Source: a virus. From it: DNA of 64,000 bases. The notes under the pieces are model-generated. The model was not told the DNA's origin and did not search any database. It was given only the letters and a program-made list of their open reading frames with translations. The stretch lies in IMG/VR virus record IMGVR_UViG_3300011008_000009, positions 32,001 to 96,000 of that record; one strand, written 5' to 3'. Each line of letters opens with the position of its first letter. Within the stretch, counting starts at the first letter, position 1. Position numbers and translations under genes: made by a program. Below, piece by piece: positions 1-64,000 of the stretch.

Positions 1-1
1 T

Positions 2-1117
2 AATAAATCTATAAGTCACTCATATGTAAGATTTAATCATTATGGATTATACTTTGTGAAAGATAGTGACCAATTTGACCAAGACTTGTTAACAAAGACA
101 AGTGGCTCTGGTGGAAAAATTACAGCAGACGCACTTAATTTCATTATGAATAACGCAGACGTGGCTGTTACTTATAATGGTTTTGCTATTAATGGTCTTT
201 CGGGAAAGGTTAGATTTACTTCTGCTGACGGTATTGTAATGAAAGACGATTCTGATGAAGAGGTTATTAGATTAGGTCATATTACAAATACTGAATTAGA
301 CGATGATATCAAGGACTTCTGGGGCTTATATGCGCGTGGAGCGTATATAGAAGGTAAAATATATACCAATAAGGTAATCCAAAGAACTGTTGATTTAGGA
401 GTAACAGGTAGAGTTAAAGTCGATGATATAAGTCGTAGTATGCTAAACGGTGGTAGACTAGAAATATCTAAGACTGTAGTTGAGTCCGGATCGGTTGACG
501 TAAGCAATAGAGAGCTAAAGAAGATTACCTCTTTTGGCGCCGCCCTGTATAATATGGGAACGACCGATGATGATTTATCAGTAAATGACCAATTAAGTAA
601 TTTAGGTAGTACAGTCTATGTCCATAAAGACGGATGCTTCTGGAGTGTAAGTAGTTATAATGATACTGCGAACACATATAATGCTAAATTATTATATGTT
701 CGTAAACAAATGGGCGAGTATGATGAAGATACTTTTGTAATAAAGTGTAATCATTTCAGAAATGACGCTCAAGCAGTAACCAATGCTGTGGCTCCGCAAA
801 CTCAATCCGATATTAAAATTAAGAAGAATATTGCTACTATTTCCGATAATTATTTAGACTTCATAGATAAACTGCAAGTAAAAACTTACAACCTTAAAAC
901 TCAAGACGACTCGGCGCCGAAACACATCGGACTAATCGCTCAAGAGGTTCAACAGGCTTTAGCTGATTGTGGCTTAACTGATAATGGCTTAGTATCACAA
1001 ATGCCCGATGATACCCTTACAATTAATTATACCGAACTTCTTACTCTCGCAATAGCAAAAATTCAGCAATTAGAAAAGCGTATAACAGAATTAGAAAATA
1101 AAAAGCCCGGAGTTTAA
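2..1117 (+). CDS. tail fibre/spike, C-terminal part, with an S74-type intramolecular chaperone (self-cleaving) domain; 5' end lies outside the window
   Basis: The frame is open from nt 2, with no stop upstream of the GTG at 56. The C-terminus SDIKIKKNI...KHIGLIAQEVQQAL...LTINYTELLTLAIAKIQQLEKRITELE fits the endosialidase-chaperone (peptidase S74) pattern. Confidence 0.75.
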   Translation, partial: NKSISHSYVRFNHYGLYFVKDSDQFDQDLLTKTSGSGGKITADALNFIMNNADVAVTYNGFAINGLSGKVRFTSADGIVMKDDSDEEVIRLGHITNTELDDDIKDFWGLYARGAYIEGKIYTNKVIQRTVDLGVTGRVKVDDISRSMLNGGRLEISKTVVESGSVDVSNRELKKITSFGAALYNMGTTDDDLSVNDQLSNLGSTVYVHKDGCFWSVSSYNDTANTYNAKLLYVRKQMGEYDEDTFVIKCNHFRNDAQAVTNAVAPQTQSDIKIKKNIATISDNYLDFIDKLQVKTYNLKTQDDSAPKHIGLIAQEVQQALADCGLTDNGLVSQMPDDTLTINYTELLTLAIAKIQQLEKRITELENKKPGV

Positions 1118-1127
1118 TCACTCCGGG
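1106..1127. terminator. bidirectional hairpin terminator between convergent genes
   Basis: cccggagt-ttaatc-actccggg is an 8-bp GC-rich stem. It is followed by tttctgttatttt on + and preceded by aaaa on +, giving a U-run on both strands. It sits at the stops of ORFs 56..1117 and 1114..1497. Confidence 0.7.
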
Positions 1128-1497
1128 TTTCTGTTATTTTCATTAAGGTTTGCGCCTGTTTTGGAGTTATCTTTAACTGCTCCAATTCATCTTGCATTAT
1201 TATAGTTGAAATCGCAAAATTAGTTTTTTCCAACTCATCAATACGCTCGTGCCATAAAGATACCTTATCTGGTATTAGAGCTAAGGTTCCGTCTTCAGCT
1301 ATGTCAACTGGGGTTCCGTCTTCTTTCTTTTCTACACATTCTTTTATAAGTTTATTTACTATATCAGTATAAATCTGTATATTGGAGTCAACTTCTTTAG
1401 CAAGTTTGGCTAATTTTATACTCAATTCACTAGGAAATATTGTATCACCATTTGTGTCCAACACATCTTTTAAATCTTTTAGTTCTCTTGGTACCAT
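1114..1497 (-). CDS. hypothetical protein
   Basis: 127-aa ORF tightly packed with the downstream gene. No motif recognised. Confidence 0.6.
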   Translation of the reverse strand: MVPRELKDLKDVLDTNGDTIFPSELSIKLAKLAKEVDSNIQIYTDIVNKLIKECVEKKEDGTPVDIAEDGTLALIPDKVSLWHERIDELEKTNFAISTIIMQDELEQLKITPKQAQTLMKITETRSD

Positions 1498-1500
1498 ATA

Positions 1501-2241
1501 TTACTCCCAAACAATAACTCTTAGTGCTAATTTTTTTGAATAGTATCTACCTATACAAATTGCGTCTGCGGCATCATCACTAGTAACATCTAAGTCATAC
1601 CACTGTTTAACTAAAAGCTGTGCGCTCTTTTTGCGGTCCGCTCTATACTTTCCTTTAACTCCACACCCTTTTCTCCAAACAGACGGATAAACGGTTTCAA
1701 AAGGAATTTTTAATTCAAAGGCAGTATTTTGTAATACTCCTTGTAGATGCGCCAAAACCTTATATGTGGTAACATTCTCTATGGCATCTCCATTAGCTCC
1801 TTTTTCATTTTGAAGCTGTATATCTTCTATGATTAAGCTATCGGGGCGCCAAATAGAAATCATATTAATCATCCACTGTTTAATAGCTTCTATACGTTCT
1901 ACTTCAGTAGATTGATTAACGGAGAATGTTCCAAATTTGATTAACTTACTATCATCAAATATTGCCCAACCAGTACTATATGTTGCATCATCTAAAGCAA
2001 GTATTCTTTTTTTAACACCTGTTTTAGGCATAACTCTGTTTTCAACGGGAGTGTAAGTTGTCGCATCACAGATTGGACAAGAATGGTTTTCGCGCCATAA
2101 TCGGTAAGTAAGAGTTACTTCGTGTCCTTGTGGACATTTATATTGAAGTTCAGTATCTAAATTTGTATAGGTATCACTAAGAAGCGTCCAATTTATCATA
2201 GACGCTTCTTTTTTCAAATCTTCTATATGAAATTTACTCAT
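1501..2241 (-). CDS. RuvC-like Holliday junction resolvase with N-terminal Zn-ribbon
   Basis: ILALDDATYSTGWAIF...IIEDIQLQ...DAADAICIG gives the RuvC-fold acidic residues. CPQGH...CPIC forms a Zn-ribbon. The start was chosen at MSKFHIE, overlapping the dUTPase stop; the track ORF extends to 2274. Confidence 0.7.
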   Translation of the reverse strand: MSKFHIEDLKKEASMINWTLLSDTYTNLDTELQYKCPQGHEVTLTYRLWRENHSCPICDATTYTPVENRVMPKTGVKKRILALDDATYSTGWAIFDDSKLIKFGTFSVNQSTEVERIEAIKQWMINMISIWRPDSLIIEDIQLQNEKGANGDAIENVTTYKVLAHLQGVLQNTAFELKIPFETVYPSVWRKGCGVKGKYRADRKKSAQLLVKQWYDLDVTSDDAADAICIGRYYSKKLALRVIVWE

Positions 2242-3070
2242 TGACGGTACTGGTTCCGCTAGAGCCGAAACCATTTTCTCCTCTAGTATTATCTGCTTCG
2301 GCGCTTACATCGCCTTCTTCAAAAATACCAATAGGCACTTCATTAAACACCATCTGAGCTATTCTATCTCCCTTAGCAATTACATAAGGTGCATCTCCAT
2401 AGTTATCAATAAGCACCTTAATTTCACCGCGATAGTTACTATCTATTGTTCCAGGAGCATTTGCTACTCTAAGTTTTGTTTTTGCACTCATTCCACTTCT
2501 CGGACGTATTTGTGCTTCATAACCCTTGGGTATCTTTAGCACAATACCAGTACCGACAGCTACTGTTTCATTAGGATTTACTGTACACGCTTCAACAGCA
2601 TAGATATCGGCGCCTGCATCACCAGCGTGAGCATAGGTAGGAACAATAGCATCTTCCGAGAGCTTCTTATACGCTACATTTATTCGTTTAGAGGGGTCTT
2701 CCTGATAGTCTAGAATGCCCTTATATGAAAGCTGCATTAATTTAAGAAGGAACTCTTTCTTTTGGTCTGAAATTTCGAAGCTATTAATAACTTCTATCAT
2801 TCCATCGTAGCCCTTTTTCTCTCTTTCGTAGTCTATGTCAGAATAAGAAGCTAAATGCTGACTTACTGTATTATGGTAAGCTGTGGAATTGAAAACTTGA
2901 TCCATAGAACCATATAGACCACTAGCAAGGTCATTAAACTCATTATCGTCCAGAGCGATTATTGCTGAAACTATACCACCAAGGTCTCCATCATTTAAAG
3001 CCTTTAACAGGTCCTGCTTAGGATCTGGAACACCATTTTTCTCAGCCATTTTAATTTTATTATTTGTCAT
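2234..3070 (-). CDS. dut: dUTPase with an N-terminal extension of about 130 aa of unknown function
   Basis: The C-terminal half carries the dUTPase motifs AGDAGADIYA, RPRSGMS, GTIDSNYRGEI, GDRIAQMVF and RGENGFGSSG. Confidence 0.9.
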   Translation of the reverse strand: MTNNKIKMAEKNGVPDPKQDLLKALNDGDLGGIVSAIIALDDNEFNDLASGLYGSMDQVFNSTAYHNTVSQHLASYSDIDYEREKKGYDGMIEVINSFEISDQKKEFLLKLMQLSYKGILDYQEDPSKRINVAYKKLSEDAIVPTYAHAGDAGADIYAVEACTVNPNETVAVGTGIVLKIPKGYEAQIRPRSGMSAKTKLRVANAPGTIDSNYRGEIKVLIDNYGDAPYVIAKGDRIAQMVFNEVPIGIFEEGDVSAEADNTRGENGFGSSGTSTVNE

Positions 3071-3085
3071 ATTTTATCTCCTTGA

Positions 3086-3274
3086 TTAGAAAGTTTTAGT
3101 AAGTTTAACAACAAACCAACTGTCTACTACTTCACCCTTAAGTTTCTTTTCCTTTTTATCACAACTATACTTAGCTAATGTGAAGGTGCTATCTGCCTTG
3201 GCTTTCTCTATAAGCCCCTCAGCCTGTTCTAGAGTATCTACCTGCCACTCTTCCGTTACTTTAGTCATTTCCAT
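3086..3274 (-). CDS. hypothetical small protein
   Basis: 62-aa ORF filling the gap between dut and thyX. Confidence 0.5.
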   Translation of the reverse strand: MEMTKVTEEWQVDTLEQAEGLIEKAKADSTFTLAKYSCDKKEKKLKGEVVDSWFVVKLTKTF

Positions 3275-3278
3275 ATTT

Positions 3279-3959
3279 TTAATCTCCCTTTAACTCATAA
3301 ATTGATGGACTGTAACCACAACCCTTTGATTCTTCACAAAGAGGTATTACGTGCTGTCTGCACTTAGGAACTAGCCAATAGTTCCCAAAAAATTCGGCTT
3401 CTTCATCAGTCATTGTGGAAAGAACTTCTAGCTTCATTAATTTAGCCAACTGCCGAATTTCCCACTGGGCGCGAGTACACAACCTTTCGCCCATAAAGTT
3501 ACCTAGCGCTCTTAAATTCATAGTTACTATCATTGTGGTCTTACAAGCATTAGGAAGTGTCATTCGAGCATCTTCCTTAGGAACGCCCGCCGCTACCAAA
3601 TAGTCATAAGTGGAATAAGCATCTTTCATACATTCCTTATATCGGTCATAGGTTTCTGATGTAACTGTAGAAGGTACGATAAAATTCGGTTCGTCTCCTT
3701 CTGCAAAAGGTTCTTCACAATATCTCTGACTACGCACACTATAACTTGCAATTCTATGACGGGTAATCTGTGCTAGCAGCGCTCTGCTAACTCCTTCGAT
3801 TTTAAAAGTATAGTTTGCGTGTTCAAGCACTGAAGTATGTCCACTTCTAACGCACGCCTTAAGTATGGTAAACGAGGGTTTACTATTATAACAAATTGAA
3901 GCACTTTCTTCACACGTTTTTATAGGGTTAGATGTACAATCAATTAAACTAACTTTCAT
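3279..3959 (-). CDS. thyX: flavin-dependent thymidylate synthase ThyX
   Basis: ThyX signature RHRIASYSVRSQRY, plus SVLEH. Confidence 0.9.
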   Translation of the reverse strand: MKVSLIDCTSNPIKTCEESASICYNSKPSFTILKACVRSGHTSVLEHANYTFKIEGVSRALLAQITRHRIASYSVRSQRYCEEPFAEGDEPNFIVPSTVTSETYDRYKECMKDAYSTYDYLVAAGVPKEDARMTLPNACKTTMIVTMNLRALGNFMGERLCTRAQWEIRQLAKLMKLEVLSTMTDEEAEFFGNYWLVPKCRQHVIPLCEESKGCGYSPSIYELKGD

Positions 3960-3988
3960 TTTATTACCTCTCCGTTTTTACTATATAT

Positions 3989-4017
3989 ATTATATCATAA
4001 TATTTAGAAAAAGTCAA
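3989..4017 (-). promoter_or_regulatory. sigma70/sigmaA-type promoter upstream of thyX
   Basis: Minus strand reads TTGACT-17 nt (ending TATGA)-TATAAT. Confidence 0.7.
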
Positions 4018-4020
4018 ATT

Positions 4021-5046
4021 TTAGCCTTTTATATTGTAACCATATCCTTGTCCTTCATAAAACTCGATCCAGTATTTTTCCTTTGCGGTTAGATCCTTTT
4101 TGTCACATTCCTCAACTACTTGCCAAGTAAAGCTATAAGGACCGTCCTCTTTCATAGCTGGATATAGTTTATTAGATGTCATAGGTTCGGCGCCGACAGC
4201 TCGTTTAAGGTGTTGCCGCCAACGCTCTGCTATATCTACTGCTTGACCTATATACACTTTTTCATTCAAAGTGTTTGTCAGCTTGTAGATACCAGTAATT
4301 TGTTTGGTTCCTATTACTCGACCTACCAAATCTGTATACGGCTTTTCGTAATAGGTTTTATAAATTAATTTGTCTAATATCTCTGGGTGATGAAGCAGAT
4401 GCTTTATACTTTGTAAAGCCTGTATATCGGATATGTCGTTTTCTGTTATATTTAACTGATAAAATTTAGCCTTTTCTCGTATCTCTTCTTGCTCTTTGTT
4501 TATCTTTATTATACTTTCTTGTTTATCACGATATTCTTTCAGTATATGTTCAAAATTAGCTTTTTCTTTTTCATACTCTTCGGTCATTTGCCGTTTCAGT
4601 CTTTCACACTGTTGTTTATAACTTTCTACTTCTTTATTGGCATTATCATACATTTGGTTCTTAAATTCTTGCGTTTCGGCGCCGATACTATCTTTCTTAT
4701 CTTTTAGTTGAGATTGATAAATCTCTTCTAAAGACTTTAGAGCTTCTTCTTTCTCTTTTACGCCATTAGATAATATCTCATAAGAACCAGTTAAATTATT
4801 AATTTTGTTTTCTAATGAAAAACTTTTGGATTGCTGCTCTCTTAGGTCTGCATAAACTTTATCTCTATTTGCAGATAAATTTTCATATTGTTCGTTTAAT
4901 TCTTTTATCTCGTTTTCTTTAGATTCGATACTTTCTTTTAATTCTTGAAGACGACGTTTGGCTTCTCTACTTAAATACCAGTAGAGAAGCGCAAGTAGAC
5001 AACTAAGAATTATAACAATTGCAATAATTATCATAACGCCGAACAC
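4021..5046 (-). CDS. membrane-anchored coiled-coil protein with C-terminal GIY-YIG nuclease core
   Basis: N-terminal hydrophobic helix MFGVMIIIAIVIILSCLLALLYWYL. About 200 aa of heptad-rich E/K sequence follows. The C-terminus is GIYKLTN..KVYIGQAVDIAERWRQH...KEKYWIEFY. Confidence 0.7.
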   Translation of the reverse strand: MFGVMIIIAIVIILSCLLALLYWYLSREAKRRLQELKESIESKENEIKELNEQYENLSANRDKVYADLREQQSKSFSLENKINNLTGSYEILSNGVKEKEEALKSLEEIYQSQLKDKKDSIGAETQEFKNQMYDNANKEVESYKQQCERLKRQMTEEYEKEKANFEHILKEYRDKQESIIKINKEQEEIREKAKFYQLNITENDISDIQALQSIKHLLHHPEILDKLIYKTYYEKPYTDLVGRVIGTKQITGIYKLTNTLNEKVYIGQAVDIAERWRQHLKRAVGAEPMTSNKLYPAMKEDGPYSFTWQVVEECDKKDLTAKEKYWIEFYEGQGYGYNIKG

Positions 5047-5047
5047 C

Positions 5048-5689
5048 TCAGCAAATAGTGTTTATTATTTCATCTATAAAGCCTAATTCAAGCGCCTGCT
5101 GAGCTGTGAACCAGTTATCATCTTTACTCATTTTGTCATAATCTTCTTCCGTTATGTTAGAGTTTTTAATGATATGGTCTTTGAGCTGTTGAAGTTGAGT
5201 ATTATAGAACTCAGCGTATTTCTTAAACTTATGTGCATCTTGCATACCACTACCAATAGAACCTTCGTGTAGTAGGAATGAAGTATGTTCATAAGCCATT
5301 CGCTTATCACCAGCAAGAGCAATAAAGAGTCCACTACTATATGCGGCGCCGGTAACAATAGTATAAACAGGAATTTTGGATGCTTTAATCGCATCTATAA
5401 CTTCAAAAGCGTCTATTATCGAGCCACCATAAGAGTCGATATAAATTTTAATAGGTTCTTTTTCAACCTTGCCAGCATCTAAGATATTCCATATTAGAAT
5501 ATTCTGATAAATCTGTGAACCAGTGTAGTTATTCTTGACATCATTTAATATAATTGTACGATTTTTAAAAGTTACAACATCTATTAAATCTTGAACTGCA
5601 CTGTCCTCATCCGGCGTTAGTGCGTTTTCAAGCACTTCCTCAAGAAAATCATCGAGGTCTTCTCCAGTCTTTAATTTGTCCTTATTCAT
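5048..5689 (-). CDS. ClpP-family serine protease
   Basis: YIDSYGGSIIDAFEVIDAI...TGAAYSSGLFIALAG...LLHEGS matches the ClpP/S14 core. The start was chosen at MNKDKL; the track ORF extends to 5854. Confidence 0.75.
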   Translation of the reverse strand: MNKDKLKTGEDLDDFLEEVLENALTPDEDSAVQDLIDVVTFKNRTIILNDVKNNYTGSQIYQNILIWNILDAGKVEKEPIKIYIDSYGGSIIDAFEVIDAIKASKIPVYTIVTGAAYSSGLFIALAGDKRMAYEHTSFLLHEGSIGSGMQDAHKFKKYAEFYNTQLQQLKDHIIKNSNITEEDYDKMSKDDNWFTAQQALELGFIDEIINTIC

Positions 5690-5921
5690 TGTTATCGCCT
5701 CCAATATTCTTTTTATGACAATAAATACATTCGTTATTTTCGTATTTATGTGGACATAATTGTCGTAGCTGAGTAATCTCTGCTTGCAAATTTTGCATTT
5801 CTGGATTAAGTACAAAAGTGTTACAAGACCAATTTGAAGTTTTGCAATTTTCAAATCTTAATTTAAGGTCTGCATACTCTTTTTCAATCCACTCTGTTGT
5901 AATGTTTTCTGGCTTGTTCAT
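5682..5921 (-). CDS. small Cys-rich hypothetical protein
   Basis: 79-aa ORF whose stop overlaps the ClpP-like start. Cys/His pairs CPHK...CIYCH. Confidence 0.5.
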   Translation of the reverse strand: MNKPENITTEWIEKEYADLKLRFENCKTSNWSCNTFVLNPEMQNLQAEITQLRQLCPHKYENNECIYCHKKNIGGDNNE

Positions 5922-6915
5922 CTTGGTACCTCACTGATAATGTGTAAGTTAATAACTGATAAAGCTCCGGGTCTTTAGCCTTTATTTTTACCATTAATTC
6001 ATATTTGTGTTTGTTATTAAAGTATGTATGAAATATGTCGGCATCTTCCTTTAGTGTATAATTGCTGCCGTACCACTTCTTACCACAATCAAAAAGAAAT
6101 TTATAAGTTACATTATTTATCGGAGCGACTTTTAAGTTAGGCTTCGGGTTCATAAATTTTCCCTTTTGCGCCATTCTCAAAAATTTCTTTAGCTCTAAAT
6201 TGTAGTTTTCTACCGAGCATTCTCCAAAAATAAAAGAAAATTTTTGTCTTTGTGCGGCAGGAAAATCCAATATTTTACTTATATCTTTTTCAATACAGTT
6301 TTTAACTATAAAGTTGATATTACCTATCGCACGACTATAAACCTTAGCATCAACCCAGCGTTTGGCTTGGGTGTAACTGTGAATAGTAACAGGATAATAA
6401 AAGGATATTTTTTTATTTAGCTTAATTATTTCTTCATAATCGCTATCTGTGATATCTGTATCGTAAAAAGTAATTTCTTGGTTAGCCGAGCTAATAAAGC
6501 GCTTGTTGCTGCTTTCGTGTAGGCGAATGAAATCAGACTTAATTAATTTATTTCTTAAGTAGCTATATCTACTGTCGGATAATAGTTTCCTTACTATCGG
6601 CGCATCATAGATAGTTGTATCAGGATAGATTGCTCGAATTTCTTTTGGAACGGCGCAATACTTATTATAAAAATAACTACCTATCAAAGTTACTTTTTCG
6701 CTCTTAATTAAGTGATCTATATAAATTTGCTTTTCGCCATTATAGATTACATATAGCATACTATACCATTCGATATCTTCTTTTTTCTCTGAGGGACAAA
6801 GTTTAACTTTATCCCCCATTTGTTTATGATATCCAGAGATTTGCATAACATCTAAATTAGCTTCGTAGCTTTGCGGTGTATATAACAAATCTAAGTCTAT
6901 AATTCCAACTACCAT
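5884..6915 (-). CDS. hypothetical protein
   Basis: 343-aa ORF. Its start abuts the dnaE stop. No motif recognised. Confidence 0.65.
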   Translation of the reverse strand: MVVGIIDLDLLYTPQSYEANLDVMQISGYHKQMGDKVKLCPSEKKEDIEWYSMLYVIYNGEKQIYIDHLIKSEKVTLIGSYFYNKYCAVPKEIRAIYPDTTIYDAPIVRKLLSDSRYSYLRNKLIKSDFIRLHESSNKRFISSANQEITFYDTDITDSDYEEIIKLNKKISFYYPVTIHSYTQAKRWVDAKVYSRAIGNINFIVKNCIEKDISKILDFPAAQRQKFSFIFGECSVENYNLELKKFLRMAQKGKFMNPKPNLKVAPINNVTYKFLFDCGKKWYGSNYTLKEDADIFHTYFNNKHKYELMVKIKAKDPELYQLLTYTLSVRYQDEQARKHYNRVD

Positions 6916-8428
6916 TAGGCTTCTGCACGCTCCGTTACTGTAGTTAATAAACCTTTATCATCTATATTTGTTATCAATTCAACTAGATGATAAGGAGTAC
7001 TTTTATATTTCTTAGGTATGAAGTTATTCTCTCTTCTAATACCCGTGAATATAATTTTATTTCCTCGACTAAACCAAGACTTTTCAATAACCTTTTTATG
7101 CCCGTCCGTACTCATAACGCTAATCTGCTTATCAAAGATACTAAACTGATTAGCATATATCTTAACATCTACAACTCCTGTAGTTGTTAAAATAGTGACT
7201 GTGTTCTTATTTTTATTCTTATCAATTACAGTTCCTGCTATTCTTGTAATTCGATAAATCGGAATATCTCTTCCCTTTATGGGTATGGTGTTTACTACTT
7301 CAGCGGTCTCCGGCATAGATTTGAAATCTTCCAGTTCATAAATTATCTTAGGTACTTTCTTAAGTTCGTGATCGTGGAAGTAGAAGTTTACACTATCCAT
7401 TTCCCATTTACTAATATTGCCCAAAGCATATTTGTTCCAGAAGTCGTCAAACAGCTCCTTATTGAGACCAATTAACAAATCATTCAAATGACTTTTAATA
7501 TAATCACTCAAAGGCTGCATTAACTTTTTATACATCTTATCCCACATAGCGCTAGGAATATATCCTATGGGTTCATCATTTTCATACTCTATGCTAACAT
7601 TTTCAGTATCAAAATTACTTTCGTAAAAACTAAAGCAATATAGGTCAAGATAATATTTATCTGTTAATCCCTTATCCTTGCTTATCTTTTTGATAAACTT
7701 GTTAAAGTTAAATACTTTTACATTAAAAGAAAGTTCTTCGGGGAACAATTTCTTTTCTATAAGTTTCTGCGCATTTCTCATATTGAGAGTAGTTTTCGCG
7801 CCACATATGGAAAGAATATAATCTTTCATTATTTCCGTTCTTTCGCCAAAGCTATCAAAAGCTCCACTTTTAATTAAGTTTACCATTTGCGGCTTATTGA
7901 CTTTTACCTTACACAAAAAGTCATTAATAGAGTTATAAGGTCTATTTCTTATGATATCTTTTGCAAGGTCTTTGCCTATCTTTAATATTCCTTTAATTCC
8001 ATAGTATATCTTATTTTCTGATTCTACTGGAGTAAAGGTAAAACTAGACTTATTAATATCTGGTAAAGCTATTGTTATTCCAGCGGACTGCATACTTCCG
8101 ATTGCTGTAGCAATCTTTCCGTAGTCAATTTTATTCGGTTTCTTTTTCTTGACCACGGTGCCATTCTCTTGTGGATTATCTTCTTCAGTATCCAGGAGTT
8201 CGTCCTCCTCTTCCTGTAGTTCTTCAGAGCAAAATACAGATTCAGTTGAACTCTCTGATTCGTTGTCTTGAGAATCATTTTCTTCATTTTCTTCTTCTCC
8301 GTCCGCAGCGCCACTATTAACTATTAAGTTTGCTGTGTTCCAATAAATTACTGGATACTTACAAGCAAGTTCCATTTCTTGAAGTCCGACAATTGAGTAG
8401 GCAAGGGTATGTGACTGATTGAAGCCAT
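6915..8428 (-). CDS. dnaE: DNA polymerase III alpha (DnaE-type), exon 3
   Basis: The frame is open upstream of the track ATG and reads (Y)GFNQSHTLAYSIVGLQEMELACKYPVIYW, the conserved YGFNKSH...YP motif region. A C-terminal OB-like part follows. The junction is inferred. Confidence 0.8.
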
Positions 8429-9652
8429 CAAGGTAGATGTTATTTTCATAACTGACTACTACCTTAGACTATATCTTCATCGTTTTTAGAGTCAAATAGC
8501 GGCTCTACCAACCGATATTTTCGACTAAGACAGATTTTACAATCTTTATACAAAATGTTAGCTAAACATTTTGCAGTTTTTTGTTTTGTAGTTTGACAAA
8601 CATATCCATTATTTTTCTTATCTTTTACATTTATTTTATTAGTAAACGAGGCTTCTATAGGAAGAAAAGAATTGCAAAAAGTTTTAAAATCCTCACAAGT
8701 GGATTGATAATTTGAAACAAAACCTATGTGATAATAATTATTTTTATCTATAGAAATCCAGCCGTCTCCATCTATCAAACCTCTTATAAAATGAGGTCGC
8801 ACAGCTAACGATAACTCTGGTAAATGTTTTGTTTTATGTGTTTTATCTGGCACTATACCATATTTAGCCAAACTATTACATAAATGTTCGCTTATCATTC
8901 GGATAGAACAAACTTCTGTATTACCTCTATTTCGATAAGAAATTTTACTATTAAGATTTAATTCCTTTTTAAATCTCTCTAATAATTCTCTGTCTTTAGC
9001 TTGTATTTCTATAGTTAATTGATGGTTATAAACGTTTCCATCTGCAAAAACAAATCCTAAAAAATAAGCCTTTTCTTCTGTATCAATATTATCAAAAAAT
9101 TCATCATTCTGTTCTTTATTGAGCTTAGGTTTATTAATTATTTTTATATTATTTTTAACTAAAACCTTATGGATTGTTTCGGTACAACAATTATATTTTC
9201 GAGCTATTTCGTTTTGAAACAAATCTGTAGTTGTATATAATTTAATTATTTCTTCTTCATCTTTTTTATTTAATATTCTAGGACTTTTTTTACTACGAAT
9301 TTCAATATTATTATCTTTTAATATTTTACTTATAGAATTTGCTCTGCAATGTAAAATTTGTGTAGCTATATATGAAATTGAAAATTCATCTTCGGTATAT
9401 AATTTTATGATATTTTTAATATCATTTTCTGTCCATTCTCTTCTTTTCGGCATTTTATCACCTCCTTTTAATTTAATGGTAGATAAACGATGCGTGGCAC
9501 TTGGGATTTCTCCTACTCTATACTAGATAGTCGTTGAACCTTCCGTTAGCTAAACGGCTTGGCTGCTGATAAGCATATCATATAGACTTAGCTTTCCAGC
9601 AATTCACCACGTTATTCAAATAATCTTACGATTATAGGGAGCAATTTTATTT
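8429..9652 (-). mobile_element. group I intron (dnaE intron 2) carrying a LAGLIDADG homing endonuclease
   Basis: 5' splice site after U (GGG U|AA) and 3' splice site after G (CUUG|AU). Joining gives SRG-Y-GFNQSH. The RNA contains GGUUCAACGACUAUC (R-like element, about 9526-9540) and CUAAGGUAGUAGUCAG (S-like element) near the 3' end. Confidence 0.75.
8464..9453 (-). CDS. LAGLIDADG homing endonuclease with repeated N-terminal HTH modules
   Basis: YFLGFVFADGNV and FIRGLIDGDGWI motifs. Intron-encoded, with GGAGG before the ATG. Confidence 0.85.
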   Translation of the reverse strand: MPKRREWTENDIKNIIKLYTEDEFSISYIATQILHCRANSISKILKDNNIEIRSKKSPRILNKKDEEEIIKLYTTTDLFQNEIARKYNCCTETIHKVLVKNNIKIINKPKLNKEQNDEFFDNIDTEEKAYFLGFVFADGNVYNHQLTIEIQAKDRELLERFKKELNLNSKISYRNRGNTEVCSIRMISEHLCNSLAKYGIVPDKTHKTKHLPELSLAVRPHFIRGLIDGDGWISIDKNNYYHIGFVSNYQSTCEDFKTFCNSFLPIEASFTNKINVKDKKNNGYVCQTTKQKTAKCLANILYKDCKICLSRKYRLVEPLFDSKNDEDIV

Positions 9653-10319
9653 ACCCACGGCTCATAGCTATCAGCACGTTCCAAACGTACTTACACAATT
9701 TCTCATTACAATTCTTTTGCTTGGTTACTTCAAAAAATTCTTTAGTTAATGCATCATATTCTTTAGGATTTTTCTTGGCAATAGACTTTCTTAACTTATC
9801 TGCCCAGCTTAACGAAAAGCCGCCGAGTTCGGGTAACTGAACCAACTGCATAAATTGTTCCTGCGCAATACACAATCCATAAGATATTCCAACTATAGGT
9901 TTAAGGATTTCTTTCTCCTTCTCTCCTAAGCCGTATTGCTTCAATTCTTTATCCCATTCCATTTCATTAACTTTAAATCTCGCTAGCTTATTTAATGGCA
10001 TTTCCGCGCCCTTTTCGGGAGCCATAAGTCTTAATGCAGAGTTAAGAATTGCCAAGTCATCGACTGAGGTCGGCTTCATTAAGGCGATACCCTTAATTCC
10101 ACTATCTTTTTCCATTTGAAAGAAAGACCATATTTCGTGGTTCCAAAGTCTTTGCCAACTATTTATATTATCTCTTTCTATTTTATAAACGCCGACTATA
10201 CTTTCATATGTTTCTCTAAGAGAACCTTTATTTTCTACTCTGCCCGCTTCAAGAAGCAAATCAATACAAACTCTCATTTTATCAAGAGCTTCGATTGAGA
10301 GTAGATCCCACTTGATCAG
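9653..10319 (-). CDS. dnaE: DNA polymerase III alpha (DnaE-type), exon 2
   Basis: The frame is open upstream of the track ATG and reads LIKWDLLSIEALD (equivalent to [13 protein letters not shown]). It ends ...IAMSRG plus 1 nt. Confidence 0.75.
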
Positions 10320-11547
10320 CGGTTTGTCATATATTTCTATATGTCCTGACTATCTTTTACCTTATAGGAACTCCGTTTCGAACTACGTATCAATAGTAGC
10401 CCTACTCCCAGTCTCACCCGGGATAGTCGATACACACATATTTTAGAGTAAATTTTTCCAAGTTGTGCCATTTATGACAGCCCTTATAGAAGTGGGTGTC
10501 ACTTGAGGGTAGGCTTTATAAATTTCAGAATTAGAAATGCCTTCTTTGTGCATTTCTCTTATTTTTAATACATCTTGAGTAGTTAATTTCGCTCGACCGT
10601 TATATTGTCCAGCTCTACGAAGACTAGAATGAATTTTTCTGTTTTCTTCTGTAAAAACTTCTGGCATTACTAGTTTATATCTATTACCATAATAAACATT
10701 CCAAAATGTCATTTCGTCTTTGTATGCCCATTTATAATCTTCGTAAACATCCTTCCAATACTCACCTTTTGCATATCTTTCTCTTAATTTTACCACGTCA
10801 TCATATTCGAGAGGACCGTTAGTGAATTGACCAGCAAACTCTCTATTAAAAGGATATTCTTCAGTGGTAGTTGTGAGATTTTTGTAAGTTATATGATGAT
10901 ATATTTTTCTAAAAGTTTCATATTTAATTTTTTCAGAAAATTGTTCATATAACAAGCAAATAGGAATATTTCGATGGTCTAAGATGTATTGTGCTTCTTC
11001 TTCTGTTAGATTAGCATTATTATTATCAGCTCCAGCTTTACCTTTATAAGTAGGAAAATATTTTCCACCAGGGTCAACATTATATCCATTAGGGACTAAG
11101 CTGTTAAACTCTTTAATATATTGTTCTTCTAGCACAATTGCTTCTTCAATTGAAAGGTTTCTATGTAGCACCTTAAATTCAAAGTTATCCTTTCCATATT
11201 TATGGATAGCTTCTTGAATTACTTGTCGATGTTTAAGGTCTTTAGGATAACTTTTTTCGTTTCCCCATTTTTTTTCTACATTGTTAGTAATACCAATGTA
11301 TATTTTTTGATTAATTAAATTTGTTATTTTATATACATACATATTAACACCTCGCACTTTATTACCCTCATAATAAAGTGGGATTTATGTAACGTCTACT
11401 CTAAAATTTTGGCGCGGGATTACCATATCACTGGGATTATGACTTAGGCTTCCCCGCCGCTATATAGGTACTGTTTACTTACGCTTTCGCTGCCTATATA
11501 ACGCTGCCGATAAGCAGTTAGAAGTTTACGAGCCTAACATTTCGTCA
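10320..11547 (-). mobile_element. group I intron (dnaE intron 1) carrying a GIY-YIG homing endonuclease
   Basis: Exon 1 ends ...GAU GUG AGU|, after U. The intron ends ...ACAAACCG|, after G. The RNA has GUAUCGACUAUCCC (about 10418-10431) and AAAGAUAGUCAGG (about 10345-10357), which can form P7. Confidence 0.7.
10443..11342 (-). CDS. GIY-YIG homing endonuclease
   Basis: MYVYKITNLINQKIYIGITNN...YNVDPGG. GAGGTG lies 5 nt before this ATG. The C-terminus has an HTH-like KIREMHKEGISNSEIYK. Confidence 0.85.
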   Translation of the reverse strand: MYVYKITNLINQKIYIGITNNVEKKWGNEKSYPKDLKHRQVIQEAIHKYGKDNFEFKVLHRNLSIEEAIVLEEQYIKEFNSLVPNGYNVDPGGKYFPTYKGKAGADNNNANLTEEEAQYILDHRNIPICLLYEQFSEKIKYETFRKIYHHITYKNLTTTTEEYPFNREFAGQFTNGPLEYDDVVKLRERYAKGEYWKDVYEDYKWAYKDEMTFWNVYYGNRYKLVMPEVFTEENRKIHSSLRRAGQYNGRAKLTTQDVLKIREMHKEGISNSEIYKAYPQVTPTSIRAVINGTTWKNLL

Positions 11548-13482
11548 ACTCACATCTTCGCACTGGTGTAGATCGAACTGAGTAATAATATCTCCACTTC
11601 TTGTTCTCATAAGTGCAGAATACTCACTAAACGGCTCTTCTACCAATATTACTCCACCTGCATGAGAGCCTACTCCATTAACTAATCCTTCAATTCGCTG
11701 AGCAACTTCCCATACTTTAGGATAATCTTCTGTCATAAGTTTAACAAAAGTTCTGTCGGGTTCTATACCATTTTCTTCATCACCATAAAAGGTCTGACTA
11801 AGAGTTCTGGCAATACCACGTTCAGCTTTTATAAAAGAAGCCAAGTAACTAGCTTCATCTATATCAATTCCTAATCCTCTGCAAGCTGTAAGTATTGCAC
11901 TCTTACTAGCCTCGGTTTTAAGAGTTTGAACTTTACTAATACGGATATCGTTCCAATCCTCTGTATCGTCAGAACTTTTGCGAGAAGCATTATACTTTTC
12001 GCCTAATGCCTTCAACACCGACTGGCGCTTATTTCCTTGAATATCTATATCAATATCCAATACAGATGCACGCTCAGGGTTCAAAAATCTCCAGGGGAAT
12101 GTTGATGTTCTTTCTCTTAACGGGTTAATCTGCGTGATGTCAAGCAAGTAAAGAAGAACAAAACCTACACCAGAACCTCTTCCCGCGCCAACCAGTGTGT
12201 CACCCTCATTCCAAGCTATTTTTACTAATTCACTCGTCTGAAGAAGATAACCTGACCACCGAGTGTTCATCTTTTCCGAAGATACCCACAACGAATTAAG
12301 ACATACATCAATTGCTTTATACATCTCTTCGTTCGCGCGCTCAATCGGGTCTTTCTCAATTGCTTCAACTATTCTACGAGCAAGGTGTCTATCACTATCG
12401 TACTGCGATGTGGCAAACTGCTTTAATAGCTTTATATCGCTGTACTTATCTATAAGTTCCATATCAGGCTCTCTCGTGTCTGACGGAACATAAGGTATGT
12501 GCAAAGGCTTTGTTAAATCATAGTTTTCACACATATCATATATAATTTTTGTGTTTGCAAGTCCACGACTTACCGCTTCGGCGCCGATATTGCTATCCAT
12601 ATATTCGTGAATTTCTTCTGTACTCATAAGATAAGTACTCGCGTAGAAATCCATTACTTCTCTTTCGCCGTCTTGCGATTTGAGAAATGCTTCGTGTATG
12701 GGGCGCTCTTCCTTTTTAAGATAATGTGAGTCGGTAGTTATTATATAAGGTATATACATCTTAAATGTACCTAAGTGTACTAACACCTTATTAACAAACT
12801 GCTGTTCTTCACTTGTCTTTGACGGTTGAAGCTCTAAAAAGAAATTTTCCTTTCCGAATATGGACTGAATATTTTCTATCCAAGAATACAATTCATTCCA
12901 AAATTCACCGCTCCACTCTGGGTCATTTGTTATTTCTGCTCTATGTTTTAATATCCAGCCGTCTATCCACGAGCCAAGACAAGCACTCGAAGCGATTACG
13001 TGACCAGGGTTCGCACCGATTATTTCTTTTAAGTCACTATAATAAGTTGGAACTCTTGTCATTCGTGCCGTTTCAAAACTATTGTTCCAAGCACGAGTTG
13101 ATAACTGACGCAACTGCTTATTTCCTATTTCATCTTTAGCTAATAGAATAAAGTGATAATACTTATCTTCGCCCTTGATGAAGTTCTCTTTACATAGTCC
13201 GTTACGACATAAATAAATTTCGTTTCCAAGTATCAGCTTAAAATTCTTAATACGTTCTTTTTCTTCACCTGTCGCGGCGTTCTTTAGTCTTTTCTGATAA
13301 TGTTTCTGCGCCATTAGGAAACCGCCAATAGTCTCGTGGTCTGTAATGGCTACTCCGTTATGTCCAAGTTCAATTGCATAATCTATAAGATTATCAACCT
13401 TATTAATACAATCCCTTAGACGATAATTACTGTGCTCGGTATGATTATGACAATCTACGAAAAATTCGGGTGTCAATATCAT
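11548..13482 (-). CDS. dnaE: DNA polymerase III alpha (DnaE-type), exon 1 (PHP domain and palm)
   Basis: PHP motif DCHNHTEHSNY...VAITDHE. Ends ...ITQFDLHQCEDVS, equivalent to [13 protein letters not shown] of E. coli DnaE. Confidence 0.85.
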
Positions 13483-13506
13483 CGCCTCCTTTTTCCTTAT
13501 ATTAAT

Positions 13507-13535
13507 ATTATATCATATTTTTTAAAAAAAGTCAA
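13507..13535 (-). promoter_or_regulatory. sigma70/sigmaA-type promoter upstream of dnaE
   Basis: Minus strand reads TTGACT-17 nt (ending TATGA)-TATAAT. Confidence 0.7.
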
Positions 13536-13558
13536 GAGTAGACTTATAGCCTACTCTT
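13534..13558 (-). terminator. hairpin terminator after the recJ-like gene, fused to the dnaE promoter -35
   Basis: aagagtag-9 nt-ctactctt is an 8-bp stem starting at the stop codon. On the minus-strand RNA it is followed by GACUUUUUUU, which is the -35 box plus a T-run. Confidence 0.6.
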
Positions 13559-15320
13559 AGAAATCAAATATTGTACCACCAATTTCGTAGTCTTTTATTA
13601 TAACTTGTGGACTTGTTGTTCCATTCCATTCGTTAATTGCTCCTTCCCCTATGATAGTAATAATAAACTCGTCTCCTGCTTGTCTTAGCTTTTCAATGTC
13701 TTGAGATGCAAAGAACTTAATATAAGTAATACCATTTACTTTAAAACGGAGTGTATCTGAACGGGCGCCGCACACTTGAATATCACTTTGGTTGAGAGAT
13801 AGACCAGTGACGGCTATTAAAGGTGCGTCATTTTTCTGACCCCAAATTCGGTCATCTTTATATACATCAAATATAAAATCACTAATAGTTTCATCTGTAC
13901 TAGGAGCAGCATATTCTACCTCATAGAAATTATCTGAAAAATTAACATCTTTTAGTTTTTCATTTGCATAGTTAAGGAACTTACCAACATTTTTATCGGG
14001 AATACTTACGCCAAAAGCATTTTCGTGACCTTGTGCATATTCAAAGTAGCCACTTTCAATTAAGAAAGAACGTAAATTTTTAAATTCTCCCTTTCCGTCA
14101 TTGCGCGCACTACCACGAAGAAAGCCTTCGTCGTTCTTTCTAACTATCAGCACTGGCTTTTTGTACTTATCAGCCAGCTTCATAGCAACTAAGCCGTTTA
14201 AGGTAGTGGGAAAACTAAAAGTATCATCTAATATTGCAATAATTACAGTATTATCTATTTCTCCCGTACCTTGCAAAAACATATCAATACTATCCATAGC
14301 TCTGGTAACGGAAGTATCTTGTCTATTTTTCGCGTTAGTTCCTTCACGCGCCATTTGATCTGCTAAACGTTCTGTTTCACCTTTTGCTCCACGCTTGGTG
14401 CTAGGAACTACTTTATCGCCGTCTATAAAGGCTCCAAACATTCTCTCTTTTTCATTTGGAGTTCCAACTCTAACGATAGAGTTTATTAATGGAGCAATAA
14501 AGAAACTTACTCCAGTGGGAGAGATGTTATTAGAACGTTTTAGGGAAAAGGATTGTTTACTAACGATAGCTTTTAGAAAGGCATTGTAGATAATATGCAA
14601 TCCATAATAAGAGAAAGCTCTATTCTCAATCTCTCTCATATCCATACAGTCGCCTATAATACCGACCGCCGCCAAATCCATAAGTGTATTGACTATGGGT
14701 GGATTGAAGTCTTCAGATGCCCAATCTGTAATCATTTCCTCATAATACTTACAGAACTGCCAGGTAACCCCTGCTCCAGAAAGAGCCTTATTGGTATAAT
14801 TCTTAGACAACTGATTATTAATGATAACAGTATGCTCGTTATTGAAATAGTAATCTTCATCTATATCATCAACCAAGTGGTGGTCGAGTATTAATATATC
14901 GGCGCCGGCATCGTTGAGAGCCTTTTGCTGCTCAAAATCATTGCTACCAGCATCGGGTACGATAATCAATCCATAATTTTTATTTATTAAGTTATCTATT
15001 TGATCCTCTAAGCCGTGTTGCTTGCCTTCGTGAATATAATAATCTATATCAATTTCATAATAGCTTTTTAAAAAATTATATATAATGGCGGCGCTAGTAT
15101 AGCCATCGCAGTCACAATCTACAATAAGAGCAATCTTAGAATGATTATGAATGTGTTTTTCTAATAGCTTATATCCTCTCTCAATATTATCTAAATTAAG
15201 AGGTGGCTCGATGTCGCTCATTAAAGGGTTGGCATATCTTTCGGGGTCTTCAATTCCCCTTTCTTTTAGTATTGTATTTAAATAATCTTGCTTAATTAAC
15301 GATTTGACCTTATATTGCAT
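13557..15320 (-). CDS. DHH-family phosphoesterase, RecJ-like ssDNA exonuclease
   Basis: DHH motifs VDCDCDGYTS, VPDAGSND and ILILDHH. Confidence 0.75.
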   Translation of the reverse strand: MQYKVKSLIKQDYLNTILKERGIEDPERYANPLMSDIEPPLNLDNIERGYKLLEKHIHNHSKIALIVDCDCDGYTSAAIIYNFLKSYYEIDIDYYIHEGKQHGLEDQIDNLINKNYGLIIVPDAGSNDFEQQKALNDAGADILILDHHLVDDIDEDYYFNNEHTVIINNQLSKNYTNKALSGAGVTWQFCKYYEEMITDWASEDFNPPIVNTLMDLAAVGIIGDCMDMREIENRAFSYYGLHIIYNAFLKAIVSKQSFSLKRSNNISPTGVSFFIAPLINSIVRVGTPNEKERMFGAFIDGDKVVPSTKRGAKGETERLADQMAREGTNAKNRQDTSVTRAMDSIDMFLQGTGEIDNTVIIAILDDTFSFPTTLNGLVAMKLADKYKKPVLIVRKNDEGFLRGSARNDGKGEFKNLRSFLIESGYFEYAQGHENAFGVSIPDKNVGKFLNYANEKLKDVNFSDNFYEVEYAAPSTDETISDFIFDVYKDDRIWGQKNDAPLIAVTGLSLNQSDIQVCGARSDTLRFKVNGITYIKFFASQDIEKLRQAGDEFIITIIGEGAINEWNGTTSPQVIIKDYEIGGTIFDF

Positions 15321-15337
15321 TTAATCTCTCCTATAAT

Positions 15338-16423
15338 TTATATTCTAACTCTCTTTGAAAGTAAGTATTCAAAAACGTCTTGACCTTTATCTATTGGAGA
15401 GTCTTTGTCTGATAATAACCCTTCTCTATCAAAGATAAAACTAAAATTACAATAGTGCTTATACTTATCACACATATTGTATAGTTTATTAAAATACAAC
15501 TCATTATCTTTAGTGGTTATATTTTCCTTATCATAAGCTATTATTATTTCTGATACATTTTTATTTAATAGTAACTTTAATTGTGCCTTATGAAAATTAC
15601 TTCCACAAGATGCTACTGCTATATTTTGTGGATAATATTTATCCATTAACAACACACTTTTTTCTCCCTCAAAGACAATGGCGCAATGTCTTTTATTAAT
15701 ATTGTTTTTATTAATATTAAGTCCATATAGATTGAGGGATAGTGGATGTGCATAAGTAATTCCTTGAATAGTTACTGGACGATACTTGCCTTTTTCTATA
15801 TCCTCTGGATTTAGGGCGCGACCTCTAATTCCTATTAATTCATTGTTTTCATCATAATGAGGAATGATAATTTTATTTTGAGAAATGGAATATAAAATAT
15901 TAAATTTATCCATACTTTCTGGCGTGATACCTTCGTTCAACCATTCGTATGTGTAATATTTAATAAATGGAGAAAGAGCAGCGTCAGGGAAGGTTTTCAG
16001 TTTTAAAGGTTCTTTCTTCTTAAACTTTTCTGATAAAGGAACATATCCCAGTTCATCAAAACTACTTCCTTTTATTAAAGGCTTTTTAGCTAACAGAGTT
16101 TTAATAGTTTCTTTATACTGTTGCTGAGACATCTGTCTTGTATCACAATATCTTTTTATCAGTCCAAATATATCAAAACTCTCGCCGCAGTCTGTATAAC
16201 AATGAAATAGTTTATTTGATTTGTAGTAGTATAATTTTAAGCTAGCCGTTTCAACATCTGCATTATGACAAATGGTCGGGAAAATTAAATAGTCATTTTT
16301 GTTTTCATAGTTATTGACGCCAAGTGTTTGTAAGAAACTTATTACATCTTCTTCCGTTAAACTATTCTTAAAGTTTTCAAAGAAAATACGTCTTTCTTCA
16401 TTAATCAAAATAACACACTCCAA
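15338..16423 (-). CDS. DNA primase (DnaG-like: Zn-finger plus Toprim)
   Basis: CHN...HCYTDCGESFDIFGLI is CHC2-like. VFEGEKSVLL gives the Toprim glutamate. Overlaps the helicase gene end. Confidence 0.7.
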   Translation of the reverse strand: MECVILINEERRIFFENFKNSLTEEDVISFLQTLGVNNYENKNDYLIFPTICHNADVETASLKLYYYKSNKLFHCYTDCGESFDIFGLIKRYCDTRQMSQQQYKETIKTLLAKKPLIKGSSFDELGYVPLSEKFKKKEPLKLKTFPDAALSPFIKYYTYEWLNEGITPESMDKFNILYSISQNKIIIPHYDENNELIGIRGRALNPEDIEKGKYRPVTIQGITYAHPLSLNLYGLNINKNNINKRHCAIVFEGEKSVLLMDKYYPQNIAVASCGSNFHKAQLKLLLNKNVSEIIIAYDKENITTKDNELYFNKLYNMCDKYKHYCNFSFIFDREGLLSDKDSPIDKGQDVFEYLLSKRVRI

Positions 16424-18054
16424 TCTATACTTTGCGGTTCAATAACTTCTCCGTCGTCTGTCAACTTAACATTATTAGTCTGTTCTAGAAGTTTCTTGGT
16501 ATACATTCTAGCTTCTGGCTCATATTGAGCTGCATTATTATATTCAAACTTATAGTTTATGACAGTGAAGTCGGGAACTTCTTCATATCGAGCATTGGTT
16601 ATAAACAAATCCCTTTTCTTTAAGGTTCCCAAATCGACGTAACTCCAAATTCTAACCTTAACATATTTACTACCACGATTCTTACATACATCCAATACTT
16701 GGTTCGGAGTAATCTTATATTTCTCTATTAAAGGAGCCAGAATTTCTAATTCATCTTGTGATATGGTCGCGCCTATTGCTCCGACATCAGCTTTATCCAG
16801 AATTGCTTTAGAACCTCTAATTAAAGACTGATCCTTAATCTCCTTTTTTCTACCTGCTTCAGAACTAACATCATTTAACTGAGTAGCTGTCATAACAAAA
16901 ATTTTGAGTTCAACGGCAAGGTTCTTCAAAGCCGTTGATAAGATATTTAAAATAACATCTTCTCTTATTTTCAAATCTCTGTACTCATTCAAAAGTCCAG
17001 GACCAGAAAAGATATAGTCATAAAAAAGATTTTCAATACCATCTTTAAAATAATGATATTTTACTTTAGCTCTAATCTGTTCTATTGTAGGGTCGGGCAT
17101 ATGAACTACTATAAGATTATCCTTATATTTTTTTATAACCTCTGCCGCAATTTTCAGTCTAGTCTTTATTTCATCACTATAATTTCCTTGAAGTATAATG
17201 TCTTCGTCCAAATCTGCTACATAAGCCAAAACCATAGTCTGAATTTCTTCCAGTTCCTGCTCTGTTGCAAAGTACAGACACTTTTCACTCATACCGGTGA
17301 CTTCCCACTCACCCTTAGCGCAATTGTAGACATAAGGGAAAGATAAATAGCAAACATCACCTATCATATTTCTTGTCTTACCAACGCCAGTTCCCATTGA
17401 ACGAACGTAGTATTTACTCTTACGGGCGCCACGAACAACTGTATTAAAGATATTTCCTTGTAATGGACTACCGACATCAGGGGTTGTGTTTAGGTTTTCA
17501 ATTAAATCACTAATTCCATCTGCAATAGAATAAGATTTGCTTTCTTGGCTAACCTTATACTTTTCTTCTAATACAGAAAGTTTTCCTGTAAAGTGATCTA
17601 TTATATCTTTAATACTTAATTCTTCGAACTTTTCGTTAATGGCTTGCGCACTATCCAATAACATATTCTCACAATAAATAGTGTTAGTTGGATATCCCAT
17701 TAACTTTAAATCTTGTATGAGTTTTAACTTCTTAAACTTATTATAGTAATAATCAAAGTTATCGACTTGAGCTAAATCCAAAGCGTCTTGCAAAAACGCT
17801 ATGCCTTTTTCTTTTTCAAAAATAGCATAACAGTTAGGTTTGTCGCTTAAGTAAGCATCTATATCTTGAGGAGATATGGTTTCGGCGCCGTTTATATATA
17901 GATTATAGATTGAAGCAAATATATACTTTTCAAAACTAGTACCAAAGTCTTCTGGCACTATATTATATTTATCGGTTTGAGCCATTAATGTCGGGTTTAG
18001 CATTAGGCTCCCAAATAATTGAATAATAATCTTTTTATCAATTAAAGAGTTCAA
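16405..18054 (-). CDS. replicative DNA helicase (DnaB family)
   Basis: Walker A SMGTGVGKT. DnaB-like N-terminal domain. Position next to the primase. Confidence 0.75.
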   Translation of the reverse strand: MNSLIDKKIIIQLFGSLMLNPTLMAQTDKYNIVPEDFGTSFEKYIFASIYNLYINGAETISPQDIDAYLSDKPNCYAIFEKEKGIAFLQDALDLAQVDNFDYYYNKFKKLKLIQDLKLMGYPTNTIYCENMLLDSAQAINEKFEELSIKDIIDHFTGKLSVLEEKYKVSQESKSYSIADGISDLIENLNTTPDVGSPLQGNIFNTVVRGARKSKYYVRSMGTGVGKTRNMIGDVCYLSFPYVYNCAKGEWEVTGMSEKCLYFATEQELEEIQTMVLAYVADLDEDIILQGNYSDEIKTRLKIAAEVIKKYKDNLIVVHMPDPTIEQIRAKVKYHYFKDGIENLFYDYIFSGPGLLNEYRDLKIREDVILNILSTALKNLAVELKIFVMTATQLNDVSSEAGRKKEIKDQSLIRGSKAILDKADVGAIGATISQDELEILAPLIEKYKITPNQVLDVCKNRGSKYVKVRIWSYVDLGTLKKRDLFITNARYEEVPDFTVINYKFEYNNAAQYEPEARMYTKKLLEQTNNVKLTDDGEVIEPQSIDWSVLF

Positions 18055-18653
18055 ACCAAATCCTCCAAATTAATGTCTTTTTTCCGTCTACTCGGCGCCT
18101 TTTTGATAACAACTACCTTTTCTTCTTGACTTAATTGCTTTTCAATATTAACTAATACTCTATTCTGTACATTAGTTAAATTTGAGTAGTAGTTCTTTGC
18201 ATCATCATAAATGTAAGGAAGAATACCTATTCTATTTTGAGATTTTTCTACAGAACCTTTTTTGACCTCAAAATAATATTTGAGAGCATAATACATACTT
18301 TTATAAGAATAACCATTCTCTTCGTGAAAACGCTTAATCATTGCCGAGTTTGTAGGTCCGGGCGCCTTAAGGTGAAATATTTCGCAAATATAATCATTTA
18401 ATTCTTTTTTATCCAAATCTTCGGAGCTAATACAACTCTTGTGAATATATCCGTTAGATTTCTTAATATATTCATCTGTTAGCTTATTGATACCTTTTCT
18501 ACAAATCTGACAAATAACAGTATTCTTTTTGATTTGAAAATTATCTTCACATTGTTTATGAGCATAGCCATTACTAAGTTTGACGTAATCATCAACGCGT
18601 TTATCTACTTGCTGACCGCATCTACGACACTTTACTATATCCATAAAATTCAC
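18051..18653 (-). CDS. duplicated Zn-ribbon protein, possible helicase loader
   Basis: Two copies of C-x2-C...D(D/E)Y(V/I)K(L/K)SNGY(A/I)HK(Q/S)C. The stop overlaps the helicase start (ATGA-type coupling). Confidence 0.6.
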   Translation of the reverse strand: MNFMDIVKCRRCGQQVDKRVDDYVKLSNGYAHKQCEDNFQIKKNTVICQICRKGINKLTDEYIKKSNGYIHKSCISSEDLDKKELNDYICEIFHLKAPGPTNSAMIKRFHEENGYSYKSMYYALKYYFEVKKGSVEKSQNRIGILPYIYDDAKNYYSNLTNVQNRVLVNIEKQLSQEEKVVVIKKAPSRRKKDINLEDLV

Positions 18654-18669
18654 CCCAATTCTATAATAT

Positions 18670-18698
18670 AGTATATCATAACTTTAATAAAAAGTCAA
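18670..18698 (-). promoter_or_regulatory. sigma70/sigmaA-type promoter
   Basis: Minus strand reads TTGACT-17 nt (ending TATGA)-TATACT. Confidence 0.65.
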
Positions 18699-18699
18699 G

Positions 18700-19944
18700 T
18701 TATTCTATTTCGTCAAGGTAAGCAGAAGCCTGTGCCGTTAAACTTCTTTCTATATTGTTTAATCTTACCATACCAAAGATAGGCGAGAACTTATCACTAA
18801 AGCGCAGTTTAGTTAAAAGTCTTAATCCGCTTCTATCTCTAAAAGTATCGCTATCAGCTTGCTTAATATCTCCGTCAAAGAAGATACGAGTGCCTTCGCC
18901 GCAGCGCCCTATAAGTAGTTTAATATGTTTATCGGTTAGATTTTGAGCTTCGTTGACTATAATAATAGATCTATCAAAACTACGACCTCTAGCTATTGAA
19001 ATCGGTACTAACTCAATTTTTGATTCATCAACATAAGACTTAAGTCTATCGTATCCTATCAAATCTATCCAGCTACCTAAATGAATTAACTCTTTATCAA
19101 ACAGCTCACCAGGAAGGGCGCCGATATCACGAGTATCTTCATTGAAGCTATTGTTTGGCACATAAACAATTTTATTAATCTTACCCTTCTCTAACATTTC
19201 AAGGGCATAGTTCTTTAAGCAAAAAGTCTTTCCGGTGCCAAAAGGACCAGTAGCTAAAAGTATGGATATCTTTTCATCACGCAGTAGATTAAACAGCGCA
19301 ATCTGCTCGGGATTTCTTGGCTTAATACTATCATAAGGATTTTTAATTTGCTGTTGAGTTAGGCTAAGTGGAACTAAGCGATTGTTATTAAAACGATAAA
19401 TACTATGCAATCTCTCTAAATCTCGAATACTATTGTCCTTTTCTTTTAGGTCGTATTGCTTTCGGTATACGATTAAAAACTCATTCTCATACATTTCTTC
19501 TTCGGTCCAATCTGTTTTCTGAAGAAGATTATCTAATCCTACGTTGTAATCGTTCTCGTCAAAATCTAGGGTTATGGTTCTTACTCCACTGTAGTCGGTA
19601 GCAACTGTCTGATATTTCTGAATTTTTACTTGATAATAATCTGCGATAGCCCAGAACACTACATTGTTAGTAATTATAATTAAGTTTTCTCTTTCAGAAG
19701 TGCTACCTAAACTTTGTATATATTCGTCTATATCTTTCTTAGGAGAGAAAAATATATTTTTGTACACTTCTGTTACAACTCGTATAGCTCTTTCCGCCTT
19801 TATCTTGTTGATATTATCTCTATACCTATCATTTGCTAAGGCATAAACCCTATCCATATCTCTTGTTAAAATAGTGATATCGGTTAATTCCTTTAATATA
19901 GAGGGTTGATTCATCAATAAATCTAAAGTTACTAGATAATTCAT
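18700..19944 (-). CDS. PhoH-like ATPase
   Basis: Walker A LATGPFGTGKTF. IIIVNEAQNL and FFDGDIKQAD are typical of the PhoH/YlaK family. Confidence 0.75.
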   Translation of the reverse strand: MNYLVTLDLLMNQPSILKELTDITILTRDMDRVYALANDRYRDNINKIKAERAIRVVTEVYKNIFFSPKKDIDEYIQSLGSTSERENLIIITNNVVFWAIADYYQVKIQKYQTVATDYSGVRTITLDFDENDYNVGLDNLLQKTDWTEEEMYENEFLIVYRKQYDLKEKDNSIRDLERLHSIYRFNNNRLVPLSLTQQQIKNPYDSIKPRNPEQIALFNLLRDEKISILLATGPFGTGKTFCLKNYALEMLEKGKINKIVYVPNNSFNEDTRDIGALPGELFDKELIHLGSWIDLIGYDRLKSYVDESKIELVPISIARGRSFDRSIIIVNEAQNLTDKHIKLLIGRCGEGTRIFFDGDIKQADSDTFRDRSGLRLLTKLRFSDKFSPIFGMVRLNNIERSLTAQASAYLDEIE

Positions 19945-19978
19945 ACGAACTCCTTATTATACAAGAATAAGGGGAGGC

Positions 19979-20974
19979 TTAGCTCCCCTTGCTCATATTC
20001 TTCATAAAGTCTACAACCTGTTGAAGAATTTCAATTTTATCTTCTGATATTGCTGAGATTTTAGTATGGGCGCCGGGAGTTCCCATTAGTTCGTCCACTT
20101 TATCTAATATCTTTTGAGCGTTTTCTCCATTGGCATTGGTAAGGTCAAGCCAATCTTGTTTAGCTTCATCCATAAGGCTGCTGTAGCTAACCTTGAAATA
20201 TGGATTGTATTCATCAGAAGTTTGGTTCTCTATTGAACCACCAGTAGTAGCCGATATCTCCTTATCAATCGCGGAGTATATCGCATTTGCAACACTTTCG
20301 TAAGAGAAATCTACAACTGGCTCAATATATTTGAACCTCGATCCTGCCCAGAATCTATCATTACCTCTTAAATAAATCTTAACGTTTCTTTCGTCGGGAT
20401 TAACTGGAGGCAATTCTCGGATATAGCCTATAATATCCACCAACTTATTAACTATATCATAAGCTCTATTGGGCATCGCGGGAGCAAGTTGAAGAAACTC
20501 TTCTCCCTTTTCATTAGTAAGTTTCTTTTCGGTTGAATGGCTAGTAAATGCTAAGCCATATCCCATAAACGCAAGTTCGTTTAAGGCGCCCGAAAATTCT
20601 TTCTTTGCTAAATCATATCCCTGTCCATAAGGAATATCTCCAAGCTGACTAACGCCATTATTGGAGCAAATCTGCTTAATGCATAGTTCATAAGCCATAT
20701 CAGCAGTATCTATACCTATAACATCAAACTTCTCTTTTAGTGCGGGAAGTCGAAGCTGACTGATAGCGGCTTTAAAATCACTCCAAGTCTGAATAGGAAC
20801 TGCATATACATTGTTTAATGCGTTCGTGCCGGGTTCAAAACTTAATATGAGCGACTTGGGCATTTTACTTAGAAATTCAGTTTTTCCTACTTTGGGTAAG
20901 CCATACAATAGTATGAACTTACCCTTTAAATTCTTACTTATGCGAGTCGGCTCAAGATGTAATAAATCTATCAT
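19979..20974 (-). CDS. Sak4-like (AAA_24) RecA-fold ATPase
   Basis: FILLYGLPKVGKT Walker A and VIGIDTAD Walker B. Confidence 0.6.
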   Translation of the reverse strand: MIDLLHLEPTRISKNLKGKFILLYGLPKVGKTEFLSKMPKSLILSFEPGTNALNNVYAVPIQTWSDFKAAISQLRLPALKEKFDVIGIDTADMAYELCIKQICSNNGVSQLGDIPYGQGYDLAKKEFSGALNELAFMGYGLAFTSHSTEKKLTNEKGEEFLQLAPAMPNRAYDIVNKLVDIIGYIRELPPVNPDERNVKIYLRGNDRFWAGSRFKYIEPVVDFSYESVANAIYSAIDKEISATTGGSIENQTSDEYNPYFKVSYSSLMDEAKQDWLDLTNANGENAQKILDKVDELMGTPGAHTKISAISEDKIEILQQVVDFMKNMSKGS

Positions 20975-20992
20975 TTAACCACCTCGCTGTTA

Positions 20993-21907
20993 TTAGAAAC
21001 CATAAGGATTGCTAGATTTTGTTGTAGTTGTAGTAGACTTCTTAGTCTTAGCCTTAGACTTGGCGCTCTCGATGATTTCATTTCTGAGCTTAAGACCCTT
21101 TTCTATCTCTTCCTTAGTGAACTTCTGCTCTTCGGGAAGGTCTTCTGTCTGAGAACCTATAATAAGCTCTCTGCAGTTAATGGTCTTAGTCTTTACAATC
21201 GGATCTCCAAAAGCAGTAGGTACTTCTATCTGTTCTGTCTTTACAGTAAATCTTACCTTACCACTTACCTGTACTGTATCACCGAGCTTCCAGTAAGTAC
21301 GAATGTAATCGATAGCGTTCTTGTTTTCCACAAAGAAGTCTATGGTATCCATTGTACCATTGTATCTACATATCATACCCTTAATCTTAAGGCGACCAGT
21401 AGAAATATTTTCCTTATCTACCTCATCTTCAATATTACCTACTACCATATCCACGAGGAACGTTGCTTCGGGAGTATAGTTGCCAGGGTTAGTGATGGAG
21501 TTAATAAAGTTTGCCTGAATACGCGGCGTGCAGAACACTCTTTCGCCGTCCATACTGTAAATGTTTTCAGTGATGTTAGCGGAGTTAATCATAACCTTTG
21601 TAGCCTTGCTTTCATCATCGCAAACAGCAAGACTAATATAGCTATCCATAGCTCTCTTCATAGACTCATAAGCCGGATTAGCCGCGCCTGTAGAAGTTGT
21701 TTCGGGAACCCAAGTGCTTACTGGGATTTCTTCAATTTCGTCCTTTCCACTAACGTTCTGAGGAACTCTAACCGTAAGAGTACCAGAAATGTAGTTAGTA
21801 TCTATTCCGTCCTTGTTCTTGTAAATACCTGACTTAAGGCTGTTCTCAACGAGTAGACCTATAATTTTAAGATTATTCTTAGACTGTTTTACATTATTAC
21901 TTGCCAT
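20993..21907 (-). CDS. putative ssDNA-binding protein
   Basis: Positional only: it lies next to the Sak4-like ATPase, has a Ser/Thr/Lys tail and ends in an aromatic residue. No diagnostic motif. Confidence 0.35.
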   Translation of the reverse strand: MASNNVKQSKNNLKIIGLLVENSLKSGIYKNKDGIDTNYISGTLTVRVPQNVSGKDEIEEIPVSTWVPETTSTGAANPAYESMKRAMDSYISLAVCDDESKATKVMINSANITENIYSMDGERVFCTPRIQANFINSITNPGNYTPEATFLVDMVVGNIEDEVDKENISTGRLKIKGMICRYNGTMDTIDFFVENKNAIDYIRTYWKLGDTVQVSGKVRFTVKTEQIEVPTAFGDPIVKTKTINCRELIIGSQTEDLPEEQKFTKEEIEKGLKLRNEIIESAKSKAKTKKSTTTTTKSSNPYGF

Positions 21908-21953
21908 TTAATTTTCTCCTTTACATTAAATAAATAATTGAGCAGCCGATTAT

Positions 21954-21983
21954 AAAGGAGTTGATAAGACTACCAACTCCTTT
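21954..21983 (-). terminator. hairpin downstream of the winged-helix gene
   Basis: aaaggagttg-10 nt-caactccttt is a 10-bp stem. The U-tract is weak. Confidence 0.5.
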
Positions 21984-22002
21984 TATTATCAACGTAATAA
22001 GA

Positions 22003-22263
22003 TTACTTCTCTTCCGTCTCTGCGTCAGGATCGAATGCCTTGCCATCATTTGTAAGAGAGATGTACTTAACGATCTTGCCCTTGCCGTCTTCGCCTACTG
22101 TAGTTTCCTCTCTACGAATAGCTCTGCCTTTCTTAACAAGCGCGTTTACAGAACCTGTTACTGCGTTTACAGATACGCCTAGAGCAGCGGAAATCTGCTG
22201 AGCTGTAAACTCCTTGTCGTTTTCCTTAAGGAAATCAAATATCTTTCTCGAATTTTCTGTCAT
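22003..22263 (-). CDS. small winged-helix DNA-binding protein
   Basis: FTAQQISAALGVSVNAVTGSVNALVKKG is a MarR/wHTH-like helix-turn-helix. It has an acidic tail, its own promoter and its own terminator. Confidence 0.6.
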   Translation of the reverse strand: MTENSRKIFDFLKENDKEFTAQQISAALGVSVNAVTGSVNALVKKGRAIRREETTVGEDGKGKIVKYISLTNDGKAFDPDAETEEK

Positions 22264-22311
22264 GGTGTTTTTCTCCTTGTTTTATAAAAATTTTAAAATA
22301 ATATATTTATA

Positions 22312-22327
22312 AATAGCGTTCGCTATT
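22312..22327. promoter_or_regulatory. 7+2+7 inverted repeat in the leader of the winged-helix gene (candidate operator)
   Basis: aatagcg-tt-cgctatt lies about 13-28 nt downstream of the predicted -10. A 2-nt spacer is too short for an RNA hairpin loop. Confidence 0.4.
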
Positions 22328-22347
22328 CATATCTTGATTGTATTATA

Positions 22348-22376
22348 ATTATAACATAACTTTTGATTTTTGTCAA
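22348..22376 (-). promoter_or_regulatory. sigma70/sigmaA-type promoter of the winged-helix gene
   Basis: Minus strand reads TTGACA-17 nt-TATAAT. Confidence 0.65.
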
Positions 22377-22387
22377 ATGTTTGCAAG

Positions 22388-22726
22388 TCAATTTTCTGAC
22401 TGAATGTTAGCTATAATTATTTTTCCTCTTTCTGCCGCCGCTTTGTATGCTTCTGAAAGATAATCCATAAGCACTACTGATGTGGCAAGTGCGCCAACAG
22501 CAACACTTTGGCTTTCTTTATCTAGCTCTTTTTTAGACTTTAGCATAATTAGAGCTTCATTAAGACGAAAAATATTGTCACAGATTTCTTTGTATTTCTG
22601 CCCATCAATTATTTTGCCTTTATTAGCTTCTAAATCCATTAAATCTCTGGAATTGCTGAGCATATCAATGGTTGCATTTATGGCAGATATAAATTCCTGT
22701 TTGTGTCGCGTAAACATCTCGTCCAT
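22388..22726 (-). CDS. hypothetical protein
   Basis: The start was chosen at MDEMFTRHK, which is preceded by AAGGTGA. The track ORF begins 9 nt upstream at a GTG. Confidence 0.6.
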   Translation of the reverse strand: MDEMFTRHKQEFISAINATIDMLSNSRDLMDLEANKGKIIDGQKYKEICDNIFRLNEALIMLKSKKELDKESQSVAVGALATSVVLMDYLSEAYKAAAERGKIIIANIQSEN

Positions 22727-22875
22727 TGGTATCACCTTATCCTTGTAACCTTTATGGGGTAGTAGAAAATACTCTTACTTGTTATCCTAACTACGACTGT
22801 TTTCTTCAAAACTTCCTTTGCAGTTGCGGTATAAATTATTCTCATAATCATTTCCCCTTTCGATTTACTATAATA

Positions 22876-22904
22876 ATTATACCACAACTTTCAATGAAAG
22901 TCAA
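22876..22904 (-). promoter_or_regulatory. sigma70/sigmaA-type promoter with a leader of about 130 nt
   Basis: Minus strand reads TTGACT-17 nt-TATAAT. Confidence 0.6.
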
Positions 22905-22915
22905 ATGTTTAGTAG

Positions 22916-25276
22916 TTATTCTATGCTACGAATTAATTTTCGTATCTTGTCGGTTTCGTCTATCTTCATACTATGCGTACCCTTTGTTGTTCGTGAAGAT
23001 AGCTGAATTTCATTGGTAGAAAATTTAATAATATTTCTACTTGAAAGAACCAAAATATCCTTATCACTACCAAGAGGAAGTACCGCCGCCAAATAATCAT
23101 CATCAGATATCTTTTGTACTGCCGATCCCTTAGTATAACGATTACATAACGGATACTCTTCTATATTAGTCTTTTTGATATAGCCCTGCTCGGTTACTGT
23201 TGCGAGATATTGAGCATCTGATGCTATTTTCGCGCCAGAAATTACATAATCATCTTTATTGAGTTTAATACCAATTACGCCTTGAGTTACTCTACCAGTG
23301 GCAGGAATGTCGGTAGTATTTATTGTTATACCCAAACCTTCGTGTGTAGCGATTACATAATTCTCGTCGTTTATGAAACTAATATCTACTATTTCATCAT
23401 TATCTTTGAGTTTGATACCCTGAATGCCAGTAGACCTTTTAGTTTTATATTCTGATATTAAAGTTTTCTTTATCATCCCCAGCTTAGTAAGGAAGAAGAT
23501 GTACTTAAAGCTATCAGTTTTGTTATATGCCATCGCGCCGACTAGATGCTCGTCAATGGGAATATCAAATGTTCCGTATATATTAGTAGTTTCTCCTATT
23601 GTGAGATCTGATAAATTAATATTGTAAACCTTGCCCTTATCAGAAACCAGTAACATAGAGCCTAAGTTTGTATCGTTGATTGTTGCAATTACATACTCAT
23701 CGGCGCCGAGTTTTAGCTTATTACCCTTTCCGCCCCTGCGCTGACTAAGTAGAGTAGTAGACTCACTTGTATAGATGTTACCTTTGTTAGTAACGTGAGC
23801 AATAAGAGTTACTTCTTCGATTATTTCATCTTCATTGTCTGACGAAAGATTTAATACCTGAGTCCTTCTTGCGTCGCCATACTTATCTCTTACAGTGATT
23901 AAATCCTTTTCTATTTCTTTCTTTAAAAGAGTTTCGTTAGAAAGAATTTTTTCAATCTCTGCTATTTGAGAAAGAAGTTTAACTTTCTCCTGCTTATACT
24001 TTTCAACTTCCATATGAGTAAGTCTAGCAAGTTTTATTTCAAGTATCGCAGTAGCTTGTGTTTCAGTAAGTAAAAAATTCTTCTGTAACTCAATATTTGC
24101 TATTGTCGCGCTAGTTGAAGACTTTATAGTATTAACTACTTCGTCAATATGAGCCAAAGCAATTATAATACCTTCAACTATATGGAGTCGCGCCTTGAGC
24201 TTATTGAGTTCAAAATTAAATACGTTAGTATAGACATTAATTTGGTGAGTTAGATAAGCCTGAAGTGCTTCTTTCCAAGTGAATGTTCGAGGATATCTAC
24301 CGTCTTCAAGCATAGTAAAATTAATGCCATAATATGATTGAAGAGAAGTATTCTTGTAAAGATACTTAATTACCTTATCGGGATTACCTCTACGATTAAG
24401 ATAAATCTTTATCAACGGATTTTCACCAGTAAGGTCATTATATCTTTCTATACCACAATCTGGCTCTTCATCGAGTATCTTATCAAGTTCTCCACATATA
24501 GTATTAGTGTAAACGCCATAAGGTATTTCTGTCACTACAAGCGTGCGCTCTTTTTCATCATACGATACAACCGAACGCAATTTACAAGCCTTGCCAGTAC
24601 CATTTTTAAGACTTTCTTTTACTTCACTTTCGTTTAGAAGTAAACCACCAGTCGCAAAATCGGGGCAACAATAAATATCTTCAAAAGGTATATCGGAGTT
24701 CCACAGTAATTTAATCAATGCATTGTTTACATCGGTTAGATTGAACTGAGGTATAGAACTTGCGGCGCCGACACCTATACCCATTGTGCCATTAACGATA
24801 TTGTAGTATCCTTTAGTCGGTAATACGGCAGGATACTGCTTTTCATTACTATAGTTGTCGCGCCATTCTGTAATAGCCTGTTTGTTTATATCTTTAAACA
24901 ATAAGCCCGAAATTTCAGAAAGTTTACTCTCGGTATAACGCGAAGCCGCCCAGTTACCACTTGCTATTAATGTACCACAGTTACCTTTTATGGCAACCAA
25001 AGGATATCTCATAGCAAAATGCTGCCCTGCTCTCATTATTACGCCTTCGCAAGATGCATCACCGTGAATGTAATAATCTGCCATAGCTAAACCGACAGCA
25101 TTCGCAGTTTTCTTAAACTTATTGTCATAAGTAAGTTTATTTTGCAACATTGAATAAAATATTTGTCTAGCCGATGGCTTAATACAATCACGAACATCTA
25201 CGAGCGCACGGCTTTGCAGCACAGCTCCAGCGTATTGACTAAACGACTGTTCTATTATTGTTTTAAGTTCGCTCAT
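22916..25276 (-). CDS. type II DNA topoisomerase, A subunit (GyrA/ParC-like)
   Basis: DCIKPSARQIFYSM...AASRYTESKLS gives the catalytic Tyr context. The C-terminal repeats are consistent with a beta-pinwheel. Confidence 0.85.
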   Translation of the reverse strand: MSELKTIIEQSFSQYAGAVLQSRALVDVRDCIKPSARQIFYSMLQNKLTYDNKFKKTANAVGLAMADYYIHGDASCEGVIMRAGQHFAMRYPLVAIKGNCGTLIASGNWAASRYTESKLSEISGLLFKDINKQAITEWRDNYSNEKQYPAVLPTKGYYNIVNGTMGIGVGAASSIPQFNLTDVNNALIKLLWNSDIPFEDIYCCPDFATGGLLLNESEVKESLKNGTGKACKLRSVVSYDEKERTLVVTEIPYGVYTNTICGELDKILDEEPDCGIERYNDLTGENPLIKIYLNRRGNPDKVIKYLYKNTSLQSYYGINFTMLEDGRYPRTFTWKEALQAYLTHQINVYTNVFNFELNKLKARLHIVEGIIIALAHIDEVVNTIKSSTSATIANIELQKNFLLTETQATAILEIKLARLTHMEVEKYKQEKVKLLSQIAEIEKILSNETLLKKEIEKDLITVRDKYGDARRTQVLNLSSDNEDEIIEEVTLIAHVTNKGNIYTSESTTLLSQRRGGKGNKLKLGADEYVIATINDTNLGSMLLVSDKGKVYNINLSDLTIGETTNIYGTFDIPIDEHLVGAMAYNKTDSFKYIFFLTKLGMIKKTLISEYKTKRSTGIQGIKLKDNDEIVDISFINDENYVIATHEGLGITINTTDIPATGRVTQGVIGIKLNKDDYVISGAKIASDAQYLATVTEQGYIKKTNIEEYPLCNRYTKGSAVQKISDDDYLAAVLPLGSDKDILVLSSRNIIKFSTNEIQLSSRTTKGTHSMKIDETDKIRKLIRSIE

Positions 25277-25301
25277 TTATTCACATCCTTTCTATAATAG
25301 T

Positions 25302-25330
25302 ATTATATCATAATTTTAGGTAAAAGTCAA
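25302..25330 (-). promoter_or_regulatory. sigma70/sigmaA-type promoter upstream of the topo-II A gene
   Basis: Minus strand reads TTGACT-17 nt (ending TATGA)-TATAAT. Confidence 0.7.
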
Positions 25331-25629
25331 TCATTTACGGGTTCAAAATATTTTTCTATTTCATTTCTATAAAATGGTACAAAAGCACCGCCTACTAATA
25401 GATACCAGCTATGTCGAGAAGGAATATCATAATTTATTTTTGTGATAGTACCAGCTGGAATATAGTTATTAGCCCAGGTTCCACCTACTTTGGCTCTTAC
25501 TAGTCGAACATTAAGAGACTTGGGCGGACTAGCAACGCCACCTATGCAGCGTGCTATCACTTCTCCCTCGGCATCGAAAAGAACTCCGCTTTCAATGCGA
25601 TATTGTCCATTTTCTTCAAATGCATTCAT
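25327..25629 (-). CDS. hypothetical protein
   Basis: 100-aa ORF in a tight operon context. Confidence 0.55.
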   Translation of the reverse strand: MNAFEENGQYRIESGVLFDAEGEVIARCIGGVASPPKSLNVRLVRAKVGGTWANNYIPAGTITKINYDIPSRHSWYLLVGGAFVPFYRNEIEKYFEPVND

Positions 25630-25639
25630 TATATTACTC

Positions 25640-25870
25640 CTAATCTAGAGGTGTTTCGTCTTTAGGCTCAATTTGTTCAAAAATTATATAACTTGAATAT
25701 GGATATTTTGAAACCATTCCATTAATTCTCGTAATAATTATTTCATAATTCTCTACATTGTTCCTAGGACTAGCAAAAGGTAAAGATACTTCTTTTACCT
25801 CATATTTCAGAGCGTGGTTTATAATCTCATAGCTGTGACTATGAACATTCATTACTAAATAGGTTTTCAT
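25640..25870 (-). CDS. hypothetical protein
   Basis: 76-aa ORF in a tight operon context. Confidence 0.5.
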   Translation of the reverse strand: MKTYLVMNVHSHSYEIINHALKYEVKEVSLPFASPRNNVENYEIIITRINGMVSKYPYSSYIIFEQIEPKDETPLD

Positions 25871-25877
25871 AATTACC

Positions 25878-26069
25878 TCATAAGGTTTTTAATACTACTA
25901 CTTGATGTTTACAAATCGGACATTTAATATAATATAAAGTACTCGGAAAAGAGGACATTGAACTTTCAGTGTCTCTCTTCTTTACATCTTCTTTCCAATT
26001 ATAAGAAAGTAAACTTTTACAAATTTTACATTCAACAAACCTGTCAGGTTCTTTAGTTACTATAATCAT
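25878..26069 (-). CDS. small Zn-ribbon protein
   Basis: CKICKS...CPICKH. It starts 2 nt after the topo-II B exon 3 stop. Confidence 0.5.
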   Translation of the reverse strand: MIIVTKEPDRFVECKICKSLLSYNWKEDVKKRDTESSMSSFPSTLYYIKCPICKHQVVVLKTL

Positions 26070-26071
26070 AA

Positions 26072-26253
26072 TTATTCCTTTATTTCTGAAAAGTCAATAT
26101 TATTAAACACGTATTCAGTTCTCGGTTCTACTCTACTGCCCATTAGCTGTTCAAGCATTTCAATACCTTCTTCCGAATACTCAATACGTTCAAGACGCTG
26201 ATATTCAGGACTAAACATTGATTTTCGCGCCGTTGCGGCAGGCAATTCACCTA
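26072..26253 (-). CDS. type II topoisomerase B subunit, exon 3 (not in the ORF track)
   Basis: My translation is (L)GELPAATARKSMFSPEYQRLERIEYSEEGIEMLEQLMGSRVEPRTEYVFNNIDFSEIKE*. This corresponds to the GyrB C-terminal KGLGEM...LMG..VE.R..FI region. Confidence 0.8.
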
Positions 26254-27212
26254 CGTATTACTCAATTATTACTAATTGTACTGACCATTTCTTCACATAT
26301 AGTGCATACCGTTTCCAATTGCGTATCAATAGCAATCGTACTCTCCAACAACGGAGATGGTCGATACAGGTTAATTATTCTTTTCTAAGTTCTTAATCCT
26401 TTTAAGATTAGTAGCTTTAAAGCTGTCGTAACTGGAATATATATTTTTAAAGTCTTCGTAAATGGTTCTTAAACTTTCACCATTTGCATATCTTAATCTA
26501 ATGCTTTCAAACTGTTGGTCACTAATTTTTGCTTTTGGGTTCTTTTCTCCTGGGTTGCTATAACTTTTAGAATTATTTCTATGCCACTCTCTATTTTCTT
26601 GTGTATTTAATTCGGGTAAAATATTTTTCCAAGTTTGCCAAGTATATACTTTTTTAAAACCGGTTTTTTCTATTTTATCCTGATATTCATAATACATTTC
26701 TCTTGTAGAGATAGTCTTGGATGCCCACAATAATCTTATTTCTATAACATCTTTTTCTGTTAATTTGTGCTTAGGATGTTTTTCGCCGTGAGTATCAACT
26801 AAATCTCCACCCGGAGTAGCATTATATCCTTTTTTAAAAGTATTGTAATAATTTATCCAATAAATTTCTTTTTCTTTTAGCTCTTCTGGTTTACATTCTT
26901 CTAAAACTTCCCATTTGAAATTTTCTAAACCATATTTTCTGAACGCTTGATACAATACTTTATCATACTCTTTATTATCACTATCAAAAGCTCTTTCTCT
27001 ATGAGATTTCCAGCGATTTTCAATATTTATAGATAACCCAATATAAGCATTATTATTAATTAAATTTGTAATTTTGTATATACCAGTCATACATTTCCTC
27101 CAAGAATAATTCTTCCCACGAGATTATCCAACTTGGGACTACCCTCGTTAGCAGTCAATGAAGACTACCCCGCCGATAAGCGGAAAAGTATGTAAGGACC
27201 AGACTACCTCTT
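26254..27212 (-). mobile_element. group I intron (topo-II B intron 2) carrying a GIY-YIG homing endonuclease
   Basis: Exon 2 ends AAA GGA U|, after U. The intron ends ...GUAAUACG|, after G. Joining gives RAKG-L-GELP, the KGLGE motif. GUAUCGACCAU and AGAAAUGGUCAG elements flank the 3' core. Confidence 0.75.
26371..27090 (-). CDS. GIY-YIG homing endonuclease
   Basis: MTGIYKITNLINNNAYIGLS...RWKSH...YNATPGG. GGAGG precedes the ATG. Confidence 0.85.
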   Translation of the reverse strand: MTGIYKITNLINNNAYIGLSINIENRWKSHRERAFDSDNKEYDKVLYQAFRKYGLENFKWEVLEECKPEELKEKEIYWINYYNTFKKGYNATPGGDLVDTHGEKHPKHKLTEKDVIEIRLLWASKTISTREMYYEYQDKIEKTGFKKVYTWQTWKNILPELNTQENREWHRNNSKSYSNPGEKNPKAKISDQQFESIRLRYANGESLRTIYEDFKNIYSSYDSFKATNLKRIKNLEKNN

Positions 27213-27411
27213 ATCCTTTTGCTCTCGTTACCTCTCCCTTTACTGTTGAACGAACCTTATTAAACTCCTCATCAGTAAAGTAGTAACTTTCTACTCCTTT
27301 ATTTTCTACTATATAAAGAGGAGATTTAAGCCAATACAGTCTACCTTCTTTTATAAAGTCTGGCGCAAGATACCATAAGTTTGCCATAATTAACAATCCT
27401 ATGTGACTTCC
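27213..27411 (-). CDS. type II topoisomerase B subunit, exon 2
   Basis: GSHIGLLIMANLWYL...LYWLKSPLY corresponds to GyrB DGSHIRTLLLTFFYR...YIAQPPLY. Confidence 0.8.
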
Positions 27412-28446
27412 CACGTTACCCATTATTTCTAATGGCGCTGACTATCTGTTACTCGTTAAAATGAGAATACTCTTTCCAATCACGTACCAATAGTGACTGT
27501 ACTTCCCTTCCGGGGAATAGTCGATACAGGCTTCATTTATTAACCCAAACCTTTTGTTTTTTCTTGTATATTGGCAGGTCTTTATAGGTGCGACCCCACA
27601 ATATTTGTTGTAATGTATTGTAACTGCATCTATCTTTAAAATCATTATAGATACTTCTTGCATCTTCATTAACGTACCGTTCTCGCATTTTTAAGACTTC
27701 TTCACTTGTAAATTTTGCGCTATCTGAATTAGAGCCATCTGTTGCGTGATATTTATAGAAATTTTTATTTTCCTCGGTATAAACTTCCATTTTAATATCT
27801 TTCCAAGTGGTTCCGTCCCAAATGGATGCGAAGCTGCTAAAACTTATTCTGTCTTGAAATTGTTTATATACTTCACGGCGTCGCATATGGTTGCCATAAC
27901 ACTCTCTAATATAAGCCACATCTTCATTAGTGAGTTTCGTTCTTCCATTATTTTCACCACGACTATTTCCGCCGCCTTCATTGCAATTATAACCAAATCC
28001 TTTATAAGTATTATAATATGCAATCCAGTATTTTTCTCGTTCATCTAATTGTTCTAATGAACATTCTTCTATAATTTCAAAATCAAAAGCATCAACGCCA
28101 TATTTCTTAATGGCTATTTCAATCGGTATATCAATTTTGTTTTTATGTTCGGAAAATCTTCTCTCTATATCATTACTTTGACCAATATATGATTTTCCAT
28201 TTTCTTTCTTAGTTATTTTGTATATGCCTATCATTGCGGCACCTCCACAATTATTAGGCTTGGGTCAATTCTGATTCCCACGGGATCTGCATGCCCACGA
28301 GGGGTTTAGCTTCTCTTATCACCATAACCTTTCGGTTTAGTTGCCCGTTAGCCTTCTATAATAATGTAGGGAATATGTAAACCCTCTCTACATTTTTCAG
28401 AAGACCCCGCTGGTTAGCGGTAAAGTATTTACGGACAGAGTTACTT
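27412..28446 (-). mobile_element. group I intron (topo-II B intron 1) carrying a GIY-YIG homing endonuclease
   Basis: Exon 1 ends GAU UCG GAU|, after U. The intron ends ...GGUAACGUG|, after G. Joining gives TDADSD-GSHI, the Toprim DxDxDGxHI motif. GUAUCGACUAUUCC and ACAGAUAGUCAG elements are present. Confidence 0.8.
27533..28234 (-). CDS. GIY-YIG homing endonuclease
   Basis: MIGIYKITKKENGKSYIGQSNDIERRFSEH...YNCNEGG. GGAGGTG precedes the ATG. Confidence 0.85.
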   Translation of the reverse strand: MIGIYKITKKENGKSYIGQSNDIERRFSEHKNKIDIPIEIAIKKYGVDAFDFEIIEECSLEQLDEREKYWIAYYNTYKGFGYNCNEGGGNSRGENNGRTKLTNEDVAYIRECYGNHMRRREVYKQFQDRISFSSFASIWDGTTWKDIKMEVYTEENKNFYKYHATDGSNSDSAKFTSEEVLKMRERYVNEDARSIYNDFKDRCSYNTLQQILWGRTYKDLPIYKKKQKVWVNK

Positions 28447-29937
28447 ATCCGAATCTGCGTCAGTTGCTATGGCAATTTTACCATAATGAAGTTTTTTGCT
28501 ATCATACTTTCCAGGCAGTATGTTCATGGCGCTTAACAGTAACTTTATCTCTTCGTTCTTAAATATTTTTTCTTCATCATTGGACAACGAATTAATCATC
28601 TTACCACGAATTGCCATAAGACCATACTTAGTTATATCTCTTGCCCGCGACAGTCCGCCTAACGCCGAGTCTCCCTCACAGATAAGTAAGGTACTGTCCT
28701 GTCCAAGAAACTCTGCGTCTTTCAGCTTATCGCTAGCAAACACTTTTTTCTTCTGATTTTTCTCGATATCCTTTGTAGCATCAAGCACAGCCTGTCTTGC
28801 CTTTTCAGCCGCCTTTTCAGCTTTCTGAATCTTATTCATCATTTCGATGATACTATTAAATTCACCACTATGTTTAAGCGCAAATTCATCAAGTCCAGAC
28901 TTAAAAGCCGTACTAGCTAAAGTTCTAAGATTAGGATTATTTATTTTAGACTTGGTCTGATTAGCAAAAGAGGGGTTAACTACTTTGCAGTTTATCGCAT
29001 AAACCAGACCCTTACGAATGATTTCGGGATCGAACTCCTTCTTGGACAAACGCTTCATAGAGGTTGTAAAAGTAGTTTTCGCGCCTGTAATGGGAGAGCC
29101 ACCCTCGCTGCAAAAAAGTCCGTTGACAAATACATAGCTGGCACCCGGACCATCTGTCCACATAAAAGCTACTTCTACTTCATCAGTATCATCTTTTGCT
29201 GTTGTAATGATTGGCGCAGACATCAATGGTTTTTTGACATTGTCCTTAATAAAATCGCCTATACCATTTTCGGAATAAAACTCTACTGTTTTTCCAGTAT
29301 TAACCAAACCAACTTTAAAATGTACACCTTTATTAAGATAAGAAATATTTCTTATTTCATTACATATTCTATCATAAGAAAAGCCGTCAGTCATTAATTT
29401 AAATACTTCGGGGTCTGGAATAAACTCTACCTTTGTGCCAGTATGGGCGCTTGTATTGGGTATTTCTTCATAATTTACGAGTATTCCTTTTTCAAAGGTA
29501 GCAGTAGCCTGCTTCTTTTCTCGATAGGAAGTAACGACAAAATTTTTAGAAGACATACATACCGCGGTTCCGCCTATACCATTCAATCCAGAAGAATTTT
29601 TGTATGCATTTTTGTCAAATTTTCCTCCAGTATGACTTTCGGTATAAATAGACACCAGAATATTTCTTCCGTCTTTAATACCAAAAGGTACTCCTCGTCC
29701 GTCGTCTATAATTGTAATTTTATTGTTTTGTTCATCAACAGCTATGGTTATTAAATTACCATATCCTGCCAATGCTTCATCTGTAGAATTGTTGACTATT
29801 TCTTTAAATGCTTGATAAATACCATCGGTATCATCAGAACCGAGATACATCTGTATCCTTGAACGCATAGCTTCACGCGTTTCTAAGTGTCTTATGCTAT
29901 CTATACCATAATTATCCATTCGCATTCTCCTTTTCAC
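28447..29937 (-). CDS. type II topoisomerase B subunit, exon 1 (GHKL ATPase, transducer, start of Toprim)
   Basis: EIVNNSTDEA, IDDGRGVP, GLNGIGGTA, then CEGDSALGG...IAIATDADSD. Confidence 0.85.
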
Positions 29938-29948
29938 TTTATAATAAT

Positions 29949-29977
29949 ATTATACCATAATATAACGAAAAAGTCAA
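29949..29977 (-). promoter_or_regulatory. sigma70/sigmaA-type promoter upstream of the topo-II B gene
   Basis: Minus strand reads TTGACT-17 nt-TATAAT. Confidence 0.7.
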
Positions 29978-29995
29978 GGGATTTGACCCTTGACT
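29972..29995 (-). terminator. rho-independent terminator whose 3' arm and T-run form the next promoter's -35 box
   Basis: agtcaaggg-6 nt-cccttgact is a 9-bp stem. The minus-strand RNA continues UUUUU. Confidence 0.7.
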
Positions 29996-30003
29996 TAATC
30001 GGT

Positions 30004-30345
30004 TTAAAGTATATTCAGATACTTAAGTAAGTTTCTATACTCTCTGTCTAAAAGCAGCGAATCATCTTCGGTATCATCTTTCTTGAAAGTTCCTTTTACG
30101 CTATATTTTATAATAGGAATTTCACCGTACTTTTCAAAATACTTTTCGGAAAGATTTGCTGCCTTATCTATGAGTTCCTGTATCTCTTTCTGCTTACTTT
30201 CTTTCTCTGCCTTCAGCGCTGCCTTTCTCTTGTCTTCCGCCGCCTTTTCAGCATTGGCTATACAATCGCGTTCGCACTGGTTTCTTTCAGCTACGGTGTT
30301 GTATCTCTTACCACATATTCCACAAGTATAAATCTGTTCTCTCAT
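30004..30345 (-). CDS. small Zn-finger / coiled-coil protein
   Basis: CGICGKRY...ERNQCERDC followed by a K/E-rich helix. Confidence 0.55.
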   Translation of the reverse strand: MREQIYTCGICGKRYNTVAERNQCERDCIANAEKAAEDKRKAALKAEKESKQKEIQELIDKAANLSEKYFEKYGEIPIIKYSVKGTFKKDDTEDDSLLLDREYRNLLKYLNIL

Positions 30346-31517
30346 TTTTTAATACCTCTCTTTAATAATATTATTGTAGTGAAACCTATTGTATATAATC
30401 CAAGTAATACCCAAAGTACCGGCATATATGCTCCCGTAACACCAAATACAATAGAACTAATATTGTTACCTACTAATCCTGCTATTCCCCAAGCAGTTAA
30501 TGACAGTCCGTGTATTGCACTAAGTCTGTTCATTCCATAGATATCAGATAACAATGTTGGCATATTACTAAAGCCAGCGCCATAAGTGCTAGAAATAATG
30601 CATAGACCAATAATAGTAACTATAATATTCTGTGTTAATAGCATAAGTACCATTGTGGCTACGGATATTAGAAAAATTACTAAGTAGATGTTCACTCTAC
30701 TATTAAGTTTATCAGAAATTGCGGAAAAAGTCAAACGTCCGAGTCCATTGCAAATTCCCATAATAGCAACTGCTGTTGCCGCGAGTCCAGGACCACAATT
30801 AATTGATACTAGTAAAGGAGATGCAATAGATATTAACGCTAGACCACACGCAATATTTAAAAAGAACATTAACCAAATTTTTCTAAATTTGCTGTCCTTA
30901 AACATAGTTAAAACTTTAAAATCATCTTTTGTAGTTTGTTCTACATAATTAGGCGGTCGCTTAATTAGTATAGAAGCTAATATTAAAGGTATTACTGATA
31001 TGGCGGCAAAACCTAAAAATGTAACAGTTAGATTAGTTGTTTCAAGTAAAAAGGTAAGTATAGGAGTAGCTATTGTACTTGCAAAACCAAAGCCCATAAT
31101 TGCTATTCCAGTTGCCACACCTTTGTGTTCAGTAAACCATAGCATTAGGTTTTTAATAGGTGTTAAATATCCTATGCCAAGTCCACATCCCATAAGAACA
31201 CCATATCCTAAGTATATAAGCCATATGGATTGCAACCAAGAGCCGAGCGCCGTAACGAGCAGACCGCCGCAGAAGAACAGCACACATAATCGAGAGCTTA
31301 GCTTAATATTGTGTTCAACTAATTTACCCAAGAACGCTGCCGACATTCCAAGAAAGAATATAGCTAAACTAAATGCGAACTGTACCCAAGCCACTGACAT
31401 TCCGACAGCCGCCGTTACGGGGTTTACGAGTAAACTCCAGGCATATACCGAGCCTATTGTACAGTGGATACATAAAGCTGGAATGGCGCCATGTATCCAT
31501 TTTCCTAATTTTCCCAT
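30342..31517 (-). CDS. MFS transporter, oxalate/formate antiporter (OFA)-like family
   Basis: About 12 hydrophobic segments. SVYAWSLLVNP and GLGIGYLTP...WFTEHKGVATGIAIMGFGFAS resemble OFA-family signatures. The start at MGKLGKW is preceded by AAGGAG and overlaps the nrdG stop. Confidence 0.75.
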   Translation of the reverse strand: MGKLGKWIHGAIPALCIHCTIGSVYAWSLLVNPVTAAVGMSVAWVQFAFSLAIFFLGMSAAFLGKLVEHNIKLSSRLCVLFFCGGLLVTALGSWLQSIWLIYLGYGVLMGCGLGIGYLTPIKNLMLWFTEHKGVATGIAIMGFGFASTIATPILTFLLETTNLTVTFLGFAAISVIPLILASILIKRPPNYVEQTTKDDFKVLTMFKDSKFRKIWLMFFLNIACGLALISIASPLLVSINCGPGLAATAVAIMGICNGLGRLTFSAISDKLNSRVNIYLVIFLISVATMVLMLLTQNIIVTIIGLCIISSTYGAGFSNMPTLLSDIYGMNRLSAIHGLSLTAWGIAGLVGNNISSIVFGVTGAYMPVLWVLLGLYTIGFTTIILLKRGIKK

Positions 31518-31999
31518 AAAACAACTTCTCCTTTTAATAGTGATTCTTGCACATCTATAATGCATTGATTGCTTGAACCTCTAAATTTTAGTGTAATATC
31601 TCGCTTATCTATCTCAAAAGGTCCGTCAACCAAAACGTCTATATATTGTAGTATTCTTAAATTTTTAGATAGTTGTTCAAAAGTAAAACCAGTATAGCAC
31701 CAAATAGTTTTGTCTTTATACTCATTCTTTATATCCTGTAAAAAAGATAATAATGTTTCATTACTACTATGATATATAGGGTCGCCGCCGGTTAGTGTTA
31801 AACCTTTAATGTAAGGATTTTTTAATAACTGTTTAATATTATTAATTTCAGCTTCTCCAAAAGGCTTTCCTGCATTAAAGTCCCAACTTTCTGGATTATG
31901 ACAACCTTTACAATGGTGGTCACAGCCAGAGAGCCAGAGGGTTACTCTGACTCCTGGACCATTAGCTACATCAAATTCATCTATTGCTAAATAATTCAT
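31505..31999 (-). CDS. nrdG: anaerobic ribonucleotide reductase activating protein (radical SAM)
   Basis: GCDHHCKGCHN is the CxxxCxxC cluster. GLTLTGGDP. It starts 2 nt after the nrdD stop. Confidence 0.85.
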   Translation of the reverse strand: MNYLAIDEFDVANGPGVRVTLWLSGCDHHCKGCHNPESWDFNAGKPFGEAEINNIKQLLKNPYIKGLTLTGGDPIYHSSNETLLSFLQDIKNEYKDKTIWCYTGFTFEQLSKNLRILQYIDVLVDGPFEIDKRDITLKFRGSSNQCIIDVQESLLKGEVVLWEN

Positions 32000-32001
32000 A
32001 C

Positions 32002-32493
32002 TTACCTCTTCCAGTTCGGTAATTCTTTTGAGTGCTTATATCTCATTTCAACTTCTTGCTGTTTACCTTTATTAAAAGCAGTTGTATAATTTCCTGTTAA
32101 ATAACCTGTTACTCGTCTTAATCTGCTAATGTCTGCGCTTCCACACTGTGGACAAACCTCATTAATTTCATCAGTATAACCGCATTGATTACACATATCA
32201 TTAGGAACATTAATAGCAAAATAAGGAACGTCCTTATCCATAGCGTAATTTACTAATGTTTCAAGTGCTTCGAGGTTATTTTTTACTGTACTTTCTAACT
32301 CTACATAAGTTATGCATCCAGCATTTGAATAATTAACGAGCTGTGCTTCTATATCTATTTTCTCAAAAGGATTTAATTTTTTCCATACCGGAACGTGCAT
32401 AGAGTTAGTGAAGAACTCTTTATCAGAAACATTCTTTATAATTCCATACTTTTCTTGGAATTTCTTCATCGCGGTATAGCATAAATTCTCAGC
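32002..32493 (-). CDS. nrdD: class III (anaerobic) ribonucleotide reductase NrdD, exon 3
   Basis: The frame is open upstream of the track ATG and reads AENLCYTAMKKFQEKYG. A Zn-ribbon CNQCGY...CPQCG follows, then the glycyl-radical motif RRVTGYL. Confidence 0.85.
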   Translation of the reverse strand, partial: AENLCYTAMKKFQEKYGIIKNVSDKEFFTNSMHVPVWKKLNPFEKIDIEAQLVNYSNAGCITYVELESTVKNNLEALETLVNYAMDKDVPYFAINVPNDMCNQCGYTDEINEVCPQCGSADISRLRRVTGYLTGNYTTAFNKGKQQEVEMRYKHSKELPNWKR

Positions 32494-33445
32494 CGTTTTT
32501 ACCCTCGGTTTCCCGATATTTGATAGGGGACTAGACTATATTATCATCTTATTATCTTTCTCATATAATAAGAGCCTTATCTTTTGCTTTATCAGCTACT
32601 CTACTCGCTTCTTCACTTTAGATTTTAACTAAAGCTATGCTTTCGATAGTCGTTAGAGAACAAAACCTTTTTCATCATATTCTTTAAGAAATCTATAATA
32701 GTAACCTTTTCTTGGTTTAGTTTTTAGTTTGTGGTTGCATTGGTACAAGATACCAGTTTTTGTCATACCAGTTTCTCTTGTTGCTTCACCAACCGAACCA
32801 TATTTTTTTATAAGATTAAAATTAAGGTCGAATTGACATACTGCTATAGATTGATTATCATCCCAACTCTTAGCATTTACTGCTAGCCCATCTCTATAAG
32901 CGCCTTGAGTGTTTTCTTGGACCGTGCCCCATTTGAGATTTAAATAATTGTTATTAGTTTTATCATTATCTAAATGTAACACTATTGATTGATTGTTAGG
33001 ATTTGGAACATAGGCCTCGGCAACCAATATATGTACTCTTCTTTGTCTTTGTCCAGTTGGATAAGTTATATTGCAATAACAATATCCATTACTTTTATTA
33101 ACAAAAACTGACTTTTTAAACATTTTATTATTGCCGTAATCTTTGTAAATTTGACCGTCGGGAGTAATATAATCTGTATTACTGTCTTTTATTAATCTTA
33201 GTTCTTCGGTTATTAAGTTTTTGTCTATTAGTTGATTTTCCAATTTTCTTTTAGCCATTTTTATCACCTCACTTTAAAGTGAAAGGTAACTTATTATACT
33301 CTAAAGAAAATCTGTGATAAGGTTTTATCCTACGGGATTAGCCTGCCTTACGGTTTAGCCTCTCTTACCATCTTATTACGATTGCCCGTTTAATAAGGTT
33401 ATTTTTTCACATAATCACTTATGCGACACCCAATCTGAGAGTTTT
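32494..33445 (-). mobile_element. group I intron (nrdD intron 2) carrying an HNH homing endonuclease
   Basis: Exon 2 ends ACA CCU|, after U. The intron ends ...GUAAAAACG|, after G. Joining gives YYTP-AENLC, equivalent to E. coli YSTPSENLC. CUAACGACUAUCGAAAGC and GAUAAUAUAGUCUAG elements are present. Confidence 0.8.
32653..33258 (-). CDS. HNH homing endonuclease
   Basis: HILVAEAYV...VLHLDNDKTNNNYLNLKWGTVQEN is the HNH core. The C-terminus has an IENR/HTH-like GSVGEATRETGMTKTGI. The start at MAKRK follows GAGGTGA. Confidence 0.8.
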   Translation of the reverse strand: MAKRKLENQLIDKNLITEELRLIKDSNTDYITPDGQIYKDYGNNKMFKKSVFVNKSNGYCYCNITYPTGQRQRRVHILVAEAYVPNPNNQSIVLHLDNDKTNNNYLNLKWGTVQENTQGAYRDGLAVNAKSWDDNQSIAVCQFDLNFNLIKKYGSVGEATRETGMTKTGILYQCNHKLKTKPRKGYYYRFLKEYDEKGFVL

Positions 33446-33967
33446 AGGTGTATAATATACTCCAAAATTCAGCTTATACTTTTGCTTAAATTCTGCACAT
33501 CTAGTTTTGAATAACTGTTCAATGCGCTTAGCCAGCTCCATTCCTTCGGGTTCGGTATGGTCTTTACCAATTAATATCTGTAAAGTTTCTGCCAATCCTA
33601 ACTGACCAATAGCAAGTGTTCCGTGCTTTAACGCACTACGAATACCCTCTTCGGGTTTGTAGCCAAGCATAAGACCGTTTTCGTACATAAAGGTCGCACT
33701 TTCTTCGTTTTGAGAACAAATCCACTCAAAGCGCTCTATTAATGTATCTTTTGCTTCGCTTATCTTTTTATCAAGTAATTGTAGGAACAGAGAGGAAATG
33801 TCATTGTCATATTCATAATTACACAATTCTTTAGCCATCATAGCAATAGTTGGCATAATAATGGTAACAGGACAAATATTTCCACGTCCGTCTTTAGTTT
33901 GCGGGTTAACGCCTTCTTCCGCATTAATATCGGCGCCATTGTATGTACGACAACCCCTTGTCGTAAT
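33446..33967 (-). CDS. nrdD: class III ribonucleotide reductase NrdD, exon 2
   Basis: ITTRGCRTYNG...DGRGNICPVTIIMP corresponds to E. coli SPMGCRSFL...GRNNLGVISLNLP. Confidence 0.8.
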
Positions 33968-34801
33968 CATTAGACTATGTCATCTTCCAATATTGTAATA
34001 ACCTTTATTGGAAGCCTATCGTTTTGGGGACAATGGACCCCTACTCTACTCACTTCTTCATATTAGTATTTTTCTAATATTATGCTTTCGATAGTCGTTG
34101 AGCTTTTAATATTAATAAGTATTACTTAAAATATCTACGAACACCAATTTTTCCTAAATCTTTATGGTGCCAATCTTTATAAAACCAACCTCTATTAATT
34201 GAAGCCTGAATGGTATTTCTTGACATAGGATAATCTATCAATAAATCTTCTCTACTAGAATATTCCTTGATAAGACTTCCAGTACTATAATCAAACACTT
34301 GATAGTAGGCATCTCCAGAACGGTGAGGTACATGAACGTGACGTAAATCGTTTCTGAAAGCGTGTAAATCATTTTCACTTCTTGTTACCCATTCTAAGTT
34401 ATCAGCCGCATTGTTTAATTTATTACCATCTTTGTGATTTACAACTAATTCTTCTTGGTAGCCATCACAAAAGTGATACGCAACCAAACGATGTATAAAA
34501 AAACGTTTCTTTACCGGAGCATATAATACTACTCGTCTATAACCACAAGTATTTATATCTCCTTTAAGTATTTGTTTGGTTTTATAATTTCGCACATTTC
34601 CTAAATTACTAACTTCATAATAGGTTTCATAATTTTTAATTGGTTTCCAAATTTCTTTCATACGCCCAATTCCTCCTTAAGAATATGGCTTTTATTAATA
34701 TATTTAGCACACGAGTAACGTCTTAGACGCTTCCTCCGTTTAGATAGGTTTATTTATACTACATTACTGTAGCAGACCACAGGTTGGTTTATGGTCGATA
34801 C
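33968..34801 (-). mobile_element. group I intron (nrdD intron 1) carrying an HNH homing endonuclease
   Basis: The RNA contains CUAUCUAAACGGAGG...CGUGUGCUAAAU (T4 td-like P3-P6 region), CUCAACGACUAUCGAAAGC and GAAGAUGACAUAGUCUAAUG| at the 3' end. The proposed join is KTY|ITTRGCR, with U before the 5' splice site and G before the 3' splice site. The 5' junction is less certain, by a few nt. Confidence 0.7.
34122..34661 (-). CDS. HNH homing endonuclease (NUMOD4-like N-terminus)
   Basis: EIWKPIKNYETYYEVSNLGNVRN...HRLVAYHF...VNHKDGNKLNNAADNLEWVTRSEN. AAGGAGG precedes the ATG. Confidence 0.85.
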   Translation of the reverse strand: MKEIWKPIKNYETYYEVSNLGNVRNYKTKQILKGDINTCGYRRVVLYAPVKKRFFIHRLVAYHFCDGYQEELVVNHKDGNKLNNAADNLEWVTRSENDLHAFRNDLRHVHVPHRSGDAYYQVFDYSTGSLIKEYSSREDLLIDYPMSRNTIQASINRGWFYKDWHHKDLGKIGVRRYFK

Positions 34802-37003
34802 ATAGGTTTTCGGATCCTCTCTGTTGTATCCAGCATTAGTGGACCAGTCTACATTAGCATAATTAGGATAAAGTCTTTTCGCAGTTGACCGTAATGCTAA
34901 TTTAAATAAATCATAATTTGGGTCTCCAGGCTTTCTATTAACTCCTATCATACACTGGAAAATTCCACAAGGAAATACAGGTGTTTTATGAAGTTTACCT
35001 ACACCCTTAATAGAACCGTGTAAAAGAGCCTCGGTCACCATTCTACCTTCGGTAAGTGTACAAGTACCATAGTTGATAGAAGTAAAAGGAAGCTGATTTC
35101 CTGCTCTACTTTGAAGAGTATTTAGGTTGTGATACATACTCTCAGCAGCTTGTTCGGTTTCTTTTATGGTGTGTTTAAGAGCGTACTTATACGCCTTATC
35201 ACAGCTATAAACTTTTCTATCATCTATACTAAATTTATCAATAGCTTCATAAGGAGGAAGCTGATATTTTGTAAGTAAATTTTCTTTTTCATCTTCCAAG
35301 TCAACATCTTCTATAAATGCAAGTGCATCTATATAGTGTTTATAAAAACTCTTTCTTACAAAAGGAACCATTGTCCAATCTAAGTGCGAAGCGGATACTC
35401 CACCGAACTGCTGAAGGCTCTGTAATTGGAAGATAACAGCTAAAAGTTGAAAAGCTGTATTAATAGACTGAGGCGGGCGCACGTCTGTCTGTCTAGTATT
35501 AAATCCTTCTTTAAATAGTTTGTCAAAGGGAATTGTAAGGCAATTACCAGTTGGAATACCATTCTCAAGAACAAAAGCATGTTCATCTTCTACATTCAAA
35601 CACCATACATCGTGTAATTCGGTGTCCTCTTGAGTTATATCCTTTACATACCAATTGAATTTATTTGAATGTTGTCCAAAAAATTGATAATTTTTAGTGT
35701 ATCCTCTAACAGTATAGTTGGTTTCTTGCCCAGTCTTATCTTTTATTGAATTTACATACAAACCAGCAACTGGGAAATATTCTTCCACAAAATCACATAA
35801 TTCTTTGCTTGTAAATTGGATGCTATAAATAGGTTTTCCCGTAGTAGCGGAAACGCTATGAGTTCCGTCAGCATCGTACAAACCGTGGATAAAACTAATT
35901 AGACATTCCAATGGTAGATTGGTGAAATCTGGAATGGTTTTGTCATATTTAATACCTGTAATTTCCGGCTCTTGTGAAGAACAATTTAAACCATATCCTA
36001 TTTCTTGGAAACGATATAAATATTTCGCTTTATCCTTACATAATTTTACTTTAGTGAAATTTGATTTATAATATTTCTTTTCTTTTTTAGAATATCTTGT
36101 TTCAATAATTCCGTCCCCCATAATAAAACCATAGCACCAATATTCTTTTCCGAGTAAACTTAAAGATTCAAAATCAAAATCTTCCCAAAACCACGGAGAG
36201 TCTAAAAGTTTATCATTAATAGACAATCCTTCTTGGAAGTCCCCGTCTATATTTATCCACCTGTGGTCTTCTGTTGATTTTATGGTTATTTCTGTCCTAT
36301 TCTTTTTTAAAGTATAAGACAATAATTTTTGTTTTCCATGGTAGTTTACAGTTGCTTTCCTCCAAACTCCACTTGGAGTTAGCACAGTAACGATATCCCC
36401 GTCTTTAAAATTACTAAAAGCCTTAACTCCTTCAGAGGTTATAAATCTTGTAGAGGGGTCGAAACAGTTATGCGAACCAACTGCGTAATCAGTTAAATCG
36501 TGTATGTAAATGATATTGTCTATATGATTACGGCGCGAAGTCTCTGACATATAATCTTCCAATGCTATTTTCTTCATCAGCAGATCAGTTACTTCACCCT
36601 TTCTACCATTAAAAGACTTTTCATCTACGTTAGCGTTTTGGTGTTGAGGGTCTGCCGCCGTTAATTTCTTCTTAACGTCCTTCATTAAAGAAGCATATCT
36701 ATCTCTTGCTAAAGCGTGACGATAGCGATAGGTAATGAAGTTTTTAGCCATTATCTGGTCATACTTCATTAACTCTTGTTCTATAATATCTTGAACATCT
36801 TCTATGAAAACTTGCTCACCATATTTATCTGCTACTATTTGTGTGATTTCTTCTGTCATTTTCCGCAAATCTTTTGAGAAATCTTTTGTTGAGCATTCGG
36901 GATAGGTGTCGAGCGCGGCATTGGTGAGAGCATTGTAAATTTTACTTGGGTTAAAAGATACTTTACTTCCATTTCTTTTGATTGCATATTTTGTTGTACT
37001 CAT
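34802..37003 (-). CDS. nrdD: class III ribonucleotide reductase NrdD, exon 1 (ATP-cone and N-terminal barrel), interrupted in frame by an intein
   Basis: ATP-cone YAIKRNGSKVSFNPSKI. ...YIHDLTDYAVGSHN[intein]CLTIPFDKL. The track ORF tail after ...KTY (34754-34801) is read-through into the intron. Confidence 0.85.
35543..36466 (-). mobile_element. intein (308 aa) with a LAGLIDADG endonuclease domain inside NrdD
   Basis: Starts CFDPSTRFITSEG (block A). STEDHRW is block B. YGFIMGDGI and IHGLYDADGT are the LAGLIDADG motifs. Ends FVLENGIPTGN, followed by extein Cys. Confidence 0.85.
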
Positions 37004-37021
37004 TAATATTCTCCTTATATG

Positions 37022-37052
37022 AAAAAATCAAGAGATTATTTCTAATCTCTTG
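37022..37052 (-). terminator. rho-independent terminator immediately upstream of nrdD
   Basis: caagagatt-6 nt-aatctcttg is a 9-bp stem followed on the minus strand by UUUUUU. Confidence 0.7.
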
Positions 37053-37059
37053 TCGAAAA

Positions 37060-37461
37060 TTATTTTACATCCATATCCATCATTATTTCAAAATACTCAT
37101 CAACGTGATGATTGCCGTGAACATCATGATAATCTTGATGTAACTCAACCAAATCTTTTTTATCGGCTACTGTTATGTATCCTCGTGCAGAACTTCTATC
37201 ATAAATGGTCATTATTGAATGTCCTAGCTTAGCTCGTTCTCTCTTTTCTGAGTTGTTTAGTTTTTCAACTAAATTAGTTAAGCTATCGTTGATAGGTTTC
37301 AGTTGTTCATTAAATTCATCTTTAGTTATTGTTATAATCCATTCCTTTAGCCATTGCTTAGGTTTTTTAAACACTAAAGAAATTAAAGCAACCAGAGCCA
37401 TAATAGCACTACAAACGGAGCCGATAGTAATAATAGTTGTAATTATTGGTTCCATACTCAC
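37060..37461 (-). CDS. membrane-anchored hypothetical protein
   Basis: N-terminal hydrophobic helix IITTIITIGSVCSAIMALVALISLVF. Confidence 0.6.
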   Translation of the reverse strand: MSMEPIITTIITIGSVCSAIMALVALISLVFKKPKQWLKEWIITITKDEFNEQLKPINDSLTNLVEKLNNSEKRERAKLGHSIMTIYDRSSARGYITVADKKDLVELHQDYHDVHGNHHVDEYFEIMMDMDVK

Positions 37462-37518
37462 CCTCCTATTGTTTCTGTCAAAAAATAAGTAAAAGGGCTT
37501 ATAAAGAACTCCAATTTT

Positions 37519-37905
37519 TTACTTCGGCGGCTTCAAGATATAGTTATGACGCTTATCCGTTACTACAAAATGTGGATTAGTAAAAATTTTTTCGTAAGTA
37601 AGATTTTCTATCTCCCAATAAGGTATCCTAATTAATTTGATATTTTTTAACAGACAATAGTGATTTTTCTTTTGGTCATATGCCTGTTGGCGCCGAAATT
37701 CTGATTTTCCGTGTATTGGGTGAAAATGATATTCTCCGTCTACCTCAATGAGACACAATAATAATCCTTTATTATATATAGCAAAATCAAATCTTAGAGG
37801 GGTATTTTTCATACCTGAAAGACCAGGGAAAGTCACTTCTCTTTTATAGCTGACTTTCCCCTTGAGTAAGTTCTCTACTTTCTTTTCATAACTACTTGTC
37901 GCCAT
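37519..37905 (-). CDS. PD-(D/E)XK-type nuclease-like protein (Vsr/DUF559-like core)
   Basis: FDFAIY...LIEVDGEYHF...QKK pattern. Confidence 0.45.
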   Translation of the reverse strand: MATSSYEKKVENLLKGKVSYKREVTFPGLSGMKNTPLRFDFAIYNKGLLLCLIEVDGEYHFHPIHGKSEFRRQQAYDQKKNHYCLLKNIKLIRIPYWEIENLTYEKIFTNPHFVVTDKRHNYILKPPK

Positions 37906-39022
37906 ACACCTTCTCCCAAGTGCAGTCCTTCCAAGTTATATCGTCTCTGAATTGGAGTATCTTACCGTGACGAAGGCAACCACTTTCATTATCCAATTCC
38001 ATAGCACTAACTAGGCAAGGTTTATTAATGTAGCTTTCATCTCTATTGGCTATTGCAATTTTGACTTCATCAGATACCCCGCTTATCCAACCAATGGGTA
38101 TTATCTCTTGTGTGGACTCTTTATATAGTCCAATCTCCAGAGAGCCGGGAACTCCATTGAAGTAATTAGCTTTGACGGGAACGATGTCTGCGCCGTTAAC
38201 ATACTTCTCATAATACTTACCTTTCATCTTGGCGTGTGTTAAATTGCTTTCCCAGAACAGCCAATCTTCTATATTCTTTCCTTCATAAATTCGATTAGCC
38301 ATTTTGTAGTTGCCCGTGAGGAAAGCATCTATTGGAGTATCCAATTCTTTCTTTATCTTTAAAGTTTTTCTAGCTGTGCGCTTGCCAGGCTCTGCGTGTG
38401 ATGTAGCTTTTGTAATTACTATACCTTCTTCATCATTTTCTCTTGCCCACTGAAGAAGCTCCCATAACTCCGAACCCCGTTTATAACGTGCTATTTCTAC
38501 ATACGGCGCGCTTATAGTGCCTTCCAGATGTATGGTTAGCTGTTTGAGCATCTTAATTCTATCTGTTGCTGCTATGTCCAATAGCGACTGTCCATTATAA
38601 GCCCATATATCGAATATGTAATAGTGTAATGGATTGGTTTTCTGACGTTCGAGCGCCTTAGGAGTAAGACACCCAAGTATAGTGGTTACATTCTTACTGC
38701 CCGGATTGTCGGGGAAGTAGGCTTCTCCAAGTAATACAGTGCCATTGGGAAGTCTATCAAAGAAGCTATTGAACTGGGGTACTTTGTCTATTTTGTTGAT
38801 GTAGCCGCCGTTTACGCTTTCACTTCTGCCCTGCCAAGACATTTCACCATTCTCGTCCTTAACGAAACGCATATAGTGACCGTCTTTCTTTATGGCGCCG
38901 ATATAGTCTCCAGACATAATGTGGTTTTTGATTTCGTGCTTTTTCTTGTTCTGGTCGTATCCTTTGGTGTACTCCCAATATTTTTCAGCGGGCAAATTGA
39001 AAAAATCTATTCCAGAAATCAT
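37892..39022 (-). CDS. ATP-dependent DNA ligase
   Basis: Adenylation motif AIKKDGHYMRF (KxDG), LLGEAY, EGIVITK and a C-terminal OB-like region. Confidence 0.8.
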   Translation of the reverse strand: MISGIDFFNLPAEKYWEYTKGYDQNKKKHEIKNHIMSGDYIGAIKKDGHYMRFVKDENGEMSWQGRSESVNGGYINKIDKVPQFNSFFDRLPNGTVLLGEAYFPDNPGSKNVTTILGCLTPKALERQKTNPLHYYIFDIWAYNGQSLLDIAATDRIKMLKQLTIHLEGTISAPYVEIARYKRGSELWELLQWARENDEEGIVITKATSHAEPGKRTARKTLKIKKELDTPIDAFLTGNYKMANRIYEGKNIEDWLFWESNLTHAKMKGKYYEKYVNGADIVPVKANYFNGVPGSLEIGLYKESTQEIIPIGWISGVSDEVKIAIANRDESYINKPCLVSAMELDNESGCLRHGKILQFRDDITWKDCTWEKVYGDK

Positions 39023-39034
39023 ATAATTCTCCTT

Positions 39035-39580
39035 TCATATATCGCCTATTTGTTCTATAATGAAATTTTCAGCTTGCTTCTCTAAATTTTCAAATGTACT
39101 GTTATTGTCTATAATTATATTATATTTGTAGTTTTCAACTTCTGTATCGGACTTAGTTAATTTTTGAGAACCACTTAGAACTGCTCGTTTAGCATTATCA
39201 TTTTTAATAAAAATCGTCGGGGCGCCGAAAGCACAAGAATATTTAAAAATATTTTCAGGTTCTCTACAATGAACAAATACTATATTTCCTTTTGACTGTT
39301 CTTCTTTTATTTTTTCGCTTGTTAGTACAAAAGGAATATCATTCCAAAGAGCTAATTCATTATGTATAACAGATAATGCTCTTCTAGCTTGCGGCGTTTT
39401 ATTGCCGTCCCAGTTAAATTCCTTTTTAAAGATATCTTTAAGATAATCTATTGTTGAAATGTTAATTACCTCTGTCGTGTCTAATCCTAGTCGATATCGC
39501 CACTCCTTCCAAAGTTTAGAAACCATTGTTACGAAGGTATCTTTACCAGACCTTAGATACCCGTTAATTATAAATACCAT
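39035..39580 (-). CDS. deoxynucleoside monophosphate kinase-like P-loop protein
   Basis: FIINGYLRSGKDTF P-loop. Size and context resemble phage dNMP kinases. Confidence 0.5.
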   Translation of the reverse strand: MVFIINGYLRSGKDTFVTMVSKLWKEWRYRLGLDTTEVINISTIDYLKDIFKKEFNWDGNKTPQARRALSVIHNELALWNDIPFVLTSEKIKEEQSKGNIVFVHCREPENIFKYSCAFGAPTIFIKNDNAKRAVLSGSQKLTKSDTEVENYKYNIIIDNNSTFENLEKQAENFIIEQIGDI

Positions 39581-39594
39581 TTATCCTTCTCCTT

Positions 39595-40044
39595 TTATTC
39601 TATATGGTCACGAGCATAAACGGCTAACGCATCAGCTTTCTCGTTATATTCGTTTCCACCGTGACCTTTTACCTTTTCTATTATTATATCACATTTTTCG
39701 TAAAAAGTCAACAATTGTTCCCATAATCCACGATTTTCGACAGGCGTTCTTTTGGAAGTTAGCCAACCATTCTGGCGCCATTTAATATACCATTTTTGGT
39801 TTATACAATTATAAATATACGCGCTATCTGTATATATTATATTTTTTTCTTTTTCTTTACTATTATTAATAATATATTGTAAAGCCATTATTACTGCTGT
39901 TAATTCCATTTGATTATTAGTAGTATTTTTAGAGTTAGTGTACTCTGTACAAACTTGTTCATTATCATTGTTTAATACTACCATTGCCGCGCCGCCATTC
40001 CAAGTTCCATTGGTGCTACAAGCTCCGTCAGTGTAAAATATCAT
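39595..40044 (-). CDS. rnhA: ribonuclease HI
   Basis: IFYTDGAC...NNQMELTAVIMAL...IYTDSAY...GHGGNEYNEKADALA gives the DEDD catalytic residues. Confidence 0.85.
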   Translation of the reverse strand: MIFYTDGACSTNGTWNGGAAMVVLNNDNEQVCTEYTNSKNTTNNQMELTAVIMALQYIINNSKEKEKNIIYTDSAYIYNCINQKWYIKWRQNGWLTSKRTPVENRGLWEQLLTFYEKCDIIIEKVKGHGGNEYNEKADALAVYARDHIE

Positions 40045-40114
40045 ATTTGCTCCTTTTCTTAGATAGTAATGCTTAAAAATTAACTTATATTTAGGATTGT
40101 TAGCCTATATTTTT

Positions 40115-40143
40115 ATATTATCATAATTTAACAATATTGTCAA
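40115..40143 (-). promoter_or_regulatory. leftward promoter of the divergent pair
   Basis: Minus strand reads TTGACA-17 nt (ending TATGA)-TAATAT. Confidence 0.6.
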
Positions 40144-40147
40144 GTGA

Positions 40148-40176
40148 TTGACTTTTTTAAAATTTTATGATATAAT
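40148..40176 (+). promoter_or_regulatory. rightward promoter of the divergent pair
   Basis: TTGACT-17 nt (ending TATGA)-TATAAT. GGAGG lies at about 40187-40191, before the ATG at 40200. Confidence 0.7.
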
Positions 40177-40199
40177 AATAATAAATGGAGGAATAGAAA

Positions 40200-40448
40200 A
40201 TGAATACATTTACTATACAAATAAATAATGATATTAATAGTAGAGAAGCTGTGGGTTTATCTCAGGCTTTATCTCCTATAAAATCAGAAATATATTTACA
40301 CATCGAAGACCGTAAGGTCAATGCTAAGTCTATCTTAGGTTTGCTTAGCTTAAGTATTAAAAAAGGAGATATACTTAGTTTTGATGTAATCGAAGACAGC
40401 GAGGTAGACGGTATTCGCGCGGCAGTAGAGAAAATATTAACAGAGTGA
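40200..40448 (+). CDS. HPr/Crh-like phosphocarrier-fold protein lacking the active-site His
   Basis: VNAKSILGLLSLSIKKGDILSF matches the HPr Ser46 region (N-L-K-S-I-M-G-V-M-S-L-G). Asn13 sits at the His15 position, in DINSREA versus GIHARPA. Confidence 0.7.
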   Translation: MNTFTIQINNDINSREAVGLSQALSPIKSEIYLHIEDRKVNAKSILGLLSLSIKKGDILSFDVIEDSEVDGIRAAVEKILTE

Positions 40449-40458
40449 GGTTTGAATA

Positions 40459-42942
40459 ATGGCAGATAAAAATTATTTATATGATAGTGAAGATTATTTA
40501 GAAAGACCTTCACATTACGATAATTTTTTTAATCCTATTATTACACCTTACAAGTTTCAAAACGTAAACGAAGAAAAGTATAATAATAATGTTGACCTTA
40601 TTAATAAGGAATTTCCTAAATCTATTTTACAAGATAGCACGGGACATTGGATAAGAATTATCAACACAGAAGATTATATAGATGAAGAATCTGCCACTAT
40701 TGAAGCAGAAATAATTAAGAAGTATGGAGAATTGGTTCAAAATTACTATGGTTTAGGCAATCGTAATTTATTACAAAATCCAGACGTAGATTATGAAGTA
40801 ATTCGTAGCTATGGATATGAAGTATCTGAAGATTCGATATTATATCCACAGAGCGCCTTGCGTTGGAGTGAAACCTACAATAAATGGTTTGCTATTTGGT
40901 ACACTCCTATAAAAGAAGATGGGTCTATAATTAGCAAAGCCAATGCAAAAAGTTATTTAACTACTTTATTTACTAGTACAGACTTCCTGGTGGCAGATAA
41001 AGAAGGTAATAATATAATTTTAAGAATAGACAAAGAGTTAGGTTTCAGTGCCATAGACGTTATTAGTGTAGATAAAACCTACGAAACTGATAATGTTAAA
41101 AGAGTAAAACAGGAATTATCCAATTGGAGTACTGCACTTACTCAGGCTCAACAGTATTACTGGGATTTGGTGGAAACCTATGGAAATGTAGACGGAAGCA
41201 ATTATCTATTCATTGATGAAGATAAAAATATTTTTAGTAGGACTAACAGAAAGTCCTACTTTACCTTTAAAGTAGAAAATAATAATTATACCGATTTAGG
41301 AATAGCATTAGATGAAGAAATAAGTAGTCTCCAAGATTGGCAACAAAATACCGATTATAAAATTGGAGATTATGTGCTACACAGCGAGACAATAAGCGGG
41401 GTTGAAACGCCCTGTTTGTACTATTGTGTAAAGGATAATAATAGTGGAGAAACTTTTGAAGTAGCTACCATTGTTAAAAGAAAACAATATGGACAAGAAG
41501 TAGATGTCTTGGTGGCTCAATGGAAATTAGTATCTACCGAATATGGAAAAGAATTAAACAAAATCCTAGAAAGATTTCCAAATTTCAATCCAGAAGGATA
41601 TTATAGATTTGTTTTTCCTGCTCTTGAGAGTCGGCGCCCGCGCCAATATTATCCCAACGGTGAATTAAAGCCTGATGCACAGCGTGGTAGCCTATATATA
41701 AATCAAAGTAATAATGAAGAAAATCGGTTCTTTGCCATTACTCCTTGTTATGCTTACGACCCAAACACAGGGAAAGACAACATCGAGTATAAAATTATTG
41801 CGAACGCGGATATTTCGAGTAATTATATCGAAGAAGAAGAAGGATATGTCGGACCTAAAAAATATATAACTTCCGCGCAGAAAATAATAGTTTACTTTGA
41901 GAAACTTGCTTTAGCTAATAATAATATAGTATCAATGAGTTTTGATAGTAAAGTAACCAAGATAACCAAAGATGCTTTTTATAAAAGAGATGACTTGCTA
42001 AAGGTTTCAATACGCCAAGGCGCCCAGTCAATAGGTAACAGAGCTTTTGGCGGCTGCACCAATCTTCAGCAGGCTTTGCTTCCTAGTAGTTTAGTTATTA
42101 TGGGAGACGGTTTATTTGCAGGTTGCCGCCTATTGAAACGAGCCACGGTGCCGCCTAATATTATTTCTTTAAATGCAACTTTTAATGGTTGTGAAAATTT
42201 AGAAAGCGCAGTATTAAGTCCTTTTACAGTTGAAATAGGAGACAGTGCTTTTTCAAACTGCTTGAATTTAAAGAAGGTTTATAACACAAGTAAAGTTTCT
42301 ATATTAGGTAAATCAGCCTTTTTAAATTGCGAAAATTTAAAGAATTTTACAATTAATAAGGAAATAATTAGCATACCCGACAGAGCTTTCAAGAATTGTA
42401 AAAATTGTCATTTTACCCTTGAAGAAAGAGAGGAAGGAGAAGAGTTAGTAAGTTTAGGAATAAGCAGCTTTGAAGGCTGTGAACAGCTAACCAAAACTTT
42501 TGATTTATCCAAAATTCAACTCTTAGGTGACGGCGCCTATAAGAATTGCTTTAATATACAAGAAATGAATTTCAATTTTGGAGACGATTATGTAAGTAAA
42601 CTTATTCCTAAAAATTTTTGTTATGGTTGCTATAATCTGAAAACTATTAATTTAGGAGAAGCAGAAATACTTGACGACGGATGTTTCCAAAATTGTGCTT
42701 CTTTAAGAGAAGTTACTATCCCTACTACAGTTAAACAATTGGGTACTAACGTTTTCTATGATTGTTTTAATTTAAAGACATTAAAAGTTCCCACTGTTTA
42801 TCCTAGTGGTGTTGGCGCCTGGATAGAAAATCCTAATATAGTTTCAGACGCAAATAGAATAAATTGGATAGACCCTACCTTTACAACGGTTACTAATTAC
42901 AATGGGGATGTGATTAAATGGAAGAAAGCAGTAATACATTAA
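40459..42942 (+). CDS. large surface/adsorption protein with C-terminal BspA-type leucine-rich repeats
   Basis: The C-terminal roughly 330 aa are repeats of AFxxCxNLxxhxhPxxhxxIGxxAF. One CBM5/12-like segment: WQQNTDYKIGDYVLH...LYYCV. Confidence 0.7.
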   Translation: MADKNYLYDSEDYLERPSHYDNFFNPIITPYKFQNVNEEKYNNNVDLINKEFPKSILQDSTGHWIRIINTEDYIDEESATIEAEIIKKYGELVQNYYGLGNRNLLQNPDVDYEVIRSYGYEVSEDSILYPQSALRWSETYNKWFAIWYTPIKEDGSIISKANAKSYLTTLFTSTDFLVADKEGNNIILRIDKELGFSAIDVISVDKTYETDNVKRVKQELSNWSTALTQAQQYYWDLVETYGNVDGSNYLFIDEDKNIFSRTNRKSYFTFKVENNNYTDLGIALDEEISSLQDWQQNTDYKIGDYVLHSETISGVETPCLYYCVKDNNSGETFEVATIVKRKQYGQEVDVLVAQWKLVSTEYGKELNKILERFPNFNPEGYYRFVFPALESRRPRQYYPNGELKPDAQRGSLYINQSNNEENRFFAITPCYAYDPNTGKDNIEYKIIANADISSNYIEEEEGYVGPKKYITSAQKIIVYFEKLALANNNIVSMSFDSKVTKITKDAFYKRDDLLKVSIRQGAQSIGNRAFGGCTNLQQALLPSSLVIMGDGLFAGCRLLKRATVPPNIISLNATFNGCENLESAVLSPFTVEIGDSAFSNCLNLKKVYNTSKVSILGKSAFLNCENLKNFTINKEIISIPDRAFKNCKNCHFTLEEREEGEELVSLGISSFEGCEQLTKTFDLSKIQLLGDGAYKNCFNIQEMNFNFGDDYVSKLIPKNFCYGCYNLKTINLGEAEILDDGCFQNCASLREVTIPTTVKQLGTNVFYDCFNLKTLKVPTVYPSGVGAWIENPNIVSDANRINWIDPTFTTVTNYNGDVIKWKKAVIH

Positions 42943-43184
42943 TCAGAGAATTAACCAATTTATTTAAATTAATTTTAATTAGTGGTGAACCCACAAGTGA
43001 AGTAGAATATAGAGAAAATGTGCAGGATACTGCTCATCTATTAAATATTACGGTTCAACAAAAGGATAAGGGCGAAGCAAAGTACGAAGTTAGTAGATTA
43101 AGTAGTAAATATAAAACGCAATACAATACTTTGCCCGAAGAAGAGGGTGCCACCCGGAGATTATATTTTATAAAGGAGACTTAA
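42918..43184 (+). CDS. hypothetical protein
   Basis: 88-aa ORF overlapping the upstream stop and ending 1 nt before the next start. Confidence 0.5.
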   Translation: MEESSNTLIRELTNLFKLILISGEPTSEVEYRENVQDTAHLLNITVQQKDKGEAKYEVSRLSSKYKTQYNTLPEEEGATRRLYFIKET

Positions 43185-44924
43185 ATGTTACAAGAAGTTA
43201 GAAACATTAGCGGTTATTATATTAATGATGCTAACAATATAATAAATAACGCCAATGCTAATATTTTGGAATATAATTTCGCGCAGGTCATACAAGACCC
43301 AGATAATATAGTAAAGTACATAAAGGTAGTTTCGTCTGAGGATTTTAATAGCTTAGAGTTAAGAAATGATACTTTGTATTTTATTAATGATATTAACGAA
43401 GAAGTCTCTGAGGTTACAGATATACTTGATATTGCATTAAGTAACTACGGAAGTGAAGATGGTGAACCTAACACATTATGGGTATTAACCGTAGATTACG
43501 AAATGGAAATGGTTTATCTATGGAGTAGCGCGGTTAATAAAGGACTTTTTACCATTCGTAAGGTTTGGAAAGGTTTTAAAAATGGCGCGATGGCTTTTGA
43601 TGGAACGTGGGATTATGTTAGAGGAAAAGATTATAGTGTACTTTACACTGAAGCCGAACCTTTTGTAGTCCTTATCCGTAATGATGATAAGCTATTTGCT
43701 TTTCCAAGTTTAAATTATAAAACCAGTGGTGGAACCTATGAAGCTAAATTAATTGCTCCCGCCGAGTCCGAAACCGAAGCAACAGTAACCTATGTTAGTG
43801 TGGATAAGGGATACGGATCAAAGCTATTTAAAGATACCGATATGGGTATGGTTATCTGCTTTATTCAAGCAAATTCTGGTAGTTATAAAATTGCTTACTC
43901 AATGTACACCTATCCAGATGAAAATACCGATACCAAAGAATTAATAGGACCAGAGACTATATTCACTCAAAATGAAGCAATTACTCAGGTAACGGTTCGG
44001 CGTCTAAATGACTATCGAGTTGGTATTACATATAATTACAATAAGACAGTAGATGGTACTTTAACCTATAAAACTGGTTTTAGATATAGTAGAAGAGAAT
44101 ATTCGGGAGTTGCTTTTCACCCCGAATTTTTTGAAATAGAAAATAAATTTCGACCAAGTAGTATACTATATGGCGCTGTAAGAACAGATAATAAGAATAC
44201 AGTACCAGTACCTAGATTAGTTTTGGAAAATGATAGGCGAGATAATAGTTCAACACTATATTTCCAACTTGGTTTAGGTAGCGAACTAAATCTACAATTA
44301 GTCAAATTAGAGGCTTTAAATCCTAATGACCCTAATAGCAAAGGCGCGATCACGTTATTTGCCGATGCAGGATTTGAAGTGGTGAATGATTATCCTTATG
44401 GTTATTACGAAGTAGATGGAACACCTTCTAAAGCTGAAATTGAATGGATAAGAGCTGAGGGTACAAGATTAATTGTTAAATTAATGGGCGATAAAATGCC
44501 CTTAACGCCTTTTGTGTTACAGCCTAATTATCAATCAACTTATAGCTATTTGCTTCGCTTTGATGGTAGTGTAGATAAACAGCAACAGCATGGAGATGTT
44601 AAAGGTTGGTTTGCATTTACTAATGGAACTTCTTATGAGTATAAGAAAAATCCAAAAAGAAGTTGGGGAGCTTCTGCAGATGAAATCTTTTGGGGATTAG
44701 GCACTAGCACATTTCAAGTAGATTGGTCCAGTTGCTTTTATGCTACTTTTATGACCTCAATAACTATTGGTGTAGAATTAGGTTTTTATCATTCTACTTA
44801 TAATAATAATCATATGGACTCTGTTCAATTTATTACTCCTACCTTGTCAGAGCCTTATATTCGTCTTAATGTAACAAGCAGTTACTCTAATGTTATGAGT
44901 TCTGGAGGTATTATAGATGTTTAA
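43185..44924 (+). CDS. hypothetical structural protein
   Basis: 579-aa ORF in a tightly packed + strand array. No motif recognised. Confidence 0.65.
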   Translation: MLQEVRNISGYYINDANNIINNANANILEYNFAQVIQDPDNIVKYIKVVSSEDFNSLELRNDTLYFINDINEEVSEVTDILDIALSNYGSEDGEPNTLWVLTVDYEMEMVYLWSSAVNKGLFTIRKVWKGFKNGAMAFDGTWDYVRGKDYSVLYTEAEPFVVLIRNDDKLFAFPSLNYKTSGGTYEAKLIAPAESETEATVTYVSVDKGYGSKLFKDTDMGMVICFIQANSGSYKIAYSMYTYPDENTDTKELIGPETIFTQNEAITQVTVRRLNDYRVGITYNYNKTVDGTLTYKTGFRYSRREYSGVAFHPEFFEIENKFRPSSILYGAVRTDNKNTVPVPRLVLENDRRDNSSTLYFQLGLGSELNLQLVKLEALNPNDPNSKGAITLFADAGFEVVNDYPYGYYEVDGTPSKAEIEWIRAEGTRLIVKLMGDKMPLTPFVLQPNYQSTYSYLLRFDGSVDKQQQHGDVKGWFAFTNGTSYEYKKNPKRSWGASADEIFWGLGTSTFQVDWSSCFYATFMTSITIGVELGFYHSTYNNNHMDSVQFITPTLSEPYIRLNVTSSYSNVMSSGGIIDV

Positions 44925-46596
44925 TACAGAAAAACAAAATTGTATAGAATGTCATAATAAATATGAATTTATTGTTTTAGATGAAAATAGAGAAGTCGTT
45001 GAAAAAGGAACTTACTATAATTCCGCTGACTCTGGAGTATATGCAGAGGAAATTGGAAGTTCCAAAACTAATTCTACTACTGTTAATCTTATCTATACAC
45101 CGCCCGAAGGAGAAGAAAGTACTACTGGTTTCGGAGTAAGTTTTAGTAAGGTTAATGCTGAAACTATATATGATTTTGGAGATACTATTGAGTTTGTTGG
45201 CTCATTAGAAATTTCTTCTAATCAGTTGATAGGTAGTATAAGTAAAATAGCTTTAGGTCATGGAAAAAGGAATGAAGATGACGAAGAGTCAAATGAAGTT
45301 AAATATTGGTCAGAAACTAATTGTAGTATTAGTATGGGTGAAAAAAACACTCTAATTCTGAATATATATTTAAACTTTAGCGTGTTGGCGCCGAGTGGCA
45401 AAAGATATGACAAAAAATTTAGTTCGTTGTTGAATAACGGATACAATTATTTTCCGACCCCAGGCGCGCTTTCTATAGAAATAAGTTCTGTACCAATAAG
45501 TGGATTACCTTCTCCACTTGCCAAAAGAGTACCTACCTTTATGTCATTACCTACAACAACAGAGTTAGGAGATTTTAGTTCTCCTTGTTTTATTAGAAGA
45601 AATCCTAGTAATTTGGAAGACCAAGAAGGGGTATTGTTTTTACCCTCTGTGGGTGTCAAAAAAGTATACGGTTTTGGAGACAAGAGTAATTTCAATTGTG
45701 GAATTATGGAAACTATGGTCTTTCCAGATATTGGCGCATCAACCTTTACCGCTTCGGGAGCAGGAGGCGGGGTATTTACAACTATTATACCCGTCGTTAA
45801 ACTTTACGCACAGGATTTAAGAGAGTTATCAGACCAAAATACTGACCAGTATTTCTACTGTGCAATACCTAAGTGTTGTTTATTAGAAGAGACGCAAATA
45901 GTAGTAAACAATACAGTTATAGAACCAGGCAGTATTACTTTTACTGACCCTAGTGAATTACATACAATTGGGGTTACGGCAGTTGGTATGACTTCTGATG
46001 AGCAAGTAAGTATCAATACTTATCGAAATACGAATGTAGGTTCCAGTTATGCCAATTATCTCTTTGAGACTGATGGTTACTGGGAGCCGCCAAGCGGATC
46101 GGCTGTTAGTCCTACTTATGTATATTTAGCATCGGCGCCAAAATATGTAGTAACAGGAGCAAATATTAGTTGCTCATTCCAAGGGAAGAATGTAAATACA
46201 GACGATTGGGAAAGTATTGGTTCTGCATCAAGATATGATAAAGTAACTCTAAATTATGACACTTCATTATATAACGCTTACCGAGCTATAGTGTCGGCGC
46301 CGAGTAGTAGCAGTACAGGATATTATCTAAACGAAACAGAAAAAGTAGTTTTATCTTTAAAATCATATGACGAAATGATTTTGAGAATTGGTGACGAGTC
46401 CAATAATTTTACTAGAACAGGTATTAAGATTACAATTGGACAAATTAATACTTGGCTTGCAGCGATGGGAGCAGACCAATCAAAGACAGCCTATACGGTA
46501 GGCTTGCAGGTTACAATACGTAATGCTATGTTTAAGTCTGCTAACACCGTAGCATATATGCAATATAATGTTACTACAACGGGGGCGAGTGTATAA
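44917..46596 (+). CDS. hypothetical structural protein (N-terminal HNxYE family, member 1)
   Basis: N-terminus IECHNKYEFIVLDENREVVEKGTYYNSA is shared with the next two ORFs. GGAGG precedes the ATG. Confidence 0.65.
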   Translation: MFNTEKQNCIECHNKYEFIVLDENREVVEKGTYYNSADSGVYAEEIGSSKTNSTTVNLIYTPPEGEESTTGFGVSFSKVNAETIYDFGDTIEFVGSLEISSNQLIGSISKIALGHGKRNEDDEESNEVKYWSETNCSISMGEKNTLILNIYLNFSVLAPSGKRYDKKFSSLLNNGYNYFPTPGALSIEISSVPISGLPSPLAKRVPTFMSLPTTTELGDFSSPCFIRRNPSNLEDQEGVLFLPSVGVKKVYGFGDKSNFNCGIMETMVFPDIGASTFTASGAGGGVFTTIIPVVKLYAQDLRELSDQNTDQYFYCAIPKCCLLEETQIVVNNTVIEPGSITFTDPSELHTIGVTAVGMTSDEQVSINTYRNTNVGSSYANYLFETDGYWEPPSGSAVSPTYVYLASAPKYVVTGANISCSFQGKNVNTDDWESIGSASRYDKVTLNYDTSLYNAYRAIVSAPSSSSTGYYLNETEKVVLSLKSYDEMILRIGDESNNFTRTGIKITIGQINTWLAAMGADQSKTAYTVGLQVTIRNAMFKSANTVAYMQYNVTTTGASV

Positions 46597-48794
46597 TGGA
46601 TTTAAGTCTTTTAAACCCCGATATTCAAATAACTAATAATTATTATTTTACATTAAAAAACTCAGAGGGAAAGGTTATTCAACAAGAAGTTGTTCATAAT
46701 GAAGCTCAATGGAAAAAATATATTAGACACCGAATGACAAGTTTAAGTTTATATTTAGGAATTTTTACTGAACGAGATGCTTTAAGATATCAGACTAATG
46801 GATATTGGAATGAAGGATATGCTGCACAAATTAGTGGAAAAACCATAAAAGACTCAGAGGGTAATGAGATTTTTATACCAACTGGTGGTTATACTGTAGA
46901 ATCAGGCAAACAGTATAAAGTAGGTGAGCCTAATGTAATATTTAAACCAAGTATGAAAAAAAATCCTTCTTCGTTATTTGGTACACAAGTATTTGCAGGA
47001 TCAATGAGTTGGTCTTGTGATAAAATATTTAAAAATGATGAAGGTTATTGTGTAAGATACGTGGGTAAAACCACTTGGGGATATCATAGTGACACTAATC
47101 CTTATAATCAATATCACGAAGGTTCTGGCAGCGCAAGCAGTAGTAATGCTGGTTTTGACTTTAGTGAACAATCACCAAACGAAAATAAATTTGGTATAAA
47201 ACTGTTTGATGGTGGGTTAGGCTCTCGTAATTTTGGCTTATTTACTCACTTCGCTACAAGTATGATTAAAGCTCCTACTGATATTCTAGAAATTAAAGTT
47301 GAAGTTGTTTTTATGCGAATAAAAATCGGTATAGCTGGCGGCACACCGATAGCTCCTTGTATGAACGCAGGATTTGGTCACAGTCTTAATTCTCCTAATT
47401 CTTCTTTAACTAGTTTTTATCCATCTACCTTTGGTGTTTCAGTGTATCCAACATATAGGGTGCAAAATATTGATGAAGTACCTGATGATATGACGGATTT
47501 TCAAACTGCAATTACTGGTAACATCCCTCCAATAGGAAGTCATAGTCTATTTAGTTTATCTAGTTATGACGTATACGATCAGTGGTTAACTACTGATACT
47601 CCAACAGATTGGGATGAAGAAACAAATGGAACTTGGTATGGTTTTCCATTACATCTTAATACTCATTGTGAAGGCTGGTCTCCTTATGTAATGCGTACTG
47701 AAATTTTAAAAGATGGTACTGAAGTTAAAAAATATGTTTGCGACACTGACGGAACACGAAGAATATCTTTTGGTGAGTTAGAACAATCAACTGTATTGAA
47801 ATACAGAAGTTCTTGTATTGGACCCATTTCATGCACTTTGATAAATGGTTTTACTACTTATGGTAACCAGAATCTTGTGCCACAAAATGGAGATAGTCAT
47901 ACAGTTACTTTTATAAATATAGGTTATGGAGATGGAGTAAGAACTAGATTTTATCATCCTTTTACAAAAGGAATAATTAAAGCCTATTATACAGTTGGTT
48001 CATCAATGTATGATGCACAAACCATTAACTATTATCGCACCTCCGATAATATATTTGCAAGATACCCTAACTTCTCTTGTTATAGAAATGGAGAAAAACT
48101 TTTTAGTCATCGACCTAGAAGTGTTGATGGTTCTCCAAGTTTACCTATTAATAATAGAATTTTTAATGAAGATTTAGCAGATAGAAAAAATATTGAGCAC
48201 CCCTACTCAGCTTATCAAAACTATTTTCCCGAAAGTAAACAGACTATTTTTGGTTTACATCCTTTTGATAATAATTACTATCCAATTAGAGGATTATTAG
48301 GGAAAAGCGAAATCGTAGTTCATGACTTTATTACTGCAGGTAAGATTATCGGTAGTGGCTGGAATGGACTTGACCGTGACCAATGGTGGTCGGCGCCAAT
48401 GCATATTATAACAGGTGACAACGAGGACGAGGTTGGACAAGGAATAGGACGAGAAATAGTGCTTCAATCTTTTCCTTCTCAGCACGATGAAACCAGATTT
48501 AATTTTGAATGTGACCGATACGTAGGTTTTTATGGTGGCGAATACTGGCAACTTGGTAGTGCTTACGCTGGAGGATTAAGATATGCAGGATATACTCCAA
48601 TGTCGGTAAGAATAACCGAAGGACGGGATAATGATGTAGAAGGTTATATAGAATTTGACCAACCGGTCCCTGCTAATGCCAAAGTATATGTAAATGTTGA
48701 TTTTAGTGGAGTTTCATTTTTGGGCAGCTTCTCAGAAGTTAGTGGTAAAGGATACTTTTCATTAGGGTCAAAGAAAGACAATGGTAAATCTTAA
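46596..48794 (+). CDS. hypothetical structural protein (N-terminal HNxYE family, member 2)
   Basis: N-terminus IQITNNYYFTLKNSEGKVIQQEVVHNEA. Confidence 0.65.
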   Translation: MDLSLLNPDIQITNNYYFTLKNSEGKVIQQEVVHNEAQWKKYIRHRMTSLSLYLGIFTERDALRYQTNGYWNEGYAAQISGKTIKDSEGNEIFIPTGGYTVESGKQYKVGEPNVIFKPSMKKNPSSLFGTQVFAGSMSWSCDKIFKNDEGYCVRYVGKTTWGYHSDTNPYNQYHEGSGSASSSNAGFDFSEQSPNENKFGIKLFDGGLGSRNFGLFTHFATSMIKAPTDILEIKVEVVFMRIKIGIAGGTPIAPCMNAGFGHSLNSPNSSLTSFYPSTFGVSVYPTYRVQNIDEVPDDMTDFQTAITGNIPPIGSHSLFSLSSYDVYDQWLTTDTPTDWDEETNGTWYGFPLHLNTHCEGWSPYVMRTEILKDGTEVKKYVCDTDGTRRISFGELEQSTVLKYRSSCIGPISCTLINGFTTYGNQNLVPQNGDSHTVTFINIGYGDGVRTRFYHPFTKGIIKAYYTVGSSMYDAQTINYYRTSDNIFARYPNFSCYRNGEKLFSHRPRSVDGSPSLPINNRIFNEDLADRKNIEHPYSAYQNYFPESKQTIFGLHPFDNNYYPIRGLLGKSEIVVHDFITAGKIIGSGWNGLDRDQWWSAPMHIITGDNEDEVGQGIGREIVLQSFPSQHDETRFNFECDRYVGFYGGEYWQLGSAYAGGLRYAGYTPMSVRITEGRDNDVEGYIEFDQPVPANAKVYVNVDFSGVSFLGSFSEVSGKGYFSLGSKKDNGKS

Positions 48795-48806
48795 TAACGT
48801 AGGTGA

Positions 48807-50645
48807 GTGATAGAATTGTTAAAAATTCATAATTATTATGAAATAGAAGTATTAGATTATGATGGAAATGTTAAATCTAGTGCGAAAGCCTATAACACAG
48901 CTTATAGTAAAAACTATAATGCAAGTCCAATGATTTATATTCTGCGACTTTTCAAAGCTAATGGTGGCTATCGTGAAAATTATATTGAACCATATCTCGA
49001 TCCCGATACTCACGAACCAATAAATGACGCTAACTACTGGGAACGAGAGGGAGAACCTAGTTTTGAAGGTACTGCATATAAATGCGTAGTTCTCTTTCTA
49101 GCCGACGGTAGTTCTGGACAACTTACTAGTGTTCAATTGCGCGGAAACTTGGAAATGTCAATGGCTGAGCTTCAAGATATAGAAGGAAAGGCTATATATT
49201 TAGATTATGGGGCAGGAGATAGTTTCCGTGTTACAGCGCATATCTATTTTGAGACAGATATAAATGAAATAAAAGGCGGCAGCGCCTCTACAAGTTCTTT
49301 TTATAGAAGACTAATGTCATTTTATCCTATTAAATTTTTTAACGCACAGAACTCTATATTCTGTGGCTGCATAGGGCGCCAAACAGAATTATTAAAAGTT
49401 GCGGATCGGCGCCCATCGAGAGAAGGATATACTAGCGACGGCTATTTACCTCAGTCTCATTCAAATCAATTGGGAATTAGTAAAAATCCTATTCCTTTGT
49501 TAGATGATAAGGGCTTCCTTATGGGAAACGCTGATAATTGTCAGTTATTTCAAAAGGTAACCGAAGGTTTGATTTATAAAAATTCCACGACTAAGGGTTC
49601 TCAATGGAAAGGTTTAATTACTTCTTTGGTCTTTCCCGGTATTGGATTGATAGATTTGCGCGACAGCAATATGGGACCGCTACATGAAGGAATATTGCCT
49701 GGGAACAAAGTAATAAAACAAAGCGTACCTAATAACGAAAATGGTTACTTATATGAATGTTTCGTACCGCAGGAGTATGTTAAAAATGGAGAAAGGTACG
49801 ACAGCTTAATTAGTATTACTAAGAACGCTTTTTATAATGCAGAAACCATTACGGTTAAAAGAGATAGGCTTGGTTTTATAGATGTTGTTCCTTTGGATAA
49901 ATCTTATTTTTCTGATTTAATAGATGATTATAGAATAAGAAGATGTAAGAGTTTTATTCAACCCATTCCACTTACCGACAAGCATTGGGTCGGCGCCGAA
50001 AGCATTATTCCTTGTGGTAGTGGTGATAGTCATAGGTACTATATTGAATATGGCAGCGACCCAGATAGTGATAAATTATTAACAGCTAATTATGCAGTAA
50101 CGGGAGAAGTTCTTGTTAAAACGGGAGTTGACCCAGTTATTTATAAAAAATGTACTTATTGCTATAAATTAGAGTATTCATATAATGGTAATGATTTCTT
50201 TACAGCGATAGATTTTTCCGATACTAAATATTTACCATATAAGAAATATCCTTTCAAAGACTCGGAAGAAAATAATATTACGATATCGGCGCCGATATGG
50301 AGAGTTTCTAGTTCTATGACGGGTATGAGCGAGCCCATGACAACTTTTAGTGACCCTAGGATTTCTAGACTTTTCGGTCATATTGATAATAGAGTAGACG
50401 GCCCAGCTTCTTTGGGAGATGTAACTAATGGATATGAACATTTATATATGTTTGTCGGTTATGATAGTAAAATAGATACTAGACAAAATTTAACTCCCGA
50501 AGAACAAGAGTCTTTAATGCATACTCCAGACTATTCCTACGAAAATAAAGGATCTGACTTACCCAATACCTTTGAAACAATAGTTCCATACTTATATCAT
50601 GCGAACGATACTATTTTCTTTAGTGGAAAAATAGAGGTGAGATAA
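48807..50645 (+). CDS. hypothetical structural protein (N-terminal HNxYE family, member 3)
   Basis: N-terminus LKIHNYYEIEVLDYDGNVKSSAKAYNTA. The start is uncertain: GTG at 48807 or TTG at 48816. Confidence 0.65.
   Translation: MIELLKIHNYYEIEVLDYDGNVKSSAKAYNTAYSKNYNASPMIYILRLFKANGGYRENYIEPYLDPDTHEPINDANYWEREGEPSFEGTAYKCVVLFLADGSSGQLTSVQLRGNLEMSMAELQDIEGKAIYLDYGAGDSFRVTAHIYFETDINEIKGGSASTSSFYRRLMSFYPIKFFNAQNSIFCGCIGRQTELLKVADRRPSREGYTSDGYLPQSHSNQLGISKNPIPLLDDKGFLMGNADNCQLFQKVTEGLIYKNSTTKGSQWKGLITSLVFPGIGLIDLRDSNMGPLHEGILPGNKVIKQSVPNNENGYLYECFVPQEYVKNGERYDSLISITKNAFYNAETITVKRDRLGFIDVVPLDKSYFSDLIDDYRIRRCKSFIQPIPLTDKHWVGAESIIPCGSGDSHRYYIEYGSDPDSDKLLTANYAVTGEVLVKTGVDPVIYKKCTYCYKLEYSYNGNDFFTAIDFSDTKYLPYKKYPFKDSEENNITISAPIWRVSSSMTGMSEPMTTFSDPRISRLFGHIDNRVDGPASLGDVTNGYEHLYMFVGYDSKIDTRQNLTPEEQESLMHTPDYSYENKGSDLPNTFETIVPYLYHANDTIFFSGKIEVR
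50283..50298. repeat. 16-bp perfect palindrome centred on GGCGCC
   Basis: atatcggcgccgatat, inside ORF 48807..50645, where it encodes ISAPIW. Confidence 0.8.
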
Positions 50646-51068
50646 ATGGCAACTCGTAATTTAGACTTCTCAGACGAAGTCACACTTGGTGATAATCAAT
50701 ACAACAGTATAGTTATAGATATACCAACTCATCAAAAAGATACTAAACTCTATGATTATGGTTCGATAAAAAGCAATACCGTTCCTCCATTCTTTACTCT
50801 AAAAAGAGGAAATATTACTTTTGGAACTCCCGAAAGGGATTATGATAGGTTAGAAGGTGTACACCCAGTAGATACAGTTGGAAAGCAAAGTAAACCAATC
50901 ACTAATTTCTTTACATATAGTATTAAAGTTTTTCCACATTTCGGTGCCTATGGGTTTGTCAACTACAGTAGTCCCGAAGCTGAAGAAGAAGATAAAGTAA
51001 GTACGATTTTCTTTGGTGACAGTGCAGCTACTTTACGAGGGGAGATAAAGTTAGATGAGATTGAGTGA
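50646..51068 (+). CDS. hypothetical protein
   Basis: 140-aa ORF starting 1 nt after the upstream stop. Confidence 0.55.
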   Translation: MATRNLDFSDEVTLGDNQYNSIVIDIPTHQKDTKLYDYGSIKSNTVPPFFTLKRGNITFGTPERDYDRLEGVHPVDTVGKQSKPITNFFTYSIKVFPHFGAYGFVNYSSPEAEEEDKVSTIFFGDSAATLRGEIKLDEIE

Positions 51069-51882
51069 ATGTAAACAGATATTTTACGGAAAAGAAGACC
51101 CCGACGCCGAGATGATGGAACGTAAGGATATTATCTATCAGATTTTTCTCGGTGATAGACAAGTTTGGGAAAGAACTTCTGACGAAGGTACAGAAAAGGC
51201 AAGCAATAAAATTACTACCACTTGGAGAATTACAAACGACTTAACTCTTAAGAGTTTAACTGATAGCACAATCATTACAGGTAAAATTAATTGGGGAGAT
51301 AGTTCGGTAGACGATTGGCGGTCTGGAGAATTTAATATACATTATTATGTTGACAGTGGATTGTATGGTATAACCTTTGATTGTGAATTAATTAAAGATT
51401 TGCCTTATGGAGAGGTAGCCGCCATTTCGAGAATAGAAGAATATAACCCTGGCGGAACTTCAACTAATGAATTAATTGGAGTAACGTTAGGTAAAGTGCC
51501 GTTTGCTAGCCATAGACTTGACGATGATTCAAAGGGCGTTTTTGAAGATGTACTCACTATTGAAAATATAGTTGTACCACAAGGAGTTACCAAAATACCT
51601 CAGCGTCTATTTTATAATACTTCTTTTGAGGAAATTATAATTCCTGCAGCTATTGGAGAAGATGATGAAGAGTTACAAATAGATATTGGAGCTTATGCTT
51701 TTACGAGCAACGTGGCACAAAAAATTAGAATTGAATCAAAGAATACTATTATAGGAAATTTTGCTTTTGGATATAAGACAGATGGTACTTTAATTAATAA
51801 TTTAATCTATCAGTGTTATGAAAATACCAATGCCTATAATTATGCAATAAACAATGGAATTACTCCTACGATTATTACTTAA
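51055..51882 (+). CDS. hypothetical protein with a short BspA-type LRR segment
   Basis: VVPQGVTKIPQRLFYNTSFEEIIIPAAI...IGAYAFTS. Confidence 0.55.
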   Translation: MRLSECKQIFYGKEDPDAEMMERKDIIYQIFLGDRQVWERTSDEGTEKASNKITTTWRITNDLTLKSLTDSTIITGKINWGDSSVDDWRSGEFNIHYYVDSGLYGITFDCELIKDLPYGEVAAISRIEEYNPGGTSTNELIGVTLGKVPFASHRLDDDSKGVFEDVLTIENIVVPQGVTKIPQRLFYNTSFEEIIIPAAIGEDDEELQIDIGAYAFTSNVAQKIRIESKNTIIGNFAFGYKTDGTLINNLIYQCYENTNAYNYAINNGITPTIIT

Positions 51883-51931
51883 AAATTAGAGAAATCTAAC
51901 AGCAACCCTACTTTATATAGAGGTGATAGCA

Positions 51932-52282
51932 ATGCTTAGAATAGATAATAACAACAATATCTTCTTAACAAAAGGAGATAGTGGAATAATTAATATAAAA
52001 TTAGACAGTACTCCAGCAGGCTATGATGTTATGGAGTTTTATGTACGTCAGGCTCAAAATTTAGATAATGTTCTTATATCAATAGTTCAAGGCGTGTCTA
52101 GTGAATGTGGACAGATAGCTTATGACAGTGGTACAGGTATTTACACTTTAACTATTTTTAAAGCCGCTACCGAAAATCTAAAAAGGCGCTCGTATGTATA
52201 TGATTTTAAACTTAGTGGAACAAATGTAGTTACTACTTTTATTGGTGGAGACGTTAGTAAAAATCAATTTACAATAACTTAA
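51932..52282 (+). CDS. hypothetical protein
   Basis: The start at MLRIDN follows GAGGTG. The track ORF begins at a GTG 9 nt upstream. Confidence 0.55.
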   Translation: MLRIDNNNNIFLTKGDSGIINIKLDSTPAGYDVMEFYVRQAQNLDNVLISIVQGVSSECGQIAYDSGTGIYTLTIFKAATENLKRRSYVYDFKLSGTNVVTTFIGGDVSKNQFTIT

Positions 52283-52292
52283 GGAGATAATT

Positions 52293-53156
52293 ATGGCTGA
52301 TATTAATGGAAAAATAATCCCTGGTCAACAGCTAAATCCTAAAGTAAATACTACTGCTCCTAACATTAATTCTAACGTAGATACCGAAACAGAAGAGTTA
52401 GCTTCGGGCGCTGAGACGGGGGTAGATGTAAATGGAACTATCAATGCGGTCGGCGCCGTAAATCCCGAAGAAGTTAATTCAGTAGGTAATCTCAGTGGAG
52501 AGTTAGTAAACGATGTTCCTTCTGGTTATGGATATATTTACATCAGATATTCTCACGAATATCCTACTCAAGACTCCGATATGTTATTAGTACCCGATGA
52601 AGATACTAAATATATGGGTGTTTTGGGTTTAAATAGTCCATTCCCTCCAACGTCTTATACTCGATATCAATGGTCTTTAATCAGAGGATACGACGGAGAA
52701 AAAGGTGACAAGGGCGACAAAGGAGACAAAGGAGAAAGCGGAGACGCGGAAATTACCATTGTTAATGGTTTTTTAATAACTGGACAACTTAATGTAGAAG
52801 GATGGCAGTTAGACGTGTCGAGAGATAAGTCTTTCTACAGTCAAAGAATTGAAATCACAGAACCTTTATTGCAGGTTATAGAGCAAACATTAACGGCGCG
52901 AGAACCCAATATAGGTTCAGGTACTGTTTATAATACTTACGAAGATGTTATAAATTCTATGTCTCCTGTTGTAGATTTGATAGTTAGTTCAAATGTACAG
53001 ACTGGTCAGAATGAAATTGAAAATTGGAAATTTATTTCTCGCGCGTATTTAATGCGAGAAGATTATATAGATGATACATATGGATATTATATATGTTTTG
53101 AATGTTATAATGATAGACCAAGTGTATTATTAAGATTTCAAATGAAGGTGATTTAA
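52293..53156 (+). CDS. tail-fibre-like protein with a short collagen-like G-x-y run
   Basis: GEKGDKGDKGDKGESGD. YIYIRYSHEYPTQDSDM...YMGVLG...YTRYQWSLIRGYDG is shared with ORF 57973..60030. Confidence 0.6.
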   Translation: MADINGKIIPGQQLNPKVNTTAPNINSNVDTETEELASGAETGVDVNGTINAVGAVNPEEVNSVGNLSGELVNDVPSGYGYIYIRYSHEYPTQDSDMLLVPDEDTKYMGVLGLNSPFPPTSYTRYQWSLIRGYDGEKGDKGDKGDKGESGDAEITIVNGFLITGQLNVEGWQLDVSRDKSFYSQRIEITEPLLQVIEQTLTAREPNIGSGTVYNTYEDVINSMSPVVDLIVSSNVQTGQNEIENWKFISRAYLMREDYIDDTYGYYICFECYNDRPSVLLRFQMKVI

Positions 53157-53431
53157 TGGCTATTGATGTTGAGCTTCCGTATAGAGAAGGTGCGCAAGAA
53201 ATACAAAATGCGACTGAGTATAGTGAAGTTTCGCCCATAAACACCGTTGAGGCTTTTTTAGTTAATCACGGTACAATACCTCTTGAATTACCTTTTGAAT
53301 TATATGATACCCATGTGTGTATGGCTTATGAATATTCCGAATGTGCTTTATTAGAACCTGTAGATAGTGGAGAAGGCTTAGGCGGAATATTGATAGCAGA
53401 AAACGAAGAGGAGGAAATAAACGTTGATTAA
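53156..53431 (+). CDS. hypothetical acidic protein
   Basis: 91-aa ORF with ATGA-type overlap to the upstream gene. Confidence 0.5.
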   Translation: MAIDVELPYREGAQEIQNATEYSEVSPINTVEAFLVNHGTIPLELPFELYDTHVCMAYEYSECALLEPVDSGEGLGGILIAENEEEEINVD

Positions 53432-54785
53432 AGTTAATAATGACCTAACCTCTGGCGTGTTTGATAGGGATTTAGTAGTTATAAATAATGATGTTATAAC
53501 CGTAAATGGAGAAGAGATAAGTAATACTACTGGAAACTATTGGGTCGATTGGGCAATAGGTTTTCAGTCTTTTTGTATAAATACTTTGGGATTAGAAGTA
53601 CAAGACGGTCCAGGAACGAGCGTAGGAATAGTACAGAGTGAAATGGGACCAGTTCGTTTTCAATATGACTGTGATTGGAACGAACCTTTTGGAAGAGTTA
53701 AAACCTTTAATGGACAAGAACATTATGTCTATCAAGAAAATGGATATACTCTGTGGTCAGATGATGAAAATACTTTATGGGGTAATATTACTCGACAGAA
53801 TGGTATAGATAGTGTAAATAGACGCTTTGATTTCATTGTCTGGTTTACTGTTCAAGATGAAACAAAAGGTAGAATAGGATTAAGATTTAAATATCCAATT
53901 ACAACGGAAAGAGGTTATAGTTGTCCGTATTATATTTCTTCTTCTCCTTTTATACAACCTTGGTATGAGAAGGGAGATAAAACAGCGGTTAATTATTATA
54001 GAATTAATGATAGTTGGGGAAAGTATTATAGTTCAAGTGGCAGAAGAACGGCTACTATTTCTTTGAGTAGCGATGATTTAGTATCTAATAGTTATGCTGT
54101 ATTGGCTGGTCGTTATTTATATGCAACCACTAAAACTTTTCAAGATGAGGACGGCGCCAATAAGTTATGGATAGAATATTCTCAAGGCTTGTCTGGAACT
54201 TATTCCTACGAGACTTTAGGTGGTGAATACGCTTCTGATGGAGCTGCTTCCTTTTCTAAGCTAATGGCTGAGAACCCTAGTCATTTAAAATGTTTTGTTT
54301 CAAAAAATAAGCAACTTATAAATATTAAAATTTTAAATAATAGCGGGAAAGTAGAATTAGATATTCTTTATGGAGATTTAATGGATGATAATGGAGAAGT
54401 TAATTCTTTTGTAGAAGTAAAAAGCCATAATTCCCATACACCCTCTGGTGGAAGTACTATTTATGATATGGATAACTTTTTGATTACTGATAATCATTAT
54501 AATGTTAGAACAAGTAATCAAATCAATCGTCCCACTTCTACCGCCGTTAATGATTATAGTAAATATTGGGGTATTACTAGGGTATTACTTCAAGAAGAAA
54601 CTAAGCATTGCGCTGAATTGTATCAAGTTTTTAGTTTTGCGGATACTATGTCAAAGCATTTATATAAGCAAATTAATTTTATAGATACAAACAATGAAAT
54701 TCAGCCTTTTATAGTATTTAATTATGGTACTCAAAATAGTAATAATAATTTCTTTAACGCTACTTTGTTAGCTATGCCAATATAA
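53424..54785 (+). CDS. paralog family A, member 1 (unknown function, probably structural)
   Basis: WVDWAIGFQSFCINTLGLEVQDGPGTS...DCDWNEPFG...NGIDSVNRRFDFIVWF...GRIGLRFKYPITT...LLAMPI*. Confidence 0.65.
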   Translation: MIKVNNDLTSGVFDRDLVVINNDVITVNGEEISNTTGNYWVDWAIGFQSFCINTLGLEVQDGPGTSVGIVQSEMGPVRFQYDCDWNEPFGRVKTFNGQEHYVYQENGYTLWSDDENTLWGNITRQNGIDSVNRRFDFIVWFTVQDETKGRIGLRFKYPITTERGYSCPYYISSSPFIQPWYEKGDKTAVNYYRINDSWGKYYSSSGRRTATISLSSDDLVSNSYAVLAGRYLYATTKTFQDEDGANKLWIEYSQGLSGTYSYETLGGEYASDGAASFSKLMAENPSHLKCFVSKNKQLINIKILNNSGKVELDILYGDLMDDNGEVNSFVEVKSHNSHTPSGGSTIYDMDNFLITDNHYNVRTSNQINRPTSTAVNDYSKYWGITRVLLQEETKHCAELYQVFSFADTMSKHLYKQINFIDTNNEIQPFIVFNYGTQNSNNNFFNATLLAMPI

Positions 54786-54796
54786 GGAGGTTAAGT

Positions 54797-56404
54797 ATGA
54801 CAAATGAAACAACAGGTTACTTAACCTTTTATGATATGAGCACTGGAATTTTTAATGTTCCAGATCCAACTAAACAATTAAGTGATTACGAGTGGCCAGG
54901 AGAAGACCCAACAGACCCCACATCAGACCCAGATTATATGGTTAAAGATTGGACCACTTGGATGTTGGCTTTAAGTTATTGGTTAGAATATTATTTTGAT
55001 ATTGAAGTCTCTAGTGGAGATGGTAGTAGTTTAGGGCAGGTTGGTAGTAGACGTTATAATTCACAGGCATTATATAGCGGAAGATATCGTCAATATATAG
55101 AAAGAGATAATGACTGGAGTAGCGATGATTTAGGCAGATATGACCCACCTTTAGATGATAGTTGGCCCAATTTCCAACAATATAGATGTCCTAGTCCTTT
55201 TGATTATAGAGCGAGTGATAGTGACCCTTACACTTCAGCAACTGGCAAATGGCAAGGTACTGAAAAATTTGACTTTATTCATAATAGATTTGATATTATA
55301 TTAAAATTAAAAAAAGATAATAATAACTTAAATAATCTAGGAATTAGAATTAAGTATCCAATAACCACTACTGGCACAGCTGACTATGTCGAACAGTCAG
55401 ATGCATGGACAGTAGGATGCTCTTCTAACAGTAATGCAGCTTTTATAGTTCCTGGTGCTGTTCCCATAGTAATAGAAAATAATGATATTATACAACCAAT
55501 ATTTAACGATTATTATATGGATACATGTGGTAACGATGAACTAACTGCAGGGAACAAGGCTTTCGGTTATATAACCTTTTTTTCTTCTACAATTAACAGC
55601 GGTTCGTCCGAATATTTTAATGACTATGTAGTTAACCAATATAGAATTAAATACAAAGGAAATATATATGATAGGCACTCACTGCCAACTTACGGCGGCG
55701 GAGATAGAGTGACCACTTTTCTAAAATGGAATAAGGATTTTGAACAATATTTAAATTCCGGTTATAAATTTTCAGTTAAAGGTCGTCCTTATAATCATAT
55801 CTATTTTAGAAAATCAATGGATGATAAGAATATAAATATTTGTATTTTAGACCAATCCTATGGTAAAAAATTTGATTTTATAGTTTTTGAGAATACTGAT
55901 GGTAGTCAAACATTATTGTTAGGTAATGACAATAAGAGTTTTTATAATGGTCGCTGCCGTGACAATATGTATCGTTATATAGACCAAGAAGTGTCAGGAG
56001 TCTATTACAAAAATTATGATATTGCGAATACCTATGGTACCATTGGCAACACAATGATTTCTAACAAACAAGAAAATGGTCAATATTTAAACAAACTCAC
56101 TCCTTCAAAAGCAGGTTATTATTATGATGTAAGAGACAGTAATTATAATTTAATAGATGCCACAGGCAATTGGCGCCTTGAGCTTTTTAGTCCTTTTAAT
56201 AACGTGTATGCTACTAATTTATTTTTAGTTACTCGATGTGGTACACAAGACTTATTAAGTATAGACGGAAAATATATAATAGCTACACTTAATGGTGATT
56301 TAACTAAATTCTTGGTGTTCACTTTTAACGGCAGAACATTACACGAATATTCAACAAATGATAATAACACTATGTTTGCAATACCAATAGAGGTGATAGA
56401 GTAA
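54797..56404 (+). CDS. paralog family A, member 2
   Basis: WTTWMLALSYWLEYYFDIEVSSGDGSS...NRFDIILKL...NLGIRIKYPITT...MFAIPIEVIE*. Confidence 0.65.
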   Translation: MTNETTGYLTFYDMSTGIFNVPDPTKQLSDYEWPGEDPTDPTSDPDYMVKDWTTWMLALSYWLEYYFDIEVSSGDGSSLGQVGSRRYNSQALYSGRYRQYIERDNDWSSDDLGRYDPPLDDSWPNFQQYRCPSPFDYRASDSDPYTSATGKWQGTEKFDFIHNRFDIILKLKKDNNNLNNLGIRIKYPITTTGTADYVEQSDAWTVGCSSNSNAAFIVPGAVPIVIENNDIIQPIFNDYYMDTCGNDELTAGNKAFGYITFFSSTINSGSSEYFNDYVVNQYRIKYKGNIYDRHSLPTYGGGDRVTTFLKWNKDFEQYLNSGYKFSVKGRPYNHIYFRKSMDDKNINICILDQSYGKKFDFIVFENTDGSQTLLLGNDNKSFYNGRCRDNMYRYIDQEVSGVYYKNYDIANTYGTIGNTMISNKQENGQYLNKLTPSKAGYYYDVRDSNYNLIDATGNWRLELFSPFNNVYATNLFLVTRCGTQDLLSIDGKYIIATLNGDLTKFLVFTFNGRTLHEYSTNDNNTMFAIPIEVIE

Positions 56405-56405
56405 T

Positions 56406-57776
56406 ATGGCTATTTCAACTACAATTGAACAATCCTATTCTCTATACAGTATAACAGATAATAATATCCTTTATTGGTCAGATTGGATTAAACACTTTAT
56501 AGACTTTAGTGTTAATGTAATGGGTTGGGAAGTAGAATGTGGACCAGGCACTAGTTACGGCGCGATAATGCCATATTATTCCTATAGTTCATATGGTAGT
56601 AGCTATTGGTATAGTCCAGGTTCTCAAAATGCAGGCTGGGATTGTGACTGGACTCAGCCTGACGGTATAATGCAACAATATCAAGACAGCACGTATCGAG
56701 ACCGTCCATTATATACAGGCTGGTTTTATAACTATCCTTTATGGAATAGACTAAGTTATCCAAATGGGATAGATGAAACATATGGTCGTTTCGATGTGGT
56801 TATTTATATGAAAGAAAGTCCTAATAATGGAGAAAAAATAGGATTAAGAATTAAATTTCCATTGTGTTCTGTAGGATATGCTTATAATGGTATATCTGTA
56901 AGAAATAGCTTATTTACTGTTCCGGGATTTAGTGTGTATAGTAATTTAAAGGGAAATATACAATATCAATATTCAGAAAGTAGTCGAAGTACCTCAAATT
57001 ATGATTTAATAGATATTTCATTAAGACAATATCTGAGTGTGTTTTCTAATGCTTCTATGGGTGCTAATAGTGATATTTTCCTCGCACTAAAAGCAAAAAG
57101 TGGAGACCCTAGCGCAGATAACCGCGAATCACAATTATTTGATTATGATTATCAATACAATGATATAAATTACTCGGAGTGGCAAAGTTCTCCTGGTATT
57201 AACAATAATCGAGTCTTTAGATTACATTGGAAGAAATATAATAGAGTAAATTATCATATTTCTAAAGATGGCTATACTGATTATTTTTATGTATGGAACG
57301 ACGAAACTGGTGATATGGGTATGAAAGTTATTATTACCCAATTAGAAAATGGTGAATGGGCAGTAATGATTGATAGACACTACAATGAAAATGATAATAC
57401 TCTATGTCAACAAATAGGTTATACAGGTACTTTTAATAGTCCAGGTGTAGCTGACGGAAACTTTTTGGCGCGAGCGCCGTTACGTCCTTTTATTGGAAGA
57501 AACTCGCTCATAAATCGTTTTGCTTTTACTCGTATGTTAATGCCTTATCAATTAAGTTTGTGTAAAGATTTATACTATGTTAGCAAAAGAGATGTAGCCG
57601 ATATGGTAGAGTCTGGTCAATATGTAATGGTTAGAGATAAAAATAACGAACCACATTATTTCAGAGTAATTCCATTTGGCTCTTACCGAAAGAACGAAGG
57701 AAATTATTCAAGTTCATATAAAGATAACACCACGTTATTAGCTTTTCCAGTATCAGACCCAGAGGTGAGTGAATAA
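56406..57776 (+). CDS. paralog family A, member 3
   Basis: WSDWIKHFIDFSVNVMGWEVECGPGTS...DCDWTQPDG...NGIDETYGRFDVVIYM...EKIGLRIKFPL...LLAFPVSDPEVSE*. Confidence 0.65.
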   Translation: MAISTTIEQSYSLYSITDNNILYWSDWIKHFIDFSVNVMGWEVECGPGTSYGAIMPYYSYSSYGSSYWYSPGSQNAGWDCDWTQPDGIMQQYQDSTYRDRPLYTGWFYNYPLWNRLSYPNGIDETYGRFDVVIYMKESPNNGEKIGLRIKFPLCSVGYAYNGISVRNSLFTVPGFSVYSNLKGNIQYQYSESSRSTSNYDLIDISLRQYLSVFSNASMGANSDIFLALKAKSGDPSADNRESQLFDYDYQYNDINYSEWQSSPGINNNRVFRLHWKKYNRVNYHISKDGYTDYFYVWNDETGDMGMKVIITQLENGEWAVMIDRHYNENDNTLCQQIGYTGTFNSPGVADGNFLARAPLRPFIGRNSLINRFAFTRMLMPYQLSLCKDLYYVSKRDVADMVESGQYVMVRDKNNEPHYFRVIPFGSYRKNEGNYSSSYKDNTTLLAFPVSDPEVSE

Positions 57777-57976
57777 TGCAAATTTGGGAATGTATTATTA
57801 CTCGTAAAGTACAGGTTACGCGCCCTGACCCTACTTTTTATGATTATACTGATTGGTTTTCGGATACATCTGGGCGCCTAAACCCTGACTTTTGGGGAGA
57901 TTTTATAATGACAGTAACTCAAATACCTATTTGTACTGTTGAGGGAGAAAATATAGAGGAGTTGAAGAGTAGTTGA
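57776..57976 (+). CDS. hypothetical small protein
   Basis: 66-aa ORF overlapping both neighbours by 1-4 nt. Confidence 0.45.
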   Translation: MQIWECIITRKVQVTRPDPTFYDYTDWFSDTSGRLNPDFWGDFIMTVTQIPICTVEGENIEELKSS

Positions 57977-60030
57977 GTACAACAATAGCCAATTTACCAA
58001 AAGCTGGTAGTTTATATGATAACCATTTAATGATAGTAGAAGAGGTAAGTAATGGTACTTCTGTTGAAACTCAGAAAACTACTCTTCAAGACTTATATGA
58101 ATGGCTAAATAATGCTTTAAGTAACGTTTATACACAATCTTCACAAATACAAGTTATTGGTAGTAATATTGATAGAGAAGTAAATGATGTTACTAATACA
58201 GTAATATTCCACTTCGTTTTGCCTAATTATGAGCCTAAGACTTATTACGAAGGTGAAATTGTAGCCTATAAAGATTGTATTTATCAATGTATAAACGATA
58301 CTCAAAGCGCGCAAATTGATGATATAAATTGGAAAAGAATGGGATACAATCCTGGCAAGTATATTACTATAGACGAAGATAATATTATATCGGCGGCGGG
58401 AGTAAAAACTTGGCAAAGTGGAGAAGAATATGCAATAGGAGATTGTGTAATTCGTAATAAACAATTATATCAATGTTTAATAGCAAATACCGATACCACT
58501 TGGGATAAAAACAAATGGCAGAATATAGGCGAAGGTAATGGAATATTAATTTACGAAGATAGAAAATACTATGATGTTGGCGCCATTATAATTAAAGACG
58601 ATATGTTATATAAAAGAGTTAGTGGCGGCGCCGATATATCTTGGACTCCTAGCAATTGGATATGTATTTCAAGCGGTATTTATAGTATTGTCTATATAAA
58701 ATATTCATATGATGTTCCTACTAGAGATAGTGAAATGTCAGATATACCGAATAGATATATTGGTATATGTAATGGAAGTAACACTAATGTGCCGCGACAT
58801 TATACCGATTATGTATGGTATAAAATCAAAGGCGAAGATGGCACAGTTAATGTAGAAGCTAACTGCATTGTTATCGAAGCTACATTGGATAAAGATGATT
58901 GGAGTAATACTATTCCTCATACTATTACTGTTTTAGATAGTACAGTTACAGAAGATATGTACCCTATCGTTGATATCGTATTATCAGCTGATACTTCTCT
59001 TTGGGGAGACGAAAAAGAGAATTTTGTTTTAATAGACAAGGCGGTCGCCACTAATGGCGCTATAACTTTTTATTGCGGTAGTGATAAGCCAGCTATTGAT
59101 TTGAATATTAAGGTAAGATTTAATGGCGATGTTAATGAAAATAGCTTTGCAAGGAGAGACGAATTGCAATCTTTTGAAACATCTACTCAAAGTGCTTTTG
59201 TTGCTATGGGCGCCAGAGTGACTGATAATACTAATGACATAGAAGAACTACAGGCTGGAATACAGTTGATAATAGATAAGTTAGAAGAATTTAATATGGT
59301 GGATTATAAATATTGGTTAGTTTTGGGAGAAGTAACTACTGAGTACGACAGTTTAGCAGAAGTATTGGCTTCTACCGATTATCCAGTGTTGTTAAATAAT
59401 GAGCGTTCCGCCGCCTATGCAGCCTATATCTCGTCTGAAATTGCTACTGCAATAAAAAATAATCTAACATATTTAAGACAAGCATTATTATGTGATAATA
59501 GTGATATGTTCTTTAATTCTAGTTATGACTATGATGAACATATAGAAGAATTTACCGAGGTTAATCCTACTGTTACTAGTGGAACTTATCAAGGTATAGT
59601 AACTTGTAGTTCTGATAGAGAGAGTTATGGTTATTGTGGCTATATGGCTTTTGATGGTGGAGTTGATAGTAATGATTTGACTGTAGTAGGTGAAGATAGA
59701 CATATTTGGTCTGCTATGGGATTAAATCAATGGGTACAATATAAGTATAGCAGTCCTAGAAATTTATATAAGGTTAAAATCTATGGTATAAGAGATAATG
59801 CACCATTAAGTGTAGAAGTTCAAGGCAGCAATGATGGCGAGAATTTTACTACTATAGATGTGAAGAATTTAAATATTGTACTTGATGCACAAAATTACAC
59901 TGAGTTTATTTGTACTTGTAATACTAAGTATATGTATTATAGGTTTGTAATAAATGATAATTATTATAGTGGAACTTGCGCGGTAGGAGAAATTGAGATT
60001 TATACATTTGTGGAGGACAACAATGGCTGA
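57973..60030 (+). CDS. tail fibre / receptor-binding protein with CBM5/12-like repeats and a C-terminal discoidin (F5/8 type C)-like domain
   Basis: Three W/Y...Y.(I/E)G(D/E).V.....LYQC...W repeats. The IKYSYDVPTRDSEM...YIGICNG...YTDYVWYKIKGEDG motif is present. The C-terminus is NQWVQYKYSSPRNLYKVKIYG...VEVQGSNDGENFTTI. Confidence 0.65.
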   Translation: MSTTIANLPKAGSLYDNHLMIVEEVSNGTSVETQKTTLQDLYEWLNNALSNVYTQSSQIQVIGSNIDREVNDVTNTVIFHFVLPNYEPKTYYEGEIVAYKDCIYQCINDTQSAQIDDINWKRMGYNPGKYITIDEDNIISAAGVKTWQSGEEYAIGDCVIRNKQLYQCLIANTDTTWDKNKWQNIGEGNGILIYEDRKYYDVGAIIIKDDMLYKRVSGGADISWTPSNWICISSGIYSIVYIKYSYDVPTRDSEMSDIPNRYIGICNGSNTNVPRHYTDYVWYKIKGEDGTVNVEANCIVIEATLDKDDWSNTIPHTITVLDSTVTEDMYPIVDIVLSADTSLWGDEKENFVLIDKAVATNGAITFYCGSDKPAIDLNIKVRFNGDVNENSFARRDELQSFETSTQSAFVAMGARVTDNTNDIEELQAGIQLIIDKLEEFNMVDYKYWLVLGEVTTEYDSLAEVLASTDYPVLLNNERSAAYAAYISSEIATAIKNNLTYLRQALLCDNSDMFFNSSYDYDEHIEEFTEVNPTVTSGTYQGIVTCSSDRESYGYCGYMAFDGGVDSNDLTVVGEDRHIWSAMGLNQWVQYKYSSPRNLYKVKIYGIRDNAPLSVEVQGSNDGENFTTIDVKNLNIVLDAQNYTEFICTCNTKYMYYRFVINDNYYSGTCAVGEIEIYTFVEDNNG

Positions 60031-60217
60031 TGGATTTATAATTAAAAGAGGTAGTCAAGGTGGAACGAAGCAAGTGGAAACTCTAGCTTTTAAGGGAATT
60101 GACTATGGTAGTTTAGTCCCATTAAAACTTACCAAAGAGCAAGGATTAGATATGGCTAGTTTATTGCCATTGAATGATACAAAAAACCACGGTACTGATT
60201 ATAATATAAATAATTAA
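60023..60217 (+). CDS. hypothetical small protein
   Basis: The start at MADGFIIKRG follows GGAGG, with ATGGCTGA overlapping the upstream stop. Confidence 0.45.
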   Translation: MADGFIIKRGSQGGTKQVETLAFKGIDYGSLVPLKLTKEQGLDMASLLPLNDTKNHGTDYNINN

Positions 60218-60229
60218 TGGAGGTAAATT

Positions 60230-60961
60230 ATGCATACCTTAAATGAAATAGAATTAACCCTAGTATGCTCGCAAGAGGGAACAGAAACTATAGCTGAAGC
60301 ATATCAAAGAATGATACTTGATGCTTTATCTCAATATACTGGTCTTATTAGAGAGGGTAGTAAAGTATGGTTTGATTCTGAAAAAAGAATAGGCTTTGAA
60401 GTTTATTGTTATAACACTAATTATATATATACTAGATGGTCAATAGACAACGTTACAGTTGGAAACAATTTGAGTTATAATAATTTGTCTGCAACTGGGG
60501 CTATAAAAATGAGAATACATCGTAGTACACAAGAAAGCGTAACTTACTTTACTTTAAGTTATCTAACGTCTGCTACTGCAACGAACACAACTGAAACCCC
60601 TTTTATGTGTGCTGAAACCGCGGATGGTGAAAAAGTCGTTTTCAGTTATTATGATTATGGTTATGAAAGAACAGTGATTTATACTAATACCATTAATTCC
60701 TTAACAGATACTGTGCTTAGAATTACTCGCGGCATGTATTCAAGCTATTATTGTATTACGAAGTATCCAGATGCTTATCATAATAAACCTTTTAAAGAAT
60801 TATATTTAGTCTGCAGCTATACAGATACAGAAAAAGCTAACAATCAATTAGTATCTTTCCCAGATTCGGTTTATCGCTTCGTGAGAATGCACAATAGAAA
60901 CGATGCTAGTTATCGTTTTTCTTACGGCGGCTTCGCCTTCCCCGTTTCTGACCCAGCATAA
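60230..60961 (+). CDS. hypothetical protein sharing the C-terminal FAFPVSDP motif with family A
   Basis: Ends YGGFAFPVSDPA*, compared with LLAFPVSDPEVSE* of ORF 56406..57776. Confidence 0.6.
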   Translation: MHTLNEIELTLVCSQEGTETIAEAYQRMILDALSQYTGLIREGSKVWFDSEKRIGFEVYCYNTNYIYTRWSIDNVTVGNNLSYNNLSATGAIKMRIHRSTQESVTYFTLSYLTSATATNTTETPFMCAETADGEKVVFSYYDYGYERTVIYTNTINSLTDTVLRITRGMYSSYYCITKYPDAYHNKPFKELYLVCSYTDTEKANNQLVSFPDSVYRFVRMHNRNDASYRFSYGGFAFPVSDPA

Positions 60962-61022
60962 CTTTTTTAGACCCTATTATAAGCTCCTTCACCTAATGGT
61001 AGAAAATATTAAGGAGGGATAC

Positions 61023-64000
61023 TATGACCTATATCCAAACTACCTCTCCTAGGACGGCAGTATTCTACGGCGAATCAATGGCTGATTTAGCCTTAATGCC
61101 GACTACTACCAAAATAGGTGAGGGAGAGTATATACACGCCTTAGCCCAAGAAGGCAGTTATGCTATGATATTGCTCACAGACGGCTTGAAGAAATTTATG
61201 CTCCGTAGCACTGGCTGGGTTGAAGTAAAAGACCAAGGCGGTGGCGGTAGTTGGTTCGAGCCAGGCGGCAACACAACCTTTGCAGAATTGCCTACTCCAA
61301 GTGGAGATAATGTTGGTATTGTATATAATGTTACAGATGCCTTTACTACTGATGAGCGTTTTAATGAAGGCGCTGGGATAGATTATCCGGCGGGAACTAA
61401 CGTTGCGATAGTAAATGTTGGTACAGACTCTACTCCAGTGTATAAGTTTGATGCCTACGCGGGCGCCTATACGATTGATGATGAATTGTCGTTAGTGTCG
61501 GAGAACCCTGTGCAGAATAAGGTTATAACTAGTGAGATTAATGGGATTAATACTGCGTTACAAAATAAACAAGATACGCTTACATTCGATCAGCAACCTT
61601 CACAAGGTAGCAACAATCCTGTTAAAAGTGGTGGACTATATAATTCTCTTGGTGGTAAGTCTGCACTTACATTTTTACAGGCTTATGATGCTTCCGTTGC
61701 ACAACTTTCGTCAGGCTTTGTTTTCACGCCGCAAGGTGCCTACAATATGTACGAAAATGTTATGAGAACAATACCCTCTGTTGCCGGAAGCATAGCGGGT
61801 CAGTTAATTAATTCTGCAATACCACAAGTTATGCCAAAAGTTTATTGGTTTGCTGTTCAAGGTTCAGATTGGGACGAATATGGTGAGGCAGTAATAGATT
61901 TACAGAATGATTTCCAAATTGTTATTTCTCAAACTAATTATAACCAATTAATAGTACAAGATGGCTTGAATTACTGGAACGATTACGCGATGGAACTTCA
62001 TACCGTTAATACAGATGAAAGTGGGAATATTACCACAATACAACTTGTATGTGATATTTATAATACCCAAGATCCACCTAGTAACCCTCCTACTTATATG
62101 GAGTTTTTAATAATATCAAGCCCAGCGACCAAAAATGGAGCAGCTTCGCTTTCAGCTTTATATGAGTCGCCAGGATTAAAGGCTCTTGCTGATAAACCTA
62201 ATATAGATGACACTCCTAGTTGGACCAATACATATAGTTCGATGCGTATTGACGAAAAGGTCGCCGCGCTGATAGACGATACCACAGCCGCGCAGAACAA
62301 GACATACAGCTCGGCAAAAGTGGAAGAGAAAGTCGCCGGCGAAGAGATCACCACCACAGCCACCGGCTCTGACCTGACCCTTTCCACAAGCTCCGGCAAC
62401 ATCAACGCACTCACGGTTTACGGCAAGTCTGAAGTCGTGGACGGAAGCATTAAGAGTGCGGGTGAGGGGTGGAGTACTGTTGATTTAGGGACACTGACGT
62501 GGGGCTATAATTCATTCTCAGCTTCAAACCCGTTTTTTTATGCTTCTGACATAAACATCAAATTGGCTACAACGCAGGCAATAAATGAAAATCTTGTATG
62601 TGAGGCATATAACACATATTCCTTTAACACTGTGCTGTACGATGTAAATATAGACAAAGCAATCGGTGTAAATAGTGTTGATAATGCATATAAACTTGTC
62701 GCAACAAACACTGATTACGCCGACGCAGCCTCATTCAAAACAGCAATGTCTGGCATTATCCTCGCATACCAACTCGCAGACCCTACACAGGGCAACACAA
62801 TAGCTGTCAAGACCGACAATGGCTCGGGCATAGACGGCACTATGGCTGTATTCACAACGGGGGCACCGCTGTATGGTGTTTCTGATACCGTAAGAGATGT
62901 TATGCAGTGGAACGGTTCGAACGGTGAGGTTACAAAGAATTGTGCGAAAGGTAGATTAGCGGATTTGACATGGACTTTAGACAATGATAGACAGGCTTTC
63001 TATACTAACGATTTGACCAATATAATTAAGCCTGCAATCAACTTTAATAGTCGACCAAATCTTTTAATAGACGGCTACACCGTAGTCACTCCAAGCCAAG
63101 TTCTGACAAGCACCACTGACTTGCGAATATCAGCATACCATTATGGGCAATTCGACATACTTACGCTCCGAAACCTCGCGTACACAACAGTCTCCGACTT
63201 TGTAGCTGGTCTCGGTGACGCAGAACTCATCTACGAACTCGCAACACCTACAACTGAACAGCTGACAACAGCAGAGAACGCAAGCATTGCAGGGCTTCGC
63301 ACTTTCGCGCCACAGACACACGCGCAGAATAATGCAGGTGCGACGATGACAATTGAAGCATACGCTGGAACAGCGAACGGCAAGGCAATCAACTCTATAC
63401 AGTCGGACCTACAGGAACAGATTAACAACATTAAAAACACAATAAAGCCAAGAGTTTATGCGTTCTACGTTGATCCAAACGATAGCAATCCTGCAACTCG
63501 CGTTCATCCGTATTATAACACAAAATACGGCTGTGATAATTTACTTTATATAAACGCATATATGGACTACGAAAAAGACGAGTTCAACTATGGTTCATGG
63601 GAAGATTTTATCAAAGAGTTTTTCAAGCCTTGTATGCTTGCTTATGATGGTCACGTAGATTATTATCTTGACCCAGATGATTATGAGACTAAACTTGACG
63701 GTGGTACAAGTGATATTAAGGATATGACCTATAACGGTAATGTTATGGTTCAAATTAAGAAACTTTGGGTTAAACGTTGGACAACAAACGGAAAATACTA
63801 CTGTATTATTTCTGACAAAAAACTTGACAAATCTTTTAAGGCTTTTGCACATCACGATATAAAAGGTAATGTACTTGACTATATTTATCGCGCTTGTTAC
63901 GACGGCAGCTATGACGGAACAAGACTACGCTCTATCAGCGGCATTGACTATCATAATCTCAATGCATTAACTGTTGACAAAATAATGTCAAATACTACTC
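61023..64000 (+). CDS. large tail fibre/receptor-binding protein, 3' end outside the window (absent from the ORF track)
   Basis: ATG at 61023 follows AAGGAGGG. I read no in-frame stop to nt 64000 (about 992 codons). Fibre-type motifs ENPVQNKVITSEINGINTALQNKQD, SNNPVKSGGLYNSL and TYSSMRIDEKVAALIDD. Confidence 0.75.

Follow-up and report, generated by a model that had tools for sequence, protein, structure and literature searches.

The 64,000-nt stretch analysed here (the window, about half of the genome of a rumen-type phage) raises the question of why one palindrome, GGCGCC, recurs along it, whether the pressure that maintains it acts on protein, codon usage or the DNA itself, and what might read it.

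Excess of GGCGCC

Exact counting in the window gave 45 GGCGCC sites (Table 1), at every position that the earlier note had listed by eye, against 1.75 expected from base composition and 2.6 and 3.9 under order-1 and order-2 Markov models. Synonymous-codon shuffles within ORFs yielded 5.1 +/- 2.1 sites (maximum 13 in 2000) and, in a second run, 4.4 +/- 2.0, the codon-aware nulls overall setting 44-45 observed sites against 4.4-5.1 expected. The excess is 26-, 17- and 11-fold for Markov orders 0, 1 and 2 and about 10-fold for the codon shuffles, so that the excess itself survives k-mer counting in the window against both kinds of null, and the previously given figure of about 30-fold represents its upper end. 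Even a null additionally preserving codon-junction dinucleotides, which is poorly mixed and hence conservative, produced 20 sites (maximum 31). The spacing is Poisson-like (CV 1.1), with a density of about 0.7 per kb overall and about 0.8 per kb in long-resident DNA.

Level of the constraint and shape of the site

What the pressure acts on is the sequence of the DNA duplex rather than the protein or the choice of codons, because the excess persists under codon-aware nulls, each codon phase is enriched, near-cognate words are enriched, and GCCGGC, with the identical codons in reversed order, is at expectation. Phases 0, 1 and 2 hold 29, 8 and 8 sites against 2.5, 0.32 and 0.60 expected (12-25-fold per phase), in genes of either strand, which bears out the proposed frame independence. 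The motif is also, as had been suggested, built from disfavoured codons: GGC accounts for 20% of Gly codons, GCC for 14% of Ala codons and CGC for 8% of Arg codons, yet 28 of 81 Gly-Ala dipeptides are encoded as GGC-GCC, against 2.3 expected. The log-odds at these dipeptides, about 3.3, mark the pressure as weak per site, comparable in magnitude to a selection coefficient of codon-bias type or to a repair bias.

The claimed specificity holds among other all-GC palindromes (GCCGGC 2, CCGCGG 2, CGGCCG 0) but not among overlapping or near-cognate words, which are enriched too (CGGCGC 31, GCGCCG 28, GCCGCC 20, CGCGCC 17). GGCGCG and GGCGGC are enriched about 6-fold, equally in either orientation, and near-cognates with G/C swaps receive partial credit from the GGCGCC-reading pressure. 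Most restriction-type palindromes are purged from the phage genome.

The site is dyad-symmetric over more than six bases, TnTC-GGCGCC-GAnA, with C at -1 in 50%, T at -2 in 58% and T at -4 in 59% of half-sites (P = 1e-12 to 3e-7). The same flanks appear whether phase 0 or phases 1+2 are considered, and together with the per-phase excess and the orientation-equal near-cognates they sustain the earlier note's placing of the constraint on DNA. No left-right correlation of the flanks beyond the consensus was found; the pressure reads a dyad-symmetric GGCGCC core with independent half-site flanks, TnTC abutting GGC. The flank bias noticed by eye was recovered as 8 copies of TCGGCGCCGA and a 16-bp palindrome, ATATCGGCGCCGATAT, at 50283-50298.

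Newly arrived DNA lacks the word

No GGCGCC occurs in 6.0 kb of intron/endonuclease inserts against 4.7 expected (P = 0.009); these contain only 2 Gly-Ala dipeptides. Adding the intein brings the site-free inserts to about 7 kb (P ~0.004), and introns, homing-endonuclease genes and intein alike are missing from close relatives. The gaps earlier described for mobile DNA are therefore present, although on modest statistics and more weakly than stated. The intein is approximately delimited by the domains of the NrdD N-terminal ORF (ATP-cone aa 6-97, LAGLIDADG_3 aa 367-430, NRDD resuming at aa 483). One long coding ORF makes up the GC-richer patch; it ends in a borrowed, tail-fibre-like C-terminal module, aa 462-999 of the ORF showing 66-67% identity to ORFs of two phage contigs of 41-46% GC (L150/L151) that have no GGCGCC excess. 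The gap after 61.5 kb (0 further sites against ~1.9 expected) is not significant alone, and sites are present in two resident genes for nucleases of homing-endonuclease type, 4021-5046 and 37519-37905. The site-free DNA is newly arrived and has yet to acquire the word, an amelioration lag.

Density is kept while positions turn over

Metagenomic relatives show a 4-33-fold excess of GGCGCC (L001, the 98% relative, 20-fold; L002 33-fold; L147 20-fold; L146 and L006-9 ~12-fold). Of 50 aligned site comparisons, only 6 find the site in both genomes, at a 4-fold-site identity of ~0.43, the control of adjacent codon pairs giving 0.13-0.22. Conservation at synonymous positions, offered earlier as a check, is thus not what relatives display, their copies lying elsewhere at diverged synonymous sites: the pressure keeps density, not individual positions. 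More distant relatives enrich other methylase-type words, the favoured word switching by lineage within the phage family among GGCGCC, GCGCGC and GCSGC; GCWGC is not enriched. This turnover, the near-cognate enrichment and the cyanobacterial precedent discussed below were absent from the earlier note.

What reads the word

We tentatively propose, at a probability of roughly 35%, that this weak genome-wide pressure comes from a DNA enzyme with strand-symmetric action, probably associated with a cytosine methyltransferase. Such a reader would be sequence-specific and treat both strands alike, the likeliest being a cytosine methyltransferase of the GGCGCC, RGCGCY or GCGC class, its gene belonging to either phage or host. 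GGCGCC might accumulate by methyl-linked mismatch correction favouring site-creating changes, as Elhai's G-meC model reportedly holds for the highly iterated palindromes (HIPs) of cyanobacteria, or through a small additive benefit of each methylated site. The HIPs are the closest match among known systems, and GGCGCC is a HIP-type word of this phage lineage. In Calothrix PCC 7103 the very same word serves as an alternate HIP and accompanies GRCGYC methyltransferases; GCsGC is another alternate HIP (PMC4390886). The link to methylation is indirect, being suggested by this precedent, by the lineage-switching, methylase-type words of the family, by the C5 and Dam-class methylase genes that relatives carry in the same module, and by GCGC and CGCG being the only over-represented 4-bp palindromes containing GC, the rest being depleted.

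Several observations argue against a methylase. The 64-kb window contains no methyltransferase, Vsr, MutH-like or known nickase gene, and the phage has no C5 methylase at the position matching that of the relative L149. Deamination-type neighbours are not significantly depleted (GGTGCC/GGCACC 7 against 10.4 expected; GACGCC/GGCGTC 4 against 6.4). L149 itself combines a C5 methylase gene with complete absence of GCGC, and the word it does enrich, GCSGC, is in excess as well in relatives that have no visible C5 methylase. The repair ratchet is, to our knowledge, unproven even for cyanobacterial HIPs. Furthermore, HIP1 sites reportedly keep their positions (PMC5861425), whereas those of the phage turn over. 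The strong extended flanks and graded near-cognates would be explained at least equally well by a binding-energy landscape. GGCGCC could instead be a site at which a phage protein binds or nicks; a Chi-like signal is a further rival. Nicking sites of the T5 type are few and strand-specific, and hence a poor match to a palindrome at 0.7 per kb.

As to enzymes within the window, a 128-aa protein of the PD-(D/E)XK nuclease fold (37519..37905) may be considered a candidate reader only. It has a PHROG 559/9084 endonuclease domain and is kept in relatives, with D40, D56, H60, D77 and K80 invariant and E54 nearly so; its predicted structure (pLDDT 94) gives weak Foldseek matches to Hjc, TnsA, BstEII and Nt.BspD6I.

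Table 1. GGCGCC sites, site-free segments and the candidate reader in the window
Feature	Coordinates	Strand	Context
GGCGCC	536..541	.	phase 0 (Gly-Ala), + ORF 56-1117
GGCGCC (TCGGCGCCGA)	913..918	.	phase 2 (x-Ala-Pro), + ORF 56-1117
GGCGCC	1845..1850	.	phase 1 (Trp-Arg-Pro), - ORF 1501-2274, RuvC-like
GGCGCC	2609..2614	.	phase 0, - ORF 2234-3070, dUTPase
GGCGCC (TCGGCGCCGA)	4189..4194	.	phase 0, - ORF 4021-5046, resident GIY-YIG protein
GGCGCC (TCGGCGCCGA)	4678..4683	.	phase 0, - ORF 4021-5046; common to L001
GGCGCC	5345..5350	.	phase 0, - ORF 5048-5854, ClpP-like; common to L001
Site-free mobile insert	8427..9653	-	PolIII-alpha gene (LAGLIDADG ORF 8464-9453); missing from intact gene of L001
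Site-free mobile insert	10329..11547	-	PolIII-alpha gene (GIY-YIG ORF 10443-11357); missing from L001
GGCGCC (TCGGCGCCGA)	12580..12585	.	phase 0, PolIII-alpha exon 1; common to L001 + L006
GGCGCC	13764..13769	.	phase 0, RecJ-like ORF 13557-15320
GGCGCC	14901..14906	.	phase 0, RecJ-like ORF 13557-15320
GGCGCC	17425..17430	.	phase 0, DnaB-like ORF 16405-18054
GGCGCC	17884..17889	.	phase 0, DnaB-like ORF 16405-18054; common to L001 + L006
GGCGCC	18094..18099	.	phase 2, YorH-like ORF 18051-18653
GGCGCC	18361..18366	.	phase 2, YorH-like ORF 18051-18653
GGCGCC	19117..19122	.	phase 0, PhoH-like ORF 18700-19944
GGCGCC	20069..20074	.	phase 0, AAA_24 ORF 19979-20974
GGCGCC	20585..20590	.	phase 0, AAA_24 ORF 19979-20974
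GGCGCC (TCGGCGCCGA)	23702..23707	.	phase 0, topoisomerase II A-type subunit 22916-25276
GGCGCC	24764..24769	.	phase 0, topoisomerase II A-type subunit 22916-25276
Site-free GIY-YIG inserts	26371..28440	-	flank GyrB-like exon piece (27211-27423); L146 GyrB-like gene intact (615 aa)
GGCGCC	31485..31490	.	phase 0, MFS-like ORF 30342-31565, near its 5' end (true start uncertain); 3' end of NrdG-like ORF 31505-31999 lies 15 nt upstream
Site-free insert	32470..33418	-	nrdD (HNH ORF 32653-33267); L146 NrdD intact (762 aa)
GGCGCC	33932..33937	.	phase 0, NrdD middle exon 33419-33970; common to L146
Site-free insert	33971..34753	-	nrdD (NUMOD4/HNH ORF 34122-34661); L146 NrdD intact
Site-free intein (LAGLIDADG)	35563..36553 (boundaries approximate)	-	within NrdD N-terminal ORF; from domain layout
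Candidate reader, nuclease	37519..37905	-	14-nt overlap with ligase gene
GGCGCC	37689..37694	.	phase 1 (CGG CGC, two rare Arg codons), nuclease ORF 37519-37905; common to L147
GGCGCC	38894..38899	.	phase 0, ligase ORF 37892-39022; common to L147
GGCGCC	39221..39226	.	phase 0, ORF 39035-39580
GGCGCC	39774..39779	.	phase 1, RNase H ORF 39595-40044; common to L147
GGCGCC	41633..41638	.	phase 1 (CGG CGC), + ORF 40459-42942
GGCGCC	42019..42024	.	phase 0, + ORF 40459-42942
GGCGCC	42532..42537	.	phase 0, + ORF 40459-42942
GGCGCC	42814..42819	.	phase 0, + ORF 40459-42942
GGCGCC	45387..45392	.	phase 2, ORF 44917-46596
GGCGCC	46134..46139	.	phase 2, ORF 44917-46596
GGCGCC (TCGGCGCCGA)	46296..46301	.	phase 2, ORF 44917-46596
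GGCGCC	48392..48397	.	phase 2, ORF 46596-48794
GGCGCC	49375..49380	.	phase 1, ORF 48807-50645
GGCGCC	49408..49413	.	phase 1 (CGG CGC), ORF 48807-50645
GGCGCC (TCGGCGCCGA)	49992..49997	.	phase 0, ORF 48807-50645
GGCGCC, centre of 16-bp palindrome ATATCGGCGCCGATAT	50288..50293	.	phase 2, ORF 48807-50645
GGCGCC	52452..52457	.	phase 0, ORF 52293-53156
GGCGCC	54153..54158	.	phase 0, ORF 53424-54785
GGCGCC	56172..56177	.	phase 1, ORF 54797-56404
GGCGCC	57873..57878	.	phase 1, ORF 57776-57976
GGCGCC	58579..58584	.	phase 0, ORF 57973-60030
GGCGCC	58627..58632	.	phase 0, ORF 57973-60030
GGCGCC	59209..59214	.	phase 0, ORF 57973-60030
GGCGCC	61462..61467	.	phase 0 (Gly-Ala), coding; N-terminal resident part, + ORF 61003 to beyond 64000
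Site-free GC-richer C-terminal module, foreign origin	62390..64000	+	ORF 61003 to beyond 64000

Weak, strand-symmetric pressure on GGCGCC

Throughout the window the palindrome GGCGCC is held at high density by a weak, genome-wide and strand-symmetric pressure, which acts on a dyad-symmetric DNA word and keeps its density and not its positions. Exact counting gives 45 sites, at precisely the positions listed in the earlier note, in DNA with a G+C content of 34.7%. The expectation is 1.75 sites from base composition, 2.6 from an order-1 Markov model and 3.9 from an order-2 model; at Markov orders 3 and 4 the signal disappears into the model, because the sites themselves supply most of the GGCGC/GCGCC pentamers. 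Synonymous shuffles within ORFs, which retain every protein and the codon usage of each gene and are compared with the 44 ORF-counted sites, yielded 5.1 +/- 2.1 (maximum 13 in 2000) and, in a repeat run, 4.4 +/- 2.0. Swaps that additionally preserve the junction dinucleotides gave 20 with a maximum of 31, a null that is conservative because it was begun from the real sequence and was poorly mixed; the 45 observed sites still exceed its maximum. Across the nulls the excess thus ranges from 10- to 26-fold, so that the excess claimed earlier stands while its magnitude of about 30-fold is an upper-end figure. The earlier note had named an observed/expected (O/E) ratio near 1 under a codon-aware null as evidence against the motif; the ratio is far above 1 (45 versus 4.4-5.1), and the excess likewise does not vanish under the context-aware null. 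Chance and base composition were accordingly ruled out by the Markov nulls, the synonymous shuffles and the junction-preserving null. By z-score GGCGCC is the top hexamer, with an O/E of 17-26 on 1.75-2.6 expected, where about 15 or more is the mark of a highly iterated palindrome (HIP). Its density is 703 per Mb over the whole window, or about 810 per Mb when resident DNA alone is counted, and the control phage Geobacillus E3 has no site in 41.7 kb.

The sites fall in all three codon registers, 29 as GGC GCC (phase 0), eight as xGG CGC Cxx (phase 1) and eight as xxG GCG CCx (phase 2), against 2.5, 0.32 and 0.60 expected, so that each phase is enriched 12-25-fold; the genes that contain the sites lie on both strands. 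These data bear out the independence of frame and strand asserted earlier, and a peptide or codon-pair effect was rejected on the same grounds. It had also been remarked that the word draws on disfavoured GC-ending codons, and indeed GGC accounts for 20% of Gly, GCC for 14% of Ala and CGC for 8% of Arg codons, yet 28 of the 81 Gly-Ala dipeptides are spelled GGC-GCC (2.3 expected), and three sites use CGG-CGC, CGG being 2.9% of Arg codons. The same two codons in the opposite order, GCCGGC, occur twice. GGC is the Gly codon in 63% of cases before GC, in 42% before GG and in about 17% elsewhere; it never precedes CA, CG or CT and precedes CC once in 15 cases, a near-absence before C that reflects avoidance of GGCC. 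With Gly-Ala contexts excluded, GGC-GCC would arise neutrally with a probability of about 0.020, against an observed fraction of 0.35, and this arithmetic on codon counts puts the pressure at about ln(26), roughly 3.3 log-odds units per potential site, which is therefore a weak force of the size of codon bias.

Site anatomy and specificity

When every site was split into two half-sites, C was found at -1 in 50% (P = 1.5e-12), T at -2 in 58% (P = 8e-7) and T at -4 in 59% (P = 3e-7), with a weaker preference for G at -5 and -6, giving the consensus TnTC-GGCGCC-GAnA. This pattern was not seen around control words; it is unchanged when the sites are oriented by gene sense, and phases 1 and 2 resemble phase 0. 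The flank bias described before was recovered in full, with eight copies of TCGGCGCCGA in the window and one 16-bp palindrome. Beyond the consensus the left and right flanks of a site are uncorrelated (77 complementary pairs versus 84 expected); the symmetry therefore consists of two independent half-site preferences, and template switching (quasi-palindrome correction) was discarded as the origin of the symmetric flanks.

The near-cognates GGCGCG/CGCGCC and GGCGGC/GCCGCC show an enrichment of about 6-fold, equal in sense and antisense and present in every phase, and words with A or T substitutions in GGCGCC reach at most 1.7-fold. GCCGGC, CCGCGG and CGGCCG are at expectation, and GCGCGC (5 versus 1.7) and CGCGCG (3 versus 1.4) show at most a mild rise. 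Outside the palindrome GGCGC/GCGCC keeps an enrichment of about 2.5-fold, GCGC outside GGCGCC is mildly enriched at 1.7-fold and GCSGC at 2.3-fold (GCWGC is not enriched), and all-GC words show mild enrichment as a class. The specificity claimed earlier thus holds as far as the rarity of other all-GC palindromes goes, but words sharing GGCG/CGCC are enriched as well. A generic enrichment of GC hexamers was ruled out for the other palindromes, the enriched words being only those with GGCG/CGCC.

Distribution and site-free DNA

The spacing of the sites follows a Poisson-like distribution (CV 1.10; test against uniform placement, P = 0.18), with neither clustering nor regular spacing, and a periodicity of the kind set by Okazaki priming or nicks was rejected. 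The leftward replication arm and the rightward structural arm have similar densities, and 45/45 sites lie within ORFs, with no enrichment in intergenic or regulatory DNA. The two largest gaps coincide with mobile inserts. Intron/homing-endonuclease insertions interrupt the PolIII-alpha, GyrB-like and nrdD genes, and nrdD also has an intein. The 6.0 kb of inserts hold 0 sites against 4.7 expected (P = 0.009; about 0.004 with the intein of about 1 kb included), although they are AT-richer and have only two Gly-Ala dipeptides, so that an amino-acid-controlled test is powerless. Of the two PolIII-alpha inserts, one has a GIY-YIG ORF and one a LAGLIDADG ORF; both inserts are absent from the metagenomic relative L001 (98% protein identity), whose 1368-aa gene is intact, and the insertions are therefore recent. 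The nrdD and GyrB-like genes are intact in another relative, L146. Rfam and tRNA scans of the window returned nothing, including any Rfam intron model at threshold, and the introns are accordingly defined by split-gene comparisons and not by ribozyme models.

The word had been described as missing from all mobile inserts. This stands for the introns, their endonuclease inserts and the intein, but "all" is slightly overstated, since two resident homing-endonuclease-type nuclease genes (4021-5046 and 37519-37905) both carry GGCGCC. The first of these encodes a conserved resident protein whose N-terminal region is coiled-coil or membrane-like and whose C-terminal domain is a GIY-YIG nuclease; the gene adjoins a ClpP-like gene and is present in the relatives L001, L002 and L008.

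The site at 61462 lies inside the long ORF that leaves the window. Residues 462-999 of its product are encoded by DNA of 42% G+C with a different skew and are 66-67% identical to ORFs of two phage contigs of 41-46% G+C (L150 and L151), which lack a GGCGCC excess; the segment is therefore a borrowed, mosaic module, probably a receptor-binding one. No further site occurs in this GC-richer patch, as had been noted, but with about 1.9 expected the lack is not significant alone; it fits the picture of the inserts.

Coordinates of the features discussed
Feature	Coordinates	Strand	Description
Resident nuclease gene	4021-5046		341-aa protein, GIY-YIG domain
PolIII-alpha-type polymerase gene	6918-13482		three exons: 13482-11548, 10328-9654, 8426-6918
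Small winged-helix protein	22003-22263		candidate reader
GyrB-like gene	26371-29937		broken up by or flanked with two GIY-YIG ORFs
Major Facilitator Superfamily ORF	30342-31565		E = 5e-25
nrdD	32002-37003		two HNH-ORF inserts and a LAGLIDADG intein
Candidate nuclease	37519-37905		128-aa ORF, PD-(D/E)XK fold; overlaps 3' end of ligase gene by 14 nt
Nuclease and ligase region	37519-39022
HPr-like ORF	40200-40448	+	PTS phosphocarrier-like
Leucine-rich-repeat protein gene	40459-42942		large
16-bp palindrome	50283-50298		contains GGCGCC
Long ORF	61003 to beyond 64000	+	at least 999 aa; runs off window end

Turnover of the sites among relatives

The excess recurs on metagenomic contigs related to the window, at different strengths, and is lost at greater distance.

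GGCGCC in metagenomic relatives of the window
Relative	Identity	GGCGCC observed / expected	Enrichment
L001	98% protein	10 / 0.5	20x
L002	76% protein	10 / 0.3	33x
L147	84% (nuclease gene)	4 / 0.2	20x
L146	64% (nuclease gene)	6 / 0.5	12x
L006-L009	68-69% protein		~12x
L004 / L005	75% protein	3 / 0.5, 1 / 0.3	~4-6x
L010, L011, L148, L149	44-51%	L010: 2 / 0.2	no excess

The earlier note had asked whether relatives conserve the sites at synonymous positions, and conservation beyond the neutral level was not found. L001 (95% nucleotide identity, 4-fold-site identity 0.87) has 9/9 aligned sites in common with the window, which is not significant (P ~0.09) given an adjacent 4-fold codon-pair control of 0.77 per site. 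Seven relatives with 4-fold sites near saturation (identity 0.40-0.46) have 6/50 aligned window sites in common, against 0.13-0.22 for control codon pairs. L002 has as many sites as the window and none at a matching place. Orthologous positions often remain Gly-Ala, spelled GGCGCG, GGCGCA or GGTGCC, and non-synonymous changes also occur at the sites. As few sites are common and the excess is kept, density is maintained amid gain and loss of sites.

More distant relatives (L010, L011 and L021; L012, L016 and L017; L148 and L149) enrich other GC-rich words. In the first three these are GCGCGC/CGCGCG (32 versus 2.9 in L011). TGCGGAA-type words are enriched in distant relatives with a strand bias of about 2:1, and GCSGC, not GCWGC, is raised 2-10-fold in almost the whole family and not in Geobacillus E3. 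L149 has a C5 methylase gene at its positions 15230-16165, with GCGC at 0 versus 5.0 expected and GCSGC at 17 versus 1.8 (9-fold); L148 (10857 bases) has a Dam-class (D12) methyltransferase gene, yet GATC is at 0 versus 27.9. A scan of IMG/VR with the extended motif TATCGGCGCCGATA returned essentially chance matches and no AT-rich contig with a clear excess, and a JGI scan with the last ORF of the window retrieved only GC-richer phages with its C-terminal module.

Restriction-site purge and candidate readers

The window is strongly purged of restriction words, both of 4 bp (GGCC 4 versus 80 expected, CATG 22 versus 171, GATC 38 versus 188, CTAG 108 versus 237) and of 6 bp (AAGCTT 0 versus 31, GAATTC 0 versus 22, ATCGAT 1 versus 18); under a codon-aware null GANTC-type and GGATG/CATCC words are likewise depleted. 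Of the 4-bp palindromes that contain G or C, GCGC and CGCG alone are in excess. The purge suggests unmodified DNA exposed to many host restriction systems.

A search of the kind proposed earlier, for a methyltransferase or nickase, disclosed no methyltransferase, Vsr or MutH-type gene in the 64-kb window; relatives have Dam-class (D12) and C5 methylase genes in the corresponding module, and Geobacillus E3 has three methylase genes. One candidate reader of the word was examined, the 128-aa nuclease. It is encoded next to an ATP-dependent DNA ligase, directly downstream of the ligase gene also in L146 and L147; in L149 a 273-aa ORF intervenes, which the nuclease homologue overlaps. It matches endonuclease domains in PHROGs, has no significant Pfam match and no sequence match in the PDB, and shows D40, D56, H60, D77 and K80 as invariant and E54 as nearly so. 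Its AlphaFold model is confident (pLDDT 94), and Foldseek gave weak generic PD-(D/E)XK matches (Hjc, TnsA, the R2 endonuclease, BstEII, Nt.BspD6I). An identity as Vsr was rejected: Vsr is not among the Foldseek matches listed (all E at least 0.03), and the fold is generic. The nuclease is also present in relatives without GGCGCC excess (L148, L149), and nothing therefore ties it to GGCGCC.

Possible explanations

The pressure operates in the lineage of the window and its close relatives, and recently acquired DNA is not yet affected. The putative reader of the word would be a sequence-specific enzyme that treats both strands alike. We favour, with a probability of about 0.35, a HIP-type process linked to a cytosine methyltransferase, which may act through a bias in repair or through a small benefit per methylated site. 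This reading is ranked first because the enriched words of the family are classical C5-methylase targets, because they switch with lineage as methylase specificities do, and because GCGC-type words alone are spared from the restriction-site purge. A tentative second is that a homodimeric protein encoded by the phage binds or cuts GGCGCC flanked by TnTC/GAnA, and that the density of its sites is selected. Such a protein might condense or organise the DNA or be a site-specific nickase that acts together with the phage ligase, or the word might be a site preferred by the type II topoisomerase of the phage; such selection would favour many weak sites across the genome. The dyad-symmetric consensus of about 14 bp with independently varying half-sites, the graded enrichment of near-cognates, the very rare codons (CGG-CGC) and non-synonymous changes at sites, and a lineage-specific excess absent from foreign DNA are in keeping with such a protein, for which the window offers the nuclease translationally coupled to the ligase, the winged-helix protein and the topoisomerase II subunits. 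However, the sites lack positional conservation, clustering and regular spacing, all 45 lie in ORFs with no intergenic or regulatory enrichment, and the nuclease accompanies genomes without the excess (L148, L149); we are aware of no other phage that maintains binding sites within its genes at about 0.8 per kb. It is improbable, though worth stating, that the phage itself both writes and reads the word. A strand-symmetric enzyme pair, for which the nuclease coupled to the ligase, with or without a methylase outside the window, is a candidate, might bias repair or processing so that GGCGCC propagates itself through resident DNA as a "motif drive"; alternatively the word could label phage DNA as self when it is packaged, when it must be spared by a phage nuclease or when it recombines with kin. 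If so, the switches between GGCGCC, GCGCGC and GCSGC would track changes in enzyme specificity.

We consider it more doubtful still that GGCGCC, or its half GGCGC/GCGCC, is a Chi-like or recombination signal for a host AddAB/RecBCD-type enzyme or for phage recombination, the palindromic form allowing it to work whichever way an enzyme approaches along linear or rolling-circle DNA. Chi is asymmetric, strand-oriented and read as single-stranded DNA. Like Chi, the phage word is short and GC-rich, recurs in an AT-rich genome roughly once per kb throughout genes, and is kept in density rather than position; its half is enriched about 2.5-fold outside the palindrome, and distant relatives enrich GC-rich, partly strand-biased words such as TGCGGAA. 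Unlike Chi, it is palindromic, with palindromic flanks to +/-4-6 bp that are unexpected for a word read on one strand; no asymmetry or strand bias was found, near-cognates being equal both ways. AGCGG, GAAGCGG and GCGCGTG, which we take to be the known Firmicute Chi words, show no comparable excess on raw counts (AGCGG 24 sense, 17 antisense). The same comparison of HIPs with Chi has been drawn by Elhai (PMC4390886), and in favour of this reading a 2024 preprint reports that HIP1 sites in donor DNA improve the efficiency of natural transformation in a homology- and methylation-dependent manner. Very improbable, and largely refuted already, is a compositional or translational artefact arising from clustered GC-rich codons, from GGC-before-G codon pairs or as a side-effect of GGCC/CCGG purging. 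The choice of GGC before GC and GG (63% and 42%, about 17% elsewhere), the rise of the expectation to about 20 under the junction-preserving null and the mild enrichment of all-GC words as a class are what it would predict, but phases 1 and 2 are enriched 25-fold and 13-fold, near-cognates are equally enriched in sense and antisense, GCCGGC, CCGCGG and CGGCCG are at expectation, the flank symmetry is independent of frame, 45 exceeds the conservative maximum of 31, and Geobacillus E3 is devoid of sites. The probability that is left falls to something else.

Comparison with known systems

HIPs have been an open cyanobacterial puzzle for about 30 years, selection versus biased repair being unsettled, as is a role in methylation, recombination or nucleoid structure. 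The finding is real, specific and unusual, and the word is best classed as HIP-like, here in a phage. Across 97 cyanobacterial genomes Elhai (2015; PMC4390886) found the most over-represented hexamer of all to be GGCGCC, in Calothrix PCC 7103, where it replaces HIP1 (GCGATCGC) and accompanies two GRCGYC methyltransferases; GCsGC is another alternate HIP, and HIP densities are 1000-2000 per Mb. The same study proposes a mismatch-repair ratchet directed by G-meC, in which over-representation need not mean functional selection, and Xu et al. (2018; PMC5861425) report HIP1 sites to be conserved and make a case for selection. The word in the window is thus identical to the alternate HIP of Calothrix, and like HIPs it is a GC-rich short palindrome in 10-26-fold excess, lies in genes in every reading frame, occurs sporadically by lineage (with GCSGC in sister lineages) and is accompanied by enriched one-off variants; its density of about 700-800 per Mb is just below the range of Elhai. 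It differs in belonging to a phage genome, from a Bacillota-type lineage of rumen or gut, and not to a cyanobacterial chromosome, in that a cognate methyltransferase was not found within the 64-kb window, and in that its sites are not positionally conserved, whereas those of HIP1 are reported to be. The TnTC/GAnA flank consensus is undescribed for the Calothrix word.

Other known systems resemble the word less closely. One is the methylation-linked enrichment by Dcm and Vsr in E. coli. T:G mismatches in the context of the site are corrected towards C, and the methylase palindrome becomes commoner. Dcm sites (CCWGG) are reportedly over-represented through very-short-patch (VSP) repair by Vsr, in work by Bhagwat and McClelland (1992) and by Gelfand and Koonin (1997). 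In E. coli the excess stays well below 2-fold as against 10-26-fold here, and the window has no Vsr homologue or methylase, its nuclease at 37519-37905 being of a generic PD-(D/E)XK kind. VSP repair would be expected to deplete the T-containing deamination neighbours of the site. GGTGCC/GGCACC (7 versus 10.4, z = -1.2) and GACGCC/GGCGTC (4 versus 6.4, z = -1.1) are not significantly depleted, in a test of low power under a reversible model; GGCGCT/AGCGCC stands at 21 versus 12.3 expected.

Noc-binding (NBS) and RacA (ram) sites, the scattered palindromes to which chromosome-organising proteins of Firmicutes bind, number tens per 4 Mb and are position-specific and conserved. Like them, the phage word is a dyad-symmetric element of about 14 bp, partly GC-rich, inside the genes of an AT-rich genome; unlike them, it occurs at about 0.8 per kb with rapid turnover. 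Site-specific single-strand nicks of T5-like and some Pseudomonas phages are similar in that a phage function recognises a phage-specific short word, and the window has a ligase with a coupled nuclease. Over-representation is not known for nick motifs. The nicks of T5 and BF23 are few and on one strand only (PMC10644984, PMC3517423), whereas a palindrome alone cannot specify one strand. Our literature search found no paper describing such a word in a phage genome.

HIP-like words thus occur beyond cyanobacteria and beyond chromosomes. A phage lineage of roughly 100 kb is a small, tractable and fast-evolving system in which comparative genomics can look for the reader gene: the strength of the excess varies among close relatives (4x to 33x), as does the word they use, and recently inserted DNA provides an internal, unameliorated control. 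One palindrome that is dense amid an extreme purge of restriction sites constrains ideas on host restriction and phage DNA modification. As lineage signatures such words can also aid the binning of phage contigs and the spotting of recently acquired modules.

Gene content and relationships

The window belongs to a large phage genome whose replication module is SPbeta-like and includes YorH- and YorF-like proteins, a DnaB-type helicase, a Toprim primase, a YorK/RecJ-like exonuclease and the PolIII-alpha-type polymerase. Further genes encode topoisomerase II, NrdD/NrdG, PhoH, ligase, RNase H, dUTPase and ThyX-, ClpP- and RuvC-like proteins, and the rightward block codes for large structural proteins with almost no family matches. 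Megablast against 50,697 phage records found no nucleotide match; at the protein level the closest are Geobacillus virus E3 and the SPbeta group, with 37% identity at best, and no exact protein is on record. Relatives at 44-98% protein identity are on metagenome contigs, whose record series STEW19, TONG22 and WILK20 are, by the look of the names, presumably ruminant-gut data sets. A GTDB search gave only relatives at 30-42%, in MAG bins of rumen/rabbit Bacilli, Erysipelotrichaceae and Clostridia.

Within the replication module, between the nrdG-like and gyrB-like genes, lies an ORF with a clear match to the Major Facilitator Superfamily; the same place is taken by the C5 methylase gene in L149. 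At the start of the rightward arm, just upstream of the leucine-rich-repeat protein gene, is the HPr-like ORF, which is kept in L146, L147 and L149.

Follow-up and report, generated by a model that had tools for sequence, protein, structure and literature searches.

Evidence for two mobile, endonuclease-carrying group I introns in a DnaE/YorL-type phage polymerase gene

The T4 td intron, a group IA2 element of the thymidylate synthase gene with the GIY-YIG endonuclease I-TevI encoded in its P6 loop, is arranged in the order P1-P2-P3-UAA-P4. Introns in phage family A and B polymerase genes, described from the Bacillus phages SPO1 and Bastille and from Felixounavirus, occupy conserved-motif sites, self-splice and occur with or without homing endonucleases. 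In SPbeta, bnrdE and bnrdF contain introns and an intein (PMC8270828, citing Lazarevic 1998 and 2001), while the polymerase gene yorL is uninterrupted; genes for replication and nucleotide metabolism serve as a refuge for such elements in this phage as in the related lineage studied here. In cyanobacteria, DnaE is assembled by a split intein (Ssp, Npu) with the native exteins AEY|CFNK (PMC3759424). For DnaE/YorL-type (family C) polymerases, a literature search returned no paper on introns. Interrupted DnaE-type genes are, however, already in GenBank (Enterococcus EF1/EF5, Staphylococcus SPbeta-like and Enterocloster CB473P1), labeled only as dnaE_1/dnaE_2 or ‘Phage intron’ and with endonucleases that are HNH or unassigned, and they recur in metagenomes. 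An initial annotation of the present locus had called the arrangement unusual, which is true of the literature but not of the databases. The introns are selfish elements of a familiar kind, for which no published description in this host gene was found.

We analyzed a window of 64,000 nt from an IMG/VR virus record, in which three minus-strand ORFs (13482..11545, 10277..9651 and 8375..6915 in the program-made ORF listing) had been read as collinear pieces of one DnaE-type polymerase of about 1,370 aa. Pfam assigned PHP and DNA_pol3_alpha to the first, DNA_pol3_finger to the second and HHH_6 to the third. The resulting order over the exons, PF02811, PF07733, PF17657 and PF14579 (PHP, Pol III alpha palm, finger and HhH), is that of a DnaE-type (family C), SPbeta YorL-like polymerase. 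Joining 13482..11548, 10319..9653 and 8428..6915 yielded a 4,116-nt coding sequence, in frame and with a lone terminal stop, for 1,371 aa; together with a gap-free homolog alignment, this bore out both the single polymerase and its size. The nearest named relatives of the joined protein are SPbeta YorL proteins (38% identity, 99–100% of the length). Its LDIDID, KWD and YGFNQSH motifs align with those of homologs, and we take LDIDID and KWD to hold the catalytic residues corresponding to E. coli DnaE D401, D403 and D555. Between the exons, Pfam identified a GIY-YIG ORF (11357..10443) and a LAGLIDADG ORF (9453..8464), both on the minus strand. Very probably, this is a DnaE/YorL-type polymerase gene that contains two mobile group I introns, each with an endonuclease gene, and whose RNA is spliced to encode one 1,371-aa enzyme, with the following features.

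11548..13482, minus: exon 1, DnaE/YorL-type polymerase, 645 codons; PHP and Pol III alpha palm/NTPase domain; end GAU GUG AGU
10320..11547, minus: intron 1, 1,228 nt, td-like group IA, site B; based on empty-site alleles L009, L010 and L011, structure and covariation
11358..11547, minus: intron 1, 5' ribozyme half
11537..11534, minus: intron 1 P10, UUAG
11533..11528, minus: intron 1 internal guide sequence (IGS) GCUCGU, forming P1 with exon GUGAGU 11553..11548
11526..11521, minus: intron 1 P3 5' strand, AACUUC
11517..11504, minus: intron 1 extra hairpin, CUGCU/GGCAG
11500..11461, minus: intron 1 extra hairpin, UAUAUAGG/CCUAUAUA, with GAAA-capped tip 11490..11483
11457..11452 and 11419..11414, minus: intron 1 P4, GCGGGG/UCCCGC
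11448..11423, minus: intron 1 P5 with 11-nt receptor CCUAAG...UAUGG
11407..11397, minus: intron 1 P6 5' strand
10443..11357, minus: GIY-YIG homing-endonuclease ORF in loop L6 of intron 1 (Pfam GIY-YIG, 1.3e-9)
10320..10450, minus: intron 1, 3' ribozyme half
10450..10440, minus: intron 1 P6 3' strand
10428..10423 and 10353..10348, minus: intron 1 P7, GACUAU/AUAGUC
Intron 1 P7.1, minus: CCCGG/CUGGG
Intron 1 P7.2, minus: GGGCUAC/GUAGUUC, with conserved loop UAUUGAUAC at 10395..10387
10374..10369, minus: intron 1 P3 3' strand, GGAGUU
10368..10360, minus: intron 1 P8
10343..10328, minus: intron 1 P9, CAUAUA-GAAA-UAUAUG
9653..10319, minus: exon 2, 667 nt; finger domain; start CUG AUC AAG (LIK WDLL)
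8429..9652, minus: intron 2, 1,224 nt, canonical group IA-type, site C; empty-site alleles L009 and L011
9454..9652, minus: intron 2, 5' ribozyme part
9642..9639, minus: intron 2 IGS GCUC, forming P1 with exon GGGU 9656..9653
9635..9620, minus: intron 2 P2, AUAAUC-GUAA-GAUUAU
9611..9607 and 9497..9493, minus: intron 2 P3, CGUGG with 3' strand CCACG
9601..9597 and 9568..9564, minus: intron 2 P4, UGCUG/CAGCA
9592..9573, minus: intron 2 P5 with receptor GCUAAG...UAUGC
9563..9538, minus: intron 2 P6/P6a
9532..9527, minus: intron 2 P7 5' strand, GACUAU
9513..9504, minus: intron 2 P7.1
9492..9485 and 8485..8478, minus: intron 2 P8, 5' strand CAUCGUUU and 3' strand AAACGAUG
9468..9459, minus: intron 2 ribosome-binding site (RBS), AAAGGAGGUG
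8464..9453, minus: LAGLIDADG homing-endonuclease ORF in loop L8 of intron 2 (Pfam LAGLIDADG_3 and Hom_end; PDB 2DCH, E = 5.6e-6)
8429..8485, minus: intron 2, 3' ribozyme part
8477..8467, minus: intron 2 J8/7 and P7 3' strand, AAGAUAUAGUC
8465..8459 and 8436..8430, minus: intron 2 P9, AAGGUAG/CUACCUU
8452..8439, minus: intron 2 P9a, GUUAU-GAAA-AUAAC
6915..8428, minus: exon 3, 1,514 nt; HHH_6 domain and C-terminal region

Intron 1 is inserted in phase 0 between codons S645 and L646, four codons ahead of the conserved KWD Asp motif; intron 2 splits, as T|AT, the Tyr codon of GYGFNQSH. Junction 1 (11548|10319) reads CEDVS|LIKWDLLSIEALD. At junction 2 (9653|8428), exon 2 ends in CGU GGG U, the last U opening the Tyr868 codon, and exon 3 begins with AU GGC UUC AAU CAG UCA CAU (Y-GFNQSH), so that T|AT restores the Tyr of SRG-Y-GFNQSH. 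Both junctions aligned without gaps to four uninterrupted homologs, all SPbeta YorL-type polymerases, and precise excision of both inserts leaves a continuous, conserved reading frame, as expected of group I introns. Each 5' exon terminates in U (11548 and 9653), and the last intron base, positioned by empty-site alignment, is in each case G (omega-G, 10320 and 8429). A metagenomic allele, L009 (98% protein and 93% DNA identity), lacks both inserts at exactly these nucleotides, matching 14911..11548, 10318..9652 and 8428..6915 of the window. L011 also lacks both and L010 lacks intron 1. Close alleles therefore differ by presence or absence at one nucleotide for both introns, the pattern expected of mobile introns. 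The two junctions as first proposed, including the split Tyr codon, the U preceding each 5' splice site and the G closing each intron, agree exactly with these alignments and with the breaks in the empty-site allele.

Exon flanks read GUGAGU|CUGA and GGGU in the intron-bearing allele and GUUAGU AUGA and GGCU or GGAU in intron-less ones; the former are fitted to the IGS. Polymerase genes were uninterrupted in 74 of 80 IMG/VR relatives. Site B is occupied by the same intron in four sequences (L112, L146, L154 and L156), and site C in three (L218–L220). The GenBank genes also use site A (~residue 474/475), which is empty here, and none uses site B; the EF1 insert sits at the nucleotide used by intron 2 (GGGG T|AT), with a core of the intron 1 family.

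Both inserts show a U•G wobble in P1, as in group I introns (GUGAGU/GCUCGU in intron 1, GGGU/GCUC in intron 2), and contain P3–P9 including the P7 pseudoknot, a GAAA L9 tetraloop and an 11-nt P5 receptor. The conserved P3–P8/P4–P6 core with its P3/P7 pseudoknot covaries in both. For intron 1, all group I helices were found. Among five homologous introns at the identical site, 99.3% of cells were paired, with compensatory changes in 21 of 80 pairs (at most three in slid controls; 0/500 shuffles), two of them in the exon–IGS helix P1. For intron 2, the corresponding values among four same-site homologs were 97.5% and 20 of 60 pairs (at most four in slid controls), including one exon/IGS pair in P1. 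Over both introns, slid controls had 33–50% paired cells and no more than four compensatory pairs, and all these values are to be read with each structure having been derived from one among its own aligned sequences. P3 and P7.2 covary over 23 members of the intron 1 family; P7 is nearly invariant, its lone compensatory variant (GACCAU/AUGGUC) occurring in gyrB intron B. The gyrB gene in the same window is split by two further introns of this family. The minimum-free-energy fold of ORF-deleted intron 2 RNA recovered P2–P6, P7.1, P8 and P9. Group I structures with covariation support were recovered for both inserts, in line with the initial annotation. The R-like elements that it quoted are present in the sequence, and its S-like element of intron 1, GAUAGUC, lies correctly at 10354..10348. 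For intron 2, its choice of GUAGUC was mistaken; the P7 3' strand is AUAGUC within AAGAUAUAGUC (8477..8467), and GUAGUC, 12 nt downstream of it, is not a P7 strand.

The covariance-model check suggested earlier gave a negative result on the raw sequence, with no RF00028 match in the window at the gathering threshold or at E ≤ 10. We attribute this to the ~0.9–1.0-kb ORFs inside L6 and L8, the model spanning 253 positions; taken alone, the scan would have misled. An ORF-less member of the intron 1 family scored 35 bits (E = 1.3e-5; gathering score 50), and three other ORF-less members gave no RF00028 match. Nucleotides 40–127 of intron 2 are 75–84% identical to ORF-less phage introns, and three ORF-less relatives of intron 2 scored 64–100 bits. 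One similar intron, from a Felixounavirus polymerase gene (L013; ~79% identity over nt 40–127 of intron 2; 63.8 bits), is among the family A/B cases, from which the present host gene differs in being family C. With the covarying structures and Pfam domains, this homology to Rfam-matching introns corroborated the original assignment of two group I introns with GIY-YIG and LAGLIDADG genes.

From P4 on, intron 1 is laid out like td, sharing the ORF in L6, P7 GACUAUC, P7.1, P7.2, the GAAAC linker, P3', P8, J8/7 and P7'. As in td, an in-frame stop (the opening UGA of intron 1) lies near the 5' splice site, and the encoded enzyme is similar to the catalytic domain of I-TevI (1MK0, E = 4e-7). Unlike td, the intron interrupts a DnaE-type polymerase gene, and the arrangement of its 5' half is not the textbook one, the P3 5' strand coming immediately after P1 and P3 being separated from P4 by two hairpins. 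The P7.2 loop UAUUGAUAC, a signature of the intron 1 family, is a further difference. The GIY-YIG ORF starts mechanically at GTG 11357, but the real start is likely ATG 11342 (MYVYKITN...), with GAGGUG just upstream. Its stop codon (10445..10443) falls within the P6 3' strand, and P6, an 11-bp helix with four compensatory pairs, encloses the ORF in a peripheral loop. The LAGLIDADG ORF (329 aa; N-terminal HTH repeats and two LAGLIDADG domains) is likewise peripheral, enclosed by P8; the P8 3' strand, J8/7 and the P7 3' strand share sequence with the final codons of this ORF. Its ~60% identical relatives all lie in DnaE-type genes, at the same place. The ‘intron-encoded putative endonuclease’ (P0224) of Staphylococcus phage 812, to which the LAGLIDADG ORF is 32% identical, belongs to another host gene and another intron.

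We propose that the gene, probably from a large SPbeta-like phage infecting a Firmicute of the gut or rumen, would be transcribed (minus strand, 13482..6915) into a single pre-mRNA in which each intron would fold into a group I ribozyme, its L9 GAAA tetraloop able to dock on the P5 11-nt receptor. Self-splicing would proceed by two transesterifications, started by exogenous guanosine and completed with the terminal G, and the ligated mRNA would encode the single 1,371-aa polymerase. In-frame stops at the 5' splice sites (UGA in intron 1, U|AA in intron 2) would halt ribosomes on unspliced RNA before the ribozyme. Each intron has, in a peripheral loop, an endonuclease gene with an RBS of its own (GIY-YIG in L6, LAGLIDADG in L8). 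During mixed infection, the endonuclease would cleave alleles lacking the intron, whose repair would then copy it in (homing).

Alternatively, the gene might be fractured, with free-standing endonuclease genes and three separate polypeptides assembling non-covalently or by split inteins and no RNA splicing. Gene calling does give five separate ORFs, GenBank annotators treated homologous loci as dnaE_1/dnaE_2, and metagenomic DnaE genes are known that are fractured and accompanied by split inteins and free-standing endonucleases (PMC2677866). We nevertheless regard this as highly improbable; at the junctions, neither exon 2 nor exon 3 has a start codon or an RBS, and the first ATGs available (10277 and 8375) come 14 and 17 codons into these exons, so that separate translation would lose the conserved KWDLL Asp motif as well as GFNQSH. 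Furthermore, junction 2 splits a codon, Pfam found no Hint/intein domain and the non-coding flanks fold as covarying group I helices including the exon–IGS pairing. Inteins have the attraction that they classically reside in DnaE genes (PMC2677866), that they, too, can contain LAGLIDADG and Hom_end domains and that the relative L220 has one elsewhere in its polymerase gene. Stop codons at both 5' junctions, endonuclease ORFs unfused to the exons and with their own RBS, and the lack of any Hint or Intein_splicing domain (Pfam) leave in-frame protein splicing, and equally group II introns, for which Rfam and Pfam searches of the window found no group II RNA, reverse transcriptase or maturase, with a negligible probability.

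It is also very unlikely that the introns are decayed and splice inefficiently, which would make the polymerase gene of a defective prophage or assembly a pseudogene. The weak P10 of intron 2 and its P1 of only four contiguous pairs would fit such decay, but the core helices and tetraloop/receptor pairs have all been retained, neither endonuclease ORF is disrupted and the exon frames stay open across 4.1 kb. Same-site homologs keep their pairing by compensatory changes, which implies selection, and gyrB of the same genome is organized likewise.

Relative to the cyanobacterial system, in which one protein is spliced from two unlinked genes, the present locus would splice RNA from one gene. AEY|CFNK and RGY|GFNQ of the present gene are one motif; judged by this motif alone, intron 2 lies two nucleotides from the counterpart of the intein insertion point. 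Tentatively, and with somewhat less than even confidence, we suggest that DnaE/YorL polymerases of large Firmicute phages form an undescribed major refuge of group I introns and that intron 1 is an abundant td-like IA variant. The intron 1 type, with P3 right after P1, two added hairpins and the conserved UAUUGAUAC loop, may be such a variant, and the Rfam model may largely miss it; more than 118 copies were counted in IMG/VR. At least five distinct insertion sites were identified in the polymerase genes, namely the F466 codon, ~474/475 (before LDIDID), 645/646 (before KWD), the Tyr868 codon and 870/871. All lie at or beside catalytic motifs, and the Tyr868 and 870/871 sites flank, by motif, the exact point at which the split intein of cyanobacterial DnaE is inserted.

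Five consecutive minus-strand ORFs span 13482..6915, and their Pfam domains alternate between polymerase and endonuclease.

Polymerase and endonuclease ORFs with their Pfam domains, and predicted splice junctions (^, junction)
13482..11545, minus strand: polymerase exon 1 ORF, PHP and DNA_pol3_alpha
11357..10443, minus strand: GIY-YIG endonuclease ORF
10277..9651, minus strand: polymerase exon 2 ORF, DNA_pol3_finger
9453..8464, minus strand: LAGLIDADG endonuclease ORF
8375..6915, minus strand: polymerase exon 3 ORF, HHH_6
Junction 1, RNA, minus strand, predicted: ...GAUGUGAGU^CUGAUCAAG
Junction 2, RNA, minus strand, predicted: ...CGUGGGU^AUGGCUUC

The initial annotation had read the polymerase ORFs as one gene interrupted by two group I introns. 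Joining 13482..11548, 10319..9653 and 8428..6915 indeed produced a 4,116-nt frame with a single terminal stop, encoding 1,371 aa. Searched by tblastn against GenBank phages, this product showed ~38% identity to SPbeta YorL-type polymerases across 99-100% of its length, and alignment to four uninterrupted homologues (SPbeta YorL, Enterococcus VRE9_4, Enterococcus Planchet and Enterocloster PMBT24) placed no gap at either junction. Junction 1 reads ...CEDVS^LIKWDLL and junction 2 reassembles a Tyr codon from U^AU within ...SRGYGFNQSH, both as proposed; the suggested splice-site rule also held, with U ending both 5' exons and G ending both inserts. Just past the GFNQSH region, exon 3 (~8300..8120, aa ~895-950) contains a highly acidic low-complexity stretch, GAADGEEENEENDSQDNESESSTESVFCSEELQEEEDELLDTEEDNPQENG, which is variable or missing in relatives; tblastn HSPs were interrupted there at q908-969 in contigs L071 and L093.

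Closely related alleles lack the inserts. A large protein database contained an uninterrupted 1,372-aa polymerase (P0001) with 98% identity, and its contig, L009, is 93% identical to the window at the DNA level. L009 aligned in three blocks with window breaks at 11548/10318 and 9652/8428 and a 1-nt ambiguity per block boundary. Contig L011 (~78% identical) lacks both inserts and L010 the first. These alleles represent empty sites and prove that stretches of exactly 1,228 and 1,224 nt were inserted or deleted. Among 80 IMG/VR relatives, the polymerase was uninterrupted in 74. Exon bases pairing with the guide sequences are GUGAGU^CUGA and GGGU in the intron-bearing allele; the same positions in intron-less alleles read GUUAGU AUGA and either GGCU or GGAU.

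Two other accounts of the split gene were weighed, separate translation of the pieces and protein splicing. Independent translation of exons 2 and 3 was rejected: neither a start codon nor a Shine-Dalgarno sequence occurs at the junctions, translation from the first ATGs, 14 and 17 codons inward, would lose the KWDLL and GFNQSH motifs, and at junction 2 a codon is divided. Against protein splicing, no Hint/intein domain was found, and each endonuclease ORF stands alone with its own RBS. For RNA splicing, the reading we favor, the 5' splice sites carry in-frame stops: UGA (11547..11545) forms the first three bases of dnaE intron 1, and U^AA spans the 5' splice sites of dnaE intron 2 (9653..9651) and of intron B in the gyrB-like gene (27213..27211). 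Ribosomes on unspliced RNA would halt at such stops before the ribozyme.

Intron 2 (9652..8429) could be folded as a group I structure.

Predicted elements of intron 2, minus strand
P1: GGGU/GCUC
P2: AUAAUC-GUAA-GAUUAU
P3 and P4: CGUGG/CCACG and UGCUG/CAGCA
P5: receptor GCUAAG...UAUGC
P6/P6a and P7: P7, GACUAU/AUAGUC
P7.1 and P8: P8, CAUCGUUU/AAACGAUG, enclosing the LAGLIDADG ORF
J8/7-P7': AAGAUAUAGUC
P9: AAGGUAG/CUACCUU; P9a with GAAA cap; intron terminus, omega-G

On the evidence of Rfam-positive relatives and covariation, AUAGUC (8472..8467) replaces the GUAGUC previously taken as S element (P7'); with J8/7-P7' as listed, the S element overlaps the end of the LAGLIDADG ORF. RNAfold recovered P2, P3, P4, P5, P6/P6a, P7.1, P8 and P9 unaided from the ORF-deleted intron (z = -2.6). 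Over nucleotides 40-127, the intron shares 75-84% identity with introns of other phage genes, among them the three ORF-less relatives scored below. When intron 2 was aligned with three homologues, 97.5% of cells were paired and compensatory changes affected 20 of 60 pairs, versus ≤4 in slid controls and 0/500 shuffles; P1, P2, P3, P6a, P8, P9 and P9a covaried (n = 4 introns). A four-way MAFFT alignment with distant Rfam-positive introns was left out of these counts because only P3-P7 aligned well. Peptide patterns found no close relatives of the LAGLIDADG ORF in IMG/VR; a large protein search then returned dozens of relative clusters at ~60% identity. In all three relatives examined, the ORF separates the finger exon of a DnaE-type gene from its HHH_6 exon, with insertion at the identical nucleotide.

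Intron 1 (11547..10320) belongs to a separate family, and its 3' half presumably resembles the T4 td intron.

Predicted elements of intron 1, minus strand
P1 and P10: P1, GUGAGU/GCUCGU; 4-bp P10, UUAG/CUGA, aligning the 3' exon
P4 and P5: P4, GCGGGG/UCCCGC; P5 with canonical 11-nt receptor CCUAAG...UAUGG
P6: 11 bp, enclosing the GIY-YIG ORF
P7 and P7.1: GACUAU/AUAGUC and CCCGG/CUGGG
P7.2: GGGCUAC/GUAGUUC, loop UAUUGAUAC
GAAAC linker, followed by P3' (GGAGUU), P8 and J8/7
P9: CAUAUA-GAAA-UAUAUG; intron terminus, omega-G

In intron 1 (11526..11461) and family members L096-L175, the 5' strand of P3 directly follows P1, and two hairpins, the second often GAAA-capped, separate P3 from P4. This P1-P3-hairpin-hairpin-P4 order is an unexpected departure from the textbook scheme P1-P2-P3-J3/4-P4, as in T4 td. 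Covariation placed the P3 strand, AACUUC in intron 1, right after P1 instead of adjoining P4, and likewise displaced a P7.2 drawn by eye (AGUA-GGGC-UACU) in favor of the listed pairing. The family signature, GTATCGACTATNC-N15-45-CTATTGATACG, occurred in >118 IMG/VR stretches. Across 23 members with both halves recovered, P7.2 covaried at 6/7 positions, and 20 showed a 6/6 complement to the six bases after GAAAN, directly 5' of the first hairpin. Four other contigs (L112/L073, L146, L154 and L156) carry a homologue at the same polymerase site; in their alignment, 99.3% of cells were paired and 21 of 80 pairs showed compensatory changes (two in P1, exon versus IGS, two in P3 and four in P6), versus ≤3 in slid controls. 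Other window matches to AAGATATAGTC (17009+, 19726-, 29794-, 37535+ and 55081+) were near chance expectation in total, and the two inspected, 17009+ and 29794-, lie within coding sequence. Enterococcus phages EF1 (L001, 4001..4784) and VRE9_3 (L015, 1785..2611) have a GIY-YIG-encoding intron of this family in an unannotated gene close to the RecJ-like gene; the 3' core of that intron shares 77-80% identity with dnaE intron 1.

The covariance-model check proposed with the initial annotation was negative on the raw window, but RF00028, the Rfam group I model, did match ORF-less intron 2 relatives and the intron 1 family member L165. In the window, RF00028 gave no match at the gathering threshold, nor at E≤10 on 8200..11800, where Rfam returned only chance matches (CRISPR repeat, snoRNA and EBV RNA). 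We treated this negative as uninformative and expected because ORFs of 0.9-1.0 kb lie inside L6 and L8. Rfam also found no match in the interrupted polymerase loci of EF1, a Staphylococcus SPbeta-like phage and Enterocloster phage CB473P1; since even the largely ORF-less Staphylococcus insert was missed, RF00028 is insensitive to these introns. The three ORF-less intron 2 relatives scored 63.8 (Felixounavirus polymerase), 91 (Schitoviridae RNA polymerase) and 99.7 bits (Staphylococcus Silviavirus recombinase). ORF-less L165 matched end to end (35 bits, E=1.3e-5), short of the 50-bit gathering score, and the model overlooked other ORF-less members; RF00028 largely passes over the intron 1 family. 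A 9.5-kb stretch, L147 (IMGVR_UViG_3300021255_001258), contains three group I cores (105..181, 2677..2906 and 5801..5846), two found by Rfam (47.9 and 26.4 bits) and the third an intron 1 family member that it missed.

The GIY-YIG domain of intron 1 matches I-TevI (1MK0, E=4e-7), and the LAGLIDADG ORF matches both 2DCH and an endonuclease encoded in an intron of Staphylococcus phage 812. Both enzymes are candidate site-specific nucleases, with intron-less alleles as their presumed natural targets.

Candidate targets in the intron-less allele L009
Around site B, GIY-YIG: ...GAAGATGTTAGTATGATTAAGTGG...
Around site C, LAGLIDADG: ...CGTGGCTATGGCTTTAAT...

Identity to L009 falls to 83-88% within 30-60 nt of site B versus 93% overall, a divergence that would fit, as weak evidence, co-conversion or target immunity. 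Across polymerase relatives, five insertion sites were identified.

Insertion sites in the polymerase and their occupants
A', F466 codon: L073, L083
A, about residue 474/475, before LDIDID: EF1, Staphylococcus SPbeta-like, CB473P1
B, 645/646: window and four contigs
C, Tyr868 codon: window, EF1, L218-L220
C', 870/871: L010, L052, L054, probably L093

One polymerase family offers several independent hot spots for insertion, at active-site motifs. In the split intein of Npu DnaE, the native exteins read AEY^CFNK (PMC3759424). Because this motif is shared with RGY^GFNQ, intron 2 would lie, judged at motif level, 2 nt from the point equivalent to the classic DnaE split-intein site; here intron and intein would have converged on one stretch of conserved DNA. 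In L220 (1..3302; ENA ERZ28657033 scaffold_38), a related DnaE-type gene has a precomputed Intein_splicing/LAGLIDADG match in the upstream exon and also a LAGLIDADG intron at site C, so that one polymerase gene may hold both elements. The site C insert of CB473P1 (L004, 4860..6330) has a clear S element, AAGATATAGTCC; at its 3' junction, no G precedes the required exon resumption (…CAATTCAAT^TCCTTCTCC), and upstream of it the reading frame stays open for another 10 codons.

As a whole, the window forms a replication module, with genes for a RecJ-like protein and a DnaB-like helicase alongside gyrB and gyrA. Its gyrB-like gene (26072..29937, minus strand) is split by two more intron 1-family introns with GIY-YIG genes.

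Organization of the gyrB-like gene
29937..28447, minus strand: exon 1
28446..27412, minus strand: intron A, GIY-YIG ORF 28234..27533
27411..27213, minus strand: exon 2
27212..26254, minus strand: intron B, GIY-YIG ORF 27090..26371
26253..26072, minus strand: exon 3

The spliced product of 623 aa restores IATDADSDGSHI (IATDADSD^GSHI) and RAKG^LGEL, and P7 of intron B is compensatory (GACCAU/AUGGUC). Counting these, the window contains four introns, each with an endonuclease gene.

Phage replication genes are classic hosts of group I introns that carry homing endonucleases. The arrangement had been called unusual for a DnaE-type gene; interrupted genes of this type are already in GenBank, that of EF1 annotated as 'Phage intron', but we found no paper describing introns in phage dnaE, yorL or Pol III alpha. 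A review of SPbeta mentions introns only in bnrdE/F (PMC8270828). Intron-colonized replication genes now extend to family C polymerases. Gene callers fragment such polymerases ('dnaE_1/dnaE_2/hypothetical') and Rfam scans raise no flag, with the result that these phages have faulty annotations for both their replicative polymerase and gyrase B; exact splice coordinates yield correct protein models. Of moderate interest as a side result, the intron 1 family is abundant and rich in covariation, and could serve as a large data set for refining group I covariance models. Polymerase relatives also occurred in goat and yak rumen and rabbit gut MAGs. A 21-kb contig with this polymerase type, L215 (JAFRFD010000123.1), was assigned to a Methanobrevibacter MAG from goat ileum; mis-binning of a phage contig is a more probable reading than an archaeal virus.

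Follow-up and report, generated by a model that had tools for sequence, protein, structure and literature searches.

A phage type IIA topoisomerase B subunit gene with two probable td-like group I introns inside its catalytic motifs

The window, by which we mean the whole 64,000-nucleotide stretch of DNA analysed here, contains the gene for a phage type IIA topoisomerase B subunit. This gene is, with a probability of roughly 0.9, expressed from one pre-mRNA carrying two T4 td-type group I introns. Both insertions are members of a large phage group I intron family and represent a familiar kind of phage element. In our literature search, we found no paper that names the B subunit gene of phage type IIA topoisomerases among the hosts of group I introns. 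The gene and all features described below lie on the minus strand. Joining 29919..28447, 27411..27213 and 26253..26072 yields one GyrB/ParE-type reading frame of 617 aa, rather than the 630 aa first predicted, or 623 aa if counted from GTG 29937. As all homologues begin with MDNYG and AAGGAG precedes ATG 29919 at a distance of 7 nt, this ATG is probably the translation start.

Exon 1 (28447..29919) is an ORF with Pfam matches to HATPase_c, DNA_gyraseB and Toprim; it encodes the GHKL ATPase, the transducer and the first part of the Toprim domain, and ends in DADSD. Its last bases, GCAGATTCGGAT, reach T28447 and are followed by AAG TAA. Exon 2 (27213..27411, 199 nt) resumes at 27411 with GGAAGTCAC, and the product DADSD|GSHIG restores the Toprim DxDxDG-HI motif in frame, the Toprim match continuing over the junction. 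Exon 2 runs from GSHIGLL to TRAKG and opens a Leu codon with a single base (AAAGGA+T, at T27213), and exon 3 (26072..26253, 182 nt) supplies the other two bases of that codon (TA GGT GAA, from 26253). This second join gives KG-L-GE and restores the KGLGE motif, again in frame and with Pfam DNA_gyraseB_C spanning it. From GELPAATARK, exon 3 continues through LMGSRVEPR to FSEIKE and the stop codon TAA (26074..26072); after a gap of 2 nt, the next gene starts with an ATG at 26069. The original prediction had placed the two breaks inside the Toprim acidic cluster and KGLGE, and had described exon 3 as running through LMG..VE.R to a stop just before the next gene while escaping ORF calling. Its coordinates proved exact, and no gene was called over exon 3 in relatives L002 and L003.

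The joined protein aligns over its full length with ParE/GyrB structures. The proposed check of aligning it to known proteins bore the prediction out: residues 2-613 align with Streptococcus pneumoniae ParE (4juo, E 3.9e-78), gap-free at both junctions. T4 gp39-gp60 (8yo3, E 2.9e-26) is a distant relative only. Pfam identified HATPase_c, DNA_gyraseB, Toprim and DNA_gyraseB_C (residues 550-606) in the joined product. The gene for the partner A subunit (22916..25276) is intact and lies downstream in the same orientation; it encodes a GyrA/ParC-like protein of 786 aa (DNA_topoisoIV, E 2.3e-103; DNA_gyraseA_C). The product thus has the GHKL ATPase, transducer, Toprim acidic cluster, KGLGE region and A subunit partner of a type IIA topoisomerase B subunit.

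Uninterrupted homologues of 617 aa from other metagenomes share 97-98% protein identity with the joined product and have the same gene length of 1854 nt. The DNA of three of these intronless alleles (L007, L008 and L009) is collinear with exon1|exon2|exon3 to the base, which makes the boundaries unambiguous. Intron 1 is missing from these three and from L002, and is found in L001. Intron 2 is missing from the same three and from L001, and is found in L002-L005 at 95-99% identity. The relatives thus form a series of alleles with neither intron, intron 1 only (L001), intron 2 only (L002-L005) or both. In the comparison of the window with L002, intron 2 is 95-99% identical, whereas the flanking exons are 75-88% identical. 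This combination of presence/absence polymorphism at identical sites among close relatives and an intron conserved above its flanks is that of a mobile intron. Metagenome assemblies can be chimeric, and a chimeric contig or a decayed gene might only seem to restore the motifs. It is hardly credible that the gene is such an artefact or a dead pseudogene, as the introns sit at the identical base in independent contigs from different samples, namely L001 and, from four assemblies, L002-L005. In addition, 36 of the 105 unique family members in IMG/VR occupy these two topoisomerase sites. Judged from the sequences, the exons are under clear purifying selection, and the agreement of the joins with ParE and with the uninterrupted alleles is far beyond chance.

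Next, we describe the RNA anatomy of the two introns. Intron 1 (27412..28446) is a td-like group I intron of 1035 nt with P7.1 and P7.2, inserted in phase 0 within DxDxD|G of the Toprim motif. Intron 2 (26254..27212) belongs to the same family, is 959 nt long and is inserted in phase 1 within KG|LGE. Both assignments come from a helix check and from the covariance model R1 described below. In agreement with the predicted U/G splice-site rule, each intron follows a U and ends in a G (G27412 and G26254), at boundaries fixed by the intronless alleles. The guides GUCCG (28436..28432) of intron 1 and GUCCUU (27199..27194) of intron 2 pair with the exon ends as CGGAU/GUCCG and AAGGAU/GUCCUU, each forming a U-G wobble at its 5' splice site; at intron 1, the last base of exon 1, T28447, pairs with a G of the guide. 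In intron 1, the guide is followed by the P3 5' strand (28429..28422), hairpin A (28420..28407), hairpin B (28403..28353), J3/4+P4 (28352..28344) and P4'+P6 (28284..28275). Its 3' part consists of P6'/J6/7 (27530..27523), P7 (27522..27517), P7.1 (27516..27504), P7.2 (27499..27477), P3' (27473..27466), P8 (27465..27452), P7' (27445..27440) and P9 (27435..27420). The corresponding elements of intron 2 are the P3 5' strand (27192..27184), hairpin A (27184..27169), hairpin B (27166..27153), J3/4+P4 (27152..27144), P5 (27139..27126) and P4'+P6 (27122..27113), then P6'/J6/7 (26370..26363), P7 (26362..26357), P7.1 (26356..26343), P7.2 (26338..26316), P3' (26315..26305), P8 (26304..26294), P7' (26288..26283) and P9 (26278..26263). 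Both introns share a conserved core of P3-P9 with the P3/P7 pseudoknot, P7.1/P7.2 and R/S-type sequences (..CGACUAU.. and ..AGAUAGUC..). No P10 pairing was established for either intron.

The 3'-core hairpins P7.1 and P7.2 lie between the P7 5' strand and P3', as in subgroup IA2. The 5' part is arranged differently. In td, P2 lies between P1 and P3. In both window introns, the strand that pairs with P3' directly follows the guide, and two covarying hairpins separate that strand from GCUAA-P4; neither intron has the IA2 layout with P2 between P1 and P3 and the P3 5' strand abutting J3/4. As this layout departs from that of td, we label the introns td-like instead of typical IA2. The placement of the hairpins after the P3 5' strand was counted against our reading, as it differs from td.

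In the window, the core motif of the family occurs only at the sites of introns 1 and 2 (0 expected), and in IMG/VR it occurs in at least 117 stretches. The two topoisomerase sites are the most frequent homes among the IMG/VR copies retrieved, and other copies sit at the EGDSA motif of the topoisomerase B subunit. Across the family, the middle pair of P4 is A-U in 50 members and G-C in 40, the closing pair of P6, which spans the ORF, is G-C in 74, C-G in 14 and A-U in 2, and the loop-loop contact is made by U-A in 62 members and by C-G in 25. The P7 change from C-G to U-A is compensatory in all five variant cases, and the diagnostic pairs of P4, P6 and P7 are 100% compensatory across the family. 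At least four nested P7.1 pairs form in 105 of 105 members, with 71 distinct sequences, and the paired fraction of P7.2 is 97.5%, compared with 60.6% when partners are shuffled. By formal count, P7.1 is 100% paired with double changes in 4/4 pairs, and P7.2 is 98.6% paired with double changes in 6/7. The P1 guide covaries with the exon as well (CAGAU/GUCUG, AAGGGU/GCCCUU, AGGCU/GGCCU and AGCGGU/GCCGCU). Overall, 90.3% of cells are paired compared with 74.6% in shuffles, and 37 pairs show double changes, a number matched in none of 500 shuffles. For the 3' half, these values are 92.1% and 60.2%, with 34-45% in slid controls.

We built covariance model R1 (124 positions) from 31 IMG/VR sequences only, with no window sequence among them. 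It matches the 3' core of intron 2 at 26371..26253 (114.3 bits, E 9.3e-25) and that of intron 1 at 27531..27411 (102.6 bits, E 4.7e-22), and both matches end at the 3' splice sites. R1 also matches the proven T4 td intron (1501-1615 of L127; 41.1 bits, E 7.1e-8). An Rfam scan, which the original prediction had proposed, found no RF00028 match in the window at the gathering score or at E ≤ 10. As the proven T4 td intron, our control, itself scores 40.3 bits against a threshold of 50, RF00028 lacks power for this subgroup. An ORF-less relative (L105) aligns with RF00028 over its full length (28 bits, E 1.8e-5, threshold 50), and this alignment places P4-P9 where covariation does.

The introns might be real and yet splice poorly, one or both requiring a protein cofactor or having decayed after invasion, which would leave hardly any full-length subunit, or none, in this genome. 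P8 is weakly formed in both introns, with one mismatch in intron 1 and merely 3 bp in intron 2, hairpin B and P5 of intron 1 are much expanded compared with ORF-less relatives, and we infer splicing from structure. We nevertheless consider poor splicing improbable: neither intron has lost any core pairing or the tertiary loop-loop pair, and with R1 they score 103-114 bits, close to the upper end of the family range (106-123 bits in relatives). Moreover, the three exons are free of stops and frameshifts at the protein identity given above, beside an intact A subunit gene.

The original prediction assigned a different GIY-YIG endonuclease to each intron, and this held. Endonuclease gene 1 (27533..28234, 233 aa) in the P6 loop of intron 1 and endonuclease gene 2 (26371..27090, 239 aa) in that of intron 2 both match Pfam PF01541 (E 8.7e-13 and 2.4e-9, respectively), and their products are 38% identical. 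GGAGG ribosome-binding sites precede them at 28246..28242 and 27101..27097. Both products match the homing endonucleases of PHROG 7168 (E 4.6e-29 and 3.6e-36) and the I-TevI catalytic domain 1MK0 (E 6.8e-5 and 5.5e-8). In the 1MK0 alignments, GIY, YIG/YVG, the Arg of ERR/ENR, the Glu of EREKYW/EKEIYW and GYN are all aligned, which places the catalytic Tyr, Tyr, Arg, Glu and Asn positions in both proteins. The C-terminal halves (approximately residues 100-230) are conserved between the two and are covered by PHROG 7168; neither matched a solved DNA-binding domain, including that of I-TevI.

These insertions could instead have fragmented the gene permanently, with three pieces that are translated apart and then assemble. 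The arrangement would then be like that of T4 topoisomerase gp39/gp60, split by mobA, or of NrdA of Aeromonas phage Aeh1, split by mobE. Phage genes split by an endonuclease do exist (PMC2988022, PMC3045599), and an in-frame ATG (27423) lies 12 nt upstream of exon 2. However, this ATG falls within the P9 stem and lacks a Shine-Dalgarno sequence, while exon 3 begins mid-codon and has no ATG or GTG start. The breaks also fall inside the metal-binding DxDxD cluster and KGLGE, and the non-coding flanks around the endonuclease genes, approximately 330 nt in intron 1 and 240 nt in intron 2, covary family-wide as a ribozyme fold. Permanent fragmentation is therefore very improbable, and we retain the reading of two introns in one pre-mRNA.

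Under this two-intron reading, each intron would fold into a ribozyme. Its guide, only a few bases from the 5' end of the intron, would form P1 with the last bases of the preceding exon, with U-G at the splice site, and P3-P8 and P4-P6 would make up the core together with the P3/P7 pseudoknot. The reaction would begin with an external guanosine attacking after the U, and the freed exon end would then attack after the terminal G of the intron. Ligation of exons 1, 2 and 3, with predicted junctions GCAGATTCGGAT|GGAAGTCACATA and GCAAAAGGAT|TAGGTGAATTGC, would give a 617-codon frame with DxDxDG-HI and KGLGE whole. The spliced product is expected to be a protein of ~70 kDa, and unspliced pieces would be ~490, 66 and 60 aa. 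By analogy with I-TevI, the endonucleases may be active in homing: each would cut the intron-less allele of a co-infecting relative near the insertion site, and repair would copy the intron in. Siting in catalytic motifs would give the endonuclease a target that the host gene can hardly mutate.

The 3' core follows the same order as that of the T4 td intron (IA2), namely P7, P7.1, AGUA, P7.2, GAAA, P3', P8, J8/7 and P7'. Like td, both window introns carry a GIY-YIG endonuclease in the P6 loop, with an N-terminal domain matching that of I-TevI, and occupy a conserved site in a DNA-metabolism gene of a virulent-type phage. Unlike td, whose host gene is thymidylate synthase, they interrupt a topoisomerase B subunit gene. 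They also differ in L7.2, here a conserved loop of 9 nt (UAUUGRUAC) paired with the loop of a hairpin, in the two hairpins between the P3 5' strand and J3/4, and in endonuclease C-terminal halves that do not detectably resemble the DNA-binding domain of I-TevI. Catalytic motifs of type II topoisomerase genes are also the target of the inteins of GyrB and GyrA, which are likewise mobile and equipped with homing endonucleases. An intein keeps the reading frame of its host gene and is excised at the protein level, whereas in the window a stop lies within 1-2 codons of the end of each exon and both endonuclease genes use reading frames and ribosome-binding sites of their own. Several group I introns per essential gene or genome, many with homing endonucleases and with annotated ORFs broken as here, are found in Staphylococcus phage Twort orf142 and in the polymerase genes of phage K and Bacillus phage SPO1. 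Gut 'Jug' phages have on average ~18 introns per genome, approximately half of them confirmed as spliced by metatranscriptomes; these are ~206 nt long and mostly ORF-less (PMC12880540). DNA topoisomerase IV is among the conserved single-copy core genes of Jug phages, and the split genes given as examples are terL, nrdD and DNA polymerase, with topoisomerase not among them (PMC12880540). Jug genomes are 360-400 kb, and those related to the window are ~139 kb. The window also holds split dnaE and nrdD genes. In T4, as in the window, a mobile endonuclease-associated element interrupts the ATPase/Toprim subunit of a type II topoisomerase (PMC2988022; bioRxiv 10.1101/2022.08.31.505936), the large subunit being split into genes 39 and 60 with mobA. 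T4 39/60 yields two separate polypeptides and involves a 50-nt translational bypass, whereas the ribozyme introns here should restore a single polypeptide.

As gene callers truncate the product to 492 aa in the window and to 492 or 556 aa in relatives, and miss exon 3, this essential replication enzyme looks broken or mis-sized in this phage group, as do dnaE and nrdD in the window. Since the Rfam model misses these introns and falls below threshold on T4 td itself, intron-aware annotation of phage metagenomes needs subgroup models. Our results add a type IIA topoisomerase B subunit gene to those phage genes whose catalytic motifs have been invaded, and relatives with neither, one or both introns offer a natural series for studies of homing and co-conversion; the understanding of how such elements work is unchanged. 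Only tentatively, and with more doubt than confidence, we suggest that the window's two introns and a third in dnaE belong to a novel branch of td-like group I introns, with hairpins of the P2 type nested within P3 and a covarying kissing contact between one hairpin loop and the 9-nt L7.2 loop. Such a branch would be abundant in uncultured phages and missed by Rfam, with approximately one third of the IMG/VR copies retrieved at topoisomerase B catalytic motifs. The dnaE member had been missed by the sequence pattern and was recovered by R1.

The topoisomerase B gene of this phage lies on the minus strand in three exons (29919..28447, 27411..27213 and 26253..26072), separated by intron 1 (28446..27412, 1035 nt) and intron 2 (27212..26254, 959 nt). 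The first open reading frame (ORF; 29937..28441) ends in ...IAIATDADSD followed by a single lysine codon and a stop, reading GAT|AAGTAA, so that exon 1 ends at T28447. Exon 2 starts with GGAAGTCAC at 27411 and ends in ...GCAAAAGGA plus a T at 27213, and exon 3 starts with TA GGT GAA TTG at 26253 and runs to a stop codon at 26074..26072, 2 nt ahead of the next ATG. The predicted ligated-exon sequences are GACGCAGATTCGGAT|GGAAGTCACATAGG and GAGAGCAAAAGGAT|TAGGTGAATTGCCTG. Counted from the ATG at 29919, the exons amount to 1854 nt, or 617 codons and a stop, so the product length of 630 aa in the original prediction was slightly off. This ATG is likely the start codon, because AAGGAG is found 7 nt upstream and every homologue starts with MDNYG.

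Alignment of the joined product to GyrB/ParE-type proteins had been proposed as a check of these junctions. Residues 2-613 aligned with Streptococcus pneumoniae ParE (4juo, E 3.9e-78), without gaps across either junction 1 (iaiatdadsdgshigl / iiimtdadtdgahiqt) or junction 2 (trakglgelpaat / qrykglgemnadq). Pfam identified GHKL ATPase, DNA_gyraseB, Toprim and DNA_gyraseB_C domains in the joined protein, with Toprim spanning junction 1 and DNA_gyraseB_C spanning junction 2. A large protein collection contained 617-aa proteins without interruption, some sharing 97-98% identity with the joined product (P0001-P0003) and others 84-90%. The DNA of uninterrupted alleles (L007, L009 and L008) is collinear with the three exons exactly at 28447|27411 and 27213|26253, and these boundaries cannot be slid, as the bases flanking each of them differ. 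With the ParE alignment, the Pfam domains and the uninterrupted alleles in agreement, the exon joins deduced from the sequence are correct. This bears out the junctions, the extent of exon 3 and the coordinates of the original prediction, as well as its claim that ORF calling misses exon 3: two related stretches (L002 and L003) likewise have no called gene over exon 3.

We considered whether intron carriage is marked by a TCR serine codon ahead of intron 1, as the closest intronless alleles have AGC. This idea was rejected because both TCR (10) and AGY (14) occur among uninterrupted IMG/VR alleles. A 565-aa homologue (P0015) was considered as evidence of a third intron site, which was rejected because its gene is contiguous apart from a TAG in frame. 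In a related phage (L006 5548-5556), the otherwise contiguous topoisomerase B gene has an in-frame TAG where homologues have lysine (GAKAV*ASMFSPEY); a sequencing error, a nonsense mutation and recoding of the stop codon are all possible causes.

By their predicted structure, both insertions are group I introns with the same anatomy. The P1 guide, 10-13 nt into each intron, pairs with the exon end (CGGAU/GUCCG in intron 1 and AAGGAU/GUCCUU in intron 2), each helix ending in U-G. The U/G splice-site rule that had been claimed for both introns holds, with U-G at both 5' splice sites and G as the last base of both introns. In intron 1 the long P3 helix is AAUACUUU/AGAGUAUU and P4 is ACGGG/CCCGU; in intron 2 they are CAUACU..UUU/AAA..GGUAUG and ACGAGG/UCUCGU, respectively. 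Both introns have GCUAA as J3/4 and contain P5. The closing pairs of P6 (GG/CC) enclose the entire endonuclease ORF. P7 (intron 1, GACUAU/AUAGUC; intron 2, GACCAU/AUGGUC) crosses P3 as a pseudoknot; next in both introns come P7.1, P7.2, P8 and P9, then the terminal G. Comparison of these two introns alone already reveals compensatory differences in P4, P7, P3, P7.1 and P7.2. Inteins and group II introns were rejected as the nature of the insertions: each exon runs into a stop codon, the endonucleases are encoded in frames of their own, and reverse transcriptase is absent.

Both endonuclease ORFs have matches in Pfam (GIY-YIG) and among the homing-endonuclease families of PHROG. Each also matches the catalytic domain of I-TevI (1MK0; E 6.8e-5 for the intron 1 ORF and 5.5e-8 for the intron 2 ORF), and the alignments bring the GIY, YIG, Arg, Glu and Asn positions into register. 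Their mutual identity is 38% over 217 residues, C-terminal halves included, by which they are distinct but related enzymes, in line with the claim that each intron carries a different GIY-YIG endonuclease. GGAGG is found 7 nt upstream of each endonuclease ATG, and both ORFs occupy the same position as the I-TevI ORF of T4 td, inside the P6 loop.

To place the introns in a family, we searched with the J6/7-P7-P7.1-P7.2 region as a pattern. Within the window only the two topoisomerase introns matched, against 0 expected, and at least 117 stretches matched in IMG/VR. The matches listed comprise 105 unique 3' domains and 90 sequences with both halves locatable; the following counts refer to these. 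In 68/90, the ORF-bearing copies, P6 encloses ≥500 nt, and 19/90 were ORF-less introns of ~240-330 nt. The diagnostic pairs are compensatory without exception: the middle pair of P4 is A-U in 50 and G-C in 40, the closing pair of P6 is G-C in 74, C-G in 14 and A-U in 2, and a loop-loop pair is U-A in 62 and C-G in 25. In the C-G variant of P7 both strands change together (5/5), P7.1 has at least four nested pairs in 105/105, and P7.2 is 97.5% paired, compared with 60.6% with shuffled partners. The P3 strands and the P1 guide also show extensive covariation with their partners.

The family-wide layout is unusual: the 5' strand of P3 comes immediately after the P1 guide and is separated from J3/4 by two covarying hairpins (minus strand; 28429..28353 with 27499..27466 in intron 1 and 27192..27153 with 26338..26305 in intron 2). 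This differs from what we take to be the td arrangement. In all 87 of the 87 listed matches where the hairpin could be located, covariation links the loop of the first hairpin, A[U/C]CA, to the conserved loop of L7.2, UAUUG[A/G]UAC, which indicates a kissing contact between the two loops.

Pair counts were taken from alignments A4 and A5 only; the MAFFT alignment A2, in which J3/4 of intron 1 was misplaced, and A3, in which L076 was shifted in P3, were left out. A4 (nine ORF-less members, none from the window) had 90.3% of cells paired, against a shuffled mean of 74.6% and 35-45% with slid partners, and 37 double-change pairs. A5 (31 diverse 3' halves) had 92.1% paired, against 60.2% and 34-45%, respectively, with double changes in 20 of its 21 pairs. 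In both alignments the observed fraction of paired cells was reached in 0/500 shuffles.

A covariance model of the 3' half (R1) was built on the 31 IMG/VR 3' halves only, excluding the window. In the window it scored 114.3 bits (E 9e-25) for 26371..26253 and 102.6 bits (E 5e-22) for 27531..27411, and each match terminated at the predicted 3' splice site. The T4 td intron is the textbook self-splicing IA2 intron, and R1 matches its 3' core at 41.1 bits (E 7e-8). An Rfam scan, which the original prediction had put forward as a check, gave no group I match in the whole window at the gathering score or in 25900-28700 at E≤10. We attribute this to the 700-nt ORF in P6 and to the weakness of the Rfam group I model, RF00028, for the td-like subgroup. 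On an ORF-less member of the family (L105 2618-2838) the full RF00028 model aligned (28 bits, E 1.8e-5), placing P4, P5, P6, P7, P8 and P9 where covariation does. As a control, T4 td itself (L127 1375-1605) scored 40.3 bits, below the gathering score of 50. This means that the negative scan reflects a limit of the model and is not evidence against the introns, and that scans at the gathering threshold can miss ORF-bearing td-like phage introns. Rfam did detect other group I introns in IMG/VR phage contigs with this family (L105 2145-2369, 98.7 bits; L012 6369-6595, 85.3 bits, td-like). A blastn search of GenBank phages with an ORF-less member yielded nothing beyond short matches to the core in Lactococcus and Enterococcus phages, and no annotated intron lay beneath them.

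The two introns occur in all four presence/absence states among topoisomerase B alleles. Intron 1 alone is present in L001, with a truncated product of 492 aa (P0013), and intron 2 alone in four assemblies (L002-L005), with a 556-aa product ending in ...TRAKG (P0011). Between the window and L002, intron 2 is 98.4% identical in the 5' core, 95.3% in the endonuclease gene and 99.1% in the 3' core, whereas the exons are 75-88% identical. The intron has thus moved between lineages since the host genes diverged. L001 is mosaic near intron 1: exon 1 identity falls from 94% to 70% in the 250 nt before the intron, which fits co-conversion but does not prove it. Among the 105 unique IMG/VR copies in the matches listed, 26 are at the KG|LGE site, 10 at DxDxD|G-HI and two, still in topoisomerase B, 6 nt upstream of the latter (L020, L021 and L048 are named there). 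As KG|LGE and DxDxD|G-HI are both common homing sites, the arrangement in the window is a combination of the two rather than a singular event. The family also occupies the EGDSA Toprim motif of topoisomerase B (L019, TEG|DSASG; L063, L085, L074 and L080), as well as DADVDG|SHI in L083, 3 nt downstream of the window's intron 1 site, and further copies lie in genes without identification here.

By analogy with T4 td and I-TevI, guanosine-initiated two-step transesterification would restore one 617-codon mRNA, and the endonucleases would be translated from their own start sites. In mixed infections they would cleave intron-less alleles, into which repair would then copy the intron.

It is classical for group I introns with GIY-YIG genes to occupy conserved sites in phage genes of DNA metabolism. 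Many-intron genomes have been published, including gut jumbo phages with ~18 introns per genome and splicing proven by metatranscriptomes (PMC12880540). Our partial coverage of the literature found no report of a group I intron in a phage gyrB/topoisomerase gene, which does not prove novelty, and a 2014 review of bacterial group I introns mentions neither topoisomerase nor gyrase. The practical value of the twice-interrupted gene is for annotation; otherwise this known type of element is of modest interest.

Other genes in the window are also split. In dnaE (13482..6915, minus; exon 1 13482..11548), an intron at 11547..10320 carries a GIY-YIG ORF (11357..10443), matches R1 at 10437..10319 (85.8 bits, E 3.6e-18), has P1 GAGU/GCUC and leaves an in-frame join, DVS|LIKWDLL. 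By these features it is the third window member of the topoisomerase intron family. A second dnaE interruption contains a LAGLIDADG ORF (9453..8464) between 10277..9651 and 8375..6915. The nrdD gene (37003..32002, minus) is in three pieces (37003..34754, 33970..33419 and 32469..32002), separated by HNH endonuclease ORFs at 34661..34122 (with NUMOD4) and 33267..32653; R1 matched here weakly (32660..32550, 11.7 bits, E 0.49). A LAGLIDADG_3 match at aa 367-430 of the first nrdD piece is possibly an intein.

The window (G+C 34.7%) is part of a large phage genome, and related metagenomic contigs are ~139 kb. Megablast of the locus against GenBank phages gave no match, and tblastn found relatives only at ≤34% identity and no close relative of this phage. 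The window's replication and nucleotide-metabolism module comprises DnaE, RecJ-like, DnaB-like, PhoH, Sak4-like, NrdD/NrdG and GyrA/ParC-like genes. Inside it, a major-facilitator transporter gene (31565..30342) lies between nrdG and the topoisomerase gene, where some relatives have a formate/nitrite transporter (L006 2446-3120; L008 1862-2482), which makes this place a variable cargo slot. The window also encodes an 827-aa BspA-type leucine-rich-repeat protein (40459..42942, plus strand; Pfam LRR_5, E 1.1e-59), which may have a role in adhesion or receptor binding.
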